A DNA stretch of 60,614 nt, taken from NCBI GenBank assembly GCA_041691135.1, contig JBEPVF010000009.1:1-60614 (forward strand), given 5' to 3'. Under the pieces are notes generated by a model. It saw nothing but the letters and a program-made list of their open reading frames with translations, had not been told where the DNA came from and searched no databases. The position numbers and the translations under genes were made by a program. Shown here piece by piece: positions 1-60,614 of the stretch (positions within the stretch are counted from its first letter, which is position 1; the number at the start of each line of letters is the position of its first letter). This DNA comes from Candidatus Peribacteria bacterium (lineage in GTDB: Bacteria > Patescibacteriota > Gracilibacteria > Peribacterales > Peribacteraceae).

Positions 1-62
1 TCATTGTCTGGAATAGCGAGCAGGTGAAGAGGTTAGGCGGCTGCAGCCGCCTGGGAGTAGTG
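1..62 (+). repeat. Partial copy (3' end) of the ~340-nt structured repeat / candidate ncRNA
   Basis: GAAGAGGTTAGGCGGCTGCAGCCGCCTGGGAGTAG matches the 3' ends of the copies at 13161-13503 and 46311-46651; truncated by the window edge. Confidence 0.75.
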
Positions 63-81
63 GGAATGCAGAAAAACAAAA

Positions 82-126
82 TCCTCGGTTTCGTCGGCGC
101 CGTCGGTTTCCTCGGGGTCCTCAATC
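82..126. repeat. Degenerate 9-nt tandem repeat (TCCTCGGTT-like)
   Basis: TCCTCGGTT TCGTCGGCG CCGTCGGTT TCCTCGGGG TCCTCAATC; related tracts near 13505, 16780, 17262, 19749, 34897, 45030. Confidence 0.7.
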
Positions 127-1539
127 AAGCTCAATCGCCCTTCCCAACGCATGTTCCAGCACTGTCCGATTGATTTCGCTGTACGTCGGATGAGCGTGGA
201 TGATATGTGTGACATCTTCGATGGGGGTTTCGAGGGCGATCATGTTGGCGAGCTCTTGGATGATTTCGGACACAGTAAAGCCGATGGCTTGAGCTGCCAC
301 CACTTGCTTGTCTTTCACCCAGATTTTTACGAAGCCTTCATCATTCTCTTCCAGAACGGCGCGCAGATTGTTTTTGAACGGCACATGCACGCTGTAGACG
401 CTTTTGTCAGTTGGAACGGTGCCGACGGTGGCTATTTCGGGCAGTGTATAAACGATGGCCGGAATGACGCTGTAGTCCATAGTGCGCAGTTTACGATGCC
501 CGTTCCAGGCCATGATGTTCTCGGCGCACACGATGCCCTGCTGCATGCCGACATGCGCCAGAATCGATTTACCCGTTGCGTCGCCGATGGCCCAGATGGA
601 GCTGATATTCGTGCGCAGAGCATCATCAGTTGTGATGCCCCGATCGGTGTACTGCAGACCCAATGCATCGTATTCAGGAGCATTCAACACGGCACGCCGT
701 CCGATGGCGACGAGCGTGCAAGGACAGTCCCATTCTTCAATCTCGCCGGTCTTCACATGTTCAGCACGGATGTGTCCCTTCTTCAGTTCCACAATCTTAT
801 GTCCCAGCAGCAGTGTGATGCCGGTTGCTTCTAATTGCTGTGTCAGTTCATGTGAAATTTCGGGATCCATGTTCGGCAGAAGTCGCTCGTTAAATTCCAC
901 GATTGTGACGCAGCTACCGAGATGGGCGAAGATAGTGGCAAATTCCAATCCGATCACGCCGCCGCCGACAATTGTCAGCTCAGAAGGAAGTTTGTCGATG
1001 GTGATCAGGCGATTGCTGCTGATGATTGTGGGATCTTTGGGATCAATGCCTGGCAGGTTGACCGGCGCTGAGCCGGTAGCCAGAACGACATGGTCGGCGA
1101 CCAGCTCAAATGTATGGCCGGTCTTGTTCATGCGGGTTCCTTCGCGATCGAGTTGGCCTTCTTCTACGCGAACGGTTTGTGAATCAATCAAATGCCCTTC
1201 GCCCTGAAAAATATCTATATCGTGACGTTTGAGGAGTGCTGCAATATCGTCGCGTGCATGGGTGAGTACCTTGTCGCGTCGCGCAGCAACGGTTTTGAAA
1301 TCCACGGTGATCGGTCCGGTACCGATGCCGTACTTCTTCGCCTCGCGTGCCATCTTCGCGATTTTTGCTGACTCAATCATCGCCTTACTCGGCGTGCAGC
1401 CCCAGTTGATGCAGATGCCGCCGATGTAATCACGTTCAACAACGGCCACTTTGGCACCCATTTGCGCTAAACGTACGGCACACGTGTAGCCGGCCGGCCC
1501 AGCTCCGATGATGATGGCGGTGTAACGGGGGTGGGACAT
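121..1539 (-). CDS. lpdA: Dihydrolipoyl dehydrogenase (E3)
   Basis: GAGPAG FAD motif, GGICINWGCTPSK redox disulfide, GGGVIG NAD motif, C-terminal HAHPTYSE; start may be 1539 or 1566. Confidence 0.9.
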   Translation of the reverse strand: MSHPRYTAIIIGAGPAGYTCAVRLAQMGAKVAVVERDYIGGICINWGCTPSKAMIESAKIAKMAREAKKYGIGTGPITVDFKTVAARRDKVLTHARDDIAALLKRHDIDIFQGEGHLIDSQTVRVEEGQLDREGTRMNKTGHTFELVADHVVLATGSAPVNLPGIDPKDPTIISSNRLITIDKLPSELTIVGGGVIGLEFATIFAHLGSCVTIVEFNERLLPNMDPEISHELTQQLEATGITLLLGHKIVELKKGHIRAEHVKTGEIEEWDCPCTLVAIGRRAVLNAPEYDALGLQYTDRGITTDDALRTNISSIWAIGDATGKSILAHVGMQQGIVCAENIMAWNGHRKLRTMDYSVIPAIVYTLPEIATVGTVPTDKSVYSVHVPFKNNLRAVLEENDEGFVKIWVKDKQVVAAQAIGFTVSEIIQELANMIALETPIEDVTHIIHAHPTYSEINRTVLEHALGRAIELD

Positions 1540-1860
1540 GCGCGAGCGGTGATCAGCAGTGTGCATGATGGACAGGCGATGTCGTTTGGAATGTATCGTG
1601 AAGATAGGGTAGTGAGGAGAAAGTGTAAGAACAAGCGTGAAATTTGAGTGAGCAGAAAACAGTGATCGATGATTAGCAATTTGTCATTCCTTCTGTCTGA
1701 CCTGTGATTACTGACCATTTGTTATCACTTTGTAGGCACCCCATTTGTCCCATCCTCTTGCGATGAACGTACTTTTGTATGTCTTCGACGATAATGAAGG
1801 CTTTACAGGGCTTTTCTTTTATCTCTATTCTACTTTTCTAATTTACTTCTTAGTTACTGT

Positions 1861-2373
1861 ATGTCCATAGTCGACTCTGATTCTGCTCGGCCAGATTCAG
1901 CAACTGATGCAGGTCTCGAACACAATGTTTCTGGAAACGGCAAGTCTGAAGTAGTACGTGCTGCTCCAACATCAGTGGATGTGGGGCGTACAAAAATTGC
2001 CTCAGCCGCAAGTGCAATTGTCAGTACCATTGAACTGCCTAAGACTCCAGAAATCTATACTCCTCTTGCTAAAAATCATCGTGATGAGAGCGCTTATAAA
2101 CACAAAGATGGAACTTTAACAGACGGAGGAAAAGAAGTACGTGAATCTTTTAATCGTAGGGGATGGCGGACGGATAGGACCTATAGTAACGACGTCCATC
2201 AAGCTGCGATGAGAAACCAGCAGAGTCTGGTGCCTGGTGCTGCCCAGATAGAAGTAATTAATAGAAGAATCGAAGCCAACCGAAGAGCGCCTAAGGCGCA
2301 AATTTCTCTTATCGAAGTAGGCAATGGAGATGCGGTAGCGGTGGAAGAGCGACCGGAAGAAATAGCTGCTTAA
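1861..2373 (+). CDS. Hypothetical protein (170 aa ORFan)
   Basis: Long hydrophilic ORF in a lower-GC segment; no family recognised. Confidence 0.6.
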   Translation: MSIVDSDSARPDSATDAGLEHNVSGNGKSEVVRAAPTSVDVGRTKIASAASAIVSTIELPKTPEIYTPLAKNHRDESAYKHKDGTLTDGGKEVRESFNRRGWRTDRTYSNDVHQAAMRNQQSLVPGAAQIEVINRRIEANRRAPKAQISLIEVGNGDAVAVEERPEEIAA

Positions 2374-2382
2374 TCATTAAGT

Positions 2383-2408
2383 CCCTCCCCGTCGACCGGC
2401 GGGGAGGG
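2383..2408. terminator. GC-rich hairpin between convergent genes
   Basis: CCCTCCCCGTC-GACC-GGCGGGGAGGG. Confidence 0.6.
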
Positions 2409-2414
2409 GAGAAC

Positions 2415-2573
2415 TCACTGTCTCGCCATCTGGCGGCGAAACTCTGTGAGCGTCATTCTTCCGTACCTTTCATCGTCAGTTTCGACGATGGGGTTGGCCG
2501 GCCAGGTGGTCCAAAGTCTGTATAGACCGTAAACCACAATTCCAGCACCGAAGAAACCAGTCAGTAGTTTCAT
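2415..2573 (-). CDS. Small single-TM protein (52 aa), not in the ORF track
   Basis: Hand translation MKLLTGFFGAGIVVYGLYRLWTTWPANPIVETDDERYGRMTLTEFRRQMARQ; GGAG 6 nt upstream; hairpin right after the stop. Confidence 0.55.
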   Translation of the reverse strand: MKLLTGFFGAGIVVYGLYRLWTTWPANPIVETDDERYGRMTLTEFRRQMARQ

Positions 2574-2697
2574 GTGTGACTCCGGAAGGGCCAAAGGAAT
2601 GGGATAGGGTGAGTGTGTACTTGTTTGCCGTCATTGCGAGAAATTACTGTCAGCTGCGGCAAGGTTGCCGACCTCTACAGGAAAAGTCATCTACACG

Positions 2698-2723
2698 AAA
2701 AAAGAACCTATCGGTCCTTATTT
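2698..2723 (-). terminator. Probable intrinsic terminator of the 16S transcript
   Basis: Minus strand AAATAAGGACC-GATA-GGTTC-TTTTTT, downstream of the 3' processing-stalk arm. Confidence 0.5.
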
Positions 2724-2932
2724 CGTTGATCATTCCGTGAATCATCAGATTCACAGCATTGTGTAGTAGAGAAGTATTCCGAGTCCACTTCCCTTGCCCC
2801 TTAACGTAAAGGGAGAGGGAAGTGGCGATGCTCTCGGTCAATAGAATGACATGTTGGATATGCATCATCCATTGCATGTCTACTCCGATGGCAACAGCTT
2901 GCGCAGTGCCAGGAGCCAGGTTTATTCCCTGG

Positions 2933-4401
<1,469 letters not shown>

Positions 4402-4688
4402 GAAGAATTTCATCAGTAATCATAGTGATAAACTGGTGATTTTCTGCTGCACAGAGGTCCGAAGACCGTCTGTGACTGTGATGACCTTATTTTGAATCGC
4501 GTCATCAACGATAAATTCAAAGGAATTGGGTCCCATGCTTCTCTTGCGAGAAGATGGGCACACTTCTCTACTACACGATGCTGTGAATGATCTTTCGCAC
4601 TTCGTTCGCTCGGGAGGACATCCTCTAAGCGAGTCGAAAACCGCCTCCGTATTGCATTTACCGTGCAACAAAGAAGCAGAGCCGGGTC

Positions 4689-4716
4689 ATCTTACTCGAT
4701 CTGGGCAATGGGTCAA
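4689..4716 (-). promoter_or_regulatory. Sigma70-type promoter of 16S rRNA
   Basis: TTGACC-N16-TAAGAT on the minus strand, ~290 nt upstream of the mature 5' end. Confidence 0.65.
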
Positions 4717-4852
4717 GAATATTTGTAGCCAAATTGGAAAGGGAGGAAGGGGAAGTATTTGACTGAATATTATATAGTTTTATAGTATTAATTGTCTTTC
4801 ACATCGGCGGAAACAGTTCACTTGTTCCTTGGCCCTGTTGGAGTTCATTCCG

Positions 4853-5410
4853 ATGGAAGAGGAAGCATTGCAGTCTGCAAGATGGACATTGGGGGAAGAA
4901 GAGGCTCCGGCCTTCGAGGTGGCAGTCAGGTCCTGCCTTGATGGGGCGGAGCTGACTCCTGACCAACTGCAACTTCTGGCCACTGCATTTTCGTTGGTGG
5001 GACGGAAGCATGGAACCAGCATCATGATGCTGGTTCTGGTGACTTTTGTTTCACCGGCGACAATCCAGCAGATTGATCCGTTGCCTCAGGCGGTGGTCGA
5101 CCGGCTGGAGACTGGAACGGCCACGGCCGAGGACGTTCGGGCGGCCCTCATGAATGGCATGTTCCTCAGTGGACTCTACGTCGCAACGGCACCCGGCCAA
5201 CCCGAACCTGCCGAGTTGCCAGAAGCCTGTCCACGTTGTGGCGGCGGTGGCTGCAGCCTTGCAGCCGCGGTCGGGTACACCGGCCCGCTCTTCGTTATCC
5301 GGCGCGCGCAGGTTGAGGCCCTCACGGCCGACCACAACACGCGCAACTACGGGACTGATGGCGTTCCCGCTGACTATGATTTTGGAGACCAGGCGGTCTT
5401 CCAAGACTGA
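4853..5410 (+). CDS. Hypothetical protein with CxxC...C motif
   Basis: ATG preceded by GGAG; CPRCGGGGC; hairpin at ~5418-5450 after the stop. Confidence 0.6.
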   Translation: MEEEALQSARWTLGEEEAPAFEVAVRSCLDGAELTPDQLQLLATAFSLVGRKHGTSIMMLVLVTFVSPATIQQIDPLPQAVVDRLETGTATAEDVRAALMNGMFLSGLYVATAPGQPEPAELPEACPRCGGGGCSLAAAVGYTGPLFVIRRAQVEALTADHNTRNYGTDGVPADYDFGDQAVFQD

Positions 5411-5504
5411 AAGACAACCCTTCCTCCCGCTCGTCGGGAGGACGGAGGGGCCACCACTGCGGTGGCCCTTTCGATGTGTCTGCAACTTCGATAATCTTTG
5501 AGGG

Positions 5505-6470
5505 ATGAATTTTCTGCGCGAATTTTTTCGGTCGCTGTTTCTCTCGTGCACATCGCTTGAGTATTACAACGAGGTGTATCGCAAGCCAATGGCGTTTTCG
5601 TGGAAGTATCTGATTGTGTTTTACGTGCTCATCGCAGCTGTTGTTGCCGGTGCTTTTACGTATGCCTTCGAGCCGGTTCAGCCGTCGCTGATAGGGATTG
5701 GGTCGCCGGAATGGCGGACGATGGTGGGTATGTTTCCATCGGATCTTCAACTGTCGCTGGGAAAGACTGGCATACATATCAATAAGTCGCTGCCATACGC
5801 GATCCCGATCACCAAAGAATTACTGCAGCAGCAGGAGCCAGCTATAACGGATGCGCAATATCCGGTACTGCGCGAAGAGATGACGAAGCGGGGATTTCCG
5901 ATCAATGCATTCACCTTCATCGATGCAGATACCATCAACACCGATACATTTCCTCAGTACCAATCGTTCGCGGTGGTCGCGCGACGGGAAGTGGCGATGA
6001 AGAAGAGTACAACGTCACCCTCCATCACTATTACGGCGATGCCCCACTTGAGTCTTCCATTCGCCATCACACGAACGCGGCTGGAAAAATTCACAGGGGT
6101 GGTGCAGGCATTCCATTTGTATGACCGCAGTGCATTCACCTTCTTCGTGTTCACTTTCGGAACACTGTTCCTGTGGATGGTGATGATGGTGGGATCACTT
6201 GTGCGTATCGGGGTTTCGTCGCTCATCATGATGGCGGTGTGGACCAAAAAGATTCGCTACAAAAAAGTCTTTCAACTGAGCATTCACGCCTATACGCCGC
6301 TTATCCTGGTGTCGTTCATTCCGGTGCCATCTTCCCTTCCCTGGTTTGCGACCATCCTACGTCTCGCCTATTTCGTGTGGATGTTTGTGATTCTGCAACG
6401 ACTGGAGAGAGACGGAATTATTGGCTTGGATCAGCCGAAAAAAACAACGCCACAGAAAAAGAAGTCATGA
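5505..6470 (+). CDS. DUF1189-like membrane protein
   Basis: N-terminal TM, extracellular domain, several C-terminal TMs with YKKVFQLSIHAYTP pattern. Confidence 0.65.
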   Translation: MNFLREFFRSLFLSCTSLEYYNEVYRKPMAFSWKYLIVFYVLIAAVVAGAFTYAFEPVQPSLIGIGSPEWRTMVGMFPSDLQLSLGKTGIHINKSLPYAIPITKELLQQQEPAITDAQYPVLREEMTKRGFPINAFTFIDADTINTDTFPQYQSFAVVARREVAMKKSTTSPSITITAMPHLSLPFAITRTRLEKFTGVVQAFHLYDRSAFTFFVFTFGTLFLWMVMMVGSLVRIGVSSLIMMAVWTKKIRYKKVFQLSIHAYTPLILVSFIPVPSSLPWFATILRLAYFVWMFVILQRLERDGIIGLDQPKKTTPQKKKS

Positions 6471-6567
6471 ATTTATACACAGGCCGTCTTAGCCTGCATG
6501 TCCTTCTGCACAGGTCGTTCTGAGCAGAGGGTTGGTCCTTGTTTTGTGTCCAGAAGGAGGATTGGCG

Positions 6568-7041
6568 ATGAAGCCTCTGTTGACTCTACTGGCGAGCGCT
6601 GCGTTCATGCTGGCGTTGGCAGGTGTTTTTTATTCCTTGTCGAATGCGGAGTACGACAAAGAATTGAGATCGTACACGCCTGCATTGATCGTGTTTGTCA
6701 TGGGTCTGATGGTGTCGGCGATGGCAGGGCTCGTCGTGGCTCTCCATTGGGTATTTGGTCAACCGATTGTTGCTCCCCAAAGCTCTGATCAGTGGATGAC
6801 GGTTCTGAGGGCGAGTCTCTGGAATGCACTTGCCACGCTCTGTTACTTCACGGCTTACCCCCTCGGGGGTGATGCAGTGATGAATACGAGTATCATGGGT
6901 CTCATTCCGGCGGGAGCATGCCTCTTCCTGTTTCTCTGTTGCGGCAAAGTGCCCAAGGTGAGACAAGTGTGCGGCGTACTTCTGGCCATGGCTTCGGCTT
7001 TGGCCTTTGCGGCGCCACCGCCCAAAGACAGCCAGCACTGA
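6568..7041 (+). CDS. Small multi-TM protein, EamA/DMT-like
   Basis: About five hydrophobic helices, C-terminal QVCGVLLA; AGGAGG 7 nt upstream. Confidence 0.55.
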   Translation: MKPLLTLLASAAFMLALAGVFYSLSNAEYDKELRSYTPALIVFVMGLMVSAMAGLVVALHWVFGQPIVAPQSSDQWMTVLRASLWNALATLCYFTAYPLGGDAVMNTSIMGLIPAGACLFLFLCCGKVPKVRQVCGVLLAMASALAFAAPPPKDSQH

Positions 7042-7069
7042 CTCATGTTTTCCGAACACGAAACTCGGA

Positions 7070-7101
7070 CTGCCACGTCGCGCAAGCGACGTGGCGGTTT
7101 T
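7070..7101 (+). terminator. Intrinsic terminator
   Basis: CTGCCACGTCGC-GCAA-GCGACGTGGCGG-TTTT. Confidence 0.75.
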
Positions 7102-7242
7102 GCCATGCCTATTTTCTTGACCTGCTTCGTCATTTTCTATTCTGTATGCGCACTGGTCAGGATGGCCCGCATCAACTGTTGTTGATACTGGTCTTGGACG
7201 ACTGGTATCTGCTCATTGTTCTGACTGTGGAGTTTTCGACTG

Positions 7243-7611
7243 ATGGAACGTTCGACTGCAGTTGAGTTGCTGAAGTCTCTCAAGGAGAGCGGAATCAAGT
7301 ATTTCGATGACAACCCATTCGATCCGGTCGCAGAGCTCTATGTTGAACTCTGTCGGCAGGGCTACGAAACGCATCACAAGCTTCTTGTTGCAGTTGGAAA
7401 GCGCATCAGGGGTGTGAAGCCCCTCCGTCCATTGGGCCCACACAAGATGTGGCTGGATGGGCTCTGTGAAGGCAACAAAGATATCCTGGTGACTCTGCTG
7501 CTCCATCCCGACGGCGTCAAAGCGTTGGAGCGCTATGCCGTTGTACACCGAGAACGGCCCCATCACGTGTGTTGGGATTCCGTTGGGTTCGCAGTTGAAG
7601 CCACAGCCTGA
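7243..7611 (+). CDS. Hypothetical protein (122 aa)
   Basis: GGAG upstream, globular composition, hairpin downstream. Confidence 0.5.
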   Translation: MERSTAVELLKSLKESGIKYFDDNPFDPVAELYVELCRQGYETHHKLLVAVGKRIRGVKPLRPLGPHKMWLDGLCEGNKDILVTLLLHPDGVKALERYAVVHRERPHHVCWDSVGFAVEATA

Positions 7612-7648
7612 ATATCGAGCAGTTTCCGAGGCCCTGTCCTCGGACCGA

Positions 7649-7682
7649 CGCCGCCCTCCCCACCGGGAGAGGCGGCGGTTTT
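7649..7682 (+). terminator. Intrinsic terminator
   Basis: CGCCGCCCTCCC-CACC-GGGAGAGGCGGCG-GTTTT. Confidence 0.6.
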
Positions 7683-7685
7683 GCA

Positions 7686-8618
7686 TTATCCAAGTTTGCT
7701 TACCAATTCTTTTACATCGCTCACACTTTTTTCGAAGGCGGTTTTTTCATCGGCATTCAGCTCCACTTCCACTACGCGTTCCACGCCGTTTGATCCGAGC
7801 ACGGCCGGCACACCCACGAAGTAGCCACCCACATTGAATTCTTTGTCGCAGTAGGCGCATGCGGGCAGCAGTCTTTTTTTATCGCGCACGATGGCTTCGA
7901 CCATCTGGATCGTCGCCGCGGCCGGTGCGTAGTAGGCCGAACCTGTTTTAAGCAATGCGACGATTTCGGCGCCGCCATCGCGGGCGCGTTGCACGATCTC
8001 GTTCAATCGATCAGCTTTGATCAGTTGCGTGACGGGAATGCCGCCGATCGTGGTGTAGCGCGGCAGCGGCACCATCGAATCGCCGTGGCCACCCAAGAGA
8101 AGAGCGGATACATCTTCCATTGATACATTCAGTTCCATGGCGATGAATGTTTTGTAGCGCGCCACATCCAAGATGCCGGCCTGACCCACCACGCGGTTCT
8201 GCGGAAAGCCACTCGCTTTCCAGGCGACGTACACCATCGCATCGAGCGGATTGCTCACAACGACGAGGATCGCATTGGGACTTGCGACAGCGGCTTGCTT
8301 GGCTACGCTCTCGACGATCTTCGCATTCGTTACCAATAGATCATCGCGACTCATGCCCGGTTTGCGCGGCAATCCGGCAGTAATGACGACGACATCACTG
8401 TCTTTCGTATCATCGTACGAATTTGTTCCGGTGATGTTGCCATCGAATCCTTCGATCGGTCCGCACTGACGCAAATCGAGTGCTTTGCCCTTCGGCATGT
8501 CGCCGCTCTCGGGAATATCGAGCAGCACGATGTCGCCGAGTTCCTTCTGCGCCGCCCACATTGCCGCTGTGGCTCCGACGTTTCCGGCGCCGATGATGGA
8601 GATTTTTGGTCGCTTCAT
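7686..8618 (-). CDS. mdh: Malate dehydrogenase (LDH-like MDH)
   Basis: [26 protein letters not shown] motifs. Confidence 0.95.
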
Positions 8619-8741
8619 ATGTGCCGATGATACCGAAAGACAGACGGTCGACGAAGCAGAATTGAGGATCGTGAATCAGGAAGCAGAATTCGTACTTTTC
8701 CCCATTCTTACCTCTAAATTCTTGATTCAACTTCGACAAAT

Positions 8742-8769
8742 TTGACTCCCTTCTTTTGAACCGTAGAGT
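8742..8769 (+). promoter_or_regulatory. Promoter of the putative leader peptide
   Basis: TTGACT-N16-TAGAGT, 7 nt before ATG 8777. Confidence 0.6.
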
Positions 8770-8776
8770 ACCCGCA

Positions 8777-8833
8777 ATGACTCATTCATCTTCCGTTCTC
8801 GCGCTCGTCTCTCTCGTCCTCCGGACGATCTGA
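8777..8833 (+). CDS. Putative 18-aa leader peptide MTHSSSVLALVSLVLRTI
   Basis: Leaderless ATG after the -10 box; stop immediately before the alternative hairpins. Confidence 0.5.
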   Translation: MTHSSSVLALVSLVLRTI

Positions 8834-8834
8834 T

Positions 8835-8882
8835 GCGAGGTGTGAACGGAACTGACTCTCACCTCGCGCCGGGGTGGTTTTT
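8835..8882 (+). promoter_or_regulatory. Putative attenuator (antiterminator/terminator)
   Basis: GCGAGGTG(8835-42):CACCTCGC(8860-67) is mutually exclusive with CACCTCG(8860-66):CGGGGTG(8870-76) followed by GTTTTT. Confidence 0.55.
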
Positions 8883-8903
8883 GTATCTCTCCTCCTTCTC
8901 ATT

Positions 8904-9215
8904 ATGAATGCTGCCTTAAGGGCTCACCGTCCTGACGCGAATGAAGACACGCCGGCAGAGCCGACTTTTAAAGAATATCCCAGTGATACGGGCAACGTAG
9001 TCATCGAAGCGCAACTTGGAAAAGAAAAAATCGTAAGAGTCATACAGACGTATGGCAATCCGTTTGATACCACTATGTACCGCGAGGTCTTGGTTCGTGA
9101 GCTGCGTGGTGAGCCGCCTGCAAATACGTACCATCCCAACGGAAAACCGGATTATCCGGTAGAGGAAACGCTGCCTGTTCGTCAGTATCCTGACCGGGGC
9201 AATACTGCTTTCTAA
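8904..9215 (+). CDS. Hypothetical protein (103 aa) downstream of the attenuator
   Basis: ATG after a pyrimidine tract; stop overlaps the convergent NRAMP stop. Confidence 0.55.
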   Translation: MNAALRAHRPDANEDTPAEPTFKEYPSDTGNVVIEAQLGKEKIVRVIQTYGNPFDTTMYREVLVRELRGEPPANTYHPNGKPDYPVEETLPVRQYPDRGNTAF

Positions 9216-10474
9216 CGCCACGTCGCTTCAATCAATGCCACTGATGCGCCGCCCATGAAGAGCGTGATGAGCCAGCCGAAGATATTGGCCAGCGGACCGT
9301 TGGTGTGCTTACCCATGATCTGTTTGTCGTTGGCGATCATCAGAATCAGGAACATGAGCGGCGGCGCCACAAGGCCGTTGATCACCGCCGTGTAGTACAG
9401 CATGCGGAACGGCGGCACGCCGACGAAGTTCACCGCTAAGCCGATGAGTGTGGCTAACGCAATCACGCTGTAGAAGCCGGGCGCTTGGTAATATTTTTTG
9501 GAGAGCCCCTCGGAAAGTTTGAACGTTTCGGCGACGGCGTACGAGGCTGATGATGAGAGGACGGGAATGGCCAACAAGCCCGTTCCGATAACGCCGATGG
9601 TGAAGAGAAAGGAAGCGAAGTGGCCGGCAATCGGTTCCAATGAGCGCGCCGCATCCGCGGCACTCTTGATGGTCGTGATGCCCTGTCCGTGCAATGTCGA
9701 CGCCGCGGTAATGATGATGAAGAACGCCACGAGGTTGCTGAATACCATGCCGATGAGTGTATCGATGCGCATTTCCTGCAGGTCGGCTGGCTTTACTTTG
9801 GGTTTTCCTACTCCCATTGCTCGCAACATGTGGCGGTCCACTTCCTCTTCCACTTCTTCACTCGCCTGCCAGAAAAACAGATACGGCGAGATGGTGGTGC
9901 CGAAGATGGCGACGATGTTCATCACGAAGTCTTTGTCAAATTGGATGGTGGGAACGAACGTGTTTCGCAAAACCTGAGTCCAATCCTGATGCACGATGAA
10001 CGCCGTCAGAATGTAGGCGAACAACGCGAAGGTGAGATACTTGAGGAACTTCGCATACAAGTGGTAATCGACGAAAATTTGGAGCAACAATGTGCCGACG
10101 GCAAAAATGAGTAGTAACAAGGGAAAGGGAATACCGGTGATCAGTTCGCCCGACGATGCCATGGCACCCAAGTCCGCGCCAATATTGATCGCGTTGGCGG
10201 CGAAGAGCAGGAAGACGGCGACGTAGAGGATCGACGGCGTGTAGTGTTTGCGGATTACTTGTGCGAGGCCTTTGCCTGTCACCATACCGATGCGACCGCA
10301 CATTTCCTGGATGGCGGTCATGAACGGAATGCTCAGGAAGATCGTCCACAGTTGCGTATAACCGAACTGAGCCCCTGTTTGCGTGTAGGTCAAAATTCCT
10401 GACGGATCGTCGTCCGAAGCGCCGGTAATAAACCCGGGGCCGAGGGAGCGGAAAATTTTACGCGGGTCGTACAT
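9212..10474 (-). CDS. NRAMP-family divalent metal transporter
   Basis: LGPGFITGASDDDPSG and GTTISPYLFFWQ motifs, ~11 TMs; start placed 7 nt after TATTAT. Confidence 0.9.
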   Translation of the reverse strand: MYDPRKIFRSLGPGFITGASDDDPSGILTYTQTGAQFGYTQLWTIFLSIPFMTAIQEMCGRIGMVTGKGLAQVIRKHYTPSILYVAVFLLFAANAINIGADLGAMASSGELITGIPFPLLLLIFAVGTLLLQIFVDYHLYAKFLKYLTFALFAYILTAFIVHQDWTQVLRNTFVPTIQFDKDFVMNIVAIFGTTISPYLFFWQASEEVEEEVDRHMLRAMGVGKPKVKPADLQEMRIDTLIGMVFSNLVAFFIIITAASTLHGQGITTIKSAADAARSLEPIAGHFASFLFTIGVIGTGLLAIPVLSSSASYAVAETFKLSEGLSKKYYQAPGFYSVIALATLIGLAVNFVGVPPFRMLYYTAVINGLVAPPLMFLILMIANDKQIMGKHTNGPLANIFGWLITLFMGGASVALIEATWR

Positions 10475-10689
10475 GAACTTCATAATAGCGCTTCTTCCAC
10501 AGTGAGAAATTGATAATTGAGAATGGAGATTTGCTTCTCGCCGTTCCTCTAAACAGCAGGTTGATATGCCTTTCGAGAGTGCCACAATTGCATAAACTAT
10601 CCTTGACTTTCGTTTCTGTGGCCCTGTAGAGTCTCGTTCCACGTGATTCCCCAGCCTTTTTATAAGGTTGGGTTCTACCCAAGAATCCC

Positions 10690-11250
10690 ATGCCAACCCT
10701 TTCACCTTCATCGGAGGATGTCCGCATCTATGAGTGCGCGGTCCTGTATCCGAACGACCTGTCCCAAAAGGAAGAGGCCGAATTGATCAAAGAGATTGAA
10801 GGCTACTTCGACGAAGTCGGCGCCAAACTCATCAGCAAAGATGCATGGGGCATGCGCGGACTGGCCTATCCAGTCGAAGGTCACAAAGAAGGCAAATACA
10901 CCATCTACTACTTCGAGATGGATCCGGCCAAGCTAAAGGAAGTCGATCAGGCATTGCGCATCAATAGGAACGTTTTGCGTCACTTGTTCGTCAAACCACC
11001 CAAGCACTACCAGATCATCAAATACAGCGAGGCATACGAAGAGTGGATGAAGACGCGTGAGAGCGTTGAACAGGTCCGTGCACGCGAAAAAGAAGAGAAG
11101 GTGAAGGAGCAGGTGGCCAAGCGTGCCAAGAAGCAGGTAGAGAAGGCGACGACGGAGCGCAAAAAGGCCCCCGGCGACAAGCCTGCCCTCGAACACGGTC
11201 AGCTCGATGCGAAACTCGAAGAGCTCCTTTCCGATTCCACTGATCTCTAA
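10690..11250 (+). CDS. rpsF: 30S ribosomal protein S6 with long charged C-terminal extension
   Basis: YE...WGMRGLAYP...VLRHL; directly upstream of rpsR. Confidence 0.93.
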   Translation: MPTLSPSSEDVRIYECAVLYPNDLSQKEEAELIKEIEGYFDEVGAKLISKDAWGMRGLAYPVEGHKEGKYTIYYFEMDPAKLKEVDQALRINRNVLRHLFVKPPKHYQIIKYSEAYEEWMKTRESVEQVRAREKEEKVKEQVAKRAKKQVEKATTERKKAPGDKPALEHGQLDAKLEELLSDSTDL

Positions 11251-11492
11251 TGGCAAACCAGCAAAAGCAACAGCAACGGCGCGCCGATCCCCGTGGCAAG
11301 AAATGTCCCTTCTGCGACAAGAATGCTCGCTACCTCGATTACAAAGATTACCCGACGCTCAAGCCGTACACCGATTACTTCGGTAACATTCGCAACCGTT
11401 ACTACACGGGCGTGTGTCTGAAGCATCAGAAAATGCTGCGCCTCGGCATCGAACGCGCACGCTTTATGGCGATGCTGGCGTACAGAAAATAA
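11250..11492 (+). CDS. rpsR: 30S ribosomal protein S18 (Zn-binding type)
   Basis: CPFC, DYKD, TGVCLKHQ, IERARFMA; TAATG coupling with rpsF. Confidence 0.95.
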   Translation: MANQQKQQQRRADPRGKKCPFCDKNARYLDYKDYPTLKPYTDYFGNIRNRYYTGVCLKHQKMLRLGIERARFMAMLAYRK

Positions 11493-11520
11493 GAAGACTC
11501 AGAGGATGCGAGGTCGTTGT

Positions 11521-11862
11521 TTAGGCTGCAATGCGGCTCGGTGGATTTGCCTGAGTGTTCGGCACAGCTTCCGTTGTTCTACGCTCATCTGGTGCAGTGG
11601 GTCGGACTTCCGTTCCTTCGTATCGAACGGGGATATAAATTTCTAAATACTTGTCGTCTACGTTGGTTTCCGGGGGCAGTTTTTTTGAGTTATGAAGCCT
11701 AGCTGCTCGTTTGCGTGTCTCGACAATGTGATCATGGATAATTGTGCGATCACTTGAATCGACATTCTCAATTGTGCCTCCGTTTTGCAGAATAGTTGCT
11801 GCTCGCTCCAATGCCTCTTGGTAGCCTGGCTGTGGATAGTTTTGTTCGGGAATATTTGTCAT
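11521..11862 (-). CDS. Hypothetical protein (113 aa ORFan)
   Basis: Lower-GC ORF with upstream TTGACA-N16-TACAAT. Confidence 0.55.
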   Translation of the reverse strand: MTNIPEQNYPQPGYQEALERAATILQNGGTIENVDSSDRTIIHDHIVETRKRAARLHNSKKLPPETNVDDKYLEIYIPVRYEGTEVRPTAPDERRTTEAVPNTQANPPSRIAA

Positions 11863-11942
11863 ACGGTTTAATAATTGGTTAATTTATATTGTACATTAAT
11901 TTTAAATTATGTCAATATACTGCTTCAAATGATAGAAATGCG

Positions 11943-12263
11943 CTATCCAGCATAATGTAGGAGTCTGTTATGGAATGTCATTGATATGTAGCTCTCCGGG
12001 TGTGACTCCTGATATTCCAGCCCAGGGATTGTCGGCCTGGCTTTATGGTTGCCGTGTTTCTCCGTTCTCCACTCAGCAAGCATTAATGTCATTTCCTCGT
12101 CTACCCGTTCATTTGTAATCAGGTAAGGATCTATCTCTTCCAGTCTAGTTCGCAGAGCGTCTACCGCGTGTCGTACGTGAGACGTTAATACAGGTTGTGC
12201 ACGTCGCTTGTTACAGAGAGCTTGTTCTGCAATTTTTGATAAATGATATTCACTATGTCTCAT
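11943..12263 (-). CDS. Hypothetical protein (106 aa ORFan)
   Basis: TATTCT 7 nt upstream of ATG. Confidence 0.5.
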   Translation of the reverse strand: MRHSEYHLSKIAEQALCNKRRAQPVLTSHVRHAVDALRTRLEEIDPYLITNERVDEEMTLMLAEWRTEKHGNHKARPTIPGLEYQESHPESYISMTFHNRLLHYAG

Positions 12264-12391
12264 AGAAGAGAGAATAAAACGGCCGCCATACTCTCACTTG
12301 TTTTGGGCAAGTCAATTAACTGATGTTCTTAGTGGTAAAATTCGGTTCTATAAGCTTTTTGCACCCAAAATTTCTCCGCTATACTTTTTGC

Positions 12392-13135
12392 ATGTCTGGC
12401 CATTCCAAATGGGCAAATATTCGGGTGAAGAAAACGGCGCAAGATGCCAAGCGTGGCAAAGTGTTCACGCGGCATGCACGATTGATCGAAATCGCGGCGA
12501 GTGCCGGCAAGAGCGGTGATCCGTCGATCAATGCGTCGCTGCGGTCGGCAATCGACAACGCCAAAGCCGATTCGGTGCCGAATGCCAACATCGAGCGGGC
12601 GATCAAGAAAGGCCTCGGCGAGCTGAAAGGCGAACAGATGCAGGAGATGCTGTACGAGGCGTATGGGCCGGGCAGCACGGCGTACATCATCGAGTGCCTG
12701 TCGGATAACCGGAACCGCACCACGGCCAACGTGCGTACTATTGTGACGAAGCATGGCGGGCGCATGGCGGATAGCGGATCAGTTGCCTATCAATTCGAAC
12801 GCAAAGGAACGGTGGCCGCCGAATTCCCCGGTGGTAGAGACGCGATACCATGGCGTCTGCCGGACGACGTTGAATTGGCACTGATCGACCGCGGAGCCGA
12901 AGATATTGTCGCCGGCGACGGCATCGTTACCGTAACCACCGCGATGATCGATTGGTCGCGCATCCGAGATTTTTTAAAGGACAGTGGGGCCACTATTCAT
13001 GCCGCTGGCGTATCGTTCGTCGCGAAAGCGAAAATGCCCGTCGACGATGTTATGGCGCAGAAGGTCGTCAATTTTATGGAGAGCATCGAAGAAGACGAAG
13101 ATGTGAGCGAGGTGTATACGAATGCGGATGTTTGA
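12392..13135 (+). CDS. yebC: YebC/PmpR family protein
   Basis: MSGHSKWANI, YEAYGPG, DNRNRT, EDVSEVYTN. Confidence 0.95.
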   Translation: MSGHSKWANIRVKKTAQDAKRGKVFTRHARLIEIAASAGKSGDPSINASLRSAIDNAKADSVPNANIERAIKKGLGELKGEQMQEMLYEAYGPGSTAYIIECLSDNRNRTTANVRTIVTKHGGRMADSGSVAYQFERKGTVAAEFPGGRDAIPWRLPDDVELALIDRGAEDIVAGDGIVTVTTAMIDWSRIRDFLKDSGATIHAAGVSFVAKAKMPVDDVMAQKVVNFMESIEEDEDVSEVYTNADV

Positions 13136-13160
13136 AGGGATCGAGGATTACAGTAACCAG

Positions 13161-13503
13161 TAGAGCGCCATGCTTTGGCGCGATTGTGTTCTATGCCTTC
13201 ATCATTCCTTGTCTTAATTTTTTCTAGGGGAGCGGGTTTGCTACCCGCGGATGTTCATGATTCCCTAGTACCAACTTCTCCAGTCACCAGTGGTGTCCTT
13301 TCTTTTTTCTACCGCAAAAAAGAAAGTACCAAAGAAAAACCCACCGCCTATGACCCACCTCACTTCAGGGAAGCGCTTGCGGCTTGCTTCCCTGAAGTTC
13401 GTAACCACCTATCCCCACCACATAGGCGGAGGGGTGTTTGCTTGGAAGAGCGAACAGGCGAAGAGGTTTGGCGGCCTCTAGCCGCCTGGGACTAGCGAAG
13501 GGG
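13161..13503 (+). ncRNA. Candidate structured RNA / dispersed repeat, copy A (~340 nt)
   Basis: Collinear with 46311-46651; several conserved hairpins with compensatory changes; TACAGT 6 nt upstream. Confidence 0.65.
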
Positions 13504-13575
13504 GTCCTCGGTTTCCTCGGAGTCCTCAATTATCGATCTTCTCCTGAATCCTCATCATCGGTCACCTCTGTGCCC

Positions 13576-16500
13576 TCACTCCACCGTCACATTCACTCTC
13601 GCCTCGCCCGTATTCCCCGCAAAATCTGTGGCGACGGCGCGCAGGACGTGCGGGCCGGGTGAGACATTTTTGAGCGGATAGGCGAGCTGGTAGGGTGCAA
13701 CCGAATTGCGGGCAAGGAGAATGCTATCCAAATAAAATTCGACGTACCGCAGGCCGCCGTCATCCGTTGCGTCGGCTTGCATGTTCAAGGTACTGCCGGC
13801 GCGGACGGAAACGTCGTCGGATGGAATCAGGAATTGTACTTGGGGCTTGCCGGTGTCTTCGCCGAACGAGAACGTCGCTGTCTGACTCACTTGGTTGTAG
13901 TACGTGTCGGTGAGCGTCACCTTCAGTTGATGCATGCCGTCTTTGGAGACGGATCGCGGCAGCCGCAGCACGGGATCGTACGGAGACGTTGTGGCCGTCA
14001 GCAGTTCTTTTCCGTCGAGCATGTATTGCACTGACAACACGCCGGAGCCGACTTTGTACTGGATCTTCGGATTCATGGCCGGGTAACTGGCGATGCCGCC
14101 GTCGGTGGGCGACAGAAGTTGCAATGTCGGTTGCACCAGGCGGCCGGGGGTTTTGGAAATATCACACTTCTCGGTGGGGGCCACCGGAAGCGCCGAACCG
14201 GTACCGCTTACGCCTCCGGCCCAGCCTTGTACGCCTTGTTCCCACGTAGGCCATCGTTCGGCTAGGATGCTATGTGGCACCAAGAAGCTGCGCATTTCCT
14301 GTGCTTCCGCCGGACAGCTGTCGGAAGCGAGGAGACCGGTTACCTTGTCGACCAGTATAGATGCGCAGGCCGGATCGGGTTTGGTCGGGGCGAATTCCTT
14401 CAAGAAAATTTCCGGACGGCGCTGGTCGATGGGTGTGCACTCAGTCGGGAGTTCTCCAGACAACAACGAGATCTGCGGTTGGACGATACCGTCGGGCATC
14501 GCGAAGGTCTTCTCTTTGGGCTGAAGAACTTTGAGTGATTGGGTCATGAATTCTTTCCAGATCGGTGCAGCCACATTCAGGCCGTCGGCATTGTTTGGCA
14601 GAGGCGAACTGTCGGCATTACCGACCCACACGGCGGTGACGAGGGTTGGTGTGTAGCCGATGGTCCACAGATCACGTGGCTTGCGTGTTTTGCAGTCGCC
14701 GATCGTGACATCGTTCCATACGATGCATGCATCGCTGGTGCCGGTTTTCGCGGCGGCCTGGTAGCCGGGGACAGTGAGGGCACTGGCCCAGAAGTCGGTG
14801 GGTCTGGCGCTCACATCACTCAGAATAGAAGTGACTTCGTAGGCAACGCGCGGGTCGAGCACTTCTTTTCCCGTGGCGTTCACGTCAGCCTGGTAGCGGA
14901 TGGACTGATTGCGATCGGCGATCTTCAGAATGCTCACCGGATCTTTTTCCACGCCGCCGTCGGCGAGCGTGCTGTACGCATTGACCATTTGATACAGCGG
15001 TGTTTCGCCGGCACCGATGGCCAGCGTGTAGCCGAAATCTTTTACCTTGCCGGCTTTCTTTTGATCATACGGGGCATGCGCACCCAAGTCGGCCACGAAC
15101 TGCAGTACGCTGTCTTCGTTGCTGCCGCCGGCCAAAAAGAAGGCTTTGATGGCCGGAATATTGCGCGAACCGGCCAGAGCGCGACGCGCGTTGGTCAGCC
15201 CCCAATAGCCGCCTTCGAAGTTCTGCGGCGTGTTGTTGCCGAACTTCGTCTTCACATCATAGAGCACGGTGGCCGGACCGTAGCCTTTGGTAAAAGCATC
15301 GGCGTAGATCAGCGGCTTAAACGACGAACCCGGCTGACGCGGCACCTGCACCATGTCGATCTTGCCGCCGTTCTCTTGATCGCCGTAGTCGGAGTTGCCG
15401 ACGTACGCGAGGATTTCCTTGGTGCGCGGATCCATCGCCATGATGGCGATGTTGTGAGCGCCATAGTTTTTCAGAATGCTGTCGCGTTTGTCGGCGACGA
15501 TCTTCTCGGCGATCTGTTGCAGGCGCCAGTCGAGCGATGTCTGAATCGTCAGGCCGCCCTGTTCGAGCAGTCCTTTATTCTGTGCCGCGTCGAACAATGT
15601 ATTCAGCTGATTTTTCATCCACAGCGTGAAGTGCGGTGCGCGAATGCTCTCGCGCTCGGGCTTGAATTGCAGTTGCGCCAATTGATCGAGCGCCTTCAGA
15701 CGATCGTCATTGGAGATCATTCCCTGGTCCTGCATATTCTTTAATACTTGATCGGCACGTCCGCCGATGTAGATGACCGTCGCGCCGGTGCCAAAACTAT
15801 TTCCAAGCAGTCCGGATGTAATGCGGTTGTCCGGGATTTGCGATCGCTCGGTGATGCGCCCGTCGGCAATTTTTTTGAGGATATCGTCGGTGAGCTGTGT
15901 GCGGACGTGCGTGCCGTACGGGTTGTAGTACGGTGGGCGCTGCGGAATAGATGACAAAATTGCCGATTCGCCGAGAGTCAGGTCTTTGGCTGATTTGCCG
16001 AAGTAGTTCTTGCTGGCCTGCTCCACACCGTAAATGTTGGGTCCGAACGGCACCCAGTTCAGATACAGCGCTAGAATATCGTCTTTGGAATAATTCCGTT
16101 CGATCTCGCAGGCGATCATGATCTCACGAATTTTGCGTGACACCGTACGTTCGTTCGTGAGGAGCGCGTTCCGGGCGAGTTGTTGTTCCAGGGTGGAAGC
16201 GCCCTGCGCTTGGCCACCAAAGATGGTGCGGAAGCCGGCACGGAGAATACCGCGCGGATCCACGCAGCCGTGCTGGTAGAACCGTTCGTCTTCGATGGCG
16301 ACGATGGCTTGCTTGAGAGTTTTGGCGATGCTGGTGGCCGGAATGACGGTACGGTCTTCGTTGGCGAACAGACGATAGAGCTCCACGCCATTGCGGTCGG
16401 TGAGGACCGTACTCTGGTCGGGCAGGAAGTTGCGCGGGTCTTTGATGTTCGGCAACGTGAGCCACAGGAAAGACAAGTACAACACTCCGAGTCCGGCTGC

Positions 16501-16725
16501 GCCTACCACCACACGCAGGAGAAATCGTTTCCAGCCGAGTCTCCTTTTTTGTCCGCGTACCCAATCGATACACCGGCGAATAATGTCACGCAATCGTGCA
16601 AGTATGCCGTGAGTCGATGGTCGACGGGACGGGCTTCGGTTGCCGGTGGGCCGAATGCGTTGGGGCATCTTCTGCGAGCCGGCGAGTGAGCGCTTGTGAA
16701 ATCCGTTGGTTTCCAACATGGGCAT
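13576..16725 (-). CDS. Class A penicillin-binding protein (PBP1A-like) with C-terminal Ig-like domains
   Basis: EDERF, GASTLEQQL, RKIRE (transglycosylase); SSFK, SRN, KTGT (transpeptidase); start uncertain. Confidence 0.93.
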   Translation of the reverse strand: MPMLETNGFHKRSLAGSQKMPQRIRPTGNRSPSRRPSTHGILARLRDIIRRCIDWVRGQKRRLGWKRFLLRVVVGAAGLGVLYLSFLWLTLPNIKDPRNFLPDQSTVLTDRNGVELYRLFANEDRTVIPATSIAKTLKQAIVAIEDERFYQHGCVDPRGILRAGFRTIFGGQAQGASTLEQQLARNALLTNERTVSRKIREIMIACEIERNYSKDDILALYLNWVPFGPNIYGVEQASKNYFGKSAKDLTLGESAILSSIPQRPPYYNPYGTHVRTQLTDDILKKIADGRITERSQIPDNRITSGLLGNSFGTGATVIYIGGRADQVLKNMQDQGMISNDDRLKALDQLAQLQFKPERESIRAPHFTLWMKNQLNTLFDAAQNKGLLEQGGLTIQTSLDWRLQQIAEKIVADKRDSILKNYGAHNIAIMAMDPRTKEILAYVGNSDYGDQENGGKIDMVQVPRQPGSSFKPLIYADAFTKGYGPATVLYDVKTKFGNNTPQNFEGGYWGLTNARRALAGSRNIPAIKAFFLAGGSNEDSVLQFVADLGAHAPYDQKKAGKVKDFGYTLAIGAGETPLYQMVNAYSTLADGGVEKDPVSILKIADRNQSIRYQADVNATGKEVLDPRVAYEVTSILSDVSARPTDFWASALTVPGYQAAAKTGTSDACIVWNDVTIGDCKTRKPRDLWTIGYTPTLVTAVWVGNADSSPLPNNADGLNVAAPIWKEFMTQSLKVLQPKEKTFAMPDGIVQPQISLLSGELPTECTPIDQRRPEIFLKEFAPTKPDPACASILVDKVTGLLASDSCPAEAQEMRSFLVPHSILAERWPTWEQGVQGWAGGVSGTGSALPVAPTEKCDISKTPGRLVQPTLQLLSPTDGGIASYPAMNPKIQYKVGSGVLSVQYMLDGKELLTATTSPYDPVLRLPRSVSKDGMHQLKVTLTDTYYNQVSQTATFSFGEDTGKPQVQFLIPSDDVSVRAGSTLNMQADATDDGGLRYVEFYLDSILLARNSVAPYQLAYPLKNVSPGPHVLRAVATDFAGNTGEARVNVTVE

Positions 16726-16915
16726 GAATACTACAGGAGTCTGGTGATACAGGGGAAGAAAGAGAGATAAAGTACGGAGGCACAGGTGACAGAAGTGACC
16801 AAGGTGATCGCAGAGGTATATTCTCTCATATTCTGATGTTTTGCCCCTTCCCATCAATCCCACAGCTTTCCGGAGTGCTATGGAAAAAAAGCCCATTTTT
16901 TGCTATACTAGGGAG

Positions 16916-17257
16916 ATGACGGTACGCCGGTTCTCGCAGGCTGTCTCGTTGGCGCTTGGCCTATCCATTTCGACTGTTGCCTCCGCTCAGCGCACTATTA
17001 CGCTGGGACTCGGCGTGCAGAGCTCAGTGGGACAGTTTATCGGTTATTTGATCAATTTCCTGGCCGTTATATCCGTGCCCGTTTGTACCGCTCTCTTCAT
17101 GTTGGGCGCCTTCATGTTCGTGCTGTCGACCGGCAAGGAAGACCGGGTGAAGCGCGGCCGCGATCTGATGGTTGGTTCCGTCGAAGGCCTTGCCGTCATT
17201 CTGGGATCGTATGCAATTCTGAGGATGTTCTTGTACGTGTTGTATGTGAAGATTTGA
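16916..17257 (+). CDS. CPR T4SS/VirB2-like pilin
   Basis: Signal peptide plus two TM helices with GAFMFVLSTGKEDRVKRGR...GLAVILGSY pattern. Confidence 0.75.
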   Translation: MTVRRFSQAVSLALGLSISTVASAQRTITLGLGVQSSVGQFIGYLINFLAVISVPVCTALFMLGAFMFVLSTGKEDRVKRGRDLMVGSVEGLAVILGSYAILRMFLYVLYVKI

Positions 17258-17426
17258 GCATACCGAGGTGATAAAGGTGACCGGTGTGACCGAAGATAGA
17301 GATTGTAAGGATAATCCTCACTTTTGTATTCTTCTGCTTCCTCTGTTTTCGCCGACTATAAGCCCTTTCTGATAAACTGCATGACTTGGTAGCGTCCCCG
17401 CTTTCCCTTCAGTACACTCCCATTCC

Positions 17427-18056
17427 ATGAGCACTGACGACCTGTCTTCCGATGTTCTCGAACGGCTCGAGCTTGCCGAACAGCTCAAGCTGGGTGGCAG
17501 TCACGATGAGGCGCTCGTGATTCTTGAAGATATTCTTTTGGAGGATCCGGAGAACGTGTCGGCATTGGAGGAGATTGCCGACAATGAACTGAGCCTCGGC
17601 CGCTACGACCGGGCCGAAACGGCGGCGGCGCAATCGGTGCGACTCGATGATCAGAGTTATACGGGGTACTACATCCTTGGATTTTTACGGTCGCGTACCG
17701 AGCAGTGGGCCGAAGCAGTCCGGCATCTGCGCCGGGCGAATGTGCTCAAGCCGAACAATGCCGAAATTCTCCGCTGTCTGGGATGGGCGCTCTTCAATGC
17801 CGGGCAACGCGCGCAGGGAATCGTCACCCTCGAGCGGGCTCTTAATTTGGATACGGAATCATCGCTCACGTTGTGTGACCTGGGTGTTTCCTATTTGCAG
17901 ATGCAGAACTTCACCAAGGCGAAGTCTTTGTTCGAACGGGCGATTGATTTGGACCCGCAAAATCCACGTGCACGCGAGTGTCTGCAGATGGCAGAGCGAC
18001 TGATGCGCTTGGCGGAACAGGGGCAGGAAGTGGTAGAGAGGCAGGCGATTGTATGA
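17427..18056 (+). CDS. Tetratricopeptide repeat protein
   Basis: Several ~34-aa TPR units (LG...A...L..P.N). Confidence 0.88.
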   Translation: MSTDDLSSDVLERLELAEQLKLGGSHDEALVILEDILLEDPENVSALEEIADNELSLGRYDRAETAAAQSVRLDDQSYTGYYILGFLRSRTEQWAEAVRHLRRANVLKPNNAEILRCLGWALFNAGQRAQGIVTLERALNLDTESSLTLCDLGVSYLQMQNFTKAKSLFERAIDLDPQNPRARECLQMAERLMRLAEQGQEVVERQAIV

Positions 18057-18058
18057 GG

Positions 18059-18463
18059 TTATAATAGATGGCTCCTGGCTCGTGTGATCGCTAGCCATTC
18101 TTTGAATTCTTGGGAAGCAGTTGATTCTTCATTTGCCATCTCATCTGCCATCGTTGGCCAATCTACGCCGTATGTTTCTTGAAGCCATGTGTAGGCAGCC
18201 TCTTGCTCAATACTGATCTGGTACGCTCGTGAGATTTCTTTTGCGCTGATTTGATGCTCATATCTTGTCCAAAGATCGATAGCTGCACGTACATACAACC
18301 GCAAGCGCAGGAATTCAATGGTTGTTAAATCTTCGACGCCAAATTTATTTCTCAGTTGATCTGCGGCAAATGTTACAAGAGTCCCAACGGTAAAGTTTTC
18401 TGTGCCATCAAATGTTCTTTTAAACAGAGTAAGGTCGCCGGTTGGTTCTTGTTCTAGAGACAT
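18059..18463 (-). CDS. Hypothetical protein (ORFan)
   Basis: Lower-GC helical ORF; start after a pyrimidine tract. Confidence 0.55.
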   Translation of the reverse strand: MSLEQEPTGDLTLFKRTFDGTENFTVGTLVTFAADQLRNKFGVEDLTTIEFLRLRLYVRAAIDLWTRYEHQISAKEISRAYQISIEQEAAYTWLQETYGVDWPTMADEMANEESTASQEFKEWLAITRARSHLL

Positions 18464-18537
18464 AGAAAGAAATGGATGGTAATGATACTTTCCTGAAAGT
18501 AAAGAAAACATGCCTCATGAGCCTTTAATTTGTTTTT

Positions 18538-19515
18538 TTATATTCCTGTCACGATGAGTTTTTTGCTTCGCAATTGCGGAGCCAAGCCGAGCCATGCACC
18601 CAAGCAAGCAGTGACGGGAACCAACAGGAACTCCGCTCCAATGATAAGTGGCAACACGTCGGTGATAAGTGGTTGCAACTGCTGACCGAGTGCGACGATG
18701 GTTGCCCCTTGGGTCAGAGTCGGATCAACCATCGGCAGTAAATATACCGGCAGTACGTAGAGCAGGATGGCCAGAAGCAGCGCGGTGAAGAAGAGCGAAA
18801 TAAAAAGGAGCAGTGTGGATTCCACGATGAACGGCAGAAGAATCGCTAGGTCCTGCGCACCGAAGAGCCGTTCAATAAACACTTCCTCACTCCGCATCAG
18901 CGCGCGTCGGCGCACCAGTTCCATCACGACGAACAGAAGCACGATGGCGATGAGACCCAGGAAGAATAAAGCAATGAACCGCATGGCTTGCGTCAGACTG
19001 ATCAGTTCATGGATTCTGGTTTCCTGATCGGTCGATTTGGAGAGGAACCCAGGATCGACAACCGATCGCCATTCACTGCCCCGCACGAACTGGGCGAAGC
19101 GATCGTAGTCATCGAGGCTCTGCAGCGTGACGGCAAGTGTGTCCGGGAAGGGATTTTTGAGATTGAATTTCTCGAGGAAGCTCACCAGATCCGGATCCTG
19201 TGCGCGTTCGATGTCGTACGCCTTCTCTTTAGTCACGTACTGCACGTCTGCCACGTACGGCAGTGCTTTTATGGCGCTGAAGAATGCGAGTGTTTCTTTT
19301 TCGACAGCGCCGTCCAGAATCTCCAGTCGCAAGTCCGTCTCCGATCGTACCAAGCGTTCCATCGCTTGCGCCGCAAGTGCGCTGGTCAACAGCAGCTGTG
19401 CGATCAGCAAAATGCCGGTGAGCGATGCGAGCGTTGTTCCCCATCCGCGCTCGCGCCACAACGTGATGAATCCACGTTTGATACCGCGGCGGAGCAGGAG
19501 AAGAAATGTTGACAC
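18538..19515 (-). CDS. ftsX: FtsX-like cell-division permease
   Basis: TM, YVTKEKA, NPFPDTL, RSEEV..ERLFGA...LPF; GTG start 7 nt after TATACT. Confidence 0.8.
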   Translation of the reverse strand: MSTFLLLLRRGIKRGFITLWRERGWGTTLASLTGILLIAQLLLTSALAAQAMERLVRSETDLRLEILDGAVEKETLAFFSAIKALPYVADVQYVTKEKAYDIERAQDPDLVSFLEKFNLKNPFPDTLAVTLQSLDDYDRFAQFVRGSEWRSVVDPGFLSKSTDQETRIHELISLTQAMRFIALFFLGLIAIVLLFVVMELVRRRALMRSEEVFIERLFGAQDLAILLPFIVESTLLLFISLFFTALLLAILLYVLPVYLLPMVDPTLTQGATIVALGQQLQPLITDVLPLIIGAEFLLVPVTACLGAWLGLAPQLRSKKLIVTGI

Positions 19516-19604
19516 GGTGCGTAGTATAGAACACTCGGCATGCACAAGACGACTGTTGCTCGTTGACTCAGGCAGAGTAAAAACTCACTTTAGTAGAGTC
19601 GTAG

Positions 19605-19658
19605 GATTTTTGGCGCTGCCGCTTTCTCCGCGGGTGGTGGAATTTAGGTGATTCATCG
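19605..19658 (+). repeat. Solo copy of the ~50-nt arm of the 38574-38733 inverted repeat
   Basis: GATTTTTGGCGCTGCCGCTTTCTCCGC...GAATTT...GATTCATCG matches the reverse complement of 38681-38733. Confidence 0.65.
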
Positions 19659-19854
19659 TGAGCATTTGCCATACTCGCAGAGCGCCGTCTCTCGGCGCGA
19701 CGCTGAGGTGTTTGCCTGCACCAACCTTCCCAGTCACCATGGGGAGGGTCCTCGGTTTCTTCGGTTCCGTCGGTTGCCTTTCGTCGGGCCGGGTGGGGGA
19801 ATTATTTCCAAATTAACACAGGACCAAGCTCTCAAGTTTGCTATGCTCACATGT

Positions 19855-20490
19855 ATGCCACGCTCTCAGTCCTATCACGCTATCGTTCTTCGCACGCATG
19901 ATGTGGGGGAGGCGGACAGGTATTGTTTTTTGCTGACACGGGAACGGGGACGACTGTCGGTACGTGCATCGGGAGTGCGCAAGCCCACCAGTCGCATGGG
20001 CGGATCGCTGTTGCCGCTGCGGTGCATCACGGTGCAATTGCGCGAGTGGTCCAACGGCTTCATTGCCGAAAGTGCGGAGCTGAGTGCGCGCGATGCGTTC
20101 CGTACGTCGGTTGAATGGTTCTCGCAGGCGATGCAGGGTATCGAAGTGTTGCTGGCACTGACGCAAGACGATGAACCGTTGCCTGAGGTCTTCGATGCGA
20201 CGGTGCAATTTCTGGAACAGTGCGGTGATCCCTCAGTGCCCATTGCGTTTGCGTACACGTTGCAGCTGCTCGATCTGCTCGGTTTTTTGCCCGACACCGC
20301 CGAAGTGACATCTGCTTTTTCGTTATCTCACGATCAAGCCGTATTCCTCGAAGCTGCCCGTTGCGGCTACGTCGCGGCGGATACGATGCCGTCGTCGCTG
20401 GGGCGACTGCAGGCAGCATGTCAGACATTTTTAGCGGATCAGTTGAGTGGACCGTTGCGGGCGGCGGCGGTCGCAGCTGAGCTGCGGTGA
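19855..20490 (+). CDS. recO: DNA repair protein RecO
   Basis: AIVLR..DVGEADR...LTRERG...A.GVRKP.S; LL.LLGF.P. Confidence 0.9.
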   Translation: MPRSQSYHAIVLRTHDVGEADRYCFLLTRERGRLSVRASGVRKPTSRMGGSLLPLRCITVQLREWSNGFIAESAELSARDAFRTSVEWFSQAMQGIEVLLALTQDDEPLPEVFDATVQFLEQCGDPSVPIAFAYTLQLLDLLGFLPDTAEVTSAFSLSHDQAVFLEAARCGYVAADTMPSSLGRLQAACQTFLADQLSGPLRAAAVAAELR

Positions 20491-20508
20491 CCGATGCTCG
20501 GTCACCTT

Positions 20509-21807
20509 TTATTGCCCAATCGGCACATCCCCGCTCTGGAGATTCGCTGTTCCCGGATCCACCGGTACTTCCGCTGCTATTCCTTCCTGATAGAACAGTG
20601 GGCGCGCCTGATAGGCGGAGTAGAAGCGTTCAACTGTATCGGCGGCATTTTCGTGTGCCGTAATCCGGTACCATACTGCTTTCATCCCGGGGACGCGTTC
20701 GCCTACTTTCTTGCGTTCACCAGGAGCCAAATCGGTCGTGTACTCGATGCGGTCGGGCGGCGGGCCGACGCGATCCCAGATGTAGGGACCCACGACCTGC
20801 ACGTCACGATTATCGCGCGTGCCGTAGTAGATGAAGTAGGCGTTATCACCTTCTTCGTATGTTTGAATAAGCAAGGCGCCGGGGCTGTCGTTCTTGAACT
20901 TCATGTCCGGTGCCGGCGTGAAGACCGTCGCGTCGGTACCGACCGGAAAGTAGTGACTCACGATGTAACTGTGATTCGTGCGCGAGACGATGGGGAAGCC
21001 GTATTCCCAGACTCCGCGATACGCAGTGGAACTCACCTGGCACAGGCCGCCGCCGTAGTCCGGCACGGTTTTGTCACCTTTGATGACGAGTTCGCGCAAG
21101 TAGCCCGTCGCCGCGTTCACGGGGCCCAGAACATCGATAAACGAGAAGACTGTATTTTGCGGAATGATCGTGCCGTTGAATTTGCTCAGGCCGGTTGCAA
21201 TATTGTGTTTGCGATTGGGCGGTGAGCGGCTCATATCGGATTCACCGATCGTCACCACTTCTTGTATGCCTTCGGCCGTGAGCGCCGGGTCCGTGACGGT
21301 GATATGCGGTTGCGTCTCGATCATGGGGAGGACGATTTCGATGATTCCCTGTTGCAGTGCATCAATGGTAAGGGCCGTCGCGCGATCCAGATCGACATCG
21401 CGGCCGGTCAGTCCCACGCCTTGGAACGTCACCTTCCCTGTCGCATCCGTGCCGATGGCCACGTCGCCGGGATCGCGGTGCAAAGCGGTTCCAATCTCCT
21501 GGTCCAAGGACTGACGAATTGCTCCCTGGTCATACGCTTCCACTTGCCGGCGTTCGAAGCCGGCGGGCACTCCCGGAAGTTGATCGCCGTCCACACGCAA
21601 TTCCGTTGGGGGTACAACCACCTGCCCGTTATAGAGCCATTGTTCCTGGGTTGAATGCCACTGGGGAAATTTGGCAGGATCGAGTGTGAAGAGGTAATGC
21701 TCGTAACGGTATGTAATTGGACTGGCGGCTGCGGAGGCTTGTACGGGGAAGAATCCGACGAAGCCGACGGCGCCGAGGAAGCCGAGAAGGGCGATATGCT
21801 CACGCAT
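20509..21807 (-). CDS. VanW family protein
   Basis: FSFIDVLG, YGGGLCQVSSTAYR, R.NHSY...Y...G.DAT, DMKFKND. Confidence 0.9.
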   Translation of the reverse strand: MREHIALLGFLGAVGFVGFFPVQASAAASPITYRYEHYLFTLDPAKFPQWHSTQEQWLYNGQVVVPPTELRVDGDQLPGVPAGFERRQVEAYDQGAIRQSLDQEIGTALHRDPGDVAIGTDATGKVTFQGVGLTGRDVDLDRATALTIDALQQGIIEIVLPMIETQPHITVTDPALTAEGIQEVVTIGESDMSRSPPNRKHNIATGLSKFNGTIIPQNTVFSFIDVLGPVNAATGYLRELVIKGDKTVPDYGGGLCQVSSTAYRGVWEYGFPIVSRTNHSYIVSHYFPVGTDATVFTPAPDMKFKNDSPGALLIQTYEEGDNAYFIYYGTRDNRDVQVVGPYIWDRVGPPPDRIEYTTDLAPGERKKVGERVPGMKAVWYRITAHENAADTVERFYSAYQARPLFYQEGIAAEVPVDPGTANLQSGDVPIGQ

Positions 21808-21886
21808 CGGGCATAGTATTCAGGAAAAACCCCAATAAAGGAACCTGAGAATCTGAATAAAAAGAAGGTGAAATGGTTCCTACTCA

Positions 21887-22543
21887 TCACCGGTACATCG
21901 GCCTGCTGGGCATCGTCGATCGCGCCCGCTCGTTCAATACTTTATTCACCAATGCATCGGCGCGATGATTATCGCTCCGCGGAATATGTTTGAAGATGAT
22001 GTCGGGGTATTCCTTGCTCAGACGTTTGGCTTCTTCGAATAGCGGTTCGAGGCTGGGCATCTTGACTCGGTATTCGCCGTTGAGTTGTCGGACGACAAGC
22101 TCGCTGTCGAGGTGGCAGATCAGGCGATTCGGATGGTAGTGCTGCGCCAGCTTGAGTCCTTTGATGAGCGCTTTATATTCGGCAACGTTGTTGGTCTCGA
22201 TGCCGATGCATTCACCGAACTGCTTGAGCAGCACGCCGCGCTTGGGGTCTTCCAGAATACAGCCGATAGCTGCTTCGCCGGGATTGCCGCGCGAACCGCC
22301 ATCGGTAAAAAGGTAAAGCGTGCCGCCGGCCATTTCCTCATCCTCTTCATCATGCGGTTCGTCGGCGCTGTAGCCCTCGTCTTCTTGTTCATCAAACGGA
22401 AGCATCGGTGCGGACGATGATGATCCTGCATTCTTTCCGGCGAGCGCATCTTCAATCACACGTGCGACAAAATGCTCACGGTCGGCCTTGTCGGGGAACA
22501 GTTGCATGAGCCGGCGTTCAATCGAGGGCGGCAGGCGGAGCAT
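21887..22543 (-). CDS. Ribonuclease HI family protein with N-terminal extension
   Basis: FTDGGSRGNPG, TNNVAEY, DSELVVRQLNG, N..AD.LVN. Confidence 0.9.
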   Translation of the reverse strand: MLRLPPSIERRLMQLFPDKADREHFVARVIEDALAGKNAGSSSSAPMLPFDEQEDEGYSADEPHDEEDEEMAGGTLYLFTDGGSRGNPGEAAIGCILEDPKRGVLLKQFGECIGIETNNVAEYKALIKGLKLAQHYHPNRLICHLDSELVVRQLNGEYRVKMPSLEPLFEEAKRLSKEYPDIIFKHIPRSDNHRADALVNKVLNERARSTMPSRPMYR

Positions 22544-22665
22544 CAGCTGCAGAATACTACAGAGTGAGCTATGGGGAAATGAAAGGACGCTGACAAATTG
22601 AGATATTGATAACTGAAAATTGCCAATGAAAAATTGGCAGTTGGAGTGTTGAACTTTCATTGTGT

Positions 22666-24192
22666 TTACCGGCTCTTTTTATTCGAGACACGCTTGATGT
22701 CACTGGCCAGCAGTCGCGGGTCACGCAGGCGGTCTTTTATTCCTTCGTGAATCGAATCAGGCACATATTTGTCGTACAAGCGATCTTCGATTTTATCGAG
22801 CGCTTTATCGGCTGCGATTTTCAGGATGTTTTTCAGCTGCTCTTTCGCTGATCCTCCCGCTAATGCGACTTTCGCCAATAATTTGGAGCCGGCTGTTTTT
22901 CCGGCACCCACAAGCGTGCTTCCGGCTTTACCCAAAACCTTATCCAGTCCGGGTATGGCCTTGAGTAACGCTGCTTCGATGACAATATCTCCCACGTCTT
23001 CGCTGCCGATTGCGTACCGTGTTCCATGTTTGAAAGCGAAATACACTGCGCCGCCGCCGGGTACCCGATTGGCTGCGGTGCTGGCAGCGACATCCAACAC
23101 ATGCACACCGACTTCGGCGACATCATAAGCGGCAATGAGCTGGTCGAGCTGTTTGTTCGCCTGCGTATACTGCTTTCCAAGCGATGAGATATCGGTGGGA
23201 CGCATGCTCCGAACAAGCCGTACAATGGCTGGAATTTTGTCGGCAGACGGACCGTTTCCTTCCACGATCCGTTGCAGTTGGGTATACGCGTCAGCCGCAC
23301 GGTGTTGGGTCTGGTTGAACGCTTCAAGCACAGCTTTGTCGGCCGCAGCAGTCGACGTATATCCGCGGGTGAACACAGAGTTGCCCGTCGCACTTAGATT
23401 TGCGAGGCCGGGCAATTGCGAAGTCAGCAGTTGCTCGGTTCCGTTTGCAATAAGCGCTTCTTGCGATGAGACTTGCGCATTTTGCTGTGCCCCGCGTGCA
23501 CCACTTTCCGCTATTTTTTGCATTTTCATAAGCAATTGATTGGCAGTGGTCACCACTTCTTCGTAGTGATCTTGCGTCGTACGCAGCCGACGTACTTCTC
23601 TGATGGTATCCGCCTGCTCTTGGAGGCTGCCGCTGATCGGGAAGTCGGGAAGAGTGGCAGTTTGTACCTGCTGATGCGCACGCGCGGCCAAAGCAGATGA
23701 CGGTTGCTGCTCACTGGAAGATGCAGACTTTTTTTCTTCAAATTGTTTTGCGAGTTCTTCGTAGGTTGCTCGAAAAATGTCGTGCAATTCCGTTTCGACC
23801 AATTGCTGCGCCTCGCGCTCCGCTTCGTCCGGCTCAGCATCTATTTCTTGCGAGACGGCTGCGAGTTCATTTGCATCCTGTTGCTTCTGCTGCTGCTCAT
23901 GTGCCCGGATATTTTCGGCGGTGTGGCGTAATTTTTCACTCGCCGCCGTTGCCCGCTGTTCGACATTCGTCCGATTTGGTTCGTCGGACAAGAGTTTCTC
24001 AATTTTCTGATCTGCCTGATCCAGGGCATCGGCGAATGATCCCACTGCCCGTCTGAGTTCATCGTCTGATTGTTCTATGATTGCCTTACGTGCTTCCTCA
24101 TGTTTCTCGGCGATGCTGTCGGCGATTGTAGGATCGCGCAGAGCTTCGACAAATCCAAGTACGCGTTGGTACCGGTGTTCCAGAGCGCCCAT
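22666..24192 (-). CDS. Hypothetical coiled-coil protein (508 aa; frame open upstream to 24318)
   Basis: Long E/Q/A-rich helical ORF with a Gly/Ala-rich C-terminal region. Confidence 0.75.
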   Translation of the reverse strand: MGALEHRYQRVLGFVEALRDPTIADSIAEKHEEARKAIIEQSDDELRRAVGSFADALDQADQKIEKLLSDEPNRTNVEQRATAASEKLRHTAENIRAHEQQQKQQDANELAAVSQEIDAEPDEAEREAQQLVETELHDIFRATYEELAKQFEEKKSASSSEQQPSSALAARAHQQVQTATLPDFPISGSLQEQADTIREVRRLRTTQDHYEEVVTTANQLLMKMQKIAESGARGAQQNAQVSSQEALIANGTEQLLTSQLPGLANLSATGNSVFTRGYTSTAAADKAVLEAFNQTQHRAADAYTQLQRIVEGNGPSADKIPAIVRLVRSMRPTDISSLGKQYTQANKQLDQLIAAYDVAEVGVHVLDVAASTAANRVPGGGAVYFAFKHGTRYAIGSEDVGDIVIEAALLKAIPGLDKVLGKAGSTLVGAGKTAGSKLLAKVALAGGSAKEQLKNILKIAADKALDKIEDRLYDKYVPDSIHEGIKDRLRDPRLLASDIKRVSNKKSR

Positions 24193-24352
24193 GCGTTTCG
24201 CGTCGACTGACCGACCCGTTTCGGCTGCGTCATTCTCCGTCCGACTTCCAGCTTCGAGGTTCCCAAAACCGATCAGCCGGTGCTCTCGGAAGCCGGTGTA
24301 GGGGATGTTGGCTTTTATCTAATATTATAACATTTTTATGTAATGTTGGCTA

Positions 24353-24925
24353 TTATGTGTTTAGCGCATTCTTTGGCTTACAATCGCAATTTCCGTGGCA
24401 TGCACACCCTCTCGCAGTCATCTCTTCGTCCAAATCCAATTTGAATTTCCCTTCGCGAAAATCGATCGTGCTGCCGCCGACGCGCTTGAGGGTGAGGCTT
24501 GATGCGTAGAGTTTCACATCAGGAACGTCACTGTTGTGGAACGTGCGGTCATCATTGGACAGTTCCTGTTGGAATTCCAGGCAAAATCCGCCGCGCCCGT
24601 CGGCGATGACGGCCAAGCCTTCGCCGAGCCGGCCTTCGGCCTCAGCGATGTCGCGAATTGCGTGCGCGGCAGGTGTCGTCAGAGTCAGGACTTCGGGTTT
24701 GGATGGCAGGTCATGGATGATCTGATTAATATCATCGACCAGTTCATCGACTTCATCGTCTTCGAAGCCGTGTGTACGACAACCGTCGATCAATGTCTCC
24801 TCGGCGTTGGCGCTGCAGTTGAAACAGTGCAGGCCGTATTCCGCGATCACACTCTCGGATTCCGGACACAACGTAATGATGTCCAGAACACGCATGTGTT
24901 TGTTGATGGGCGAGGCGAGAGGCAT
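24353..24925 (-). CDS. DUF1858-like plus HesB/IscA-like domain protein
   Basis: YGLHCFNC...ETL..GC..HG N-terminal domain; LTLT..A...I and GSTIDF; C-terminal CAC...CDC. Confidence 0.7.
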   Translation of the reverse strand: MPLASPINKHMRVLDIITLCPESESVIAEYGLHCFNCSANAEETLIDGCRTHGFEDDEVDELVDDINQIIHDLPSKPEVLTLTTPAAHAIRDIAEAEGRLGEGLAVIADGRGGFCLEFQQELSNDDRTFHNSDVPDVKLYASSLTLKRVGGSTIDFREGKFKLDLDEEMTARGCACHGNCDCKPKNALNT

Positions 24926-25126
24926 GGCTCTATTATACGACGAAATCCCAATCGCCAAGCCCCAATAATCAACTAAATTCCCATAGCCAATTTCGAATCA
25001 CAAAATCCGTCAGTGATTGGCTATTTGGGTCTTCATTGGTAATTGAGACTTGGATTTTGGTAATTTTCTCACTATTTTCGATACTTTCTCTGCTGCCACT
25101 ATTCCTCCCATGTTACCATCCTCCTC

Positions 25127-26362
25127 GTGTCCGACTCTGCTTTCCTCCGCCGCATTGTTGTCATCGGCGTACCGATCATTACGCTCCTCTTGGGGTGGCA
25201 GATGGGGGTGGGCTACGAACGACAGGTGCTGACGCCGCCGCCCGATGGGCCGTTGCGCACGGCAACAGGCGCATTCCTGCATCCCGAGGACCAAGCGGAT
25301 CTGTCGCTGCTGTGGCGAGTGTGGCATGTGCTTAACGACCGGTACGTATCGCCGCAGGATTTGCAGGGCGACAAATTAATGGAAGGTGCGGTCGAAGGGC
25401 TGGTGCGTGCGGTGGGTGATCCGTTTACGACGTACATGAGTCCGGCGGAGACGGCCAAGTTCACCGAGAGCATCGGTGGCGAACTCGAAGGCATCGGCGC
25501 GCAACTTGCGGAGCGCGAGGGCGCGGTCATCGTCGTGGCACCCCTTAAAGGATCGCCCGCCGAGAAGGCGGGACTTCTTCCGGAAGATGTGATCACCGCC
25601 GTCGATGGGAAGCTCATTTTTCAGCAAACGCTCAATCAGGTCGTCAGTCTCATCCGCGGCAAACCGGGCACGAGTGTGATCCTCACTGTCTATCATCACA
25701 ATGATCCGAACCCGCACAAGATTTCCATTGTGCGCCAGCACATCACCGTGCCGAGTGTGGAATCGAAGATCATCGATGCGCCAACGGGTCCCGTGGGTTA
25801 TCTGGATCTGACGCAGTTCGGCGACCATTCGATTCAGGAAGTACGCACGGCGCTGGCAACGTTCGACGGTAAAAAACTCAAGGGTATCGTTCTGGATCTG
25901 CGCTACAACGGCGGCGGATATCTGGATGGCGCTGTCGAATTGGTGTCGATGTTCCTGCGTGAAGGGAAAGTGGTGTCTGTCGATCGTCGCGGGAACCAGT
26001 CCGAAGTGCTGAATGTGACCGGTAATCCGTTATATCCCGATCTGCCGATGGCGGTGTTGGTCAACGATGGCACGGCTAGTGCGGCTGAAATTACGGCCGG
26101 CGCTCTGCAGGACCACAAGCGTGCGACGATCATCGGCACGAAAACATTCGGCAAAGGCACGGTACAGGATATTGTCGCCCTTCCCGGAGGCGGTACGCTG
26201 CATGTGACTATTGCACGCTGGCTCACACCGAACGGAAAAAACCTCGGCAAAGAGGGCATCGATCCAGACATTGTGGTTGATCGTTCGGTGGATGACTACA
26301 AAGCGAATAAAGATCCGCAGTTGGATAAGGCAGTGGAAGTGGTGTCAGGAGTGAAGAAGTGA
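25127..26362 (+). CDS. ctpA: S41 carboxy-terminal processing protease
   Basis: PDZ domain (GIGA, SPAEKAG), DLRYNGGG, TASAAEI, TFGKGTVQ. Confidence 0.93.
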   Translation: MSDSAFLRRIVVIGVPIITLLLGWQMGVGYERQVLTPPPDGPLRTATGAFLHPEDQADLSLLWRVWHVLNDRYVSPQDLQGDKLMEGAVEGLVRAVGDPFTTYMSPAETAKFTESIGGELEGIGAQLAEREGAVIVVAPLKGSPAEKAGLLPEDVITAVDGKLIFQQTLNQVVSLIRGKPGTSVILTVYHHNDPNPHKISIVRQHITVPSVESKIIDAPTGPVGYLDLTQFGDHSIQEVRTALATFDGKKLKGIVLDLRYNGGGYLDGAVELVSMFLREGKVVSVDRRGNQSEVLNVTGNPLYPDLPMAVLVNDGTASAAEITAGALQDHKRATIIGTKTFGKGTVQDIVALPGGGTLHVTIARWLTPNGKNLGKEGIDPDIVVDRSVDDYKANKDPQLDKAVEVVSGVKK

Positions 26363-26431
26363 GCCATCAATCAGATGAATTGCGAAGCATGAAAATATCA
26401 TGATTCGCAACCTCGATTTGTACATCGGCTC

Positions 26432-26851
26432 CTAGTACTCGAACAGTTCGTCGTCCCGGAAGAACCGCTTCACTTCCTCCGCTGCCGTTTCGTTGCTGTC
26501 CGATGCGTGGGCGACGTTCACCATCTGGTCGACGCCGAATTCGTTGCGAATGGTACCTGCCGCCGCTTTGCGACTATCGGTGACACCGAGCATTTCGCGC
26601 ACGCGTTCGATGACATTATCGCCTTCCAGAACCAAAGCCACTACCGGTGCCGAGCCCATGAATTCTTCCACTTCGGGGTAGAACGGCTTATCGGCGATGT
26701 GGGCGTAGTGCTTCTTTAAAATATTCTTATCCAGGTACACCATTTTGCAACCGCGAATACGGAAGCCGGCGTCTTCGAAACGCGTAACTACTTTGCCGAT
26801 AAATCCCTTGGTGAGTGCGTCGGGTTTGAGGAGGATGAGAGTCTGGTCCAT
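26432..26851 (-). CDS. ndk: Nucleoside diphosphate kinase
   Basis: LLKPDA, HYAH, GTIR, NVAHASDS. Confidence 0.96.
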   Translation of the reverse strand: MDQTLILLKPDALTKGFIGKVVTRFEDAGFRIRGCKMVYLDKNILKKHYAHIADKPFYPEVEEFMGSAPVVALVLEGDNVIERVREMLGVTDSRKAAAGTIRNEFGVDQMVNVAHASDSNETAAEEVKRFFRDDELFEY

Positions 26852-27099
26852 AGATATAAGGGGAGGAGGTTACTGGTAGAGCTGTGAGCTCAGTGTATAC
26901 GGTAGGGCGGAAATCCCAAAAACCAAATCCTACACCATCGTTTCCTCTCCAATGCCCAATATTCTAGGTTATTTGGTTATTGGCATACAATCCGTCAAAA
27001 ATCCCTGGGGCAGGATTGCTCCTGCCCCGCTCCACCCGTTTTCCCTGCTCTCGTGCCGCATCGCCACTGTCGGTCCCGCCCCGTCCCCGCCATCAGTTA

Positions 27100-28317
27100 T
27101 TAACGTGTGGTATTGGTGCTCGACACCTGTTGCTGGGCTTGCTCGCAATCCGTACGGCGGCGAGGCGACAGGTTTTGACACGCCTCGTATGCGGCGCGCA
27201 ACTGGTCGATGCCGGTCGTAGAAATCGAGAGCGACGAGCCCTGATTTGTCGATGCACCGGTGCCTTGCTTTACCATCAGGTTTCCACTGGCGTTGTACTG
27301 GTACCAGATATTGTCGCTGCCCGACCACATGTTGTCGGTACTCAGTTCCCAGGTAATGCCGCCATCCGTGCTGCTCGAAAGATGATTGCTGTCATCGAAT
27401 CGGTACCATGTCCCGTCGCTCGCCTGCCACGCACTGCCGGGTACCATCGTCCATGTGATACCGTTGTCCGAACTCCACAGCAGACGACCGTTCATGTACT
27501 TCACCCATTGGTTATTCTTATCCATCCAGTAATCCTGATTGCTGACCTGCCATGTACCGCCAAGATCCACACGGTCGCCGGTGCTGCTTTTTTCGGTCAG
27601 TACACCGTTCTGATCCAACGAGAACCAATGGTTTCCCTCTCCCAACCACATGTCATCATTCACCGTATCCCAGGTAGCACCGCCATTGGCGCTCTTCTGC
27701 AGTTGCCAGCTGTCGTCGAAGCGGTACCAGCCGTCGGGTCCTTGCCAGGTGCGGTTTGGAATATCAGTCCAGCTTTGTCCCTGGTTCGTACTCCAGACGA
27801 GTTTGTCATTCTGTACCTTGAGCCAATTGCCGTTGAGATCCTGCCAGTGATCCGGGGACAGCGATGTACTGCCTCCTACGGACGAACTATTACTTGTTGA
27901 ACTGGAGGAAGATGAAGTCGAACTGACACTGCTGGTTGTATTCTCGATCGAGAGGTTATAGCTATTCTGCGCTGTTCGCAGCCAGTTCTGATACCACGCA
28001 TGAAATACCCGTCGCCTAGCAGCTTGCTGAGCAGTGCTGAGCGGCTGCAGACAAGAGGTGTGTTGGCCGGTTGGCAATGTGTTGCAGTACTGGCTGTGCA
28101 AGTAGTTCATCAGGGCATCTTCACTGAAGGTGGCCGCAGCGGAAGCGGTTGTGCGCGTCGATGTTTGCACAGTGAGCGTGTTCGTCCGCGATACCGAGGA
28201 TGCGCTCGCCGAAGAATCCGTCATTTTCTGAAACGAATCGAGTGTGTAGGCTGATGCCATGGGCAGCGCTGTCAGTATCAGAGTGCCTGTCATAAGCAGT
28301 CGGTGTGTATTCTTCAT
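27100..28317 (-). CDS. Secreted Ser/Thr-rich protein with two Trp-rich Asp-box repeat domains
   Basis: Signal peptide; four S.[DN].G.[TS]W motifs in two ~85-aa repeats. Confidence 0.75.
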   Translation of the reverse strand: MKNTHRLLMTGTLILTALPMASAYTLDSFQKMTDSSASASSVSRTNTLTVQTSTRTTASAAATFSEDALMNYLHSQYCNTLPTGQHTSCLQPLSTAQQAARRRVFHAWYQNWLRTAQNSYNLSIENTTSSVSSTSSSSSSTSNSSSVGGSTSLSPDHWQDLNGNWLKVQNDKLVWSTNQGQSWTDIPNRTWQGPDGWYRFDDSWQLQKSANGGATWDTVNDDMWLGEGNHWFSLDQNGVLTEKSSTGDRVDLGGTWQVSNQDYWMDKNNQWVKYMNGRLLWSSDNGITWTMVPGSAWQASDGTWYRFDDSNHLSSSTDGGITWELSTDNMWSGSDNIWYQYNASGNLMVKQGTGASTNQGSSLSISTTGIDQLRAAYEACQNLSPRRRTDCEQAQQQVSSTNTTR

Positions 28318-28405
28318 AAGAGATAGCGAAAGGAAATACAAAGAAACCGGATGGTTACGGGTGGATGACGCTGGGTAGTTGCCATCCTTACAGGTGCTGT
28401 CTTCC

Positions 28406-29152
28406 TTAACGGCTCACACAGAAACCCGTGCATACCTGTATGCAGCTATCGTCGTCGGGACTACAGGTCGACTGGCAATCACCTTGTTCAGTGGAGCACA
28501 TCTGATTGCTGCTGCAGTCATCGCTCGAGAGACACTGCTGAGACGACGCATCGCTCATGCTGGTGGAAGTTTGCGGGTTGACGAACAGATCGAGCAGCAC
28601 TGCCACTTCGCCGCGGGTGAGCGGGTGATCAGGATTATTCGAGACGTATCCGAATGCATTCATGCCATTGCCGGCATCGATGTAGGGGTCGTACCAATGG
28701 TCGGGCGCGCGGAAGTACACCGGCAACTGCGTGTTCCAGGCGCGCATCGCCATAGCCAGGCCTTCGGCCACGTTCACCGCATTCTCGCCGCGGAAAGTGC
28801 CGTCCGGATTACCGGTAAGAATTCCTTTTTCCTTCGCCTCACAGGCGTACTGCCAGTACCACTGCTGAGTGCCGGTGAAGTCAGTAAAACATTGAAAATC
28901 GGTCGTGGGCAGCGATACCACCTCTCCGCCGAAGCGAGCGAGCATCAACATCTTCAAGAATTCAGCCCGGTTGATCGACTGCATCGGTTTGAACTCTCCA
29001 TTAGCGTAGCCGTTAATCACATTCTGTGCCTGCAGCCGGTCCGCCGCACCGGCGTATGGTGCGGCAGGTTGAATATCCGAGAAAGCGAGCACGCTGGCCG
29101 CGGGAACTGCCATGGTCACGACCGTTGCCGCGAGAAGGAGGCGGATTTTCAT
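28406..29152 (-). CDS. S-layer homology (SLH) domain protein with Cys-rich tail
   Basis: FSDI...GYANGEFKP...INRAE, G.PDGTFR, LTRGE; 8 Cys in the C-terminal ~42 aa. Confidence 0.88.
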   Translation of the reverse strand: MKIRLLLAATVVTMAVPAASVLAFSDIQPAAPYAGAADRLQAQNVINGYANGEFKPMQSINRAEFLKMLMLARFGGEVVSLPTTDFQCFTDFTGTQQWYWQYACEAKEKGILTGNPDGTFRGENAVNVAEGLAMAMRAWNTQLPVYFRAPDHWYDPYIDAGNGMNAFGYVSNNPDHPLTRGEVAVLLDLFVNPQTSTSMSDASSQQCLSSDDCSSNQMCSTEQGDCQSTCSPDDDSCIQVCTGFCVSR

Positions 29153-29214
29153 GGGAGGACAAGGAAGGTACTTATACTAACGGAGCGCGGGGCAAAAGGT
29201 TACAGCGACTAGAA

Positions 29215-30474
29215 TCAGCCAATCAGCTCCTCCATCTTCTTTTCATCATTCTCCTTGCCGATCACTACCAAGCGCAGCTCCTCTTTTTTGATCAGACGGG
29301 CGGCGAGGGCGTTGATCTGTTTGGTCGTCACTTTGTCGACTTCGGCGAAGTATTCCGCCACGTCGCGTACTTTGGGGTAGAGCAGTTCCTGTTTGCCGTA
29401 GAAATGCGCGCGTTCCTCACTGTCTTCCAGCGAGAGTGTGATTTTTCCCTTTAGGAAGTCCTTTGATCGTTGCACTTCCTCTTCCGTCACGCCTTCGGCG
29501 GCGCAGGTAAGGTATTCGTGCTTGATGGCTTCGATGGCCTCATGCAAACGCGACTGGTCCACGCCGGCGCGAGTGGAAAGCGACCCGGCATCCAGATAAT
29601 TGTCCGTCTCGGTGGCGATGTAGTAGCACAGTCCGCGCGCTTCGCGGATGTTGAGGAACATGCGCGAACTCATATTGCCGCCCAGGATCACCGACAGAAG
29701 TTTCAAGGCGAAGTGATCTTTGTCCTGCGAACTGACGCCCGGCATACCGAGCACCAGGTGTGCTTGCTCGGTGTTCTTGCTGCGCAGCCATACTTTTTTG
29801 GTGCCGTAGTCTTTGAAGGGCAAAAATGTTTCCTTGTGATCCCCGCTGATGGCGCCGAAGTACGTCTGTCCCAAACGCATGGCGCTTTCTTCCGTCACTT
29901 TTCCGGCGAACGTGACGACCAGATTTTTGGCCGTATACAGCCACTCTTTGTGATGCTGGAATTCTTCCTGCGTCACGCGGCGAATTACTTCTTCGGTACC
30001 GATGGTATCCCAGCCCAGCGGGTGATTGCCGAACAGAAGTTCCTCGAAGTCCCAGCCGGCGCGGTACATCGGCGTGTCCTGGTACATGCGTTCTTCCTCC
30101 ATGATCACGCCGCGCTCCTTCTCGATTTCTTCGGGTGGAAAACTGGCGTGGAGCAACATGTCGGACAGTACGTCACAGGCGAGCTCCAAATCTTTGGCCG
30201 CCACCTTCACGTAGTACCCCGCATATTCTTTGCCGGTGAATGCGTTGAAGTCGCCGCCGACCGAATCGATGGCCGCACTCACTTCTTTGGTATTGATGTA
30301 CTTGTGTCCGCCCTTGAAGAACATGTGTTCCAAAAAATGGCTGATGCCGCGGTTCTCCTGTTGTTCATACCGCGACCCGGCGCCGGCGAATACAAGGACA
30401 GTCACGGATTCGGTTCCTTCGATGGGCGAGGTGAGGACGCGCAGGCCGGATGCAAGTTTGTTGACGGTAAACAT
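29215..30474 (-). CDS. M16 family zinc peptidase
   Basis: HFLEHMFFKG, NAFT, LGGNMSSRMF..IRE.RGL.Y. Confidence 0.93.
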   Translation of the reverse strand: MFTVNKLASGLRVLTSPIEGTESVTVLVFAGAGSRYEQQENRGISHFLEHMFFKGGHKYINTKEVSAAIDSVGGDFNAFTGKEYAGYYVKVAAKDLELACDVLSDMLLHASFPPEEIEKERGVIMEEERMYQDTPMYRAGWDFEELLFGNHPLGWDTIGTEEVIRRVTQEEFQHHKEWLYTAKNLVVTFAGKVTEESAMRLGQTYFGAISGDHKETFLPFKDYGTKKVWLRSKNTEQAHLVLGMPGVSSQDKDHFALKLLSVILGGNMSSRMFLNIREARGLCYYIATETDNYLDAGSLSTRAGVDQSRLHEAIEAIKHEYLTCAAEGVTEEEVQRSKDFLKGKITLSLEDSEERAHFYGKQELLYPKVRDVAEYFAEVDKVTTKQINALAARLIKKEELRLVVIGKENDEKKMEELIG

Positions 30475-30646
30475 AGTGGAGGGAGTGTAGGGGAAAAAGT
30501 ATGGCGGGACACATCTTCCTGGTACAGAGAATTCCGGCCATGGACAGCGAAATACACCTGGAGTGGGCTGGAATAGCTCAGACAGATGCCATAACGAAAG
30601 ATTTTCTCTTGTCAGGCCAGGGCAGTCCTTGTAAAGTCTCCCGGCT

Positions 30647-30790
30647 ATGTTGGGAAAACTTAAATGGCGTCGGCGTTTGCGTAAACACGGCTTTTTGGAG
30701 CGCAGCAAAACGGCCAATGGTCGCAAAGTTTTGTCACGTCGTCGCGCCACGGGCCGCAAGAGGCTGACGGTGCAGAAGAAGACAAAATAA
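30647..30790 (+). CDS. rpmH: 50S ribosomal protein L34 (not in the ORF track)
   Basis: Hand translation [47 protein letters not shown]; upstream TTGTCA-N17-TAAAGT. Confidence 0.92.
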
Positions 30791-30902
30791 GAATTCACTC
30801 GCTCTTCATCTGCAGACTTCGGCGAGGCAGCGAGATTTTAAAGTATGCGTCGGTGCCTTCTCTTTTTCTTTCAACGCAAAGAGCGATAGAATTGTTACCA
30901 GC

Positions 30903-31205
30903 ATGCTTCTCTTTCTTCATCGCTTGTCCGCTTTCTTTTTCTACGTTCTGGGGACGAGTTTTTTTGTGGCGTACATTCTGTTGCGCAACGACCTTCAAGC
31001 CGAATGGGCTGCGCGATGGTTACTGTGGGCTGATCTTCCGCTGGCACTGACGACTGTTCTGTACGGCGGCCTCAGCTTCTATCGCAGTCTTACAACGCCG
31101 GGCAAAACATCGCGCATGCTTGCCGTGGCGATTGCCGTTCCACTGCTTGCGCTGTTTGTGTTACTTGTCCTGTTGAACTTCATGCCACTTTGGTTGGCGA
31201 AGTAA
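30903..31205 (+). CDS. Small 3-TM membrane protein
   Basis: Three hydrophobic helices. Confidence 0.65.
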   Translation: MLLFLHRLSAFFFYVLGTSFFVAYILLRNDLQAEWAARWLLWADLPLALTTVLYGGLSFYRSLTTPGKTSRMLAVAIAVPLLALFVLLVLLNFMPLWLAK

Positions 31206-31253
31206 TACGCTGTCTCAAAAGACAAAAATAGACGACATTTTGTTGCGCTGATT

Positions 31254-31790
31254 TTACACCGGAATTTCTTCCGCCCCGGCCTGTCTGTTCGCCTCGCGGG
31301 CGGCCAGGAACAAATAATCACTCAAGCGGTTGAGATAGATTTGTACCAGTGTGTTGATCGTTTCCTGTTCCATAAGCTTGCAGACGCGCCGTTCGGCACG
31401 GCGCGTGACAGTACGCGCATGATGCAGCAGCGCACCGCCGCGGGACCCGCTGGGCAGAATGAAATGCGTTTGCAGCGGCAGTGACGATTCCAATGCATAG
31501 ATCCACTTTTCGATTTCTTCGATGTCGGGCTGAATGACGCGTTGAATGTATTTGTTTTCGAAGTCTGGCGTCGCCAGATCCGCACCCACATGAAACAGAA
31601 GACGCTGTGTGCGGAGCAGTTGTTCGGACAGGCGCGCATCTAAATTCGGTTCAGCCAGAACGATTCCTAAAATTGCATTTAGTTCATCTACTGTTCCGTA
31701 CGCTTCAATCCGCGGTGATGTTTTGGGAACGCGCCCACTGCCAAACAATCCCGTTATTCCTCCGTCTCCGGTTTTGGTAACGACGCTCAT
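31254..31790 (-). CDS. PduO-type ATP:cob(I)alamin adenosyltransferase family protein
   Basis: TKTGDGG.T, YGTVDELN, ARTVTRRAER, YLNRLSDYLF. Confidence 0.93.
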   Translation of the reverse strand: MSVVTKTGDGGITGLFGSGRVPKTSPRIEAYGTVDELNAILGIVLAEPNLDARLSEQLLRTQRLLFHVGADLATPDFENKYIQRVIQPDIEEIEKWIYALESSLPLQTHFILPSGSRGGALLHHARTVTRRAERRVCKLMEQETINTLVQIYLNRLSDYLFLAAREANRQAGAEEIPV

Positions 31791-31828
31791 AGGGTGAGTA
31801 TACCTCGGTCTATTGCGTGAGACAGACA

Positions 31829-32077
31829 TTAATTAAGCGTCGCGTCCTCTATTTGCTGATTCTGAGGAATTAAATTCCCGAGGACTGGGTTTGGGATCCT
31901 GAATGGTGCAAAACCAATATCACTTTCAATAAACACAGGTAACGTACGCATCAATCTGCCAAATGTACGCGTGACATGTAGCGAAGTTTCATGAAGCCGG
32001 GCAGCCAACACCGCTGCCTCTGGGTCTAAATCTTGCGGTACAGTGGCGTCACTGTCTTTAGAAGGTTTATTGACCAT
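31829..32077 (-). CDS. Hypothetical protein (82 aa)
   Basis: ORF in a lower-GC gap; no family recognised. Confidence 0.4.
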   Translation of the reverse strand: MVNKPSKDSDATVPQDLDPEAAVLAARLHETSLHVTRTFGRLMRTLPVFIESDIGFAPFRIPNPVLGNLIPQNQQIEDATLN

Positions 32078-32181
32078 GAGAGAATGTTGACATTATGTAA
32101 CTATATTTTCAATAATCCTAATCGCTAAGCTACGATTATGGCTTTCTGATGCGTAATTTTAGTTCTCAGCCCAATCTCCGG

Positions 32182-32397
32182 TTACCCTGGGTAGGGAGGA
32201 ATATCCTTGGCTGTATCTCTGCAGGTCAAGGGTGAAGAATGAAACAGCGCGTAACATTCGCTCATAGTGTTAGCTCCCGCCTCTTTGTAGAATTTTCTTT
32301 CGTCTACCGTTGAACCGGGGAGTATCCGTAGCAGATCAGTGGATTCGCCTTCGTAGCGAGGCTCTGGTCGCTTCGAAAGAGGGTAAAACGAAGACAT
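32182..32397 (-). CDS. Hypothetical protein (71 aa)
   Basis: TAGACT 7 nt upstream of ATG, matching the window-wide start pattern. Confidence 0.4.
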   Translation of the reverse strand: MSSFYPLSKRPEPRYEGESTDLLRILPGSTVDERKFYKEAGANTMSECYALFHSSPLTCRDTAKDIPPYPG

Positions 32398-32456
32398 AGG
32401 ATTCAGTCTATGCTCAATACTCTCGGCAGAAAAAATATTTCTCTCAGAACCTGAAG

Positions 32457-34844
32457 TTAGCCCAACTGCTGCGTCAATTTGGCATGCACCGCTTGAGCTT
32501 CGGTCTCCGTCAGCGTGCGGTCCGGGGCGCGGTACGTGAAGCGCAATGTCAAATTGTACTGGTCATCAGTAAGCGGCTTGCCGGTGTAGAGGTCGACGAC
32601 TTCCACGCTCTCGAGCAACGGGTCCGAGCCGCGCAATTTTGTCACCATCGAACCGACAGCATCGCGTTTTGTTTTGGTCGTCGTCACGTCGTACTGCACC
32701 GATGGGAACTGCGGCAGCGGCCGCATCAATCGTGACGATGGCGGCAGGGCGAGGAGTGCTGCGAGATCAATTATCACAACTGCGGCGCGGCCGGGCAGCT
32801 CAAATCGCTCGCGAATGTCGGGATGCACTTCGCACAGCAGGCCGATCGGCGTCTGGCCGACCATCAGCGTGGCGGCGCGCCCAGGATGCGCAAAGCCTGG
32901 GGAGGTCGTCGTTTGCTGTTCGTGCACGACGTACCCAATGGCTTCCAGCGCCGTGTGGAGATCACGCTTCAGAAGCAGGAGCGGTTCGTGCTTGAGACGG
33001 TCCGATCCGCTTTGTTCATCGGCGAGAGTGCAATGCATCATGCTCAGTTCGGCATGCTCAGGAATGGATTTGCTGAACACGTGTCCGACGGTGAAAGTCC
33101 GGATGACATCTGCGGCTTGTAACCGATTGCGCTGCGCGTGCTCCAGCAGCGATGGCAACGTGCTCGTCTGCAGCAGGCTCGTCTCGTCACTGATGGCATT
33201 CTGCACGGTGATGGCATCCTGCGGATCGAAGCCGGCATGTTGCAGCAGCGTCGCACTGGTAAGGGACAACGGCAGCACTTCCCAGTAGCCCTCTTCCTTC
33301 AGATTATCACGCAGTACATTCACGCGAGTGTCGCGGGCCGGTGGTACGGTCGATGCATCGGGCATCTGTGAGGCGATATTGTCATAGCCGAAGATGCGTC
33401 CGATTTCCTCGATCAAGTCGATCGGTGATTTCAGGTCGGGCCGATACGGCGGCGGTGTCACAGCAAGCATTTTTCCTTTGCCGCCTTTTACGGCGCACCC
33501 GAGATCAGTGAGATTTTTTTTGATCGTCTCGGCTGGTATCTCCTGCCCCAACACGCTTGTGACGCGTGCCAGTTCCAAGTCGATGGTTGGGGATGCGCCC
33601 TCGTCGCCGGCTTCTTCCATCGACGAGATAATCTTTGCGCCAGGAATGAGTTCGAGCATCAGTGCCAGTGCGCGCATGAATCCTTCTTTTGCACGTATTC
33701 GCGGAATGCCTTTTTCGTAGACGGTCGACGCGTCGGTTCGATGTCCGGTGGCGACAATTGTGCGGCGGATGGTCACCGGATCGACGATGGCGCTGTGCAG
33801 ATAGATGTGTTTGGTCGTTTCTTTGGTGGAGCTGCGCAGTCCGCCCATGATGCCGAGCAGATCGAAGACACCTTGCTGGTCATTCAGAACGATAGCCCCT
33901 TCGGGCAACGGACGTTCCACATGATCGAGAGTGAGGATCGTCTCGTCTTTTTTGCTCGTCCGTATGGTTATGTCGCCCACAAAATCATCGGCGTCGAAAC
34001 TGTGCAGCGGCATGCCGAGTTCGGTTGCCACGTAGTTGGTGATATCCACGGGCAGCGAGACGGAGCGCCAACCCACTGCCTCCAGTCGTCGCTTCATCCA
34101 GTCGGGCGTCGTACCGAGGCTCTTGATTTGGACCAGGCAGGAACAGTAGCGCGGCATGAGCGTCGGGACTTCGTTGCGGATAGCGAATGGCAGCGGCTGT
34201 TTGCCGAAGGTGACGCGCTTCTTTTTTGATGGTTCTTTCCAGTCAGCCAGGCCGATGGCCACGCACTCGCGTGCGAAACCGATGTGCGAAAACAGATCCG
34301 CACGATGGGTGATGGCGTGGTTATCGATATGGAGAATGACATCATTGAGTCCCAATGCTTCGCGCAGCAGCGTGCCGGCGACTGCCGACAGGGCGCTCAG
34401 ATCCACAACCGGCCGGTTGCCCTCGTCGGGCTTCGGCGGATAGAGCGACTCCAGTCCGATTTCTTCGGCCGCACAAATCATGCCCTCACTGTCTTGTCCG
34501 CGGATTTTCACTTTTTGTAGGGTGACAGTTTCGCCTTCATGGCCGCGCACAGTGGTTCCCACATGTGCGAACGCGACCTTCATGCCTTGATGCAGATTTG
34601 TGCCACCGCAGACGACCTTCGCGGTCCCCCGGTCGGTCTTCACATCACACACCGACAGTCGGTCAGCGTCCGGGTGCTTGCCGAGGCTTGTGATTTCTCC
34701 CACGACACAACCGTCGAGCAGTGCACCCTGCACTTCGACTTCATCCACCTCGGCCGTTGATGCCGTGATGCGCCGCGCGATTTCCTGCGGATTTTTTTCG
34801 GTGAACGTCACGAAATCCTGCAGCCAGTTCAGAGAGATCTTCAT
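32457..34844 (-). CDS. pheT: Phenylalanine-tRNA ligase beta subunit
   Basis: MKISLNWL, HPDADRL, SEGMIC, DLIEEIGRIFGY, FDX-ACB YRAPDRTLT. Confidence 0.97.
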   Translation of the reverse strand: MKISLNWLQDFVTFTEKNPQEIARRITASTAEVDEVEVQGALLDGCVVGEITSLGKHPDADRLSVCDVKTDRGTAKVVCGGTNLHQGMKVAFAHVGTTVRGHEGETVTLQKVKIRGQDSEGMICAAEEIGLESLYPPKPDEGNRPVVDLSALSAVAGTLLREALGLNDVILHIDNHAITHRADLFSHIGFARECVAIGLADWKEPSKKKRVTFGKQPLPFAIRNEVPTLMPRYCSCLVQIKSLGTTPDWMKRRLEAVGWRSVSLPVDITNYVATELGMPLHSFDADDFVGDITIRTSKKDETILTLDHVERPLPEGAIVLNDQQGVFDLLGIMGGLRSSTKETTKHIYLHSAIVDPVTIRRTIVATGHRTDASTVYEKGIPRIRAKEGFMRALALMLELIPGAKIISSMEEAGDEGASPTIDLELARVTSVLGQEIPAETIKKNLTDLGCAVKGGKGKMLAVTPPPYRPDLKSPIDLIEEIGRIFGYDNIASQMPDASTVPPARDTRVNVLRDNLKEEGYWEVLPLSLTSATLLQHAGFDPQDAITVQNAISDETSLLQTSTLPSLLEHAQRNRLQAADVIRTFTVGHVFSKSIPEHAELSMMHCTLADEQSGSDRLKHEPLLLLKRDLHTALEAIGYVVHEQQTTTSPGFAHPGRAATLMVGQTPIGLLCEVHPDIRERFELPGRAAVVIIDLAALLALPPSSRLMRPLPQFPSVQYDVTTTKTKRDAVGSMVTKLRGSDPLLESVEVVDLYTGKPLTDDQYNLTLRFTYRAPDRTLTETEAQAVHAKLTQQLG

Positions 34845-35044
34845 GAGGGGAGTATAGAAGGTTTGAGAAAGAGGAAGAAGTCGAGTTTTCTTGAAAGAGG
34901 AAACCGAAGCAACCGACGGAACCGAAGATAAAAATCTGATGATAATTCTTTCTGTGTCCGTTACATCACTTCACTATTCAATTTGGCCGTCAATTGCGAC
35001 ATTCGGCGTGGGCGCGTACTTTTTGGGTACTTTCCTCTGATCCA

Positions 35045-35320
35045 ATGCTTTTCCACAAGAAAAAAACACCACACCAGGGCGCTTGTATGGCGCTTCATCT
35101 GGTAGTTGCCGGCCTGCTGCTCTTCGCCACCATCGCTGCATTTGTCGGCGTGTACAAAGCGCATGTGTATGATGACGGTCTCGCTTTCGGTACGACTGCC
35201 GGTTCACTCTCGCTGCTCGCGTTTGCCGTATGTCTGGTTCTCTGGATGCATCAAATGAAGGCGTGCGCGACCAAGTGCGAAGTGTGCGACATGATGCCGA
35301 CGCCGTCGAAGAAGAAGTAA
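35045..35320 (+). CDS. Small 2-TM membrane protein with C-terminal Cys cluster
   Basis: Two TMs, CATKCEVC; start uncertain. Confidence 0.6.
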   Translation: MLFHKKKTPHQGACMALHLVVAGLLLFATIAAFVGVYKAHVYDDGLAFGTTAGSLSLLAFAVCLVLWMHQMKACATKCEVCDMMPTPSKKK

Positions 35321-35386
35321 GGTGCCAAATTCACGGTAGAACGGGCTAGTTCTCCGTATTCTTTTATGTCATAGTGCGTCGGCTTT

Positions 35387-35476
35387 GGAGAGGTCGCATA
35401 GTGGCCTAGTGCGCGCGCTTGGAAAGCGCGTAGACCTGAAAGGGTCTCGGGGGTTCGAATCCCCCCCTCTCCGCCA
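35387..35476 (+). tRNA. tRNA-Ser(GGA)
   Basis: GGAGAGG acceptor stem, anticodon arm CGCGC-TTGGAAA-GCGCG, long variable arm, GGTTCGAATCC, encoded CCA. Confidence 0.97.
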
Positions 35477-35582
35477 CGTAAAGCGCCTACGGCGCCACGT
35501 GGCACAGCCACAAGAATCGGAGCTTGTTTAACTTCGATGAAGCGCTTTTGTGCCACGTGACGGCGCAGCCGTTTTACGTGGC
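35473..35582. repeat. Palindromic (cruciform) element overlapping the tRNA 3' end
   Basis: GCCACGTAAA...TTTACGTGGC outer stem, CACGTGGCACA...TGTGCCACGTG inner stem, two side hairpins. Confidence 0.7.
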
Positions 35583-35663
35583 AATAATGTCCGCAGAACC
35601 GTGGCTGCAGTTATGTATCGAACCCCCGGTTCCGTCTTAGACCAATAAATATTCAAGAAATAC

Positions 35664-37028
35664 CTACTTCTCAAAATGAGCCGACAAAGGCCGGAGGCCA
35701 AGTGCTCTGTAGATTTCTGGCAGTGCTTTGTTGGCTGCTTCTTTTCCGGCGGCTATAAATTCCAGTACGGGGATAGGAATTTTTTTACCCGAAAGAATAT
35801 CGGTTTCTGTCTGTGCATATTTTTTCCCAACCACCGGCAAGCCTTTTCCAAAATTTGTGAGCGAACGTGTTCCCGATAAAATACCTCTGCCATCTTTGGA
35901 TGTAATGACCACATCGCCCCTGTCTCTCAGGTTTGGTGATAGTCGATCTTGAATCCACTTGAGGGGTGCCAATACATCGGAATCAATGAATCCTACTGGA
36001 GCACCTATCACCGTGCTCGCGCCATTCTCTCGCAGTTGTTTCACTGCCGCTGACGTCGATTTGCGAGCGACACTCTTATCATCTGCATAGAGAATTCCAT
36101 CAATCTCTACAGGATCCAGACCGAACTTCGGTTTCAAGGCAGCAGAAGCGGCGGCAATTTTCATGACACCTCCTAAGGAATCACCTGGCTGCGGCGTCAG
36201 AAATATTTCATTTTTTGTCGGTTTCTGCTTCTGCACTTGAGCCCAGTAACTGACCGCAGGTGGTTTCGTCATTAGTTGTTCGTAGAAGCCATCTTCATTG
36301 GCTGGGTTCAATAGCTTATCCAAGGGGAGAACGACTTTCCCGTCTCTTTTTTCCGACAGAGTGCTGAGTGTTCGGATCGTGACAGCAACGTGTTGTATGT
36401 AGTCTATGCCGTCGGGAGTCAGCTGATGGTTTTCGTCGATGAAGGCGGAGGCAACGCCGCCCACCAAAGCTCCCATACTTGCTCCGGCGATCATATGTAT
36501 AGGAATGCCCTCGCGCTGAAGGACTTCAAGAACGCCGGCGTGTGCCAGACCCCATAGTCCGCCACCGCCCAGTGCGAGTCCGATTTTATTTCTCGTGTCC
36601 AGGATGTGTTTGCCAACTTGTAAATGATTATCCATTTGCACATTTTCTTGCTCTCTCAGCCGGCTTAATTTTTCTTCGATGCTCAACAGGTTCTCGCGAA
36701 GAGCACGAGCGGACTCGGGAATCGTCGTTTGATCTGCATCAAAAAATGCAGCAGTCGCCGCACTGATCTTTGCTGTGATAGTTATGAGGTCTTCGTGGGT
36801 GGAACTTTGAATTTTTATCCATTCCTCTGGATGCATTTCAAAATAGGAAAGGAGAGCGAGTAGAAATTCCACCCGCTTCATTTCGGGTTGGCTGAAAATT
36901 TGTTGCTTCTCCAATTGCTCACTCCACGAAGGTGTGGCTTCTATCTTATCAATCAACGATTGCAATGTGCTCTCCAGTGATGACTGTACTGATTCGTTCG
37001 AGTCGCCCGGCTGAGGTCTATTGACCAT
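35664..37028 (-). CDS. Patatin-like phospholipase with N-terminal helical extension
   Basis: LALGGGGLWGLAHAGVL, GASMG; promoter TTGCCA-N17-TAAAAT-N6-ATG. Confidence 0.85.
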   Translation of the reverse strand: MVNRPQPGDSNESVQSSLESTLQSLIDKIEATPSWSEQLEKQQIFSQPEMKRVEFLLALLSYFEMHPEEWIKIQSSTHEDLITITAKISAATAAFFDADQTTIPESARALRENLLSIEEKLSRLREQENVQMDNHLQVGKHILDTRNKIGLALGGGGLWGLAHAGVLEVLQREGIPIHMIAGASMGALVGGVASAFIDENHQLTPDGIDYIQHVAVTIRTLSTLSEKRDGKVVLPLDKLLNPANEDGFYEQLMTKPPAVSYWAQVQKQKPTKNEIFLTPQPGDSLGGVMKIAAASAALKPKFGLDPVEIDGILYADDKSVARKSTSAAVKQLRENGASTVIGAPVGFIDSDVLAPLKWIQDRLSPNLRDRGDVVITSKDGRGILSGTRSLTNFGKGLPVVGKKYAQTETDILSGKKIPIPVLEFIAAGKEAANKALPEIYRALGLRPLSAHFEK

Positions 37029-37100
37029 ATTTATATTTTATTGCTAAATACAAAAATTGGCAAGACCATCTATCAAAATTCTTTTATCAAATGGCCTTAT

Positions 37101-37475
37101 CTATTGTTTTACCAATTGGCGAAAATCCGTAAACAGCAGTGCCAAGGCGATGCCCTGAATCAGATGGTAGAGAGCGTTGTAGTTGAAGTAGATCGGATGC
37201 AGGCCGATGTGCATTTGTTGCAATACTAAGGCGAGGAACATCAAAAGGATTGCGATGCTGCCGATGACGGCTGCCTGTGACTGCCGTTGAACACTCAGCT
37301 TTATAAACAGACACAAGAGGGCGATGAGTGGCGGCAACGTGAATACGATGCTCACCAAAAAACGAAAGTCCACGAATAGCACGAAGAGAAAATATCCGCC
37401 GAGTGCAATCAGGACGCACGGCACGATCCATCGCTGCGATGTTTTCGTCAGCGCGCCGATGAGCAACCAGACCAC
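37101..37475 (-). CDS. Membrane protein, possibly 5'-truncated (DUF6962-like C-terminus)
   Basis: Four to five TMs ending FNYNALYHLIQ; no convincing start. Confidence 0.5.
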   Translation of the reverse strand: MVWLLIGALTKTSQRWIVPCVLIALGGYFLFVLFVDFRFLVSIVFTLPPLIALLCLFIKLSVQRQSQAAVIGSIAILLMFLALVLQQMHIGLHPIYFNYNALYHLIQGIALALLFTDFRQLVKQ

Positions 37476-37569
37476 TACTGTACACCGAGAAACATCAATC
37501 CGGAATGTCGTTGTAAGTTCGCCGGCAAAGAGCCGTCACAGCTTGGGCATATCCCTTCCCCTCAACGCC

Positions 37570-38142
37570 ATGGCCAAACTGCGCACACTTCACGATCTCT
37601 TTATTCATGAGCTGAAAGACCTCTACGACGCCGAACACCAGATTCTGGAGGCGCTTCCGCTGATGATCGAAGCGGCCACACATCCGGAACTCAAGCAGGC
37701 GTTCGAGGAGCATCGCAAGCAAACCGAAGAGCAGGTGAATCGTCTGGAAGAAGTATTCGACATGCTGGGCGAAGAAGCGAAGCGTCAGACCTGTGACGGT
37801 ATGAAGGGCGTGCTGAAGGAGGGCCACAAAGTGCTGACCGAAAAAATGGAAGATAACGTGCGCGATGCGGCGCTGATCACTGCAGCACAGCGAGTCGAGC
37901 ATTACGAAATCGCCGGCTACGGCGCAGTCGTTACGTTTGCGCGATTGATGGAGCACGAGGAGGAAGCCGACCTGCTTCAGGAGACATTGGATGAAGAAGG
38001 GGAGGCGGATCACATTCTGACCGAGATCGCAGAGCGTGTAGTGAATGTGGATGTTCCGGTGGGCGAAGAGGAAGCCGACGACTCCGACGAAACCGAAGAA
38101 GCTGAAGAGGAGGATGAAGAAGATGCGAAAGAAGACGAGTAA
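37570..38142 (+). CDS. Ferritin-like DUF892 (YciE/YciF family) protein
   Basis: LKDLYDAE.Q, H..QT..Q..RL, AQRVEHYEIAGYG, TL.EE..AD. Confidence 0.92.
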   Translation: MAKLRTLHDLFIHELKDLYDAEHQILEALPLMIEAATHPELKQAFEEHRKQTEEQVNRLEEVFDMLGEEAKRQTCDGMKGVLKEGHKVLTEKMEDNVRDAALITAAQRVEHYEIAGYGAVVTFARLMEHEEEADLLQETLDEEGEADHILTEIAERVVNVDVPVGEEEADDSDETEEAEEEDEEDAKEDE

Positions 38143-38221
38143 CGCGCACCTGTGGTTTCTGGTGTTTAGGAAAAGTGTTTTTTGAAAAAGCCGGCCCAGA
38201 TCTCTCCGGTTGTATCGTTAT

Positions 38222-38431
38222 TTATACTTTCTTTCCCTGTTGCATGCGCTTGGCGAGCGTGCGGAGGTAGCTCGTCGAGACGCGCATGGTCTTGTAGATA
38301 CCGGTTTGAGGGTCAAAAACGCGTTTCTTCTGCAAATTTACCTTCCACGAACGGCGGGTGTGACGCATTGAATGGCTGCGTGTGTTACCAAATGAGGTCT
38401 TCTTGCCGGTTTTAACGCATTGACGTGACAT
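38222..38431 (-). CDS. rpmB: 50S ribosomal protein L28
   Basis: [18 protein letters not shown]...TRR.W..NLQ. Confidence 0.95.
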
Positions 38432-38573
38432 AAGCTGGGGCAGTGTAGGGAGGCACGAACAGGCAGTCAATAGTGTTCGTTCGAAAGGATTTAGGGGAAT
38501 CAGGCGATTTAAGCTGTTCAGAGGAAGTGATTCAGAGAGATTGCTACATGAGCATTGTGAAATTTTTCAGCAG

Positions 38574-38733
38574 GGCGCTGTCGCTTTCTGCGCGGAAAAG
38601 TGGCAGTACGCCGATTCATCGTGCGCTGATGCCGCCCTCAGTCGCTGAACGCTCCAGCCGGATGTGGAGGCAACCGCCTGCGATGAATCGAACAAATTCT
38701 CTCTGCTGCGGAGAAAGCGACAGCGCCAAAATC
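38574..38733. repeat. MITE-like long imperfect inverted repeat
   Basis: Perfect 16-bp GGCGCTGTCGCTTTCT/AGAAAGCGACAGCGCC and 10-bp CGATTCATCG/CGATGAATCG stems. Confidence 0.7.
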
Positions 38734-38840
38734 ATTACACCGATGCCAGCTTCATTCCTGTCATAGCATTCTTGTATCCCTCGAATTCCGTCATACCGCT
38801 TGGGCTTTCGCACACATCCTTCTAGAATGACGGCTCTTCT

Positions 38841-39515
38841 ATGACAGATTTTCTCAATCCGATTTACATCATCAGCATTCTGATCGCGCTGAGCGTGCAT
38901 GAAGCGGCGCATGGATTAGTGGCGCATTGGTTGGGCGATCCGACGGCCCGTGATAACGGGCGGCTCACGCTCAATCCCATCGCGCACTTGGATCCCATCG
39001 GAACATTGCTCTTCATTATCATCGGATTCGGCTGGGGAAAACCGGTACCGATTGATCCGCGATACTTCAGTCATCCCAAGCGCGACACGGCGCTTGTTTC
39101 GCTGGCCGGGCCGACAAGCAATTTGCTTCTGGCGATCATCAGTTTTTTTGGTCTGTATTTGCTTGCTCCCCATCTGGGTTTGCCATCGGGTTTGGATTTG
39201 GTTGGAGGAGTGAAAACGGGTCCCGTCGGATTGCAGTTTCTGTCCCAGCTCTTCGGCAGCTCGCTGTTTCTGAATCTTGGCTTGATGGCATTCAACTTGC
39301 TGCCCATTGCGCCGCTCGACGGATCCAAGATCTTGGAGGCTTTCATTCCACTGCGCTACGAGCTTCAGTATTCACAGCTGATGCGACAGGGCCCGTTCAT
39401 TCTGCTTGCTCTGCTGCTCATGGGTCGTTTGTTCGGCATAGACGTATTTTCCGGCTGGATTTTGTGGTGGATTGATACGGTGGTCGGAATTTTGGAGAAG
39501 ATTGTCGGACAATAA
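38841..39515 (+). CDS. Site-2 protease (M50 family)
   Basis: HEAAH, AGPTSN, FNLLPIAPLDG. Confidence 0.93.
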   Translation: MTDFLNPIYIISILIALSVHEAAHGLVAHWLGDPTARDNGRLTLNPIAHLDPIGTLLFIIIGFGWGKPVPIDPRYFSHPKRDTALVSLAGPTSNLLLAIISFFGLYLLAPHLGLPSGLDLVGGVKTGPVGLQFLSQLFGSSLFLNLGLMAFNLLPIAPLDGSKILEAFIPLRYELQYSQLMRQGPFILLALLLMGRLFGIDVFSGWILWWIDTVVGILEKIVGQ

Positions 39516-39600
39516 ATGAAAAAATAGTTCGACGAGTTCGCTCGGCAGATGCCGGTGCAGACTTTGTACATTTAGCATGGGCTGACATACAATGCGGAGC

Positions 39601-40335
39601 ATGATGAGGGTGCGACCGTTGCGGACAATATTGGCGGTATTCTGCTTATTTCTGTGTACGAGCAATCCACTCGAAGCAGCGCGCACGGCGAGCAGCGGAT
39701 ACATCGTGCCGCTCGATGTGCAGGGTGCGGGTGGCGGCGACGAAGCGCGATCGACGAACTATCACCTCATCGACACCATCGGCGAACCGAATATCGGACC
39801 GTCGGCCTCGAATAATTACAATCTGCGTGCCGGTTACCGACAGACGACCAGCAGTGATGTGTTCCTCTCGATCTCGGGTTCCACGACGGTCAATCTCGGC
39901 ACGATTGTCGGGGCTGGACAAAGGACCGGTACGGGCAAATGGACGGTGATTACCGATGCGGATGCGGGCTACTCGCTGAGCTGGCGCGCATCGACGGCCG
40001 CCATGGTCTCGGGCTCCGATTCGATTCCGGCCTTCGGTCCGTCAGTGGCGGACACGCCCGACAGTTGGAGTGTGGCTGCGAGCAGTGCCCGTTGGGGCGG
40101 TCACCTGAGCGTGACGAGCACCGATACGGCAGCCGAATGGGGCGCCAATGATGGAGTGGGCAGCAAGTGGTTGAACGTCGCGACGTCGAACCGCACCATT
40201 GTCACACGCACGTCCCGCACCGCTCTGGCCGGCTCCAACGAGTACGTCAACTTTCGTGCCGAAGTCGGCAGCACGGCGATCCAGCCGACGGGGACCTATA
40301 CTGTGACGATCACAATGACGGCAGTATCGTTGTGA
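39601..40335 (+). CDS. Secreted beta-rich surface subunit (WxL/pilin-like)
   Basis: Signal peptide, S/T-rich, C-terminal GTYTVTITMTA strand; paralogue of 41515-42255. Confidence 0.7.
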   Translation: MMRVRPLRTILAVFCLFLCTSNPLEAARTASSGYIVPLDVQGAGGGDEARSTNYHLIDTIGEPNIGPSASNNYNLRAGYRQTTSSDVFLSISGSTTVNLGTIVGAGQRTGTGKWTVITDADAGYSLSWRASTAAMVSGSDSIPAFGPSVADTPDSWSVAASSARWGGHLSVTSTDTAAEWGANDGVGSKWLNVATSNRTIVTRTSRTALAGSNEYVNFRAEVGSTAIQPTGTYTVTITMTAVSL

Positions 40336-40339
40336 TGGA

Positions 40340-40406
40340 AAATTCGAAATCCGAAGCACGAAATTCGAAAATACACCCTGTTTTTCGAATTTCGAATTTT
40401 GTGCTT
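40340..40406. repeat. Heptamer tandem repeats in inverted arrangement
   Basis: AAATTCG AAATCCG AAGCACG AAATTCG ... CGAATTT CGAATTT TGTGCTT. Confidence 0.7.
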
Positions 40407-40452
40407 ATCCGAGTGATTGGGATTTGGTTTTCCTTCCGCTAGTATGATTCCC

Positions 40453-41427
40453 ATGAAGGCAGTGATTCGTGCCCTGTGGCTTGTGAGTGTTCTTGCCGGA
40501 GCAATGCCGTTCGCCGCGGTTGCTGCAACGAAAGCGAATGCCATGCCGCCGATTGTGAAGACGATGGAAGAGGGGGTTGTGCCGGTGTCGAGCGATTTCG
40601 TGGTGGGGCCTACATCGTTTGACCTGGAAGTGGCGCCAGGCCAGGACGATGACGTGACGCTGCTGGTTATCAATCGTCAGGGAAAGACAGTAAATTTCCG
40701 CGTCACAGCCGAAGACTTTTCGGCTGATCCGCGCAACGATGGAACGGTACAATTATTCGGCGACACGGCCGGACCGTTTCCGGCGCGCAACTGGCTGCAG
40801 CCGGCGGCGACCGAATTCTCGTTACGCCATGGCGAGCGCGCGACGATCCCGGTCAAAATAGCGGTGCCTGCCGATGCGGATGTAGGCGATCATTACGCCG
40901 CGCTGATCATCGAACGCGTAAACGAAAATGTAACGAAGGATACGACTCACGTGGAAGTGATTTCGCGCATCGGTTCACTTTTTCTGGTGCGCGTACCGGG
41001 CACTGTTGACGAAGAAGGATCATTCCTGAGTTTGCATCCGCTGCAGAACGTCTTTTTCTCGTACCCGGCTTCCATTGCCTTGAAGGCGCAAAACACCGGG
41101 ACGGTACGACTGAAGCCGATAGGCACGCTCACGATCCGGAACATCTTCGGTTCGGTCGTAGACAGCATCGTTCTCCATAATTGGACACTGCTCCGGGCAT
41201 CGGAGGGGCAGCACGTGGTCGAATGGCATCCGCCATTTGCGCTGGGTCCCTACAGCGTCGAAGCGTCCATGACGCTTATCAATGGCCAGGAACCGTCGGT
41301 ACTCCGCAGTTCATTCTGGATTCTTCCCGTCGTTCCGTTGCTGCTATTTCTGGTTTTGCTGGTGTTTCTTGCAGCTGTATTGCGTTTCTTACGCTCCAGA
41401 TTCCGGGTGGTTATTCAGCGTACCTAG
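40453..41427 (+). CDS. DUF916/WxLIP-like two-Ig-domain protein with C-terminal TM anchor
   Basis: GPTSFDLEVAPG, VPADA.VGDHYAAL, NTGTV...P.G, GPY, TM plus basic tail. Confidence 0.7.
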   Translation: MKAVIRALWLVSVLAGAMPFAAVAATKANAMPPIVKTMEEGVVPVSSDFVVGPTSFDLEVAPGQDDDVTLLVINRQGKTVNFRVTAEDFSADPRNDGTVQLFGDTAGPFPARNWLQPAATEFSLRHGERATIPVKIAVPADADVGDHYAALIIERVNENVTKDTTHVEVISRIGSLFLVRVPGTVDEEGSFLSLHPLQNVFFSYPASIALKAQNTGTVRLKPIGTLTIRNIFGSVVDSIVLHNWTLLRASEGQHVVEWHPPFALGPYSVEASMTLINGQEPSVLRSSFWILPVVPLLLFLVLLVFLAAVLRFLRSRFRVVIQRT

Positions 41428-41514
41428 GCCCCGGACGCTCTTAATTTGTCTTTTTCCGACTTTTTTGCTATACTGAGACGAAAACATCTTCAAAAACACC
41501 CACATACTCATTCT

Positions 41515-42255
41515 ATGAACCACTTACTCACCCCGGGGCGCTTCATTCGTATATGGACGGTCGGCATTGCCGCAACTGTGTCTCTCTATATATTGGTTGT
41601 ATTTTTGGCTGAGCCGCTCCATGGATTGGCCAGTACGTCTTCCAGTTCCACGACGGTGGTGAGCGTGACGGTGGCAGCCGCAATCAGTAATTCCTGCACG
41701 GCATCGGTCTCACTCGGTACTATCACGCGCACGGGCGACACGAGCTTCAATACTTGTGCGGGCTACGGCTACTGCGCTACGAACGCATCAACCTGCACAA
41801 TTACCACCAACAACACTCTCGGTTACACATTGTCGTGGCTGGTGGCGACTGGAACAGGAGCGGCGGGTGCTCGTACCGGTACAGGACATCTGAATGGATA
41901 CGTGCCAGGCAATCGCATTAAAGCACTTAAGCCGGCTGTGTCCGGTACGCCGGAAGACTTCACCAACGAAACACCGACTGCCAACGTTACCGACGATGCG
42001 CGCTGGGCTGCACGTCTGTCTTCGACGAGCACGACGACCGGCGGAGCCGGCATTACATGGGGAGCTGACGGTACGCACGATACGTGGTTGAATGTCGGTA
42101 CGGGTTCGGCAGTCAATATTTCGAACCGTTCGAACTACACATCGTCCGGCGGCGATCTGCAGAAGATCGGTTTCCGTGCGATTATCAACGGAACATCCAT
42201 TGTTCCTACAGATACGTACAAGGCAACGGTGACGTTTACGGCGACGACCAACTAA
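41515..42255 (+). CDS. Secreted beta-rich surface subunit (WxL/pilin-like), second paralogue
   Basis: GYTLSW, ARWAARLS.TST, WLNV, FRA, C-terminal DTYKATVTFTA shared with 39601-40335. Confidence 0.72.
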   Translation: MNHLLTPGRFIRIWTVGIAATVSLYILVVFLAEPLHGLASTSSSSTTVVSVTVAAAISNSCTASVSLGTITRTGDTSFNTCAGYGYCATNASTCTITTNNTLGYTLSWLVATGTGAAGARTGTGHLNGYVPGNRIKALKPAVSGTPEDFTNETPTANVTDDARWAARLSSTSTTTGGAGITWGADGTHDTWLNVGTGSAVNISNRSNYTSSGGDLQKIGFRAIINGTSIVPTDTYKATVTFTATTN

Positions 42256-42398
42256 AACCAAAGACCAGCTAGCGAATCCCAAGTGGAGCGTAGTCGGTAA
42301 AATTTGAATTTTGCGTTTCGTATTTGTTTGGTTCTTGGCTCTTCGCGTCTACTTTTCTTGAGTTGGTTTTCTTCTAGCCTTCTTATAGGATAGCAACC

Positions 42399-43376
42399 AT
42401 GTCCCGTCTCTTGTCTTCTGCATGCGCGGTTGCGTTTGCTGCGAACGTGTTTGCACTTTCCTCTCCTTTTGCCTTGGCGGCATCAGGAGATGCCGTTGTG
42501 CCTGACATAGGAAGTGTACGGTACACACAGCAGCAGAATGCGCCCCAAACGCATGATTTCAGCATCGGACCAACGCGCTTTGAGCTTACGGTGGCGCCGG
42601 GGCATTCGCGTACGATTGAGATCGAATTGATGAGTCAGGAAGGCGAAGATGCAAACTTTCGCTTATACACCGAGGACTTTTCGGGCGGCGAGACGGCAGG
42701 ACAAACGACCAAGCTCTACGGAGCACTCGACGGCCCTTTCCCCGCTAAAACGTGGGTGAAGTCGCTCATCGGGACGTTGGCCCTCAAACACGGACAGCGG
42801 GCGTTCATTCCGGTCACCATCACCGTGCCGCCGGATGCAGAACCAGGCGATCACTACGCCGCGCTCGTCGCGCAACGCGATCCATCCGATGCGCAGAAGA
42901 ATGCACCGGGATTTCAGGTGATCGCGCGCGTCGCGAGCTTGTTCCTGATCAGCGTGCCGGGCGAGGTGGTCGAGAAGGGGCAGGTCACCAATATCAAGCC
43001 GACGGCACCCGTGTATTTCTCCTATCCGGTCCAAGTCACCGTGACCGGTCAGAATGACGGCACAGTTCACATTTCACCCACCGGTACGATCGTTATCCGG
43101 AACATTCTCGGTCTGGTCGTCGATGAACTGCCGTTGCGCGGATGGATCATTCTGCGACATGCGGTAAACACGGTGACGCTTGACTGGCAGCCGCGTTTCG
43201 CGCTCGGTCGCTACACGGCTACCACGAATCTGACCGTACTTGGTCAGACGCAGACGCTCTCGACGAGCTTCTGGGTGATTCCCGCGTTGCCGGTACTCAT
43301 CGCTTTGTTCCTCATCTTCTTTGTGTCATTCGTGGTGCAGTACTTCTTCTCGAAATTTGAAATCAGGAAGAAGTAA
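42399..43376 (+). CDS. DUF916/WxLIP-like protein, second paralogue
   Basis: GPTRFELTVAPG, GPFPAK.W, VPPDAEPGDHYAAL, NDGTVH..P.G, TM plus basic tail. Confidence 0.72.
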   Translation: MSRLLSSACAVAFAANVFALSSPFALAASGDAVVPDIGSVRYTQQQNAPQTHDFSIGPTRFELTVAPGHSRTIEIELMSQEGEDANFRLYTEDFSGGETAGQTTKLYGALDGPFPAKTWVKSLIGTLALKHGQRAFIPVTITVPPDAEPGDHYAALVAQRDPSDAQKNAPGFQVIARVASLFLISVPGEVVEKGQVTNIKPTAPVYFSYPVQVTVTGQNDGTVHISPTGTIVIRNILGLVVDELPLRGWIILRHAVNTVTLDWQPRFALGRYTATTNLTVLGQTQTLSTSFWVIPALPVLIALFLIFFVSFVVQYFFSKFEIRKK

Positions 43377-43559
43377 GAGATGTGGTGACAGGGATGGAGA
43401 CGAAAGAGCTTTTGTTGGATTCAAAAGATTCAGGTGATGGGGGATGAAAGGGATTTTTTCCTGTTAAATGAGCTAAATTCCTCAATTCTCTTGAGTATTT
43501 CAAGAGATACAGTTAATTCACACATAAGCAAATTTATGGTATAATAACCTGTTAAAGGC

Positions 43560-44732
43560 ATGTCTCCACATACACATCCTCTACGGCATTCGCATGTGCA
43601 GCTGACATTGTTGCTGACTGTACTTCTGTGTGTGTTTTGGTTTGTCGACTCCCGGGCATCCGACGGCGCATCGACATCGTCGTCGACGTGTGTGGGCGTC
43701 CATGTGATCAGCGACGACGGGGTGGCCCTGTCGAATAATGATGACTGCGTCGGAGCAATATCGGCTTCTCCTATCGAACCTCCTCCTACGGTAGTGGTGA
43801 CGCCGACGACCAGTGAGGAGAAAGTGCCGTTCGGTTTGTACCGCATCTCACGCGAATATATGCGCGATAAACTCAATGCGCTGTACGCAAAGCGTTTCAA
43901 ACACGGAGCATCGCCCTCGTCTATTTCGTTGCCCGATCTTCCCCCGAATGTGCAGGTCGATGTCATCCTGCCACCGGAGCAAGTGCCCTCCGGTTCTGTT
44001 TCGTCGGCCCAAGTTCCTGTTCCAGGTCCACCATCACCGCCGGTTATGACGTTCACGACCGTCTTGTCACCGGAGGCATTGACCGGCCTATCGTTCGGCC
44101 CGGCATTGCGGGGCCTGTACGGAGCGGCTCCTTTCGTCAATCCGCAGGTGCCGATTCTTGTGATCACCCGACTGTCGGCGCACTATGATCCGTGCGATGA
44201 ACGCATGTGCACGCAGGCAGGCTGTCAGCAGCGTGGAATCATCTGTCGCACCGCACGCATGCTCCAGACGATGCCGACAAACGATGCATTCCAGCGTGCA
44301 CCGGGATCAGAACTAATTCTGTGGGGATTGTTCCTGATCTGGCTGGGTGTGCTGATGGATATCGGTTTCTTTTGGACCGAACGACATCTGCTCTTCCGTC
44401 ATGTAGTGCTGATCAAAAGGTCGCTTGTGTCTCGAACTCTACTTTCCCATCCGGCCGCAGCAGCTGGATATGCTGCAGGTGCAACATCCGCGCAAACAAC
44501 GATCCGATTGAACCATCCAGGCGGTTATTCCAATCCTGCACCTTCACGTTATAAGGCAAAAGCAGTAGGTTCATCTGCTCGTTCCCGGCGTCCTTCTGGA
44601 GCGTCGCGTAGGCGGCGGACAGTCGCATGGGATCGGTGGCTGTCAGCGCGCGATCAAGCTGTGTCAGACCGGTCTGTACGTGGACAATTGCATCGAGGAC
44701 TTGGGATAGCGATTTCCCGTCTGTGGAAATAG
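43560..44732 (+). CDS. Hypothetical membrane-anchored protein with a 4-Cys motif
   Basis: Signal/TM, Pro/Ser-rich linker, C-x4-C-x4-C-x6-C, TM; 3' end overlaps the lemA-like gene. Confidence 0.6.
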   Translation: MSPHTHPLRHSHVQLTLLLTVLLCVFWFVDSRASDGASTSSSTCVGVHVISDDGVALSNNDDCVGAISASPIEPPPTVVVTPTTSEEKVPFGLYRISREYMRDKLNALYAKRFKHGASPSSISLPDLPPNVQVDVILPPEQVPSGSVSSAQVPVPGPPSPPVMTFTTVLSPEALTGLSFGPALRGLYGAAPFVNPQVPILVITRLSAHYDPCDERMCTQAGCQQRGIICRTARMLQTMPTNDAFQRAPGSELILWGLFLIWLGVLMDIGFFWTERHLLFRHVVLIKRSLVSRTLLSHPAAAAGYAAGATSAQTTIRLNHPGGYSNPAPSRYKAKAVGSSARSRRPSGASRRRRTVAWDRWLSARDQAVSDRSVRGQLHRGLGIAISRLWK

Positions 44733-44982
44733 AGGTACCGCCGATCGTCGCGAGCGCCGTTTGCACGGCCGGTGTTGGAGCGGTTGATGAACTGGCCAAT
44801 GCGGGGGCCAGATCTTTTTGCAGAATCGTGTTGTACTCGCCGGCCACCGTTCGTGCTTGCATATCGATGGCACTCTGAAGTCGCATCAGCGACCACCACT
44901 GCCATCCTACAAACAGGACGGGAAGCAGAATAATAATCAAGACGATGAGTGGTCCGTGTGAACGTTTTGGCGTGTCTGTCAT
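44413..44982 (-). CDS. LemA-like protein
   Basis: N-terminal TM, helical body, YNVKVQDWNNRL..SIGSLFA; ATG 7 nt after TATAGT. Confidence 0.7.
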   Translation of the reverse strand: MTDTPKRSHGPLIVLIIILLPVLFVGWQWWSLMRLQSAIDMQARTVAGEYNTILQKDLAPALASSSTAPTPAVQTALATIGGTSISTDGKSLSQVLDAIVHVQTGLTQLDRALTATDPMRLSAAYATLQKDAGNEQMNLLLLPYNVKVQDWNNRLDGSIGSLFARMLHLQHIQLLRPDGKVEFETQATF

Positions 44983-45182
44983 GGTGGGCACTATAGAAAC
45001 AATCGGCGGTTTCATCAAACCCAGATTGAAGTGACCGATGTGACCGGGCAGCAGTGGAGTAAAAGTATGACGAATGATCCTCATTTTTCTCTGCGATCAC
45101 CTCTGTTTTCCGTTTATAGGAGTTGTAGCCGCAGGTAGGCAAATACGGCGTTTTCTGCTATACTGTCTAGATTTCCCTCACT

Positions 45183-46223
45183 ATGCCTTCACAGTACGGA
45201 CGACCCCTCGGCGCGCTCCTCACCTGCCTGTGCACTGTGCTGTTACTGGTATTAATGGGTTCACATTCGGTATGGGTCACCGCTTCGGATGATGGGTCCG
45301 CGAAAGTAGCGGTCATTCCGAGTCAGAACAGCGAACCGGGCAAGACAGTCATCAGTCCTCTGACGCCGTCCATTGTCGATGAACATGCTCCGACCGGTGG
45401 CACCAGAGTAAGAGACAATACTTCTGACGTCGCAAGTGATGCTGTGTCGTACGCGACGATGACAGAAGGGGATCTTACCGCCTCGTTGGCGAACGATTCG
45501 GCAGCGTCGGATGGGACAGTAAAAGTGGAAGATACATCGTCGCGCGTCATCCGTTTGTTCCGGCGCCGCTGGGGACATGATCCAGCAGCAGAATCGCCGA
45601 AGCCTAGTTTTCCGCAAGACATAGCCCAAATAACGGCTGACGATCTTTCGGATACGCAGACCGTTTTCTCGCTCGACAGTCAGGAACACATCTCCTCTTC
45701 GTCGCTGCCCGAGTCGCAGGCCAAACAAGTACGCGTTCCGCTCGTGTACCAATTGCTTGCCGCTCCGGCCGCCGCACCGCTATGTCAGATTGATCAATGC
45801 AACGGCTGGTTCGTCTCCTGTCTGGTTGCCGCCAGTGTGTGTGATACGTTCATCGGTGTGCACAGCGCTGTCGTGTCGGCATCGCTGCCGAATTTTGCGT
45901 ACATCGAACAGATGCCAAAAACAGAGGTTCTGGTGTGGCTCATCATGCTGACGGTCTTCGCATTCGCAAGTCACATGGTTCTTCTGTTTTGGAATCGACT
46001 GCGGCACGGTCCACTGCTGCCCCTTCCGGCACCCTTCATCACAGTGACGCGTGGCGGCCCGATTGTCATGACATCAGAAATGCCTGGCATGCCCGTGCCT
46101 CCGCGTCGCCGTCGCCTGCCCCTCTTCCGCCGAAAGCGACCAGTATCCTCGACTGATCCGTTTGATCACGAAGTTAGAAAGGCGACCTCTGTGGTCTTTC
46201 GTGAAGAATTACCGTGGGATTAG
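45183..46223 (+). CDS. Hypothetical membrane-anchored protein with a 4-Cys motif (paralogue of 43560)
   Basis: Signal/TM, low-complexity linker, C-x4-C-x6-C-x6-C, P..E.L.W TM ending FW. Confidence 0.65.
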   Translation: MPSQYGRPLGALLTCLCTVLLLVLMGSHSVWVTASDDGSAKVAVIPSQNSEPGKTVISPLTPSIVDEHAPTGGTRVRDNTSDVASDAVSYATMTEGDLTASLANDSAASDGTVKVEDTSSRVIRLFRRRWGHDPAAESPKPSFPQDIAQITADDLSDTQTVFSLDSQEHISSSSLPESQAKQVRVPLVYQLLAAPAAAPLCQIDQCNGWFVSCLVAASVCDTFIGVHSAVVSASLPNFAYIEQMPKTEVLVWLIMLTVFAFASHMVLLFWNRLRHGPLLPLPAPFITVTRGGPIVMTSEMPGMPVPPRRRRLPLFRRKRPVSSTDPFDHEVRKATSVVFREELPWD

Positions 46224-46310
46224 GGAGAAGAGAGGGGATATCGCAGAGTAACAATAGTGTGCTTTAAACATAGCTTAATAGACATTTTGTCATTTCTATA
46301 TAATTACCAT

Positions 46311-46651
46311 TAGAGCGCCATGCTTTGGCGCGGCTGTATTCAATACCCTCATTGTTTCCTCTCTTCACTCCCACCTTTGGAGCGGGTTTGCTACCCGCGG
46401 ATGTTCATGATTCCCCAGCACCAACCTCTCCAATCACCACTGGTGTCCTTTCTTTGTCTCCCCGACAAAGAAAGGACCAAAGAAAGCGCACCGCCTATGA
46501 CCCACCTCGCCCTGCTGTCGCGCCTGTGGGCATGCGACAGCAGGGCTCGTAACCACTCATCCCCACCACATAGTCGGAGGGGTGTTTGCTTGGAATCGCG
46601 AACGTGCGAAGAGGTTGGGCGGCGTAGGGCCGCCTGGGAGTAGTGAAGGGG
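46311..46651 (+). ncRNA. Candidate structured RNA / dispersed repeat, copy B (~340 nt)
   Basis: Collinear with 13161-13503; TATAAT 6 nt upstream. Confidence 0.65.
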
Positions 46652-47067
46652 CTTCGCGTAAACAAAACATAGACATCTCCCTCTCCCGGCAGGTCTTTGA
46701 TGTTCAATCACGAACGAATGACCAAATCTTCCTTAGCGACAGGGGGCGGAGGGAGGGCCGGGGTGAGGGGGCTATCCAGAAGTTCACAACCCGCCTATCT
46801 ATGGAAAAAAGTTCACTTAGATGCGGACACTTGTCCACGAGAGGGGACAGATGTTCGGTCTATTGGCGTTTCTTTGGCAAATGCTTTAGTTGGGAATTCA
46901 AAAGTGATTTTATAAAATATTACGAAAAATTGTGAATGTTATGATTACTATACTTTCACTCAGTAGTGTTTCTGGTTAAGAATTCAATTATTGACGAAAA
47001 TTAAATTCGATGTTGAAGAGTAAGGACTTTCGTCCTCCGGCTGTGAGGCCAAGTGCACACTGATCCG

Positions 47068-47096
47068 TTGATCTTCTGTGCCAATTCTGCTACAAT
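47068..47096 (+). promoter_or_regulatory. Promoter of the HTH-fibre operon
   Basis: TTGATC-N17-TACAAT with extended TG. Confidence 0.55.
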
Positions 47097-47124
47097 AATA
47101 AGATTTTTCGCGCGTACATAAAGA

Positions 47125-47913
47125 ATGCACGCGAAGAAAAAAACACACATGAACCAACACACAATCACCATCGAACAGTTGCACTCGCTTGTGGCGAAGG
47201 GCGCTTCGGCGTCGCTGAGTGCGCGTGCGCGCGAGCGACTGGGTTGGATCATGTTCTATGCCGAGCACGGACACTCGGTGAGTGCGACGTGCACGCACTT
47301 CGATATTTCGCGTGGCACGTTCCACCGATGGCTCGAGCGTTTTGATGCCGAGAATTTATACAGTCTGGAAGAACAATCGCATGCGCCGCATACGGTGCGA
47401 CAGTCGAACGTCTCGCGAGACATTGTGACACTCATCCGCGGCTACCGCGAGCAGTCGCCGCATTTGGGCAAAGAACGCATCACTGAATTGCTGAATACCG
47501 AGCATCAGATTGTTCTGTCATCGTCGACTGTCGGTCGTATCATCGATCGCGAGTGCTTGTACTTCGATGGGACACCGCATCACTGGAAAAAAAGATTACA
47601 ACGTGAAGGCCGGGTAAACAGAAAAAATAATGCGGAGGAAATTCCAGAAATCAGAAATCAAAAAATAGAAACCAATTCCCCGTCCCCAGTTCCTCACGCT
47701 TCATGTGCGGGTTGTCTGTTCTGCCGCCTGCGTAGCTGGAATTGGCGGCCTCTGCTGGTCGTGAGCGTGTTCGTGAATATCGCTGTCCTCGCTCTGTTCG
47801 CCTTCGGCCTGATCGGTACGTGGCGTTCGGAGAAAGCCGAAGCGTCGAAGCCGGCTGTCTCCGAACTCCATTCCCCTCTCGCTACTCCTGCTTCTCCACA
47901 CGATGGACGATAA
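47125..47913 (+). CDS. IS481-like helix-turn-helix protein fused to CxxCxxC and a C-terminal TM (no DDE domain)
   Basis: VSATC.HFDISRGTFHRWL.RF...L.E.S.APH, LGKERI..LL, SSSTVGRII; then CAGCLFC and a hydrophobic helix; start 47125 or 47149. Confidence 0.8.
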   Translation: MHAKKKTHMNQHTITIEQLHSLVAKGASASLSARARERLGWIMFYAEHGHSVSATCTHFDISRGTFHRWLERFDAENLYSLEEQSHAPHTVRQSNVSRDIVTLIRGYREQSPHLGKERITELLNTEHQIVLSSSTVGRIIDRECLYFDGTPHHWKKRLQREGRVNRKNNAEEIPEIRNQKIETNSPSPVPHASCAGCLFCRLRSWNWRPLLVVSVFVNIAVLALFAFGLIGTWRSEKAEASKPAVSELHSPLATPASPHDGR

Positions 47914-50900
47914 TCTCGTCATCCATCGGCACCAGTCTGCGCTCCTGATCCAGGAGACGGACATGCATACCAATCCGCCCGCCAAGGGCCGGGAGGATGT
48001 TGTGATCGATGTCGCATCGATGGTGGTGCGTGCGAAGCGCATGATCGCCGCGATGGTCCTGACGACTATCGTCTTCTCGACGCTGGTGCCGGGCGGCGAC
48101 ATCAACTTGCTCATCGGCAATACATTCGCGGTGCCCAAGGCCGAAGCAGCCACTGGCATCTTCAAACCGATCAGTTATCAGGGAAAGATCACGACGAGCG
48201 GAGGTGTGGCGGTAGCTGACGGCAAATACAATATGCGATTCAAGATCTACAATGCGACGTCCAGCGGCACGTTGCTGTGGACGGAAACATGGAACTCGGG
48301 GAACCAATTGTCGCTGACCGGCGGACTCTTCTCCGCTCTGCTCGGTTCGATCACGCCGATGACCGGTGTCGACTTCAATACCGACAATCTGTATCTGCAG
48401 GTGGAATTCGATCCGGCCAATGCCGCAACGTATCCGGAAGTCTTCTCGCCGCGCCGCCAGTTCTCGGCCGTGCCGTACGCGCACAATGCCGATAGATTGG
48501 ATGGTCGCGACAGTACACAGTTCCTGTGGAGCGATGCGAATACGGTCGGTTCGGGCACGCTTACTATTCGTCCGCGCGATGCCACCAAAGTCGGCATCGA
48601 TATCCAGAGCAATGCCGGTGCGGCGGCCACAGCGGCGCTCAAGCTGAGTACGCAGGGGGCGAATCACATCCTCTTTGGATCGGGCGCAGCCAACTACGAT
48701 ACTAACCTTTATAGGAGCGGCGTCTCGACGCTGAAGACCGATGGCAACTTGAAGGTCGGCGGCACGCTCTCCGGCGGAATCCTACATGCGGAGAAGCTGG
48801 TGACGTCTTCGGGCACCATTCTCTCGGCCGGTATGATCGCCAGCCGCGGCACGCTCTCGGGTGCGGCGATTACGATCATGAACGGCAACTCCTCTATATT
48901 GGGTAAGTTGGCCATCGGCAAGAGTGGAACACCAAATACGCAATTGGAAGTGGTTGGCACGATCTCCGGTTCGATTATTCACGCTGATCGATTACTCACT
49001 GCCTCCGGCAATATTTTGGCAACCGGCAATATCACGGCACGCGGATCACTCTCCGGTGCATCGCTTACAGTGAGCAATCTCATCTCTTGTGCGGGTATTC
49101 AAACAACGTCGGCTGGCGCCCTCAGTTGTGCGGCTGGCCTCAGTCAATCGTCACTCGACGCCCGCTACGTCAACACCTCCGGCGACACCATGACCGGTGC
49201 GCTCTCCATCAACATCACCGGTGGAGGCAAAGGAACCCTCGGTCTCATCGTGCGCAACACACTGTCTGGTGCAACGATCCACGCTGAGTCTCTCCTGACT
49301 TCCTCTGGAACAATCCTAAGTACGGGCAACATCAAGACCCGTGGCACCCTGTCCGGCGCCGCCCTCACTGTCATGAACGGCACCAGTTACCTGATGGGCA
49401 ACGTCGGCATCAACAAGACGAATCCCGCCACCGCTCTCGATGTCCGCGGGACGATCTCCGGCTCGTCGCTCACTATCAATGGAAGTGCCACGGTCAACGG
49501 CGTCTCCATCTTTCGCCCTGGTATCGGCGACACTGCCCTCCAGACGTTAGTTGTCGGTGAGACTCTCGCCCGCTTCGCCATCTTCAACAACGGTCTCATC
49601 CAGTGGGGCCAGGGACTTAACAGCACCAAGGACATCCAGATCCAACGCTCCAACACGGGCACGCTTCTTCTCTCCGCTCTCAACAATGCTACAAGCACCA
49701 AATTCCAGATCCGGGGACTTGCCTCCCAGAATGCCAGCCTCTTCGAACTCCTCGACAGCGGCAATGTCGTTCTGGCCAAGTTCGACCAGTCCGGCGCCCT
49801 CACCATCAATGCGGCGGCTAGAGTCCGTGAAGCGCTCAATGTCCGTGGCACGATGTCCGGTTCGTCTCTCACCGTCTCCTCACTCATCTCTTGCGCCGCT
49901 CTCCAGTCTTCCGGCATTGGTGCTCTCAGTTGCAACACGGGCCTGACGCAGACTGCGCTCGATTCTCGCTATGTGAATGTCGCCGGTGATACGATGACTG
50001 GTGCTCTCCTCATCAACTACAACGGCATCGGTCTCAATGTAAATGGCTCGATGTCCGGCAGTCGACTGTTCACGAACAGTGCGGTCTTCACAGCATCCGG
50101 TGCATCCAGTGTTCCGATCACCATCCGCAGTGCCAACCATCAGACGGCGAACCTCGTCGAACTGCGCAACACTGGTGGCACTCTGCTTGCACAAATGGAT
50201 AAGTACGGCTCTCTGCGCTACATGGTGCGTCCAGTCACTCTTGGTTCCGACATCGGTCTCTATGCCACTGGATCGGCCAACGGATCTGTCTCCCTCGCCG
50301 TTCTCGGCACCGACGACTATGTGCAACTCGGACCCATCAACTTCAACGTTACCAATGGTCTGCGGATTGGTAATGCCCTCTACAACGGCAATACCGGCAA
50401 CGTAGGTATCGGTGGTGCTTTGAGCAATCTCACCACTACCGCTGCCAAACTGAATGTCTTAGGTACCGCCAAAGAAAAGATCGTGGCCGTATTCCAGGGA
50501 GTTGCCGCCCAGACCGGCAGCCTGCTCGAACTCCAGAATAATAACGCCACCGTTCTGGCCAAGTTCGACCAGTCCGGCGCTCTTACCATTACTGCCGCTG
50601 CCAGAGTGCGTGAAGCTCTCAACGTCCGTGGGACTCTCTCAGGTTCTTCTCTTACCGTCTCGTCACTCATCTCCTGCGCTGCGCTCCAAACCTCCAGTGC
50701 CGGAGCCCTCTCCTGCGCCACAGCTCTGACGCAGTCGTCTCTCGACGCCCGCTACGTCAACACGTCAGGCGATTCCATGACCGGTGCACTGAGCATCAAC
50801 ATCACGGGTGGCGGCAAAGGTTCTCTTGGCCTCATCGTTCGCAACACCTTGTCCGGTGCTGTCATCCACGCCGAAACAAATCTGACTTCTTCAGGCACGG

Positions 50901-53900
50901 TTCTCTCGACGGGAAACATTACCACGAGAGGAACTCTTAGCGGCGCTGCCTTCACTATCATGAACGGTGCCAGCTACATTCTTGGGAACCTCTCTGTCGG
51001 CACGAACGGCAATGCCGGCAGCGCCAAGCTCAACGTCAACGGCACTATTTCAGGCAGTCAGCTCTTCGTCTCGGGCACGGGCGCCAGTCCTCTTCTTTAC
51101 ACAAGCGGTGGTCGCGTAGGCGTCGGTACGACTGGACTGGGTGGGACAGTCAACGCACCTTTTACTATTCGACAGAACACAGCCGCATTCAATGGCAATA
51201 CGGTAGGCTATATCGTCTCCGTTAATCGTATCAACAGCGACATTGCTGCTTTGGCATTTGGCGCTAATACGTCGAACAATGCCATCATTACCTCCAATAA
51301 TTCGGATCTTCTCTTAGGCAGAACATCCGCTGGCACCTTCACCGAATCACTCCGCCTTCTGAATACCAATGGCAATGTCGGCATCGGGACAAACACCCCA
51401 GGTTCGCGTCTCTCTGTCTCGGGCTCCGTTATTATCGGGAGCAATATCGGCTCTATCGTCGCTAAGTCTGGCCAGGCGCTCGAAGTCGTCGGTTCGATGT
51501 CCGGTTCGTCCCTTACTGTCTCCAGCTTACCATCTTGCGAATCCATTAAGACATCTTCCGCTGGTGCTCTCTCCTGCGCCACAGCTCTGACGCAGTCGTC
51601 TCTCGACGCCCGCTACGTCAACACGTCAGGCGATTCCATGACCGGTGCACTGAGCATCAACATCACGGGTGGCGGCAAAGGTTCTCTTGGCCTCATCATC
51701 CGCAACACGCTCTCGGGCGCAGTGATTCACGCTGAATCTCTGCTCACGAGCTCTGGCACGATCCTGAGCACTGGCAACATTAGAACACGTGGAACACTCT
51801 CCGGCGCTGCGCTCACTGTCATGAATGGTACCAGTTACCTGATGGGCAACGTGGGTATCGGCAAGACGTCACCGACGACCAAACTCGATGTACTCGGCAC
51901 GATCTCCGGCTCTGCCCTCACGATCAGCGGTGGATCCAATACGTCGTACGTCATGGGCAAACTTGGCATTGGTACGACTACGCCGCAGCAAGGTCTTGAT
52001 CTTGCAGCTGGCAAACAGTTCGTCATGGAGATGTCTGCCCCAACCGGAGTCAGTGCTGTCATCGCTTCGGGTGGCACCCTCACTGCTGCAACGACTTATT
52101 ACTACGAGGTGACGCACTTAGATATTCTAAGCGGTCAGACCGTCGCGTCTTCCGAAGTCTCGGCCACGCCAAATTCCGGCAGCCAATCAGTTACTGTCAG
52201 CTGGTCAATACAGAACGGCGCCTTCACGCACAAGATCTATCGGACAACGGTTGCCGGCAGTTACGGTGCATCATCTCTGATTGGCATAGCCAGTGGTGCC
52301 AATACTTTTACCGATACAGGTTCCAATGTATTGGCCTCCGGCACACCACCTTCTGTCACGACGGCCTACATGGTGCAGTTCCACAATCCGTCTTCCGGTA
52401 TGGCCACCTTCCATGGTGCCAGCTTGGCTCTTGATAATGGCTTTGGCCTTTCGTTTGAGAACAGTGCGGGGTCGTTGTTCAGCGCACTCTCCGTTACGTC
52501 GGCAAACAATGTGGCGTTGAACGCACCGAGTATTGGTGGATCACTCCAACTGCAAACATTCGGAGCCGGATCAACGAATGGCATCTATTTCTACACCAAT
52601 TCAAATGCTACTCCGCGTATGGGTATTGCCAACAGCGGCAGAGTCAGTATCGGGCTCGGCAACACGTTGCCAGGCTCTCTCCTGTCCGTCTCCGGCGCTG
52701 TGATCTTCAGTAAGACTGGCAACCTCGGCTCCACTGCCGCCAAAGCAGGCCAGACGCTCGAAGTAGTGGGTGCGATGTCCGGCGCATCGCTCACCGTCAG
52801 TAATCTCTCGTCCTGTGAATCTATTCAAACATCGTCGGCTGGGGCCCTCTCTTGTTCTACAGCTCAAACACTGTCGTCACTCGATGCCCGCTACGTGAAT
52901 ACCTCCGGCGACACCATGACCGGTGCCCTCTCCATCAACATCACCGGTGGTGGCAAGGGAACCCTCGGTCTTATCGTCCGTAACACACTCTCCGGTGCAA
53001 CGATTCATGCAGAATCTCTGCTCACGAGCTCTGGTACGATCCTGAGCACTGGAAATATTAAGACACGCGGAACCTTGTCAGGCGCAGCGCTCACCATTAT
53101 GAATGGCGCGAGCTACGTGATGGGCAATCTTTCCGTTGGAACGACTGGTAACGCAGGAAGTGCCAAGCTCAATGTGGCTGGCACGATGTCTGGCCGCCAG
53201 CTTGTCATCTCGGGTACTGGCGCAAGTCCACTCCTCTACACGAGTGGCGGGCGCGTCAGTATCGGCACGACTGCAGCAACGGCACGATTACAAGTTGCAG
53301 GAGCGACGGGCGACAATACCGATCTTGCTCTGAACATTACAGATTCAGGCGGCACGAGTCTCTTCTCTATCCGCAACGATGGAAAGGCTCTCTTTACGCC
53401 TTCGAGTACACAGGGTCTCACTGTGACCAGAAGTACAGACAACTCCGCTCTCAGCCCCTTTGATGCGCCGGCGTACCTCAGCTTACAGAACCTGGATTCT
53501 ACCAATGGATCTCACATCACACAGAAATTCCTCCTGGCAGGCGGCGAAAGCGCCTACATCGATGCCGAGCGCCCGGTTGATGACAGCGCGGTCTTGAAGT
53601 TCGGCTTCCGCACCAGTCTGACCGTAACTGCGTTCGAGGCGATGAGAATCACCTCCAATGGCAACGTCGGCATCGGCACCACGGCGCCCAAAGGGAGGCT
53701 CAGTGTCGCTGGTTCCGGTTCCTTCACCGGCTCACTCTCCGGCGCTTCACTCACGATCAACAACCTCATCTCTTGTTCCAATCTCCAGACCTCGTCAGCC
53801 GGTGCCCTGTCTTGTGGCGCTACGTTCACGCAGTCGACTGCCGATAATCGCTACGTCAATACAAGCGGAGACACGATGACCGGTGCGCTCTCTATCAACA

Positions 53901-56900
53901 TTACGGGTGGAGGCAAGGGAACTCTCGGATTGATTGTTCGCAACACACTCTCGGGCGCAACGATTCACGCTGAATCTCTGCTCACGAGTTCGGGAACAAT
54001 TCTCTCCACCGGAAACATCAAGACGCGTGGAACATTGTCGGGCGCTGCGCTCACGGTCATGAATGGTGCGTCGTCGATTCTCGGAAACCTCACCGTCGGT
54101 GCGACGAGTAACCCTGGCAGTGCCAAGCTTAATGTGGTTGGCACGCTCTCTGGTACATCACTCACTGTCTCTTCGCTCATCACATGTGCTGCGCTCCAGA
54201 CTTCCTCTGTAGGAGCTCTGTCTTGCAACACGGGACTAACCGGCACTGCTCTTGATGCTCGGTATGTGAAGAAACAAGGTGATTCGATGACCGGCGCCCT
54301 GCAGGTGCCGACAGCCTCGCTCTCGGGCACGTTGCTCGCCAGTAAGACTGGCTTCGATCAGTCATTCAACATCGTGAATGCCGGACTTGCCACCAATGGA
54401 ACGACACGCATCAATGCCGCGGGAAATCTGGTCAACATCGCATCGATCCAAGCCGGTGAAGCAAACTTCAGCGGCGTCGGTACATTCTTGTCAAAAACAG
54501 ACTTCACGACGGGAAGTGCGCCGATGGCAGTCGCTACGGCTGACTTCAACGGTGATGGCCGGTCGGACATCGTGACGGCTAACTATACGGCAAACAGTAT
54601 TTCAATCCTTATCTCCACTGGCAGCAGCACGTTCACGGCGAAGACTGACTATACGACCGGCACCGGTCCGCGCGGCGTCGTCACTGCCGATATCAACGGC
54701 GACGGCAAACAGGATGTCGTCACCGCCAACAGCGGCGCATCGACGATATCCGTCTTCCTCAATAACAGTAATGCCGGCACCTTCGCCGCTAAAACCGATT
54801 ACTCGGTCGGCCTTGGTGCTCGGAGCGTTGCCAGTGCGGATGTGAACGGCGATGGCAGGCTCGATATCGTGACCGCGAACTACGGTGCCGGCACCGTTTC
54901 TGTCTTGATCAACAATGGCAACAACAGCTTCGCCACCAAGGTCGATTACGCGACTGCTTCACGTCCCATCAGCGTGGCGCTCGGTGATCTGAATGGCGAT
55001 GGCAGGGCTGATATCGCCGTGGCATCAGATACTCCATCATCGCTTGTTTCGGTACTGCTTAACAACGGCAACGGCACCTTCGCCACCAAGGTCGATTACG
55101 TCGATAACTCAGATGTACCTTCCTCTATAAGCATCGGTGATGTGAACGGCGACAAAGTGCCTGATCTGTTGGCAGGCCATGGAACCAATTCGGCATCCAC
55201 CTTTATCAACAGAGGAAATGGAACCTTTAATAACGGCAACGGCAACATTAATGGTGACACGGGAGGCATCTCCTTTATCAGCGGCGATGTGAATGGTGAT
55301 GGCAAAACAGATGCGCTCCTCGGCAGTTCAGATGGAGTGGGAATTACAGTCTCCATTGGAAATGGAAACAACAGATTCACCAGTCTCGGCACCGAATATT
55401 CGGTTGCAGCCGGCGGTCCAATTGCTATGGCTCTCGGTGACTTCAATGGTGATGGCAATCCGGATATCGCGTCGGTAAACGGTGTTTCCAAGGTTTCCGT
55501 CCTGCTCAATACAGCCAGGCCAATTCTGTACGCCTCTGCTGGTACGGGCGGAGTAGTGGGTATCGGTACGGCGACTCCGGGTTCACGCCTCTCCATTTCC
55601 GGCGCCGTCGTTATCAGTATCAATGGAAATCTTGGGAACAAGAAGGCAGCCAATGGTACGGCTCTCACTGTCGTCGGCACCATTTCCGGCTCGGCTCTTA
55701 CGCTGAACGGGACAACCAATAATTCCTACATTCTCGGCAAACTAGGCATTGGTAAATCTGGTACGCCGAATACGCAATTGGAAGTGAATGGCTCTCTGTC
55801 TGGTTCCTCGCTTACGGTCAGCAATCTGATCTCCTGCGCCAGCATCCAGACCTCCAGTGCCGGCGCTCTGTCCTGCGCAGCTGGTCTCACGCAGTCGTCG
55901 CTCGATGCACGCTACGTCAACACCTCCGGCGACAGTATGACCGGCGCCCTCTCTATCAATATTACGGGTGGGGGCAAGGGAACTCTCGGTCTTATCGTTC
56001 GTAATACTTTGTCCGGTGCCGTGATCCACGCCGAGACCAACCTCACGTCTTCTGGAACGGTTCTCTCGACCGGCAACATTGCGACACGCGGAACTCTGAG
56101 CGGCGCCGCGCTCACCATCATGAACGGCGCCTCTTCGATTCTTGGCAACCTCACTGTCGGTGCCACATCTAATCCTGGCAGCGCCAAACTCAACGTCGTC
56201 GGCACGATGTCCGGTACATCTTTGACCGTCTCGTCCGTCACCTCTTGCTCCAACCTCCAGACGTCTTCGGTCGGCGCCCTCAGTTGCGGTGCCACCTTTA
56301 CGCAGACCACTGCCGACAATCGCTACGTCAACACTTCCGGCGACACCATGACTGGCGCCCTCTCGATCAACATCACCGGTGGCGGCAAAGGTTCTCTTGG
56401 TCTCATCATCCGCAACACGCTCTCGGGCGCAGTGATTCATGCTGAATCTCTGGTCACGAGTTCGGGCACGATTCTTTCGACCGGCAACATTACGACACGT
56501 GGAACTCTGAGCGGCGCCGCCCTTACTATCATGAACGGTGCCTCTTCGATTCTTGGCAACCTCACTGTCGGTGCCACCGGGAACCCCAGTACCAGCAAGC
56601 TCAACGTGGCAGGCTCCATGTCGGGCCGGTCACTCACCATCACTGGCACCGGCTCCGCCCCGCTCCTGCGCACTAATGTCTCGGTCGGGACGATTATCAT
56701 TGGATCCGGTGCTCTTTCCCGCGGCGGCTCCGGCGCAATGGCCCCGCAACTGTTCGTCGGCAGCCGTCTCCTTTCCACGTGGACAGGCTCCGGCGCAACG
56801 GGTTCGCAGCCACAATCGGTTGCTGTCCAAGGCCGCTACGCGTACGTCACCACTTACACATCACGGACACTTGAGATCTTCGATGTGGGCAATCCGCTCA

Positions 56901-59900
56901 CGCCGCAAAAGATCAGCACGCTCACTCTGGCCTCTCCCAACCGTCCGTTTGCCATCTCCGTCCAGGGCCGCTACGCCTACCTGGGTGAGTACGACAGCAA
57001 CCGCTTCGCCGTGATCGATATCAGCAATCCCTTCGCCCCCTTCCTCGTCAGCAGCATCGCCAATATCTCCGGCGTTGCTGCTGGTGCTGTCTACAACGCC
57101 GTTGCCCAGGGCCGCTACGTCATCGTCGGCACGAACAAAGGAGTGAAGTACATCGACGTCAGCGATCCGGTCAATCCGTTCGTCGTCGGATCCGCATCCG
57201 GCTCCTCTGTTGCCAACGGCTACCCCGACTCCCTCGCCGTCCAGGGCCGTTACGTCTACTACGCCGGCGTGGACAACAAGTTCCACGTCGTCGACGGCAA
57301 CAACCCCTCCAGCCCCACCGAGATCTCCACGACGAATCTGCTCAACAGTAACCAGGCATTCTCCGTCGCCGTCCAAGGCCGCTACGCCTACGTGGGTGGC
57401 CGCAGCTTCGTCACTATCTTCGACATCAGCAACCCCGCAGCGCCCCTCCTCCTTGGAGAAACGCCCAACACCGGTCAGGATATCCACGCGGTCACCATCT
57501 CCGATCGCACACTCTATGCGGTAGGAGCCACCAACGGCATTCTCTACGCCTTCGATGTCAGTAACCCCCGTTTGCCGAAGATCCTTGCCCAGCAGACGAT
57601 CGGATCCACCTTCACCGGAACGCAGAACCTGGTGGCCCAGGGACGCTACCTGTACACGAACAACCAGACGAACAACACCTTCAACATCTTCGACATCGGC
57701 GGCAGCTACATCCAGCAGCTGGAGGCAGGCGACATCGAGACCACCACTCTGTCGGTCAAGAACTACCTCTCGGTTGCCAACAGCGCTGACATCGCCGGGG
57801 GCCTCATCGTGGGCCGCGGTCTCCAGGTGCAGGGCGCCAGTGCCTTCACCAACACCTCCACCGGCGGCTATGCAGTGACCATCACGTCGAATACGGGTGG
57901 TTTGCGTATAGCTTCCCAGGCCAAGAACGGTGCCTACCATATCCTCTTCGGTACGGGCACCACCTTCGATACCAACTTGTACCGCTCTGCTGCTGCCACG
58001 CTTCGCACGGACGGTGGCTTCAAAGTCGGTGGAGCTCTGTCCGGTGCATCACTCACTGTCAATAACCTCGTCTCCTGTGAGGCTCTCAAGACCTCCAGTG
58101 CCGGCGCTCTCTCCTGCGCAGTCGGTCTGACGCAATCCGGTCTCGACGCACGCTACGTCAACACGTCAGGCGATTCCATGACCGGCGCACTGAGCATCAA
58201 CATCACGGGTGGAGGCAAAGGTTCTCTCGGCCTCATCGTTCGTAACACCTTGTCCGGTGCGGTCATTCATGCCGAAACAAACCTCACGTCTTCAGGCACG
58301 GTTCTCTCGACGGGCAATATTACGACTCGTGGAACGCTAAGCGGCGCCGCCCTGACGATCATGAACGGTGCCAGCTCCATTCTTGGAAATCTCACCGTCG
58401 GAGCGACAGGGAACCCTGGTAGCGCCAAGCTCAATGTCGCTGGCACCATCTCCGGTTCTCTGATCACCATCTCCGGTACGGGTACTGCTGCCACACCACT
58501 TCTCTACGCCAATGGAGGACGCGTCAGCATTGCCACCAAGAGCACGATTGGCCAGCTGACTGTGGGTGGCTCCATCGCAATCAGCTCCAACAACGTCTTC
58601 TTCACCGGCATCCGCACCGACGGCACCATTGTCCAGATGCTCGGCATCGGCTCCACCGACTATACCCAGCTCCGCAGCGCTGGCGCCGCTCTCGGTGTCC
58701 AAATTATCAGCACGACTGCCACGCCGCTGGCAACCATACTCAACAACGGCAATTTCGGCATCAACACTATTACACCCAAGGCGAAACTCACGGTTGCTGG
58801 TTCCGGCGCCTTCACCGGTTCTCTGTCCGGCGCCTCTCTCACCGTCAATAACCTTATCTCCTGTGAAGCATTGCAGACCTCTTCCGTCGGAGCCCTCTCC
58901 TGCGCTACTGCTCTGACGCAGTCGTCTCTCGACGCCCGCTACGTCAACACGTCAGGCGATTCCATGACCGGCGCACTGAGCATCAACATCACCGGTGGAG
59001 GAAAGGGAACTCTCGGTCTCATCGTTCGCAACACACTGTCTGGTGCGGTCATCCATGCCGAAACAAACATCACCTCTTCTGGCACAGTTCTCTCCACGGG
59101 GAACATTGCGACAAGAGGCACGCTCTCCGGTGCTGCCCTCACGGTCATGAACGGCACATCGTACGTCATGGGGAACCTCGGCGTTGGTACGGCATCTCCG
59201 GGAGCTGTAAATCTCAGCGTTCTCGGCACGGGCACACAAGCCAGTCCCACAACGATCAATATTGGCGCGCCGGACAACGGTACAGCCGGTGACAGTCGTT
59301 TGACGCTCTCGCAGTCTACGGCCGTCGGTGACTTCCAGCTGCTCTACGCCGGTACTGATGCGCGCACCGACGGACGTGTCGGCAATGATGCCTATATCGA
59401 GCAGGGGCAGGGTCTCCATATTCGCACCCGCTCGAACGGCGTGCCGTTCGATTCGGAAATCCGCGTCGGCAACTCCACGGATGGAGCGATCAGCTTCCTC
59501 ACTAATCTCAAAAATAATACAGGCACCACGCGCATGACCATCATGGCCACCGGCAACGTGGGTATCAGCACCACGACACCCAAAGCCAAGCTCAGTGTCT
59601 CAGGTTCGGGTACCTTCACCGGTTCTCTGTCCGGCGCATCGCTCACTATCAATAACCTGGTCTCCTGCGAAACGCTCCAGACCTCGTCTATTGGTGCACT
59701 CTCTTGTTCGACTGCCCACACCCTCGTCGCCCTCGATGCTCGCTACGTCAACACCTCCGGTGATTCCATGACCGGTGCACTCAGCATCAACGTGACAGGC
59801 GGTGGCAAGGGAACGCTCGGTCTCATCGTTCGCAACACCCTCTCGGGTGCCGTCATCCACGCCGAAACAAATCTGACGTCTTCAGGCACAGTTCTCTCGA

Positions 59901-60614
59901 CCGGCAATATCACCACGAGAGGCACTCTCTCCGGTGCATCCCTCACGGTCTCGGGCGTCACATCCTGCGCCAATCTGCAGACGTCTTCGGCCGGTGCCCT
60001 CTCCTGCGGCGCTACCTTCACGCAAACAACGGCAGATAGCAGATACGTCAACACGAGTGGCGATACCATGACCGGTGTCCTTGCTCTCACTACCGCCGTG
60101 GTGGGATCACAAGCACTTAAGACCAGTGTTCCGGGCGACACCAATTCTCGCTTCATCCTCGACAATGACGGAACGATGCTATGGGGATATGGATTCGCGG
60201 TTGCAGATATCCAACTGGTTCGTGCCGGCACCGGCGTTCTGCAATTCAAAGGTGTAAACGGTGCTGCCAATACCAAACTCCAGCTTCGCGGTCTCGCCTC
60301 GCAGAGTACCAACCTGCTCGAACTGCAGAATTCCGCCGGCACCAACCTCGCTGCCTTCGATCAGTCCGGTGCTCTCACGCTCAACACTGCTGCTCGCGCT
60401 CGTGAAGCCCTCAACGTGCGTGGCACGATGTCCGGTTCGTCTCTCACTGTCTCTTCGCTCCTCTCTTGCGCTTCGCTCCAGTCGTCCTCTATTGGCGCGC
60501 TCAGCTGCAACACCGGACTCACCACCACTGCCCTCGACGCCCGCTACGTCAACACCTCTGGCGACACCATGACCGGCGCGCTCACCATCAAGAAGAACGC
60601 CGGATCCGCCACAG
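47903..60614 (+). CDS. Giant mosaic tail-fibre-like surface protein (>4,237 aa, 3' end outside the window)
   Basis: Hand translation from ATG 47903; all 14 RYVxxxGD[TS]MTG motifs up to 60542 are in the same frame; N-terminal ISYQGK...PRRQFSAVPYA domain; GNVGIGT-type fibre repeats; FG-GAP and LVIVD propellers. Confidence 0.92.
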   Translation, partial: MDDNLVIHRHQSALLIQETDMHTNPPAKGREDVVIDVASMVVRAKRMIAAMVLTTIVFSTLVPGGDINLLIGNTFAVPKAEAATGIFKPISYQGKITTSGGVAVADGKYNMRFKIYNATSSGTLLWTETWNSGNQLSLTGGLFSALLGSITPMTGVDFNTDNLYLQVEFDPANAATYPEVFSPRRQFSAVPYAHNADRLDGRDSTQFLWSDANTVGSGTLTIRPRDATKVGIDIQSNAGAAATAALKLSTQGANHILFGSGAANYDTNLYRSGVSTLKTDGNLKVGGTLSGGILHAEKLVTSSGTILSAGMIASRGTLSGAAITIMNGNSSILGKLAIGKSGTPNTQLEVVGTISGSIIHADRLLTASGNILATGNITARGSLSGASLTVSNLISCAGIQTTSAGALSCAAGLSQSSLDARYVNTSGDTMTGALSINITGGGKGTLGLIVRNTLSGATIHAESLLTSSGTILSTGNIKTRGTLSGAALTVMNGTSYLMGNVGINKTNPATALDVRGTISGSSLTINGSATVNGVSIFRPGIGDTALQTLVVGETLARFAIFNNGLIQWGQGLNSTKDIQIQRSNTGTLLLSALNNATSTKFQIRGLASQNASLFELLDSGNVVLAKFDQSGALTINAAARVREALNVRGTMSGSSLTVSSLISCAALQSSGIGALSCNTGLTQTALDSRYVNVAGDTMTGALLINYNGIGLNVNGSMSGSRLFTNSAVFTASGASSVPITIRSANHQTANLVELRNTGGTLLAQMDKYGSLRYMVRPVTLGSDIGLYATGSANGSVSLAVLGTDDYVQLGPINFNVTNGLRIGNALYNGNTGNVGIGGALSNLTTTAAKLNVLGTAKEKIVAVFQGVAAQTGSLLELQNNNATVLAKFDQSGALTITAAARVREALNVRGTLSGSSLTVSSLISCAALQTSSAGALSCATALTQSSLDARYVNTSGDSMTGALSINITGGGKGSLGLIVRNTLSGAVIHAETNLTSSGTVLSTGNITTRGTLSGAAFTIMNGASYILGNLSVGTNGNAGSAKLNVNGTISGSQLFVSGTGASPLLYTSGGRVGVGTTGLGGTVNAPFTIRQNTAAFNGNTVGYIVSVNRINSDIAALAFGANTSNNAIITSNNSDLLLGRTSAGTFTESLRLLNTNGNVGIGTNTPGSRLSVSGSVIIGSNIGSIVAKSGQALEVVGSMSGSSLTVSSLPSCESIKTSSAGALSCATALTQSSLDARYVNTSGDSMTGALSINITGGGKGSLGLIIRNTLSGAVIHAESLLTSSGTILSTGNIRTRGTLSGAALTVMNGTSYLMGNVGIGKTSPTTKLDVLGTISGSALTISGGSNTSYVMGKLGIGTTTPQQGLDLAAGKQFVMEMSAPTGVSAVIASGGTLTAATTYYYEVTHLDILSGQTVASSEVSATPNSGSQSVTVSWSIQNGAFTHKIYRTTVAGSYGASSLIGIASGANTFTDTGSNVLASGTPPSVTTAYMVQFHNPSSGMATFHGASLALDNGFGLSFENSAGSLFSALSVTSANNVALNAPSIGGSLQLQTFGAGSTNGIYFYTNSNATPRMGIANSGRVSIGLGNTLPGSLLSVSGAVIFSKTGNLGSTAAKAGQTLEVVGAMSGASLTVSNLSSCESIQTSSAGALSCSTAQTLSSLDARYVNTSGDTMTGALSINITGGGKGTLGLIVRNTLSGATIHAESLLTSSGTILSTGNIKTRGTLSGAALTIMNGASYVMGNLSVGTTGNAGSAKLNVAGTMSGRQLVISGTGASPLLYTSGGRVSIGTTAATARLQVAGATGDNTDLALNITDSGGTSLFSIRNDGKALFTPSSTQGLTVTRSTDNSALSPFDAPAYLSLQNLDSTNGSHITQKFLLAGGESAYIDAERPVDDSAVLKFGFRTSLTVTAFEAMRITSNGNVGIGTTAPKGRLSVAGSGSFTGSLSGASLTINNLISCSNLQTSSAGALSCGATFTQSTADNRYVNTSGDTMTGALSINITGGGKGTLGLIVRNTLSGATIHAESLLTSSGTILSTGNIKTRGTLSGAALTVMNGASSILGNLTVGATSNPGSAKLNVVGTLSGTSLTVSSLITCAALQTSSVGALSCNTGLTGTALDARYVKKQGDSMTGALQVPTASLSGTLLASKTGFDQSFNIVNAGLATNGTTRINAAGNLVNIASIQAGEANFSGVGTFLSKTDFTTGSAPMAVATADFNGDGRSDIVTANYTANSISILISTGSSTFTAKTDYTTGTGPRGVVTADINGDGKQDVVTANSGASTISVFLNNSNAGTFAAKTDYSVGLGARSVASADVNGDGRLDIVTANYGAGTVSVLINNGNNSFATKVDYATASRPISVALGDLNGDGRADIAVASDTPSSLVSVLLNNGNGTFATKVDYVDNSDVPSSISIGDVNGDKVPDLLAGHGTNSASTFINRGNGTFNNGNGNINGDTGGISFISGDVNGDGKTDALLGSSDGVGITVSIGNGNNRFTSLGTEYSVAAGGPIAMALGDFNGDGNPDIASVNGVSKVSVLLNTARPILYASAGTGGVVGIGTATPGSRLSISGAVVISINGNLGNKKAANGTALTVVGTISGSALTLNGTTNNSYILGKLGIGKSGTPNTQLEVNGSLSGSSLTVSNLISCASIQTSSAGALSCAAGLTQSSLDARYVNTSGDSMTGALSINITGGGKGTLGLIVRNTLSGAVIHAETNLTSSGTVLSTGNIATRGTLSGAALTIMNGASSILGNLTVGATSNPGSAKLNVVGTMSGTSLTVSSVTSCSNLQTSSVGALSCGATFTQTTADNRYVNTSGDTMTGALSINITGGGKGSLGLIIRNTLSGAVIHAESLVTSSGTILSTGNITTRGTLSGAALTIMNGASSILGNLTVGATGNPSTSKLNVAGSMSGRSLTITGTGSAPLLRTNVSVGTIIIGSGALSRGGSGAMAPQLFVGSRLLSTWTGSGATGSQPQSVAVQGRYAYVTTYTSRTLEIFDVGNPLTPQKISTLTLASPNRPFAISVQGRYAYLGEYDSNRFAVIDISNPFAPFLVSSIANISGVAAGAVYNAVAQGRYVIVGTNKGVKYIDVSDPVNPFVVGSASGSSVANGYPDSLAVQGRYVYYAGVDNKFHVVDGNNPSSPTEISTTNLLNSNQAFSVAVQGRYAYVGGRSFVTIFDISNPAAPLLLGETPNTGQDIHAVTISDRTLYAVGATNGILYAFDVSNPRLPKILAQQTIGSTFTGTQNLVAQGRYLYTNNQTNNTFNIFDIGGSYIQQLEAGDIETTTLSVKNYLSVANSADIAGGLIVGRGLQVQGASAFTNTSTGGYAVTITSNTGGLRIASQAKNGAYHILFGTGTTFDTNLYRSAAATLRTDGGFKVGGALSGASLTVNNLVSCEALKTSSAGALSCAVGLTQSGLDARYVNTSGDSMTGALSINITGGGKGSLGLIVRNTLSGAVIHAETNLTSSGTVLSTGNITTRGTLSGAALTIMNGASSILGNLTVGATGNPGSAKLNVAGTISGSLITISGTGTAATPLLYANGGRVSIATKSTIGQLTVGGSIAISSNNVFFTGIRTDGTIVQMLGIGSTDYTQLRSAGAALGVQIISTTATPLATILNNGNFGINTITPKAKLTVAGSGAFTGSLSGASLTVNNLISCEALQTSSVGALSCATALTQSSLDARYVNTSGDSMTGALSINITGGGKGTLGLIVRNTLSGAVIHAETNITSSGTVLSTGNIATRGTLSGAALTVMNGTSYVMGNLGVGTASPGAVNLSVLGTGTQASPTTINIGAPDNGTAGDSRLTLSQSTAVGDFQLLYAGTDARTDGRVGNDAYIEQGQGLHIRTRSNGVPFDSEIRVGNSTDGAISFLTNLKNNTGTTRMTIMATGNVGISTTTPKAKLSVSGSGTFTGSLSGASLTINNLVSCETLQTSSIGALSCSTAHTLVALDARYVNTSGDSMTGALSINVTGGGKGTLGLIVRNTLSGAVIHAETNLTSSGTVLSTGNITTRGTLSGASLTVSGVTSCANLQTSSAGALSCGATFTQTTADSRYVNTSGDTMTGVLALTTAVVGSQALKTSVPGDTNSRFILDNDGTMLWGYGFAVADIQLVRAGTGVLQFKGVNGAANTKLQLRGLASQSTNLLELQNSAGTNLAAFDQSGALTLNTAARAREALNVRGTMSGSSLTVSSLLSCASLQSSSIGALSCNTGLTTTALDARYVNTSGDTMTGALTIKKNAGSAT

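Follow-up and report, generated by a model that had tools for sequence, protein, structure and literature searches.

Start-codon-adjoining promoter boxes point to probable leaderless initiation in a Peribacteria genome with an altered anti-Shine-Dalgarno sequence

Introduction

Bacteria rich in leaderless mRNAs form group C of the GeneMarkS-2 classification, which, in the part of that study concerned with them, comprises Mycobacterium tuberculosis, Streptomyces, Corynebacterium, and Deinococcus deserti, with 25-50% of transcripts estimated to be leaderless (PMC6028130). The archaeal leaderless genomes, e.g., Haloferax and Sulfolobus, are described there as group D (PMC6028130). The relevant part of PMC10783764 lists Candidatus Peribacter riflensis, with 7% Shine-Dalgarno (SD) genes, among the class iv SD-scarce organisms without CCUCC. 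In Bacteroidia and Flavobacteriia, according to the portions of PMC9976891 and PMC13000453 that deal with the subject, the SD is ignored genome-wide, and an anti-SD that is still present is sequestered by bS21/bS18/bS6.

The DNA analyzed here belongs to Candidatus Peribacteria bacterium (GCA_041691135.1, JBEPVF010000009.1:1-60614), an uncultured candidate phyla radiation (CPR) organism, family Peribacteraceae. The whole stretch of 60,614 nt is referred to as the window. A preliminary description had listed 24 TAnnnT hexamers shortly before start codons and read them, together with an altered anti-SD, as the sign of a mainly leaderless initiation regime. Those hexamers are examined below in the window, genome-wide, and in relatives.

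Results

Screening for boxed start codons

Genes were called crudely on the basis of ORFs of at least 90 codons, which gave ~1300 genes and 80% coverage genome-wide and missed small genes. In the genome-wide comparison, an ATG was considered boxed if TAnnnT was found at a spacer of 6-8 nt before it, and ATGs in the 5' zones of genes were compared with two controls, namely ATGs that are out of frame within these zones and in-frame ATGs deep within genes. A set of homology-anchored starts (n = 272) was picked by tblastn against three relatives, blind to the pattern. The window count covered positions 5492-45100 and took a gene as boxed when TAnnnT stood 5-9 nt before any in-frame ATG, GTG, or TTG of its 5' zone, with the chance expectation derived from how often boxes precede in-frame start-like codons deep within genes. 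Homology to the relatives sets in ahead of every ATG, GTG, or TTG candidate in 65 of 350 genes. Among 55 annotated starts of E. coli, used as a control, 36 were SD-like and three were boxed.

In this comparison, 417 of the 3169 in-frame 5'-zone ATGs (13.2%) carried a box, versus 82/3291 (2.5%) of the out-of-frame and 76/5529 (1.4%) of the deep in-frame ones, and 492 of 1285 genes had a boxed candidate start, with 107 expected. When the starts of the longest ORFs were considered (n = 1285), the first base of the hexamer peaked at -12 (10.0%), -14 (5.4%), and -13 (3.9%) over a background of ~1-2%. The positional enrichment that the preliminary description had set as the genome-wide test of its reading is found, with a peak from -12 to -14 and 5-9x the controls. 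The boxes depend on AUG, as expected for leaderless mRNAs, which would start with AUG or at most GUG: against 13.2% versus 2.5% out of frame for ATG, GTG was barely enriched (77/2621, 2.9%, versus 51/2377, 2.1%) and TTG reached 36/2116 (1.7%) versus 70/3288 (2.1%). A scan over base triples returned T-A-...-T with a 9.6x enrichment and every other triple with at most 1.8x.

The spacing matters as well. Overall, 13% of all 62,079 ATGs open a frame of at least 150 codons; the figures for boxed ATGs are 210/547 at spacer 6, 148/572 at spacer 7, and 115/599 at spacer 8, versus just 6-12% at other spacers of the same phase. Boxes were present at 79/272 homology-anchored starts versus 13/271 controls. 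Among 131 pairs of a boxed ATG and its orthologue, 83 show homology that opens no more than 5 aa ahead of the boxed ATG and no later than 9 aa past it, and 21 show homology that opens at least 6 aa upstream of it. Chance matches are expected to make up about one-fifth of the boxed candidates (107 of 492; 21 of 131 pairs).

Boxes in the window

All 24 boxes were found with the hexamer and spacer previously given, from 5492-5497 (+) to 44990-44995 (-):

5492..5497 (+), TAATCT, spacer 7, ATG 5505, first ATG of a 321-aa ORF
8627..8632 (-), TATCAT, spacer 8, ATG 8618, malate dehydrogenase (mdh)
8764..8769 (+), TAGAGT, spacer 7, ATG 8777, TTG at -35
10482..10487 (-), TATTAT, spacer 7, ATG 10474, NRAMP transporter
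12271..12276 (-), TATTCT, spacer 7, ATG 12263, 106-aa ORF
12380..12385 (+), TATACT, spacer 6, ATG 12392, YebC/PmpR
16904..16909 (+), TATACT with TG extension, spacer 6, ATG 16916, pilin-like ORF
17413..17418 (+), TACACT, spacer 8, ATG 17427, first ATG of the ORF, TPR protein
19523..19528 (-), TATACT, spacer 7, GTG 19515, FtsX
19842..19847 (+), TATGCT with TG extension, spacer 7, ATG 19855, RecO
21813..21818 (-), TACTAT, spacer 5, ATG 21807, first ATG of the ORF, VanW-domain protein
22551..22556 (-), TATTCT, spacer 7, ATG 22543, RNase H domain protein
24932..24937 (-), TATAAT, spacer 6, ATG 24925
25114..25119 (+), TACCAT with TG extension, spacer 7, GTG 25127, C-terminal processing peptidase (ctpA)
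30484..30489 (-), TACACT, spacer 9, ATG 30474, M16 peptidase
30632..30637 (+), TAAAGT, spacer 9, ATG 30647, L34-like 47-aa ORF (rpmH), TTG at -35
31797..31802 (-), TATACT, spacer 6, ATG 31790, cob(I)yrinic acid a,c-diamide adenosyltransferase
32405..32410 (-), TAGACT, spacer 7, ATG 32397, 71-aa ORF, putative gene
34851..34856 (-), TATACT, spacer 6, ATG 34844, PheT
37035..37040 (-), TAAAAT, spacer 6, ATG 37028, first ATG of the ORF, patatin-like protein, TTG at -35
39588..39593 (+), TACAAT, spacer 7, ATG 39601, CPR-type pilus protein, PamT-like, TTG at -35
40440..40445 (+), TAGTAT, spacer 7, ATG 40453, without family match, TTG at -35
42386..42391 (+), TAGGAT, spacer 7, ATG 42399, first ATG of the ORF, TTG at -35
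44990..44995 (-), TATAGT, spacer 7, ATG 44982, named lemA in the preliminary description, TTG at -35

Within positions 5492-45100, 21 of the 35 called genes had a boxed candidate start versus 6.3 expected. Among the 24 boxes, TTG at -35 is present in seven, a TG extension in three, and a pyrimidine at -1 in 19; the box of ATG 5505 has neither TTG nor TG extension, its -1 base is G, and its ORF gave no family match. Two boxes are absent from the earlier list: TAGTAT at spacer 8 before PBP1A (ATG 16896, -), which overlaps the opposite-strand box of the pilin-like ORF, and TAGATT at spacer 9 before 45183 (+).

For yebC, pheT, mdh, recO, M16, and the adenosyltransferase, the starts had been taken as fixed by homology, and NCBIfam profiles agree, as they do for ftsX. 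Profile position 1 corresponds to residue 1-3 in mdh, and positions 1-789 of the PheT profile correspond to residues 1-794. In YebC, position 1 and the boxed ATG coincide at residue 24 of the longest ORF, and the MSGHSKW start is kept in all 80 loci examined. Offsets of a few residues are seen in RecO (position 4 at residue 77, boxed ATG at residue 70 of the longest ORF), the adenosyltransferase (position 1 at residue 17, boxed ATG at residue 14), FtsX (start predicted near residue 15, boxed GTG at residue 11), and the M16 peptidase, whose boxed ATG lies 108 codons into the longest ORF, at residue 109, with ~residue 111 predicted from the PqqF profile. Three further starts are roughly fixed: ATG 24925 (profile onset at residue 18, boxed ATG at residue 12), the PamT-like ORF (~residue 6 predicted, boxed ATG at residue 4), and GTG 25127, the start of the longest ORF, in agreement with CtpA profile offsets. 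The frame of the L34-like ORF opens just four codons upstream of the boxed ATG.

Other starts are less constrained. ATG 10474 of NRAMP lies 79 codons into the longest ORF and, as the profiles begin at residues 82-91, is compatible with homology without being decided by it; the same indecision applies to ATG 22543, since the RNase H domain sets in near residue 113 of the longest ORF. The lemA start, 34 codons into its longest ORF, is not fixed, because the ORF has no NCBIfam match, and the family profile search gave no match for the 106-aa ORF at 12263. ATG 8777 is doubtful as a gene start because its ORF has only 18 aa, and this box may be the promoter of something else. Spacer 5, the type of the vanW box, shows no enrichment genome-wide and no case among the homology-anchored starts. 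The ftsX and ctpA boxes stand before GTG, a start codon at which the genome-wide enrichment is weak.

Promoter features and rival readings

The 417 boxes before in-frame 5' ATGs were compared with 158 chance boxes. A -35 TTG separated from the box by 16-18 nt accompanies 91/417 (22%) versus 5/158 (3%), a TG extension 108/417 (26%) versus 14/158 (9%), and a pyrimidine just before the ATG (-1) 326/417 (78%) versus 63/158 (40%), with C alone at 203/417 versus 31/158 (Fisher p 4e-6 to 1e-17). These enrichments, and the tie to ATG, support the earlier reading of the hexamers as -10 elements. The features of sigma-70-type promoters are present statistically, not site by site: 55% of the boxes have neither the TTG nor the TG extension, which suggests that many of the promoters are weak or dependent on unseen elements. 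Boxes are common where the upstream neighbor is divergent (172 boxed versus 201 unboxed) and rare where a same-strand gene ends less than 30 nt upstream (18 versus 161).

In sigma-70 promoters, +1 usually lies ~7 nt past the -10 box, and spacer 6 puts the A of the ATG 7 nt past the box. A box placed 6-9 nt before the ATG would direct RNA polymerase to this A or to a base no more than one or two away from it. It is probable, judging from the sequence, that the TAnnnT hexamers are -10 elements of sigma-70-type promoters adjoining the ATG and that the mRNAs of about a quarter of the genes are leaderless, with the SD unused. On such leader-free mRNAs, the ribosome would recognize the 5'-terminal AUG with no mRNA-rRNA pairing involved. 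Observed are the positions and statistics of the boxes, their promoter features, the absence of the SD, the change in the rRNA, and conservation in relatives; that transcription starts at the ATG, and how these mRNAs are translated, is our inference.

Several other readings of the boxes were weighed. It could be argued that starts were chosen to fit a pattern that occurs by chance, given that the NRAMP, M16, recO, RNase H, yebC, and lemA starts differ from the longest-ORF start and that chance alone would give ~6 boxed genes in the window; however, the pattern-blind tests, both genome-wide and homology-anchored, are strongly positive and homology-fixed starts coincide with boxes, which refutes this explanation and leaves it a negligible probability. 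In this genome without SD, the hexamer takes the place, relative to the start codon, that an SD would have, and it might act in RNA as a UA-rich ribosome-recruiting element of a short leader. This is very improbable: the TTG 16-18 nt upstream and the TG extension lie outside any plausible mRNA and are largely missing from chance boxes, and operon-internal genes, which would need a translation signal, are seldom boxed (18 boxed versus 161 unboxed at gaps <30 nt). Real promoters with very short leaders, starting transcription 1-5 nt 5' of the ATG, above all at spacers 8-9, carry more weight, although they too are unlikely; initiation on them would differ in detail from that at a true 5'-terminal AUG. 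In the 417-box set (spacers 6-8), the longer spacers together match spacer 6 (113 + 100 versus 204), homology-anchored starts with spacers 7, 8, and 9 (15 + 21 + 12) stand against 31 with spacer 6, the -1 pyrimidine preference is strongest at spacer 6, and boxes 10-25 nt upstream of many unboxed genes suggest a continuum of short leaders. On the other hand, C/T at -1 and A at +1 are enriched across all boxed starts (326/417), and the strict ATG dependence suits a 5'-terminal AUG. RNA polymerase can shift its start by several bases, with a preference for a purine that follows a pyrimidine.

The remaining question is one of extent. The preliminary description's regime would have most transcription units leaderless, with the strict TAnnnT rule undercounting them, and in its favor are the boxes on 24-26 of ~40 window genes, the CAnnnT boxes of some pheT orthologues (3/17 in the same family), and the 172:201 ratio of boxed to unboxed divergent genes, classed either way. 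However, only TAnnnT is clearly enriched among -10 variants (CAnnnT, 1.27x), and of 182 homology-anchored ATG starts, 111 lack a box at spacers 5-9, showing instead pyrimidine-rich leaders with boxes farther upstream or none. Divergently oriented genes are boxed in 206/462 cases versus 38 expected, an excess over chance of ~36%. With this excess and 79/272 anchored starts boxed, "mainly leaderless" was too strong, and we give this extension slightly less credence than the short leaders. The preferred reading, promoters adjoining the ATG at about a quarter of the genes, would correspond to ~36-40% of transcription units and would be a property of the whole family.

Anti-SD sequence and unboxed genes

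Across the ATGs of the genome, SD words (GGAG, GAGG, or AGGA) at -18..-5 are at background (in-frame 8.5%, out-of-frame 8.9%, deep 8.3%), and a compensatory GGAAA-type SD is not enriched (4.0% versus 4.6% and 4.6% in the controls). The 16S rRNA gene (Rfam SSU match 2933-4401) has a tail that reads ...ACATTTCCTTA:

2933..2945 (-), 3' tail of the 16S rRNA gene, with TTTCC in place of CCTCC at the anti-SD position

The altered anti-SD previously noted is therefore real, with UUUCC rather than CCUCC in the 16S tail and the SD unused genome-wide. Of 15 family tails including this one, 13 are without CCTCC, and in 15/15 the variants covary with a complementary element, AGGGAA/AGGGAG, just downstream of the 16S gene. 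The anti-SD would have drifted, from CCUCC to UUUCC here and to other variants in relatives, with SD pairing unused.

Unboxed genes carry G-poor pyrimidine tracts, with upstream A at ~20%. Runs of [CT]6 at -20..-3 precede 18.3% of in-frame 5' ATGs versus 10.8% of out-of-frame and 6.2% of deep ones, and 32-45% of unboxed first ATGs in every gene context, including gaps <30 nt. This enrichment is also seen in two family members, not in another family of the class. Genes without an adjoining promoter, operon-internal ones included, would possess short, G-poor, pyrimidine-rich leaders.

Conservation in relatives

In pheT, whose MKISLNWL start is conserved, 14/17 same-family orthologues with diverged flanks keep a strict box 6-9 nt ahead of this start, and 3/17 read CAnnnT in place of TAnnnT. 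Boxed yebC loci account for 30/58 in the Peribacteria list versus 3/24 in the other list. Two other family members show box enrichment (9.9% versus 1.5%; 12.0% versus 1.5%), and the same regime is found in relatives of the family, some with intact CCUCC. Gene by gene, two of three relatives share the predicted leaderless state poorly: orthologues of boxed starts are boxed in 15/40 cases in G005 and 6/19 in G020, versus 26-27% for orthologues of unboxed genes; G040 alone stands out with 20/30. In G005, the SD is unused despite a surviving CCUCC, suggesting that the anti-SD decayed only after SD use had been lost.

Discussion

The kind of system is already known as GeneMarkS-2 group C, and the loss of the anti-SD in Peribacter is already published. 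As in the group C genomes described in that part of PMC6028130, a Pribnow-type box of an ordinary bacterial promoter lies 6-8 nt before operon first genes (PMC6028130); here the motif is found ~10 nt upstream of gene starts, and the share of transcription units, mostly operon first genes, falls within 25-50%. Unlike group C as described there, where other genes are SD-led and the anti-SD is intact, Peribacteria have no detectable SD, an SD-type ribosome-binding site is not found on the remaining genes, which have pyrimidine-rich leaders, and the anti-SD is mutated. The lineage differs as well, being CPR instead of the Actinobacteria or Deinococcus-Thermus named for group C (PMC6028130). Both traits of class iv, a 16S tail without CCUCC and few SD genes, are present, and Candidatus Peribacter riflensis, as presented in the relevant part of PMC10783764, shares with this genome the lineage, the tail without CCUCC, and the near absence of SD. 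That part of PMC10783764 names leaderless mRNAs only for archaea and in general terms and gives Peribacter no promoter-to-start analysis. With the archaeal group D of PMC6028130, as far as it is described there, the genome shares a promoter element that keeps a constant spacing to the start codon and, by prediction, 5'-terminal AUG initiation, but the archaeal box is of TATA/BRE type and lies ~26 nt upstream, whereas the Peribacteria box belongs to a bacterial -10/-35 promoter (PMC6028130).

A Bacteroidia-type SD-blind system was considered and rejected, as the anti-SD is mutated, the upstream region is pyrimidine-rich (A ~20%), and the promoters are canonical. Bacteroidia promoters are of a type other than the canonical -10/-35, and the regions ahead of their starts are A-rich. 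Their mRNAs, in the published portions cited above, are leadered, whereas many Peribacteria genes are predicted to be leaderless, with canonical -10/-35 promoters and a pyrimidine-rich tract.

A broader scheme is offered only tentatively. Peribacteraceae may have abandoned mRNA-rRNA pairing in favor of a leaderless mode (~40% of transcription units) and a polypyrimidine-tract mode, with the anti-SD left to drift. A tract rich in CU and poor in G, lying 8-19 nt ahead of the start codon, would serve as a family-specific ribosome-recruitment signal, for operon-internal genes too, and could be recognized, for instance, via a shortened S1-like protein; an S1-like gene is present in the genome. Freed from mRNA constraint, the anti-SD would be tied only to the complementary element downstream of the 16S gene.

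Mechanistically the system is only modestly surprising, since leaderless initiation as such is well known. For Peribacteria and similar CPR genomes, start prediction requires a promoter-at-start model in place of an SD model; several window starts sit 20-108 codons inside the longest ORF. The family shows SD pairing unused even where CCUCC survives, and the initiation of operon-internal genes without SD can now be addressed, with the pyrimidine tracts as a candidate signal.

Boxed start codons in the window and across the genome

The assembly holding the window comprises 1.74 Mb on 35 contigs with 53% G+C, the window being contig C9. Among named genome records, those with the nearest yebC relatives nearly all carry the labels Candidatus Peribacteria, Peribacteraceae or Peregrinibacteria. 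A look-up of public sequencing runs for 16500-26400 of the window listed a single DNA run, possibly the one from which the contig was assembled, and no RNA run. Genes were called with a crude procedure (dicodon score, ORFs of at least 90 codons), which yielded about 1,300 genes at 80% coverage and omits ORFs open at contig ends. A preliminary description had listed 24 TAnnnT hexamers (boxes) shortly before start codons between 5492 and 44995, each with its position and spacer (the nucleotides between box and start codon), and all 24 were found as described. In this region, 21 of the 35 called genes have a boxed in-frame candidate start, where the box frequency at start-like codons in gene interiors predicts 6.3. 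Among the listed cases, the ORF behind the box of ATG 8777 has just 18 codons, spacer 5 (vanW) is without genome-wide enrichment, boxed GTG starts (ftsX, ctpA) are hardly enriched across the genome, and the NRAMP and RNase H starts were left undecided by profiles. Two boxed starts had not been listed:

ATG 16896 (-), PBP1A
45183 (+), boxed start

The PBP1A candidate ATG 16896 (-) and the pilin-like ATG 16916 (+) are 19 nt apart and their boxes, TAGTAT (-) and TATACT (+), overlap as a face-to-face promoter pair, which leaves leaders no room; the PBP1A start is not fixed, and 16719 likewise has a TAGTAT, at spacer 8. The NCBIfam model "CPR-type pilus protein" matches one window ORF.

Positional enrichment of TAnnnT upstream of starts was found across the whole genome in three tests blind to the pattern. 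Before the first start codon of 1,285 long ORFs, the hexamer begins at -12 in 10.0%, at -14 in 5.4% and at -13 in 3.9% of cases, compared with about 1-2% at other positions. On both strands, 13% of 62,079 ATGs begin a frame 150 or more codons long, and this share rises to 210/547, 148/572 and 115/599 when the ATG is boxed at spacer 6, 7 and 8, respectively (6-12% for same-phase spacers; spacer 5 is unenriched). Boxes at spacers 6-8 precede 417 of 3,169 in-frame ATGs in gene 5' zones, versus 82 of 3,291 out-of-frame ATGs in the same zones and 76 of 5,529 in-frame ATGs deep inside genes, the latter two sets serving as controls. GTG is boxed in 77/2,621 in-frame versus 51/2,377 out-of-frame positions, and TTG shows no enrichment. 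The T-A-...-T base triple is enriched 9.6-fold, every other triple at most 1.8-fold, and none of the other -10 variants (TAnnnA, CAnnnT etc.) is clearly enriched genome-wide. In-frame stop codons before the longest ORFs were considered as a source of the -12 peak and rejected, since just 26% of spacer-6 boxes have A or G as their third base and the remaining in-frame offsets peak at only about 3%.

Starts fixed by homology gave the same picture as the preliminary description for its six reference genes. The first position of the full-length NCBIfam profile falls exactly at the boxed start of mdh, pheT and yebC (for yebC, this start is residue 24 of the longest ORF), and a few residues away for the adenosyltransferase, recO and M16; it also lies within a few residues of the boxed ftsX start and roughly at those of 24925, the PamT-like ORF and ctpA. 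The ndk, S6 and lpdA starts are unboxed. Across the genome, stop-to-stop translations of 1,287 genes served as tblastn queries against three relatives, represented by 280-kb pieces, which gave 632 HSP lines; pairs whose best HSP spanned less than half of the gene were excluded, leaving 424 pairs from 350 genes. The anchored start was defined, blind to the box, as the nearest ATG, GTG or TTG that coincides with the first aligned residue or precedes it; after excluding 65 genes without an upstream candidate and 13 with the nearest one more than 25 aa away, 272 anchored starts were usable. Boxes at spacers 5-9 precede 79 of these 272 (71 of the 182 ATGs), with 31 at spacer 6, 15 at 7, 21 at 8 and 12 at 9, compared with 13 of 271 control positions (first candidates within the homologous part). 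In 83 of 131 pairs of a boxed ATG and an orthologue, homology sets in no more than 5 aa before or 9 aa after the boxed ATG; its onset lies at least 10 aa downstream in 27 pairs and at least 6 aa upstream in 21, the last group matching the expected false-positive share (107/492). In 65 of the 350 genes, tblastn homology starts before any ATG, GTG or TTG of the open frame, which may stem from alignments that extend too far, from start codons of another kind or from errors in the assembly.

The boxes as promoter elements and the share of leaderless-looking genes

When sequences were aligned on the box, a -35 element with a 17-nt spacer became visible as a TTG located 23-21 nt before the box T (T 53-55%, T 45-51%, G 31-44%), together with a TG at -3/-2 of the box (G 44-48%) and, for spacer-6 boxes, a C directly before the ATG in 60%. 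The 417 gene-start boxes were compared with 158 chance boxes from out-of-frame or deep ATGs: the -35 TTG occurs in 22% versus 3%, the TG extension in 26% versus 9% and a pyrimidine at -1 in 78% versus 40%. This excess argues that the gene-start boxes belong to complete, predicted sigma-70-type promoters, in whose geometry 6 nt between box and ATG puts the A of the ATG at the usual +1. If the box were instead a signal acting at the RNA level, it would not bring -35 and TG elements with it, and operon-internal genes would require it too, yet boxes are rare there: of the starts that follow the end of a same-strand gene by less than 30 nt, 18 are boxed and 161 unboxed.

A boxed candidate is present in 492 of the 1,285 genes, with 107 expected. 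A gene whose upstream neighbor is on the other strand needs its own promoter, and in this group 206/462 are boxed (38 expected, an excess of 36%); after a same-strand neighbor, 280/805 are (67 expected). Judged from these boxes, about one in four to one in three genes would be leaderless, as would roughly 36-40% of all transcription units. The share is substantial, but the regime is not the mainly leaderless one that had been proposed.

Loss of Shine-Dalgarno pairing and the 16S tail

The 16S rRNA 3' tail carries TTTCC instead of the usual bacterial CCTCC, in agreement with the altered anti-Shine-Dalgarno (anti-SD) sequence noted before. SD-like words at -18 to -5 show no enrichment (8.5% of in-frame 5' ATGs, 8.9% out-of-frame, 8.3% deep), and words that would compensate for the mutated tail (GGAAA, AGGAA, AAGGA) are unenriched as well (4.0% versus 4.6%); G is depleted across -20 to -1 of starts. 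The same SD measure detected 36/55 annotated starts in an E. coli K-12 control, in which only 3 of the 55 starts were boxed. Tails were collected from 15 family members, own genome included (anchor present in 25 of 30 loci), the window's 16S rRNA gene being:

2933-4401 (-), 16S rRNA gene

16S rRNA 3' tails in the family (sequence; number of members)
CATTTCC; 3
CGTTTCC; 1
CACTTCC; 6
CATCTCC; 2
TATCTCC; 1
CACCTCC (canonical); 2

In other families of the class, 9/10 tails are canonical. In 15/15 family tails (window 2921-2945 (-) and loci L021-L049), the base preceding TCC and the final base of an AGGGA(A/G) further downstream covary, so the changes are real; the covariation also argues that the tail would be constrained by rRNA-precursor pairing rather than by mRNAs. 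The complementarity suggests a precursor or a retained hairpin. In other families of the class, an anti-SD complement also lies directly past the 16S end.

Pyrimidine-rich leaders of unboxed genes

No candidate start is boxed in 703 genes, of which 674 have a usable first ATG. These ATGs are preceded by a pyrimidine tract, approximately yTTCyyCy, with its onset mostly at -19 to -14, and the last 20 nt before homology-anchored unboxed starts contain 64% C+T and 16-17% G. Examples of the G-poor tract in the window lie upstream of:

ATG 26851 (-), ndk
ATG 29152 (-)
ATG 45183 (+)
ATG 1566 (-), lpdA

Runs of six pyrimidines at -20 to -3 occur at 32-45% of unboxed first ATGs in all contexts, operon-internal ones included, and in 6-11% of controls. 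For many unboxed genes, a TAnnnT lies 10-25 nt upstream and points to short CU-rich leaders, and no sharp peak of promoter distance was seen upstream of the tract. The ATG of a single 4,237-codon frame at 47903-60613 (+), which continues past the window end with raised G+C (0.56-0.58) and negative GC skew, is likewise unboxed with a pyrimidine-rich upstream stretch; the ORF immediately 5' of it (47125-47913 (+)) has similarity to the N-terminus of IS481/IS630-type transposases.

There is no support for an "inverted SD", in which the tracts would pair with the AGGGAA/AGGGAG downstream of the 16S gene, because the TTCCC:CTCCC ratio (59:41 in this genome, 14:19 and 23:10 in the family members G005 and G040) does not follow the rRNA variant and all C/T 5-mers are similarly enriched. 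The likeliest reading of these sequences is that the leaders would be unstructured and recruit the ribosome without pairing, possibly via an S1-like protein; that the tract itself is a specific signal seems rather doubtful. The available text of PMC3296737 describes S1 as binding pyrimidine-rich leader regions and as dispensable for leaderless mRNAs. An S1-like gene (contig C3, 80128-81183) aligns with positions 4-347 of the 516 in rpsA, with a score below the cut-off. The genome encodes IF3, and a basic 71-aa ORF on contig C5 (L096, 1465-1680 (+)) that follows a CU-rich leader resembles S21 (20.8 bits, below the cut-off of 27) and is possibly a divergent bS21, a protein often missing from Peregrinibacteria according to the accessible part of PMC9297842.

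Conservation among relatives

Boxes and SD-like words in relatives (% of in-frame 5'/out-of-frame/deep ATGs)
G005, same family, canonical anti-SD; box 9.9/1.5/1.6; SD-like 9.9/8.7/10.6
G040, same family; box 12.0/1.5/0.6; SD-like 10.2/16.5/16.8
G020, another family of the class, canonical anti-SD; box 6.7/1.75/1.9; SD-like 11.1/15.7/17.3

SD-like words are at or below background in the relatives with a canonical anti-SD, which indicates that SD use is already gone where CCUCC persists. Pyrimidine tracts were seen in two other family members and are absent in another family of the class. In six more genomes of the class and phylum, box signals are weaker (e.g., 13.1/4.3/4.9% in G063 and 11.8/6.7/4.2% in G073) or uninformative, as in the AT-rich class members G052 and G057, with a box background of about 10%.

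In 14/17 same-family orthologues of pheT, a strict box precedes the conserved MKISLNWL start by 6-9 nt, the remaining three having CAnnnT; from other families, one of two is boxed. Across these orthologues the flanks diverge. The MSGHSKW start of yebC is present at 80/80 loci and boxed in 30/58 loci of the Peribacteria list (29/56 without L207 and L209, two loci counted in both lists) versus 3/24 of the other list. Unboxed Peribacteria yebC genes mostly have a box 15-30 nt upstream and a short CU-rich leader. Across the Peribacteria records (L158-L216), about half of them with a predicted leaderless yebC, the gene passes back and forth between the two modes within short evolutionary distances. 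Orthologues of boxed genes are themselves boxed in 20/30 cases in G040 (10/36 for unboxed genes), 15/40 in G005 (16/62) and 6/19 in G020 (8/30). The leaderless state thus appears conserved with G040 and hardly with G005 or G020, and this unevenness suggests that genes switch between leaderless and leadered modes.

Relation to known systems

According to the available text of the GeneMarkS-2 paper (PMC6028130), its "group C" comprises 1,028 of 4,769 bacteria. Most of them are Actinobacteria or Deinococcus-Thermus; their Pribnow box is 6-8 nt from the start, and their other genes use SD. The architecture of this genome is of the same type, and its 36-40% falls within the 25-50% given there for leaderless-rich bacteria. 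Candidatus Peribacter riflensis is recorded as SD-scarce (7%) and without CCUCC in the accessible part of PMC10783764. Our literature search retrieved no paper in which leaderless genes are connected with Peribacteria, Peregrinibacteria, Patescibacteria or CPR, although some GeneMarkS-2 and PMC10783764 S2/S4 supplements may bear on this; apart from two files, the GeneMarkS-2 supplements hold no Peribacter or candidate-division match. In the available portions of PMC6851277, PMC12641261, PMC7441243 and PMC12641178 the search words occur only in reference lists or unrelated passages, and the word "leaderless" is absent from that of PMC9297842.

As judged from genome sequence, the predicted promoter-at-start architecture is real and family-wide in an SD-free CPR lineage. 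It goes beyond textbook leaderless cases in that it is accompanied by the loss of SD pairing and by pyrimidine-tract leaders.

Follow-up and report, generated by a model that had tools for sequence, protein, structure and literature searches.

REPs are thought to be spread by RAYT transposases, and the mode by which this happens is still unclear (PMC3479197, PMC6006769). Since REPs usually occur as inverted doublets, which are symmetric, any directionality in their spread is hidden. Here we describe a repeat found in a window of 60,614 nucleotides, which is the whole stretch of DNA analysed and the entire contig C9 of a genome labelled Candidatus Peribacteria, and we consider it likely that this element is a non-autonomous, one-headed mosaic DNA repeat associated with REP/RAYT. 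It resembles the REPtrons of E. coli, Pseudomonas and Stenotrophomonas in that RAYT-class Y1 HUH genes lie within inverted G+C-rich hairpins which are also dispersed between genes, with one hairpin type for each RAYT gene and several types per genome, in part of the copies a GTAG-like foot on the 5' side of the hairpin, a placement between convergent or tandem genes, and mosaics with other motifs. Unlike in REPtrons, the REP never stands alone here as a 20-40-nt unit, nor does it form an inverted doublet, but it is the one-sided head of a 340-480-nt composite; the copies number in the tens and not in the hundreds, which is low for a REP family; their orientation is uniform relative to replication; and the host genome is only ~1.7 Mb in size. 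The inverted REP doublet of REPIN/BIME was not encountered, and as the heads stand in one orientation only, with no inverted partner at the 3' end, the known REPIN doublet model is inapplicable.

Other described systems share single traits with the element. BOX, bcr1 and NIME-type sequences are modular RNA-level repeats, and integron attC sites are folded single-strand recombination substrates that keep their structure although their stems may take on any sequence. Like structured bacterial ncRNAs and modular repeats, the element is intergenic, contains several hairpins with compensatory changes and is built of modules; unlike them, it has no Rfam match, its two strands fold alike, and in copy number and in presence or absence it behaves like mobile DNA. 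Its variable hairpin may be seen as an analogue of attC; however, the copies examined have no cassette organisation around them, the enzymes belong to another family, and the element far exceeds an attC site in length and has invariant unpaired blocks. In P. putida and P. fluorescens, degenerate GTAG REPs are joined to unrelated stem-loops (Di Nocera et al. 2013, PMC3733652), and there, as here, it is the composite that is repeated. Those composites flank transposase genes as long inverted repeats, whereas here only the short REP does so, and our body is much larger and carries a hypervariable perfect hairpin. The same text describes a GGGGWSAS motif in repeats flanking tyrosine-transposase genes, and GGGGTGAG in the 3i2 module of our element matches this motif. 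Finally, the Y1 transposases of IS200/IS605 act on the lagging-strand template, and these elements and their miniatures combine Y1 HUH enzymes and one-strand hairpins with a strong orientation bias relative to the fork (PMC6006769), all of which has its counterpart here, where neither terminal inverted repeats nor target duplications were seen. In contrast to IS200/IS605, the transposases found here pass the RAYT and not the IS200 model, and their genes stand apart from the element, enclosed by inverted hairpins; the left flank of the element holds no conserved tetra- or pentanucleotide target, and no TnpB was found.

The earlier note on this DNA had claimed a second full copy of the element, and indeed copy A, at 13161-13503, can be aligned over its whole length with copy B, at 46311-46651, the identity in BLAST being 79%; on recounting, their first 140 nt are identical at 114 of 140 positions, ungapped. 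All three copies in the window lie on the + strand between long ORFs, as had been stated. The third, at 1-62, had been taken for a 3' fragment; the copy is there, but it is not a natural fragment, since the window is an entire contig and the copy is thus cut by the contig start. Similarly, the extent of ~340 nt was borne out as a repeat, but its limits had been drawn too short, for the GTAG foot begins at 13160 and copy B runs on, with one more conserved module, to ~46771. The proposed collection of genomic copies was carried out by nhmmer on the 1.74-Mb genome (35 contigs, 92% complete), and it gave 36 matches, corresponding to 35 loci of the ~340-base repeat with unrelated flanks. This number of copies is far above chance expectation, and by our estimate (~35 loci of ~300 nt) the repeat makes up ~0.6% of the DNA of the genome. 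Since 11 of the 36 matches touch contig ends, the repeats break the assembly, and the copies may also be seeds of mis-joins. Using crude ORF calls, we placed 23 loci between 5 convergent, 17 tandem and 1 divergent gene pairs, and in the tandem contexts the element was co-oriented with the genes 9 times and antisense 8 times; the same convergent or tandem intergenic placement has been described for REPs (Di Nocera et al. 2013, PMC3733652). In the Logan contigs of one DNA run over 11000-16000, the unique flanks had a depth of 18-19 and the element a summed depth of 147-168; no joint skipping the element occurred in these contigs, which drop rare variants and are therefore silent on its excision.

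Each copy proved to be a mosaic, in which one to three head hairpins (R1, R1b, R2) are followed by a ~240-nt multi-hairpin body and then by alternative tails, as detailed in Table 1.

Table 1. Positions of the modules of the element within the 60,614-nt window.
Feature	Position	Strand	Details
Copy A, head unit R1	13160..13183	+	GTAG foot 13160-13163, hairpin GCGCC-ATGCTTT-GGCGC 13165-13181; REP-type; same hairpin inverted around two RAYT genes
Copy A, head unit R1b	13229..13262	+	Hairpin GCGGG-TTTGCTA-CCCGC 13232-13248, tail GGATGTTCATGATTC
Copy A, conserved body	13263..13503	+	Alignment A2 of 24 copies
Copy A body, small hairpin	13285-13295	+	CACC/GGTG
Copy A body, T/A-rich hairpin	13295-13329	+	
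Copy A body, closing helix	13344-13352 with 13421-13429	+	CCGCCTATG with CATAGGCGG
Copy A body, variable 13-bp hairpin	13362-13398	+	
Copy A body, GGCGGC/GCCGCC hairpin	13470-13486	+	
Copy A, body end		+	GTAG-like ...CTAGCGAAGGGG
Copy A, tail	13504..13528	+	'3ii'-type repeat TCCTCGGTTTCCTCGG...
Copy B	46310..46651	+	Heads R1 (hairpin 46315-46331) and R1b; variable hairpin of the body at 46509-46546, unlike that of copy A
Copy B, 3' module 3i/3i2	46652..46771	+	CTCCCTCTCCCGGCAGG ... GGGGGCGGAGGGAGGGCCGGGGTGAGGGGG, long-loop hairpin
Third copy, 3' end only	1..62	+	Cut by the start of contig C9; then 3ii-type tail ~80-123
Solitary module M4	19612..19657	-	GATGAATC...GCGGCAGCGCC; 12 copies in genome

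Modules were counted across the genome from specific modules and a strict hairpin scan, leaving out the R1b, E and G6 patterns, which are fuzzy and over-call. When we considered the 22 bodies that have their 5' side on the contig, 20 carried an R1, R1b or R2 hairpin directly upstream and in the same orientation, while one was cut by a contig end, so that only an R2 tail is left, and one (C4:42377-42622) was headless. Conversely, apart from those at RAYT genes, heads that lack a body occur almost exclusively at contig ends. R2 has 16 pattern matches in the genome, two of which lie at a RAYT gene, and an identical ~110-nt head made up of R2, a linker and R1b is present at three loci with different flanks, indicating that this composite spread as a unit. 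The 5' foot, which in REPs is GT[AG]G right before a G+C-rich hairpin of 20-40 nt, is mostly GTAG in R2, whereas in R1 it is GTAG in some copies and TTAG, CTAG, CAG or AAG in others, and R1b is preceded by GGG or TAGGGG; in sister-species copies the R1b hairpin is GCAGG/CCTGC. Reading 15 left flanks revealed no conserved target, and five of them end in CT. At the 3' side, the 3ii tail of copy A is probably part of the insertion neighbourhood and outside the element, because it is also found alone after many genes. The 3i/3i2 module, in contrast, was located by a pattern scan at 18 places in the genome, mostly attached to elements, and is carried by 14 of the 26 listed 3' ends of the family; M4, which stands alone in the window, lies elsewhere in the genome downstream of 3i/3i2 within the mosaic.

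A search for a co-occurring protein, which had been suggested beforehand, revealed HUH-class RAYT genes flanked by the head hairpins of the element. The genome contains four Y1_Tnp matches, and three of these genes, with 93, 96.9 and 86.3 bits, exceed the 80-bit cut-off of the NCBIfam model NF047646 (REP_Tyr_transpos) by which we defined RAYTs; the sole sequence match in PDB is E. coli TnpA-REP (4ER8, E 3.8e-9), with which the HUH and Y regions align. The RAYT genes lie on contigs other than C9, and each of the three stands between inverted R1 or R2 units, the classic arrangement of a REPtron: the gene on C11 is situated between 22-nt inverted AGAGCGCC..GGCGCGG arms, that on C1 between 28-nt inverted TGTAGAAGCAGCCGTCCCCGGCTGCGGT arms, and that on C5 between inverted R1 arms of 14 and 12 nt, split by a 1-nt loop indel. 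The layout recurs with R1-type and R1b-type hairpins in a genome of the same genus (L066) and in another genus (L062), where an R1b-type hairpin forms the inverted flanks of a RAYT gene; no R1b-flanked RAYT gene was found in the 92%-complete genome. RAYT matches over the cut-off were obtained in 25 of the 41 genomes searched, some of which had more than ten. The fourth Y1 gene, on contig C8, is an IS200-class TnpA (131.4 bits on NF033573); the hairpins that flank it are unrelated to the element and do not match its ends. With regard to other enzymes, rve (PF00665) gave one match, below the family cut-off, and DDE_Tnp_1 (PF01609) one of 37.3 bits against a cut-off of 23, which is partial and holds a TAG stop. 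No transposase other than RAYT was found as a candidate for the element.

The orientation of the copies goes with GC skew. In each of the ten contigs with at least two matches, all matches lie on one and the same strand. The + strand of the element agrees with the G-rich strand, which is generally taken to be the leading one, at 26 of the 35 loci, with 7 mixed and 2 opposite, and 30 of the 36 single matches lie on the G-rich strand; likewise, all three copies of the sister MAG are on it. ORFs, which fall 524 versus 475 on the G-rich and the other strand (52.5%), and tRNA genes, 19 versus 19, show no such bias, and thus general co-orientation does not explain that of the element. The 26:2 strand bias is consistent with an element that transposes as a single strand at the replication fork.

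The comparison with empty sites in relatives that had been proposed could be made at a single site. The intergenic region holding copy A measures 440 nt here, 46-48 nt in two genomes of the same genus and 155 nt in a third; the breakpoints cannot be placed since the flanks are too diverged. A protein query revealed no orthologue of the gene upstream of copy B in four genomes of the genus. The body itself was found in 2 of the 41 genomes searched and in one MAG labelled Candidatus Peribacteria, and a pattern scan of metagenome contigs gave 0 matches.

The hairpins noticed initially were confirmed. The 13-bp stems of copies A and B contain no mismatch, and 9 of the 13 positions differ between the two; the GGCGGC/GCCGCC hairpin has three loops, all different, in the three copies of the window. 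Across the 24-copy alignment A2, 18 of 52 pairs are changed on both sides; 92.2% of the cells are paired as compared with 43-54% when the partners are slid, and none of 500 shuffles reached the score. The variable hairpin has 11 of its 13 pairs changed on both sides and the T/A hairpin 5 of 14. Covariation lends support to local hairpins only, each of the two long-range helices being invariant or weak: AACYTCT/AGAGGTT is paired in 82%, with two of its seven pairs changing on both sides and many cells G-U or unpaired, and in the closing helix six of the eight counted pairs never vary. Unpaired blocks of 17 to 36 nt are the same, base for base, in two species in which the flanking proteins are only 74-78% identical; such invariance is unexpected in passive cargo, and the body may therefore have a function. 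In other genera a T/A hairpin is kept between the same flanks, and another genus has a related composite in which a head is joined to a T/A hairpin.

Further readings were considered as well. Copies A and B are each spanned by an ORF, of 106 and 107 aa, but a given frame is open in at most 4 of the 24 bodies, and we therefore dismissed a protein-coding role. A TnpB/omega-RNA or IS110 bridge-RNA reading found no match for PF07282 or PF01548 in the 92%-complete genome. As for a group II intron or retron, there is one RT gene, on contig C8, which adjoins no copy, and no intron model matched. A guide-target role of the variable hairpin was likewise discarded, as the 11-mers of its arms match 0-2 times outside the elements, which is about chance.

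In the reading that we favour, the units R1, R1b and R2 would act as heads composed of a (G)TAG-like foot, a short G+C-rich hairpin and a ~15-nt tail, and the leading hairpin would be the recognition site of the RAYT transposases encoded elsewhere in the genome, the three RAYTs being the likely enzymes acting in trans. When the lagging-strand template becomes single-stranded at the fork, the head hairpin would fold on the foot-bearing strand and RAYT would bind and cut it, after which the unit of head plus body could be copied or moved to another single-stranded site. Such movement at the fork would leave all copies facing the same way with respect to replication, and recombination among copies may shuffle heads, variable hairpins and tails. 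We infer that RAYTs could move the whole unit, with presumed processing of its 3' end and movement by either copy or cut. The earlier note had offered two readings, a non-autonomous element moving through a folded single strand and a transcribed ncRNA family; the RAYT flanks and the strand bias speak for the former, and the latter was not sustained. It had also named identity with a known REP or MITE as a result that would remove the novelty, and such an identity largely holds, because RAYT genes are flanked by heads of the element and its orientation tracks the replication strand.

If each copy were a structured ncRNA transcribed from its own promoter, with the variable hairpin as a specificity element and the REP heads incidental, then the strong covariation in several hairpins, the unpaired stretches that are invariant within and between species, and the T/A hairpin kept with the same flanks in other genera would all be in line with it. 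The TAnnnT box proposed as its -10 element does stand 6 nt upstream of copies A and B, but it is not a family feature, for it is found in 3 of 16 copies, plus one in which it is shifted by one base, and at copy A a sigma-70 scan detected no promoter. Folding is as good on one strand as on the other, its z being -4.54 for the + and -4.25 for the - strand, and RNAalifold on the hmmalign alignment yielded comparable energies for the two (-133.4 and -142.2). G-U pairs had been said to fall on the + strand, which does not hold generally: the counts of G-U versus A-C are 6 versus 6 and 4 versus 5 in the two covarying hairpins, and one shared variant and one weak helix account for the overall 53 versus 32. 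The small CACC/GGTG hairpin, where one shared variant keeps the pairing via G-U on the + strand only (13 versus 1 cells), and the weak long-range helix, where G-U is slightly commoner (25 versus 18), nevertheless favour RNA. On the other side, cmscan at gathering score gave no Rfam match over the whole stretch, and a scan of 13100-13600 at E<=10 returned at best a human lncRNA model with an E-value of 0.41, which is not credible. Moreover, the ~35 loci, which differ in how many heads they have and of which type and which carry alternative 3' ends, define no single RNA, the orientation of the element is even with respect to tandem genes, it is biased with respect to replication while tRNA genes are not, and its variable arms have no targets elsewhere beyond chance. 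Taken together, we regard an ncRNA gene family with its own promoter as improbable.

Alternatively, the body may be an independent repeat or hot spot, spread by recombination or by an unknown enzyme, beside which the three kinds of REP insert singly. The number, type and order of heads do vary on the same body, one body is headless, tails such as 3ii also occur alone, and REPs in other genomes are reported to insert regularly into particular palindromes (PMC3733652). Against this, headless bodies are rare (1 of 22), bodiless heads are nearly limited to contig ends and RAYT flanks, identical composite heads sit at three unrelated loci, no other transposase came to light for the body, and it is whole copies that show the replication-strand bias; we thus hold an independent body to be unlikely. 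A last alternative is a host-domesticated, BIME-like intergenic element, serving in protein binding or in the termination or 3'-end protection of transcripts, with mobility only in its history. REPs have been reported as RNA elements and protein-binding sites (PMC3733652, PMC3479197), 22 of the 23 placed loci lie between convergent or tandem genes, some segments are invariant across species, and the widespread, multi-copy occurrence of RAYT among the small genomes of this family suggests long-term retention. Yet the body is restricted to 2 of 41 genomes and one MAG and is missing from the scanned metagenome contigs, the orthologous site in the sister species lacks the element, and it is oriented without regard to the direction of the genes beside it, 9 versus 8. 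Domestication, which concerns function and is compatible with a REP/RAYT origin, appears to us quite unlikely as an account of the element.

REP/RAYT systems as such are known, and what is new is a one-headed variant with a conserved multi-hairpin body. A literature search retrieved no paper tying RAYT or REP to Peribacteria or to the candidate phyla radiation, and one preprint mentions a RAYT gene in an archaeon. Very small genomes retain several RAYT genes, as the 25 of 41 genomes over the cut-off indicate. A one-sided REP on a long asymmetric body exposes a strand bias that is absent in ORFs and tRNA genes, and this bias is genomic evidence that RAYT-associated elements are handled single-stranded at the fork, like IS200/IS605. 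We also entertain, tentatively, the idea that the ~240-nt body is a working folded nucleic acid, either ssDNA or RNA, on account of the unpaired blocks shared across species, the hairpin with its whole stem changed and the composite of head and T/A hairpin in another genus; it might then be a second end or co-factor structure with which RAYT can move a one-headed element at the fork, or an RNA useful to the host with interchangeable heads. If the body is a second end or co-factor for RAYT, the element would be the first natural substrate to show the direction and mechanism of RAYT mobilisation from genomes, and if it is a host-useful RNA, it would be one that spreads by carrying interchangeable REP heads.

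The two copies of the repeat that the earlier note had described in the window, A and B, can be aligned end to end and are identical, ungapped, at 114 of their initial 140 nt. As it had claimed, both carry a perfect 13-bp stem that is unlike between them at 9 of 13 positions, and the GGCGGC/GCCGCC hairpin has a different loop in each of the three window copies. Its delimitation of the element had to be amended at two points. What it took for a 3' fragment at the start of the window is a third copy, as proposed, but not a natural fragment, since the window is the complete contig C9, one of 35, and the copy is truncated by the contig start. The element also extends beyond the limits described at both full copies. 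The repeat had no Rfam match, either at gathering score over the whole window or at E<=10 over 13100-13600, where only noise appeared; the sole gathering-score matches in the window were one 16S rRNA gene and one tRNA. A 23S or 5S match was absent throughout the 60.6 kb.

The genome comprises 1,739,992 bases in 35 contigs and is 92.3% complete and 3.8% contaminated. A genome-wide DNA search gave 34 matches to the repeat, and nhmmer, with a profile built from five full-length copies, gave 36 hits merging to 35 loci. Contig ends were touched by 11 of the 36 hits; the repeat therefore breaks the assembly, and the true number of copies is probably higher. In the Logan contigs of the sole DNA run that covers the region, summed depth was 18-19 in the flanks and 147-168 across the element. 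Relative to A and B, most copies look 5'-shortened, their start falling at ~87 or ~117-126 of the profile, and this appearance is due to a different 5' module being in place.

Alignments and a module map resolved the element into a three-part mosaic of head, body and tail, whose modules are listed together with the located features in the table below. The head consists of one to three hairpin units of three kinds (R1, R1b and R2), each followed by a ~15-nt tail, and the GTAG foot of R1 is not found in every copy. The 3' module M4 occurs solitarily as well as behind the 3i/3i2 tail. Nine element copies terminate immediately beside 3ii, a 9-nt-periodic repeat of TCGGnnnCC units. Since 3ii is also found alone, immediately behind the stop codons of many genes and, as written, in antisense to those genes, and at some sites makes up half of a terminator-like hairpin (GAAACCGAGGA...TCCTCGGTTTC), we treated it as neighbourhood outside the element.

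Modules of the repeat and features located in the window (contig C9) and on other contigs of the genome
Feature	Location	Strand	Characteristics
Copy A	window 13161-13503	+	GTAG at 13160, before first hairpin
Copy B	window 46311-46651	+	runs on through further conserved module to ~46771
Third copy	window 1-62		cut by contig start
R1 head			(G)TAG/CAG, then AGCGCC-loop-GGCGCGG
R1b head			GAGCGGG-loop-CCCGCGG
R2 head			GTAG, then CAGCAGCCG-TCCCC-CGGCTGCGG
Body (~240 nt), small hairpin			CACC/GGTG
Body, T/A-rich hairpin			~14 bp
Body, optional insert			32 nt, in 5 copies
Body, helix			CCGCCTATG/CATAGGCGG, enclosing variable 13-bp hairpin
Body, less structured stretch			between variable-hairpin region and GGCGGC/GCCGCC hairpin
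Body, GC hairpin			GGCGGC/GCCGCC
Body, terminus			...GTAGTGAAGGGG
Tail, option 1			module 3i/3i2, often then M4
Tail, option 2			3ii-type sequence
Tail, option 3			unique DNA
M4	window 19612-19657	-	GATGAATC...AGAAAGCGGCAGCGCC; small hairpin inside; 12 copies genome-wide
3ii	window 94-115	+	25 pattern hits genome-wide
3ii	window 21755-21776	-
3ii	window 34904-34925	-
RAYT gene	C11		flanked by inverted R1; 22-nt arms, 95% complementary
RAYT gene	C5		flanked by inverted R1
RAYT gene	C1		flanked by inverted R2; 28-nt arms, 96% complementary, including GTAG
Copy with chimeric variable hairpin (L017)	C23:15-208		left arm ACTTCCTTGTCGC type, right arm GCTGTGACACAGT type; stem broken
Three-gene cluster (L051)	C8:10171-13331		reverse transcriptase, DUF2779 protein, IS200/IS605 TnpA
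16S rRNA gene	window 2933-4401	-
tRNA	window 35387-35473	+	87 nt, long variable arm
GC-skew switch	window 45000-47500

Folding was assessed in one alignment (A2) of 24 body copies, of which this genome supplied 21 and the sister species three, with a structure that we named ourselves. Standard pairs filled 92.2% of 1227 cells, compared with 43-54% after the 3' partners had been shifted by 1-3 columns. Both sides differed in 18 of 52 pairs, and the covariation score was equalled by none of 500 shuffles. This support belongs to local hairpins, with both-side changes in 11 of 13 pairs of the variable hairpin, which has at least nine distinct stems among the 24 copies, and in 5 of 14 pairs of the T/A hairpin. 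The helix CCGCCTATG/CATAGGCGG, with 6 of 8 counted pairs invariant, and the GGCGGC hairpin, with no both-side change (one of its six pairs is invariant and the other five deviate by unpaired cells only), offer no covariation test for that reason. The long-range AACYTCT/AGAGGTT helix of the first description is weak: it is 82% paired, but both-side changes occurred in only 2 of its 7 pairs. Neither strand is marked as the folded one. RNA folding gave z-scores of -4.54 (+ strand) and -4.25 (- strand), and G-U pairs were balanced by A-C, that is, by G-U on the opposite strand, in the T/A hairpin (6 versus 6) and the variable hairpin (4 versus 5); the overall ratio of 53 to 32 came from one shared small-hairpin variant (13 versus 1) and the weak helix (25 versus 18). 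A protein-coding reading of the body was rejected, any one frame being open in at most 4 of 24 copies.

The co-occurring protein whose search the earlier note had advised turned out to be a REP-associated tyrosine transposase (RAYT). Of four Y1_Tnp matches in the genome, three scored 93, 96.9 and 86.3 bits on the NCBIfam equivalog of that name (cut-off 80), and the sole solved structure matched by sequence was E. coli TnpA-REP 4ER8 (E 3.8e-9), with the HUH and Y-x-x-N-P-V stretches aligned. Each of the three genes sits between inverted copies of an element head hairpin. The same layout, a RAYT gene between inverted REP copies (REPtron), is described for REP/RAYT systems, with one REP family per RAYT gene and several per genome (PMC3733652; PMC6006769). 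Relatives show this layout too: in a same-genus genome (L066) a RAYT gene is flanked by an R1-type hairpin, and in another genus (L062) by an R1b-type one; no R1b-flanked RAYT gene was found in the present genome, which is incomplete (92.3%). The fourth gene, on C8, is a true IS200/IS605 TnpA (131.4 bits) with flanking hairpins of its own, and lies in a cluster unrelated to the repeat family, beside a 349-aa reverse transcriptase scoring 160 bits on the group II intron RT/maturase model, under the cut-off of 300. RAYT matches over cut-off occurred in 25 of the 41 genomes searched, this one included. The number of RAYT-class genes in the ~1 Mb genomes of these relatives is unusually high, some having more than 10 matches and single ones up to 19 at E<=1e-5; the usual description of a RAYT is that of a single-copy gene.

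Heads and bodies occur together. Among the 22 body copies with a 5' side present on the contig, 20 had a same-orientation R1, R1b or R2 directly upstream, the other two being one contig-end-cut copy with an R2 tail only and one headless copy; RAYT flanks aside, head hairpins without a body were nearly limited to contig ends. A composite head of ~110 nt (R2-linker-R1b) plus body is common to C1:254112, C5:6024 and C11:24564, where the flanks are unlike; it follows that the composite multiplied as one unit. These three copies carry unlike 3' modules, a difference that we put down to recombination between copies, although the mobilised segment may instead have a variable 3' end. The broken chimeric stem on C23 likewise looks like a sign of recombination between two copies.

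All hits on a contig shared one strand in each of the 10 contigs with at least two hits. When the two 10-kb flanks were each scored on their own, the element's + strand was the G-rich strand at 26 of 35 loci and the C-rich one at 2, both of them on C14, with 7 loci mixed, and a single +/-15 kb window made it G-rich for 30 of 36 hits; in the sister MAG all three copies were on the G-rich strand, one marginally. The genome as a whole lacks this bias: by crude calls, 524 ORFs lie on the G-rich and 475 on the C-rich strand, and tRNA genes divide 19 to 19, with 12 ambiguous. Copy B was scored as mixed because it lies at the point of skew change in the window, ~45-47.5 kb. Skew is positive from 1 to ~45 kb and strongly negative (-0.04 to -0.15) from ~47 kb, and the switch coincides with copy B (46310-46771), marking either a replication terminus beside a repeat copy or an assembly mis-join at the repeat. 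If, as is generally the case, the G-rich strand corresponds in sequence to the lagging-strand template, the foot-plus-hairpin strand would be the one exposed as single-stranded DNA at the fork. It is on such DNA that IS200/IS605 Y1 transposases act, according to PMC6006769, and E. coli TnpA-REP, as PMC3479197 reports, requires single-stranded DNA with a 5' GTAG plus hairpin and cleaves at CT dinucleotides, possibly at a distance. By our own reading, suggestive only, CT directly precedes the foot in 5 of 15 left flanks. Of the 23 loci with a neighbouring gene on both sides, crude ORF calls placed 5 between convergent, 17 between tandem and 1 between divergent genes, a scarcity in divergent spacers resembling that of REPs, which avoid these promoter-bearing spacers according to PMC3733652. 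At the tandem loci the element was in the same sense 9 times and antisense 8 times, a split that speaks against any sense-specific function in adjacent mRNAs.

The genes flanking copy A keep their synteny in three same-genus genomes, where the spacer measures 46-48 nt in two and 155 nt in the third, compared with 440 nt here; divergence of the short orthologous spacers is too great for placing breakpoints. The body was present in 2 of the 41 genomes, this one and another with three copies, the others sharing only 21-60-nt pieces (R1b, T/A and R1 hairpins). A body-motif scan of 185,579 species' genomes found it in one MAG only, an uncultured Candidatus Peribacteria bacterium with three copies, and pattern scans of metagenome contigs gave 0 hits. 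Three loci of another genus (L032, L042 and L047) hold a diverged composite of REP-type head and T/A hairpin between the same flanking sequences (…GTACC-CAAAGAAAAACCCACC); its 3' part is of another kind, conserved from locus to locus, and again has a GCCTGTGG loop motif.

The repeat is real, and the best reading of its sequence and distribution is a REP/RAYT-associated, one-headed, mosaic, non-autonomous element rather than a novel ncRNA gene. The latter proposal of the earlier note accords with the covarying hairpins; we prefer the REP/RAYT-associated element, given that no Rfam family matched and the strands fold alike. A bolder but rather unlikely reading is that the body itself works as a folded nucleic acid. 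Having no inverted partner, the element is not a REPIN, an inverted REP doublet, and the accepted doublet model does not apply. It differs from known REP systems also in joining a REP head to a large conserved body, in copy number (tens), in its uniform orientation relative to replication and in host lineage; full-text literature searches turned up no paper that ties REP or RAYT to Peribacteria or to the candidate phyla radiation. Unpaired blocks of the body, among them CACCGCCTATGACCCACCTC and TCGTAACCAC..ATCCCCACCACATAGGCGGAGGGG, are identical in two species despite 74-78% identity of the neighbouring proteins, and these invariant blocks would thus reflect either a strong constraint on the body, through a cis role in mobilisation or a use to the host, or sequence exchanged recently by the two species.
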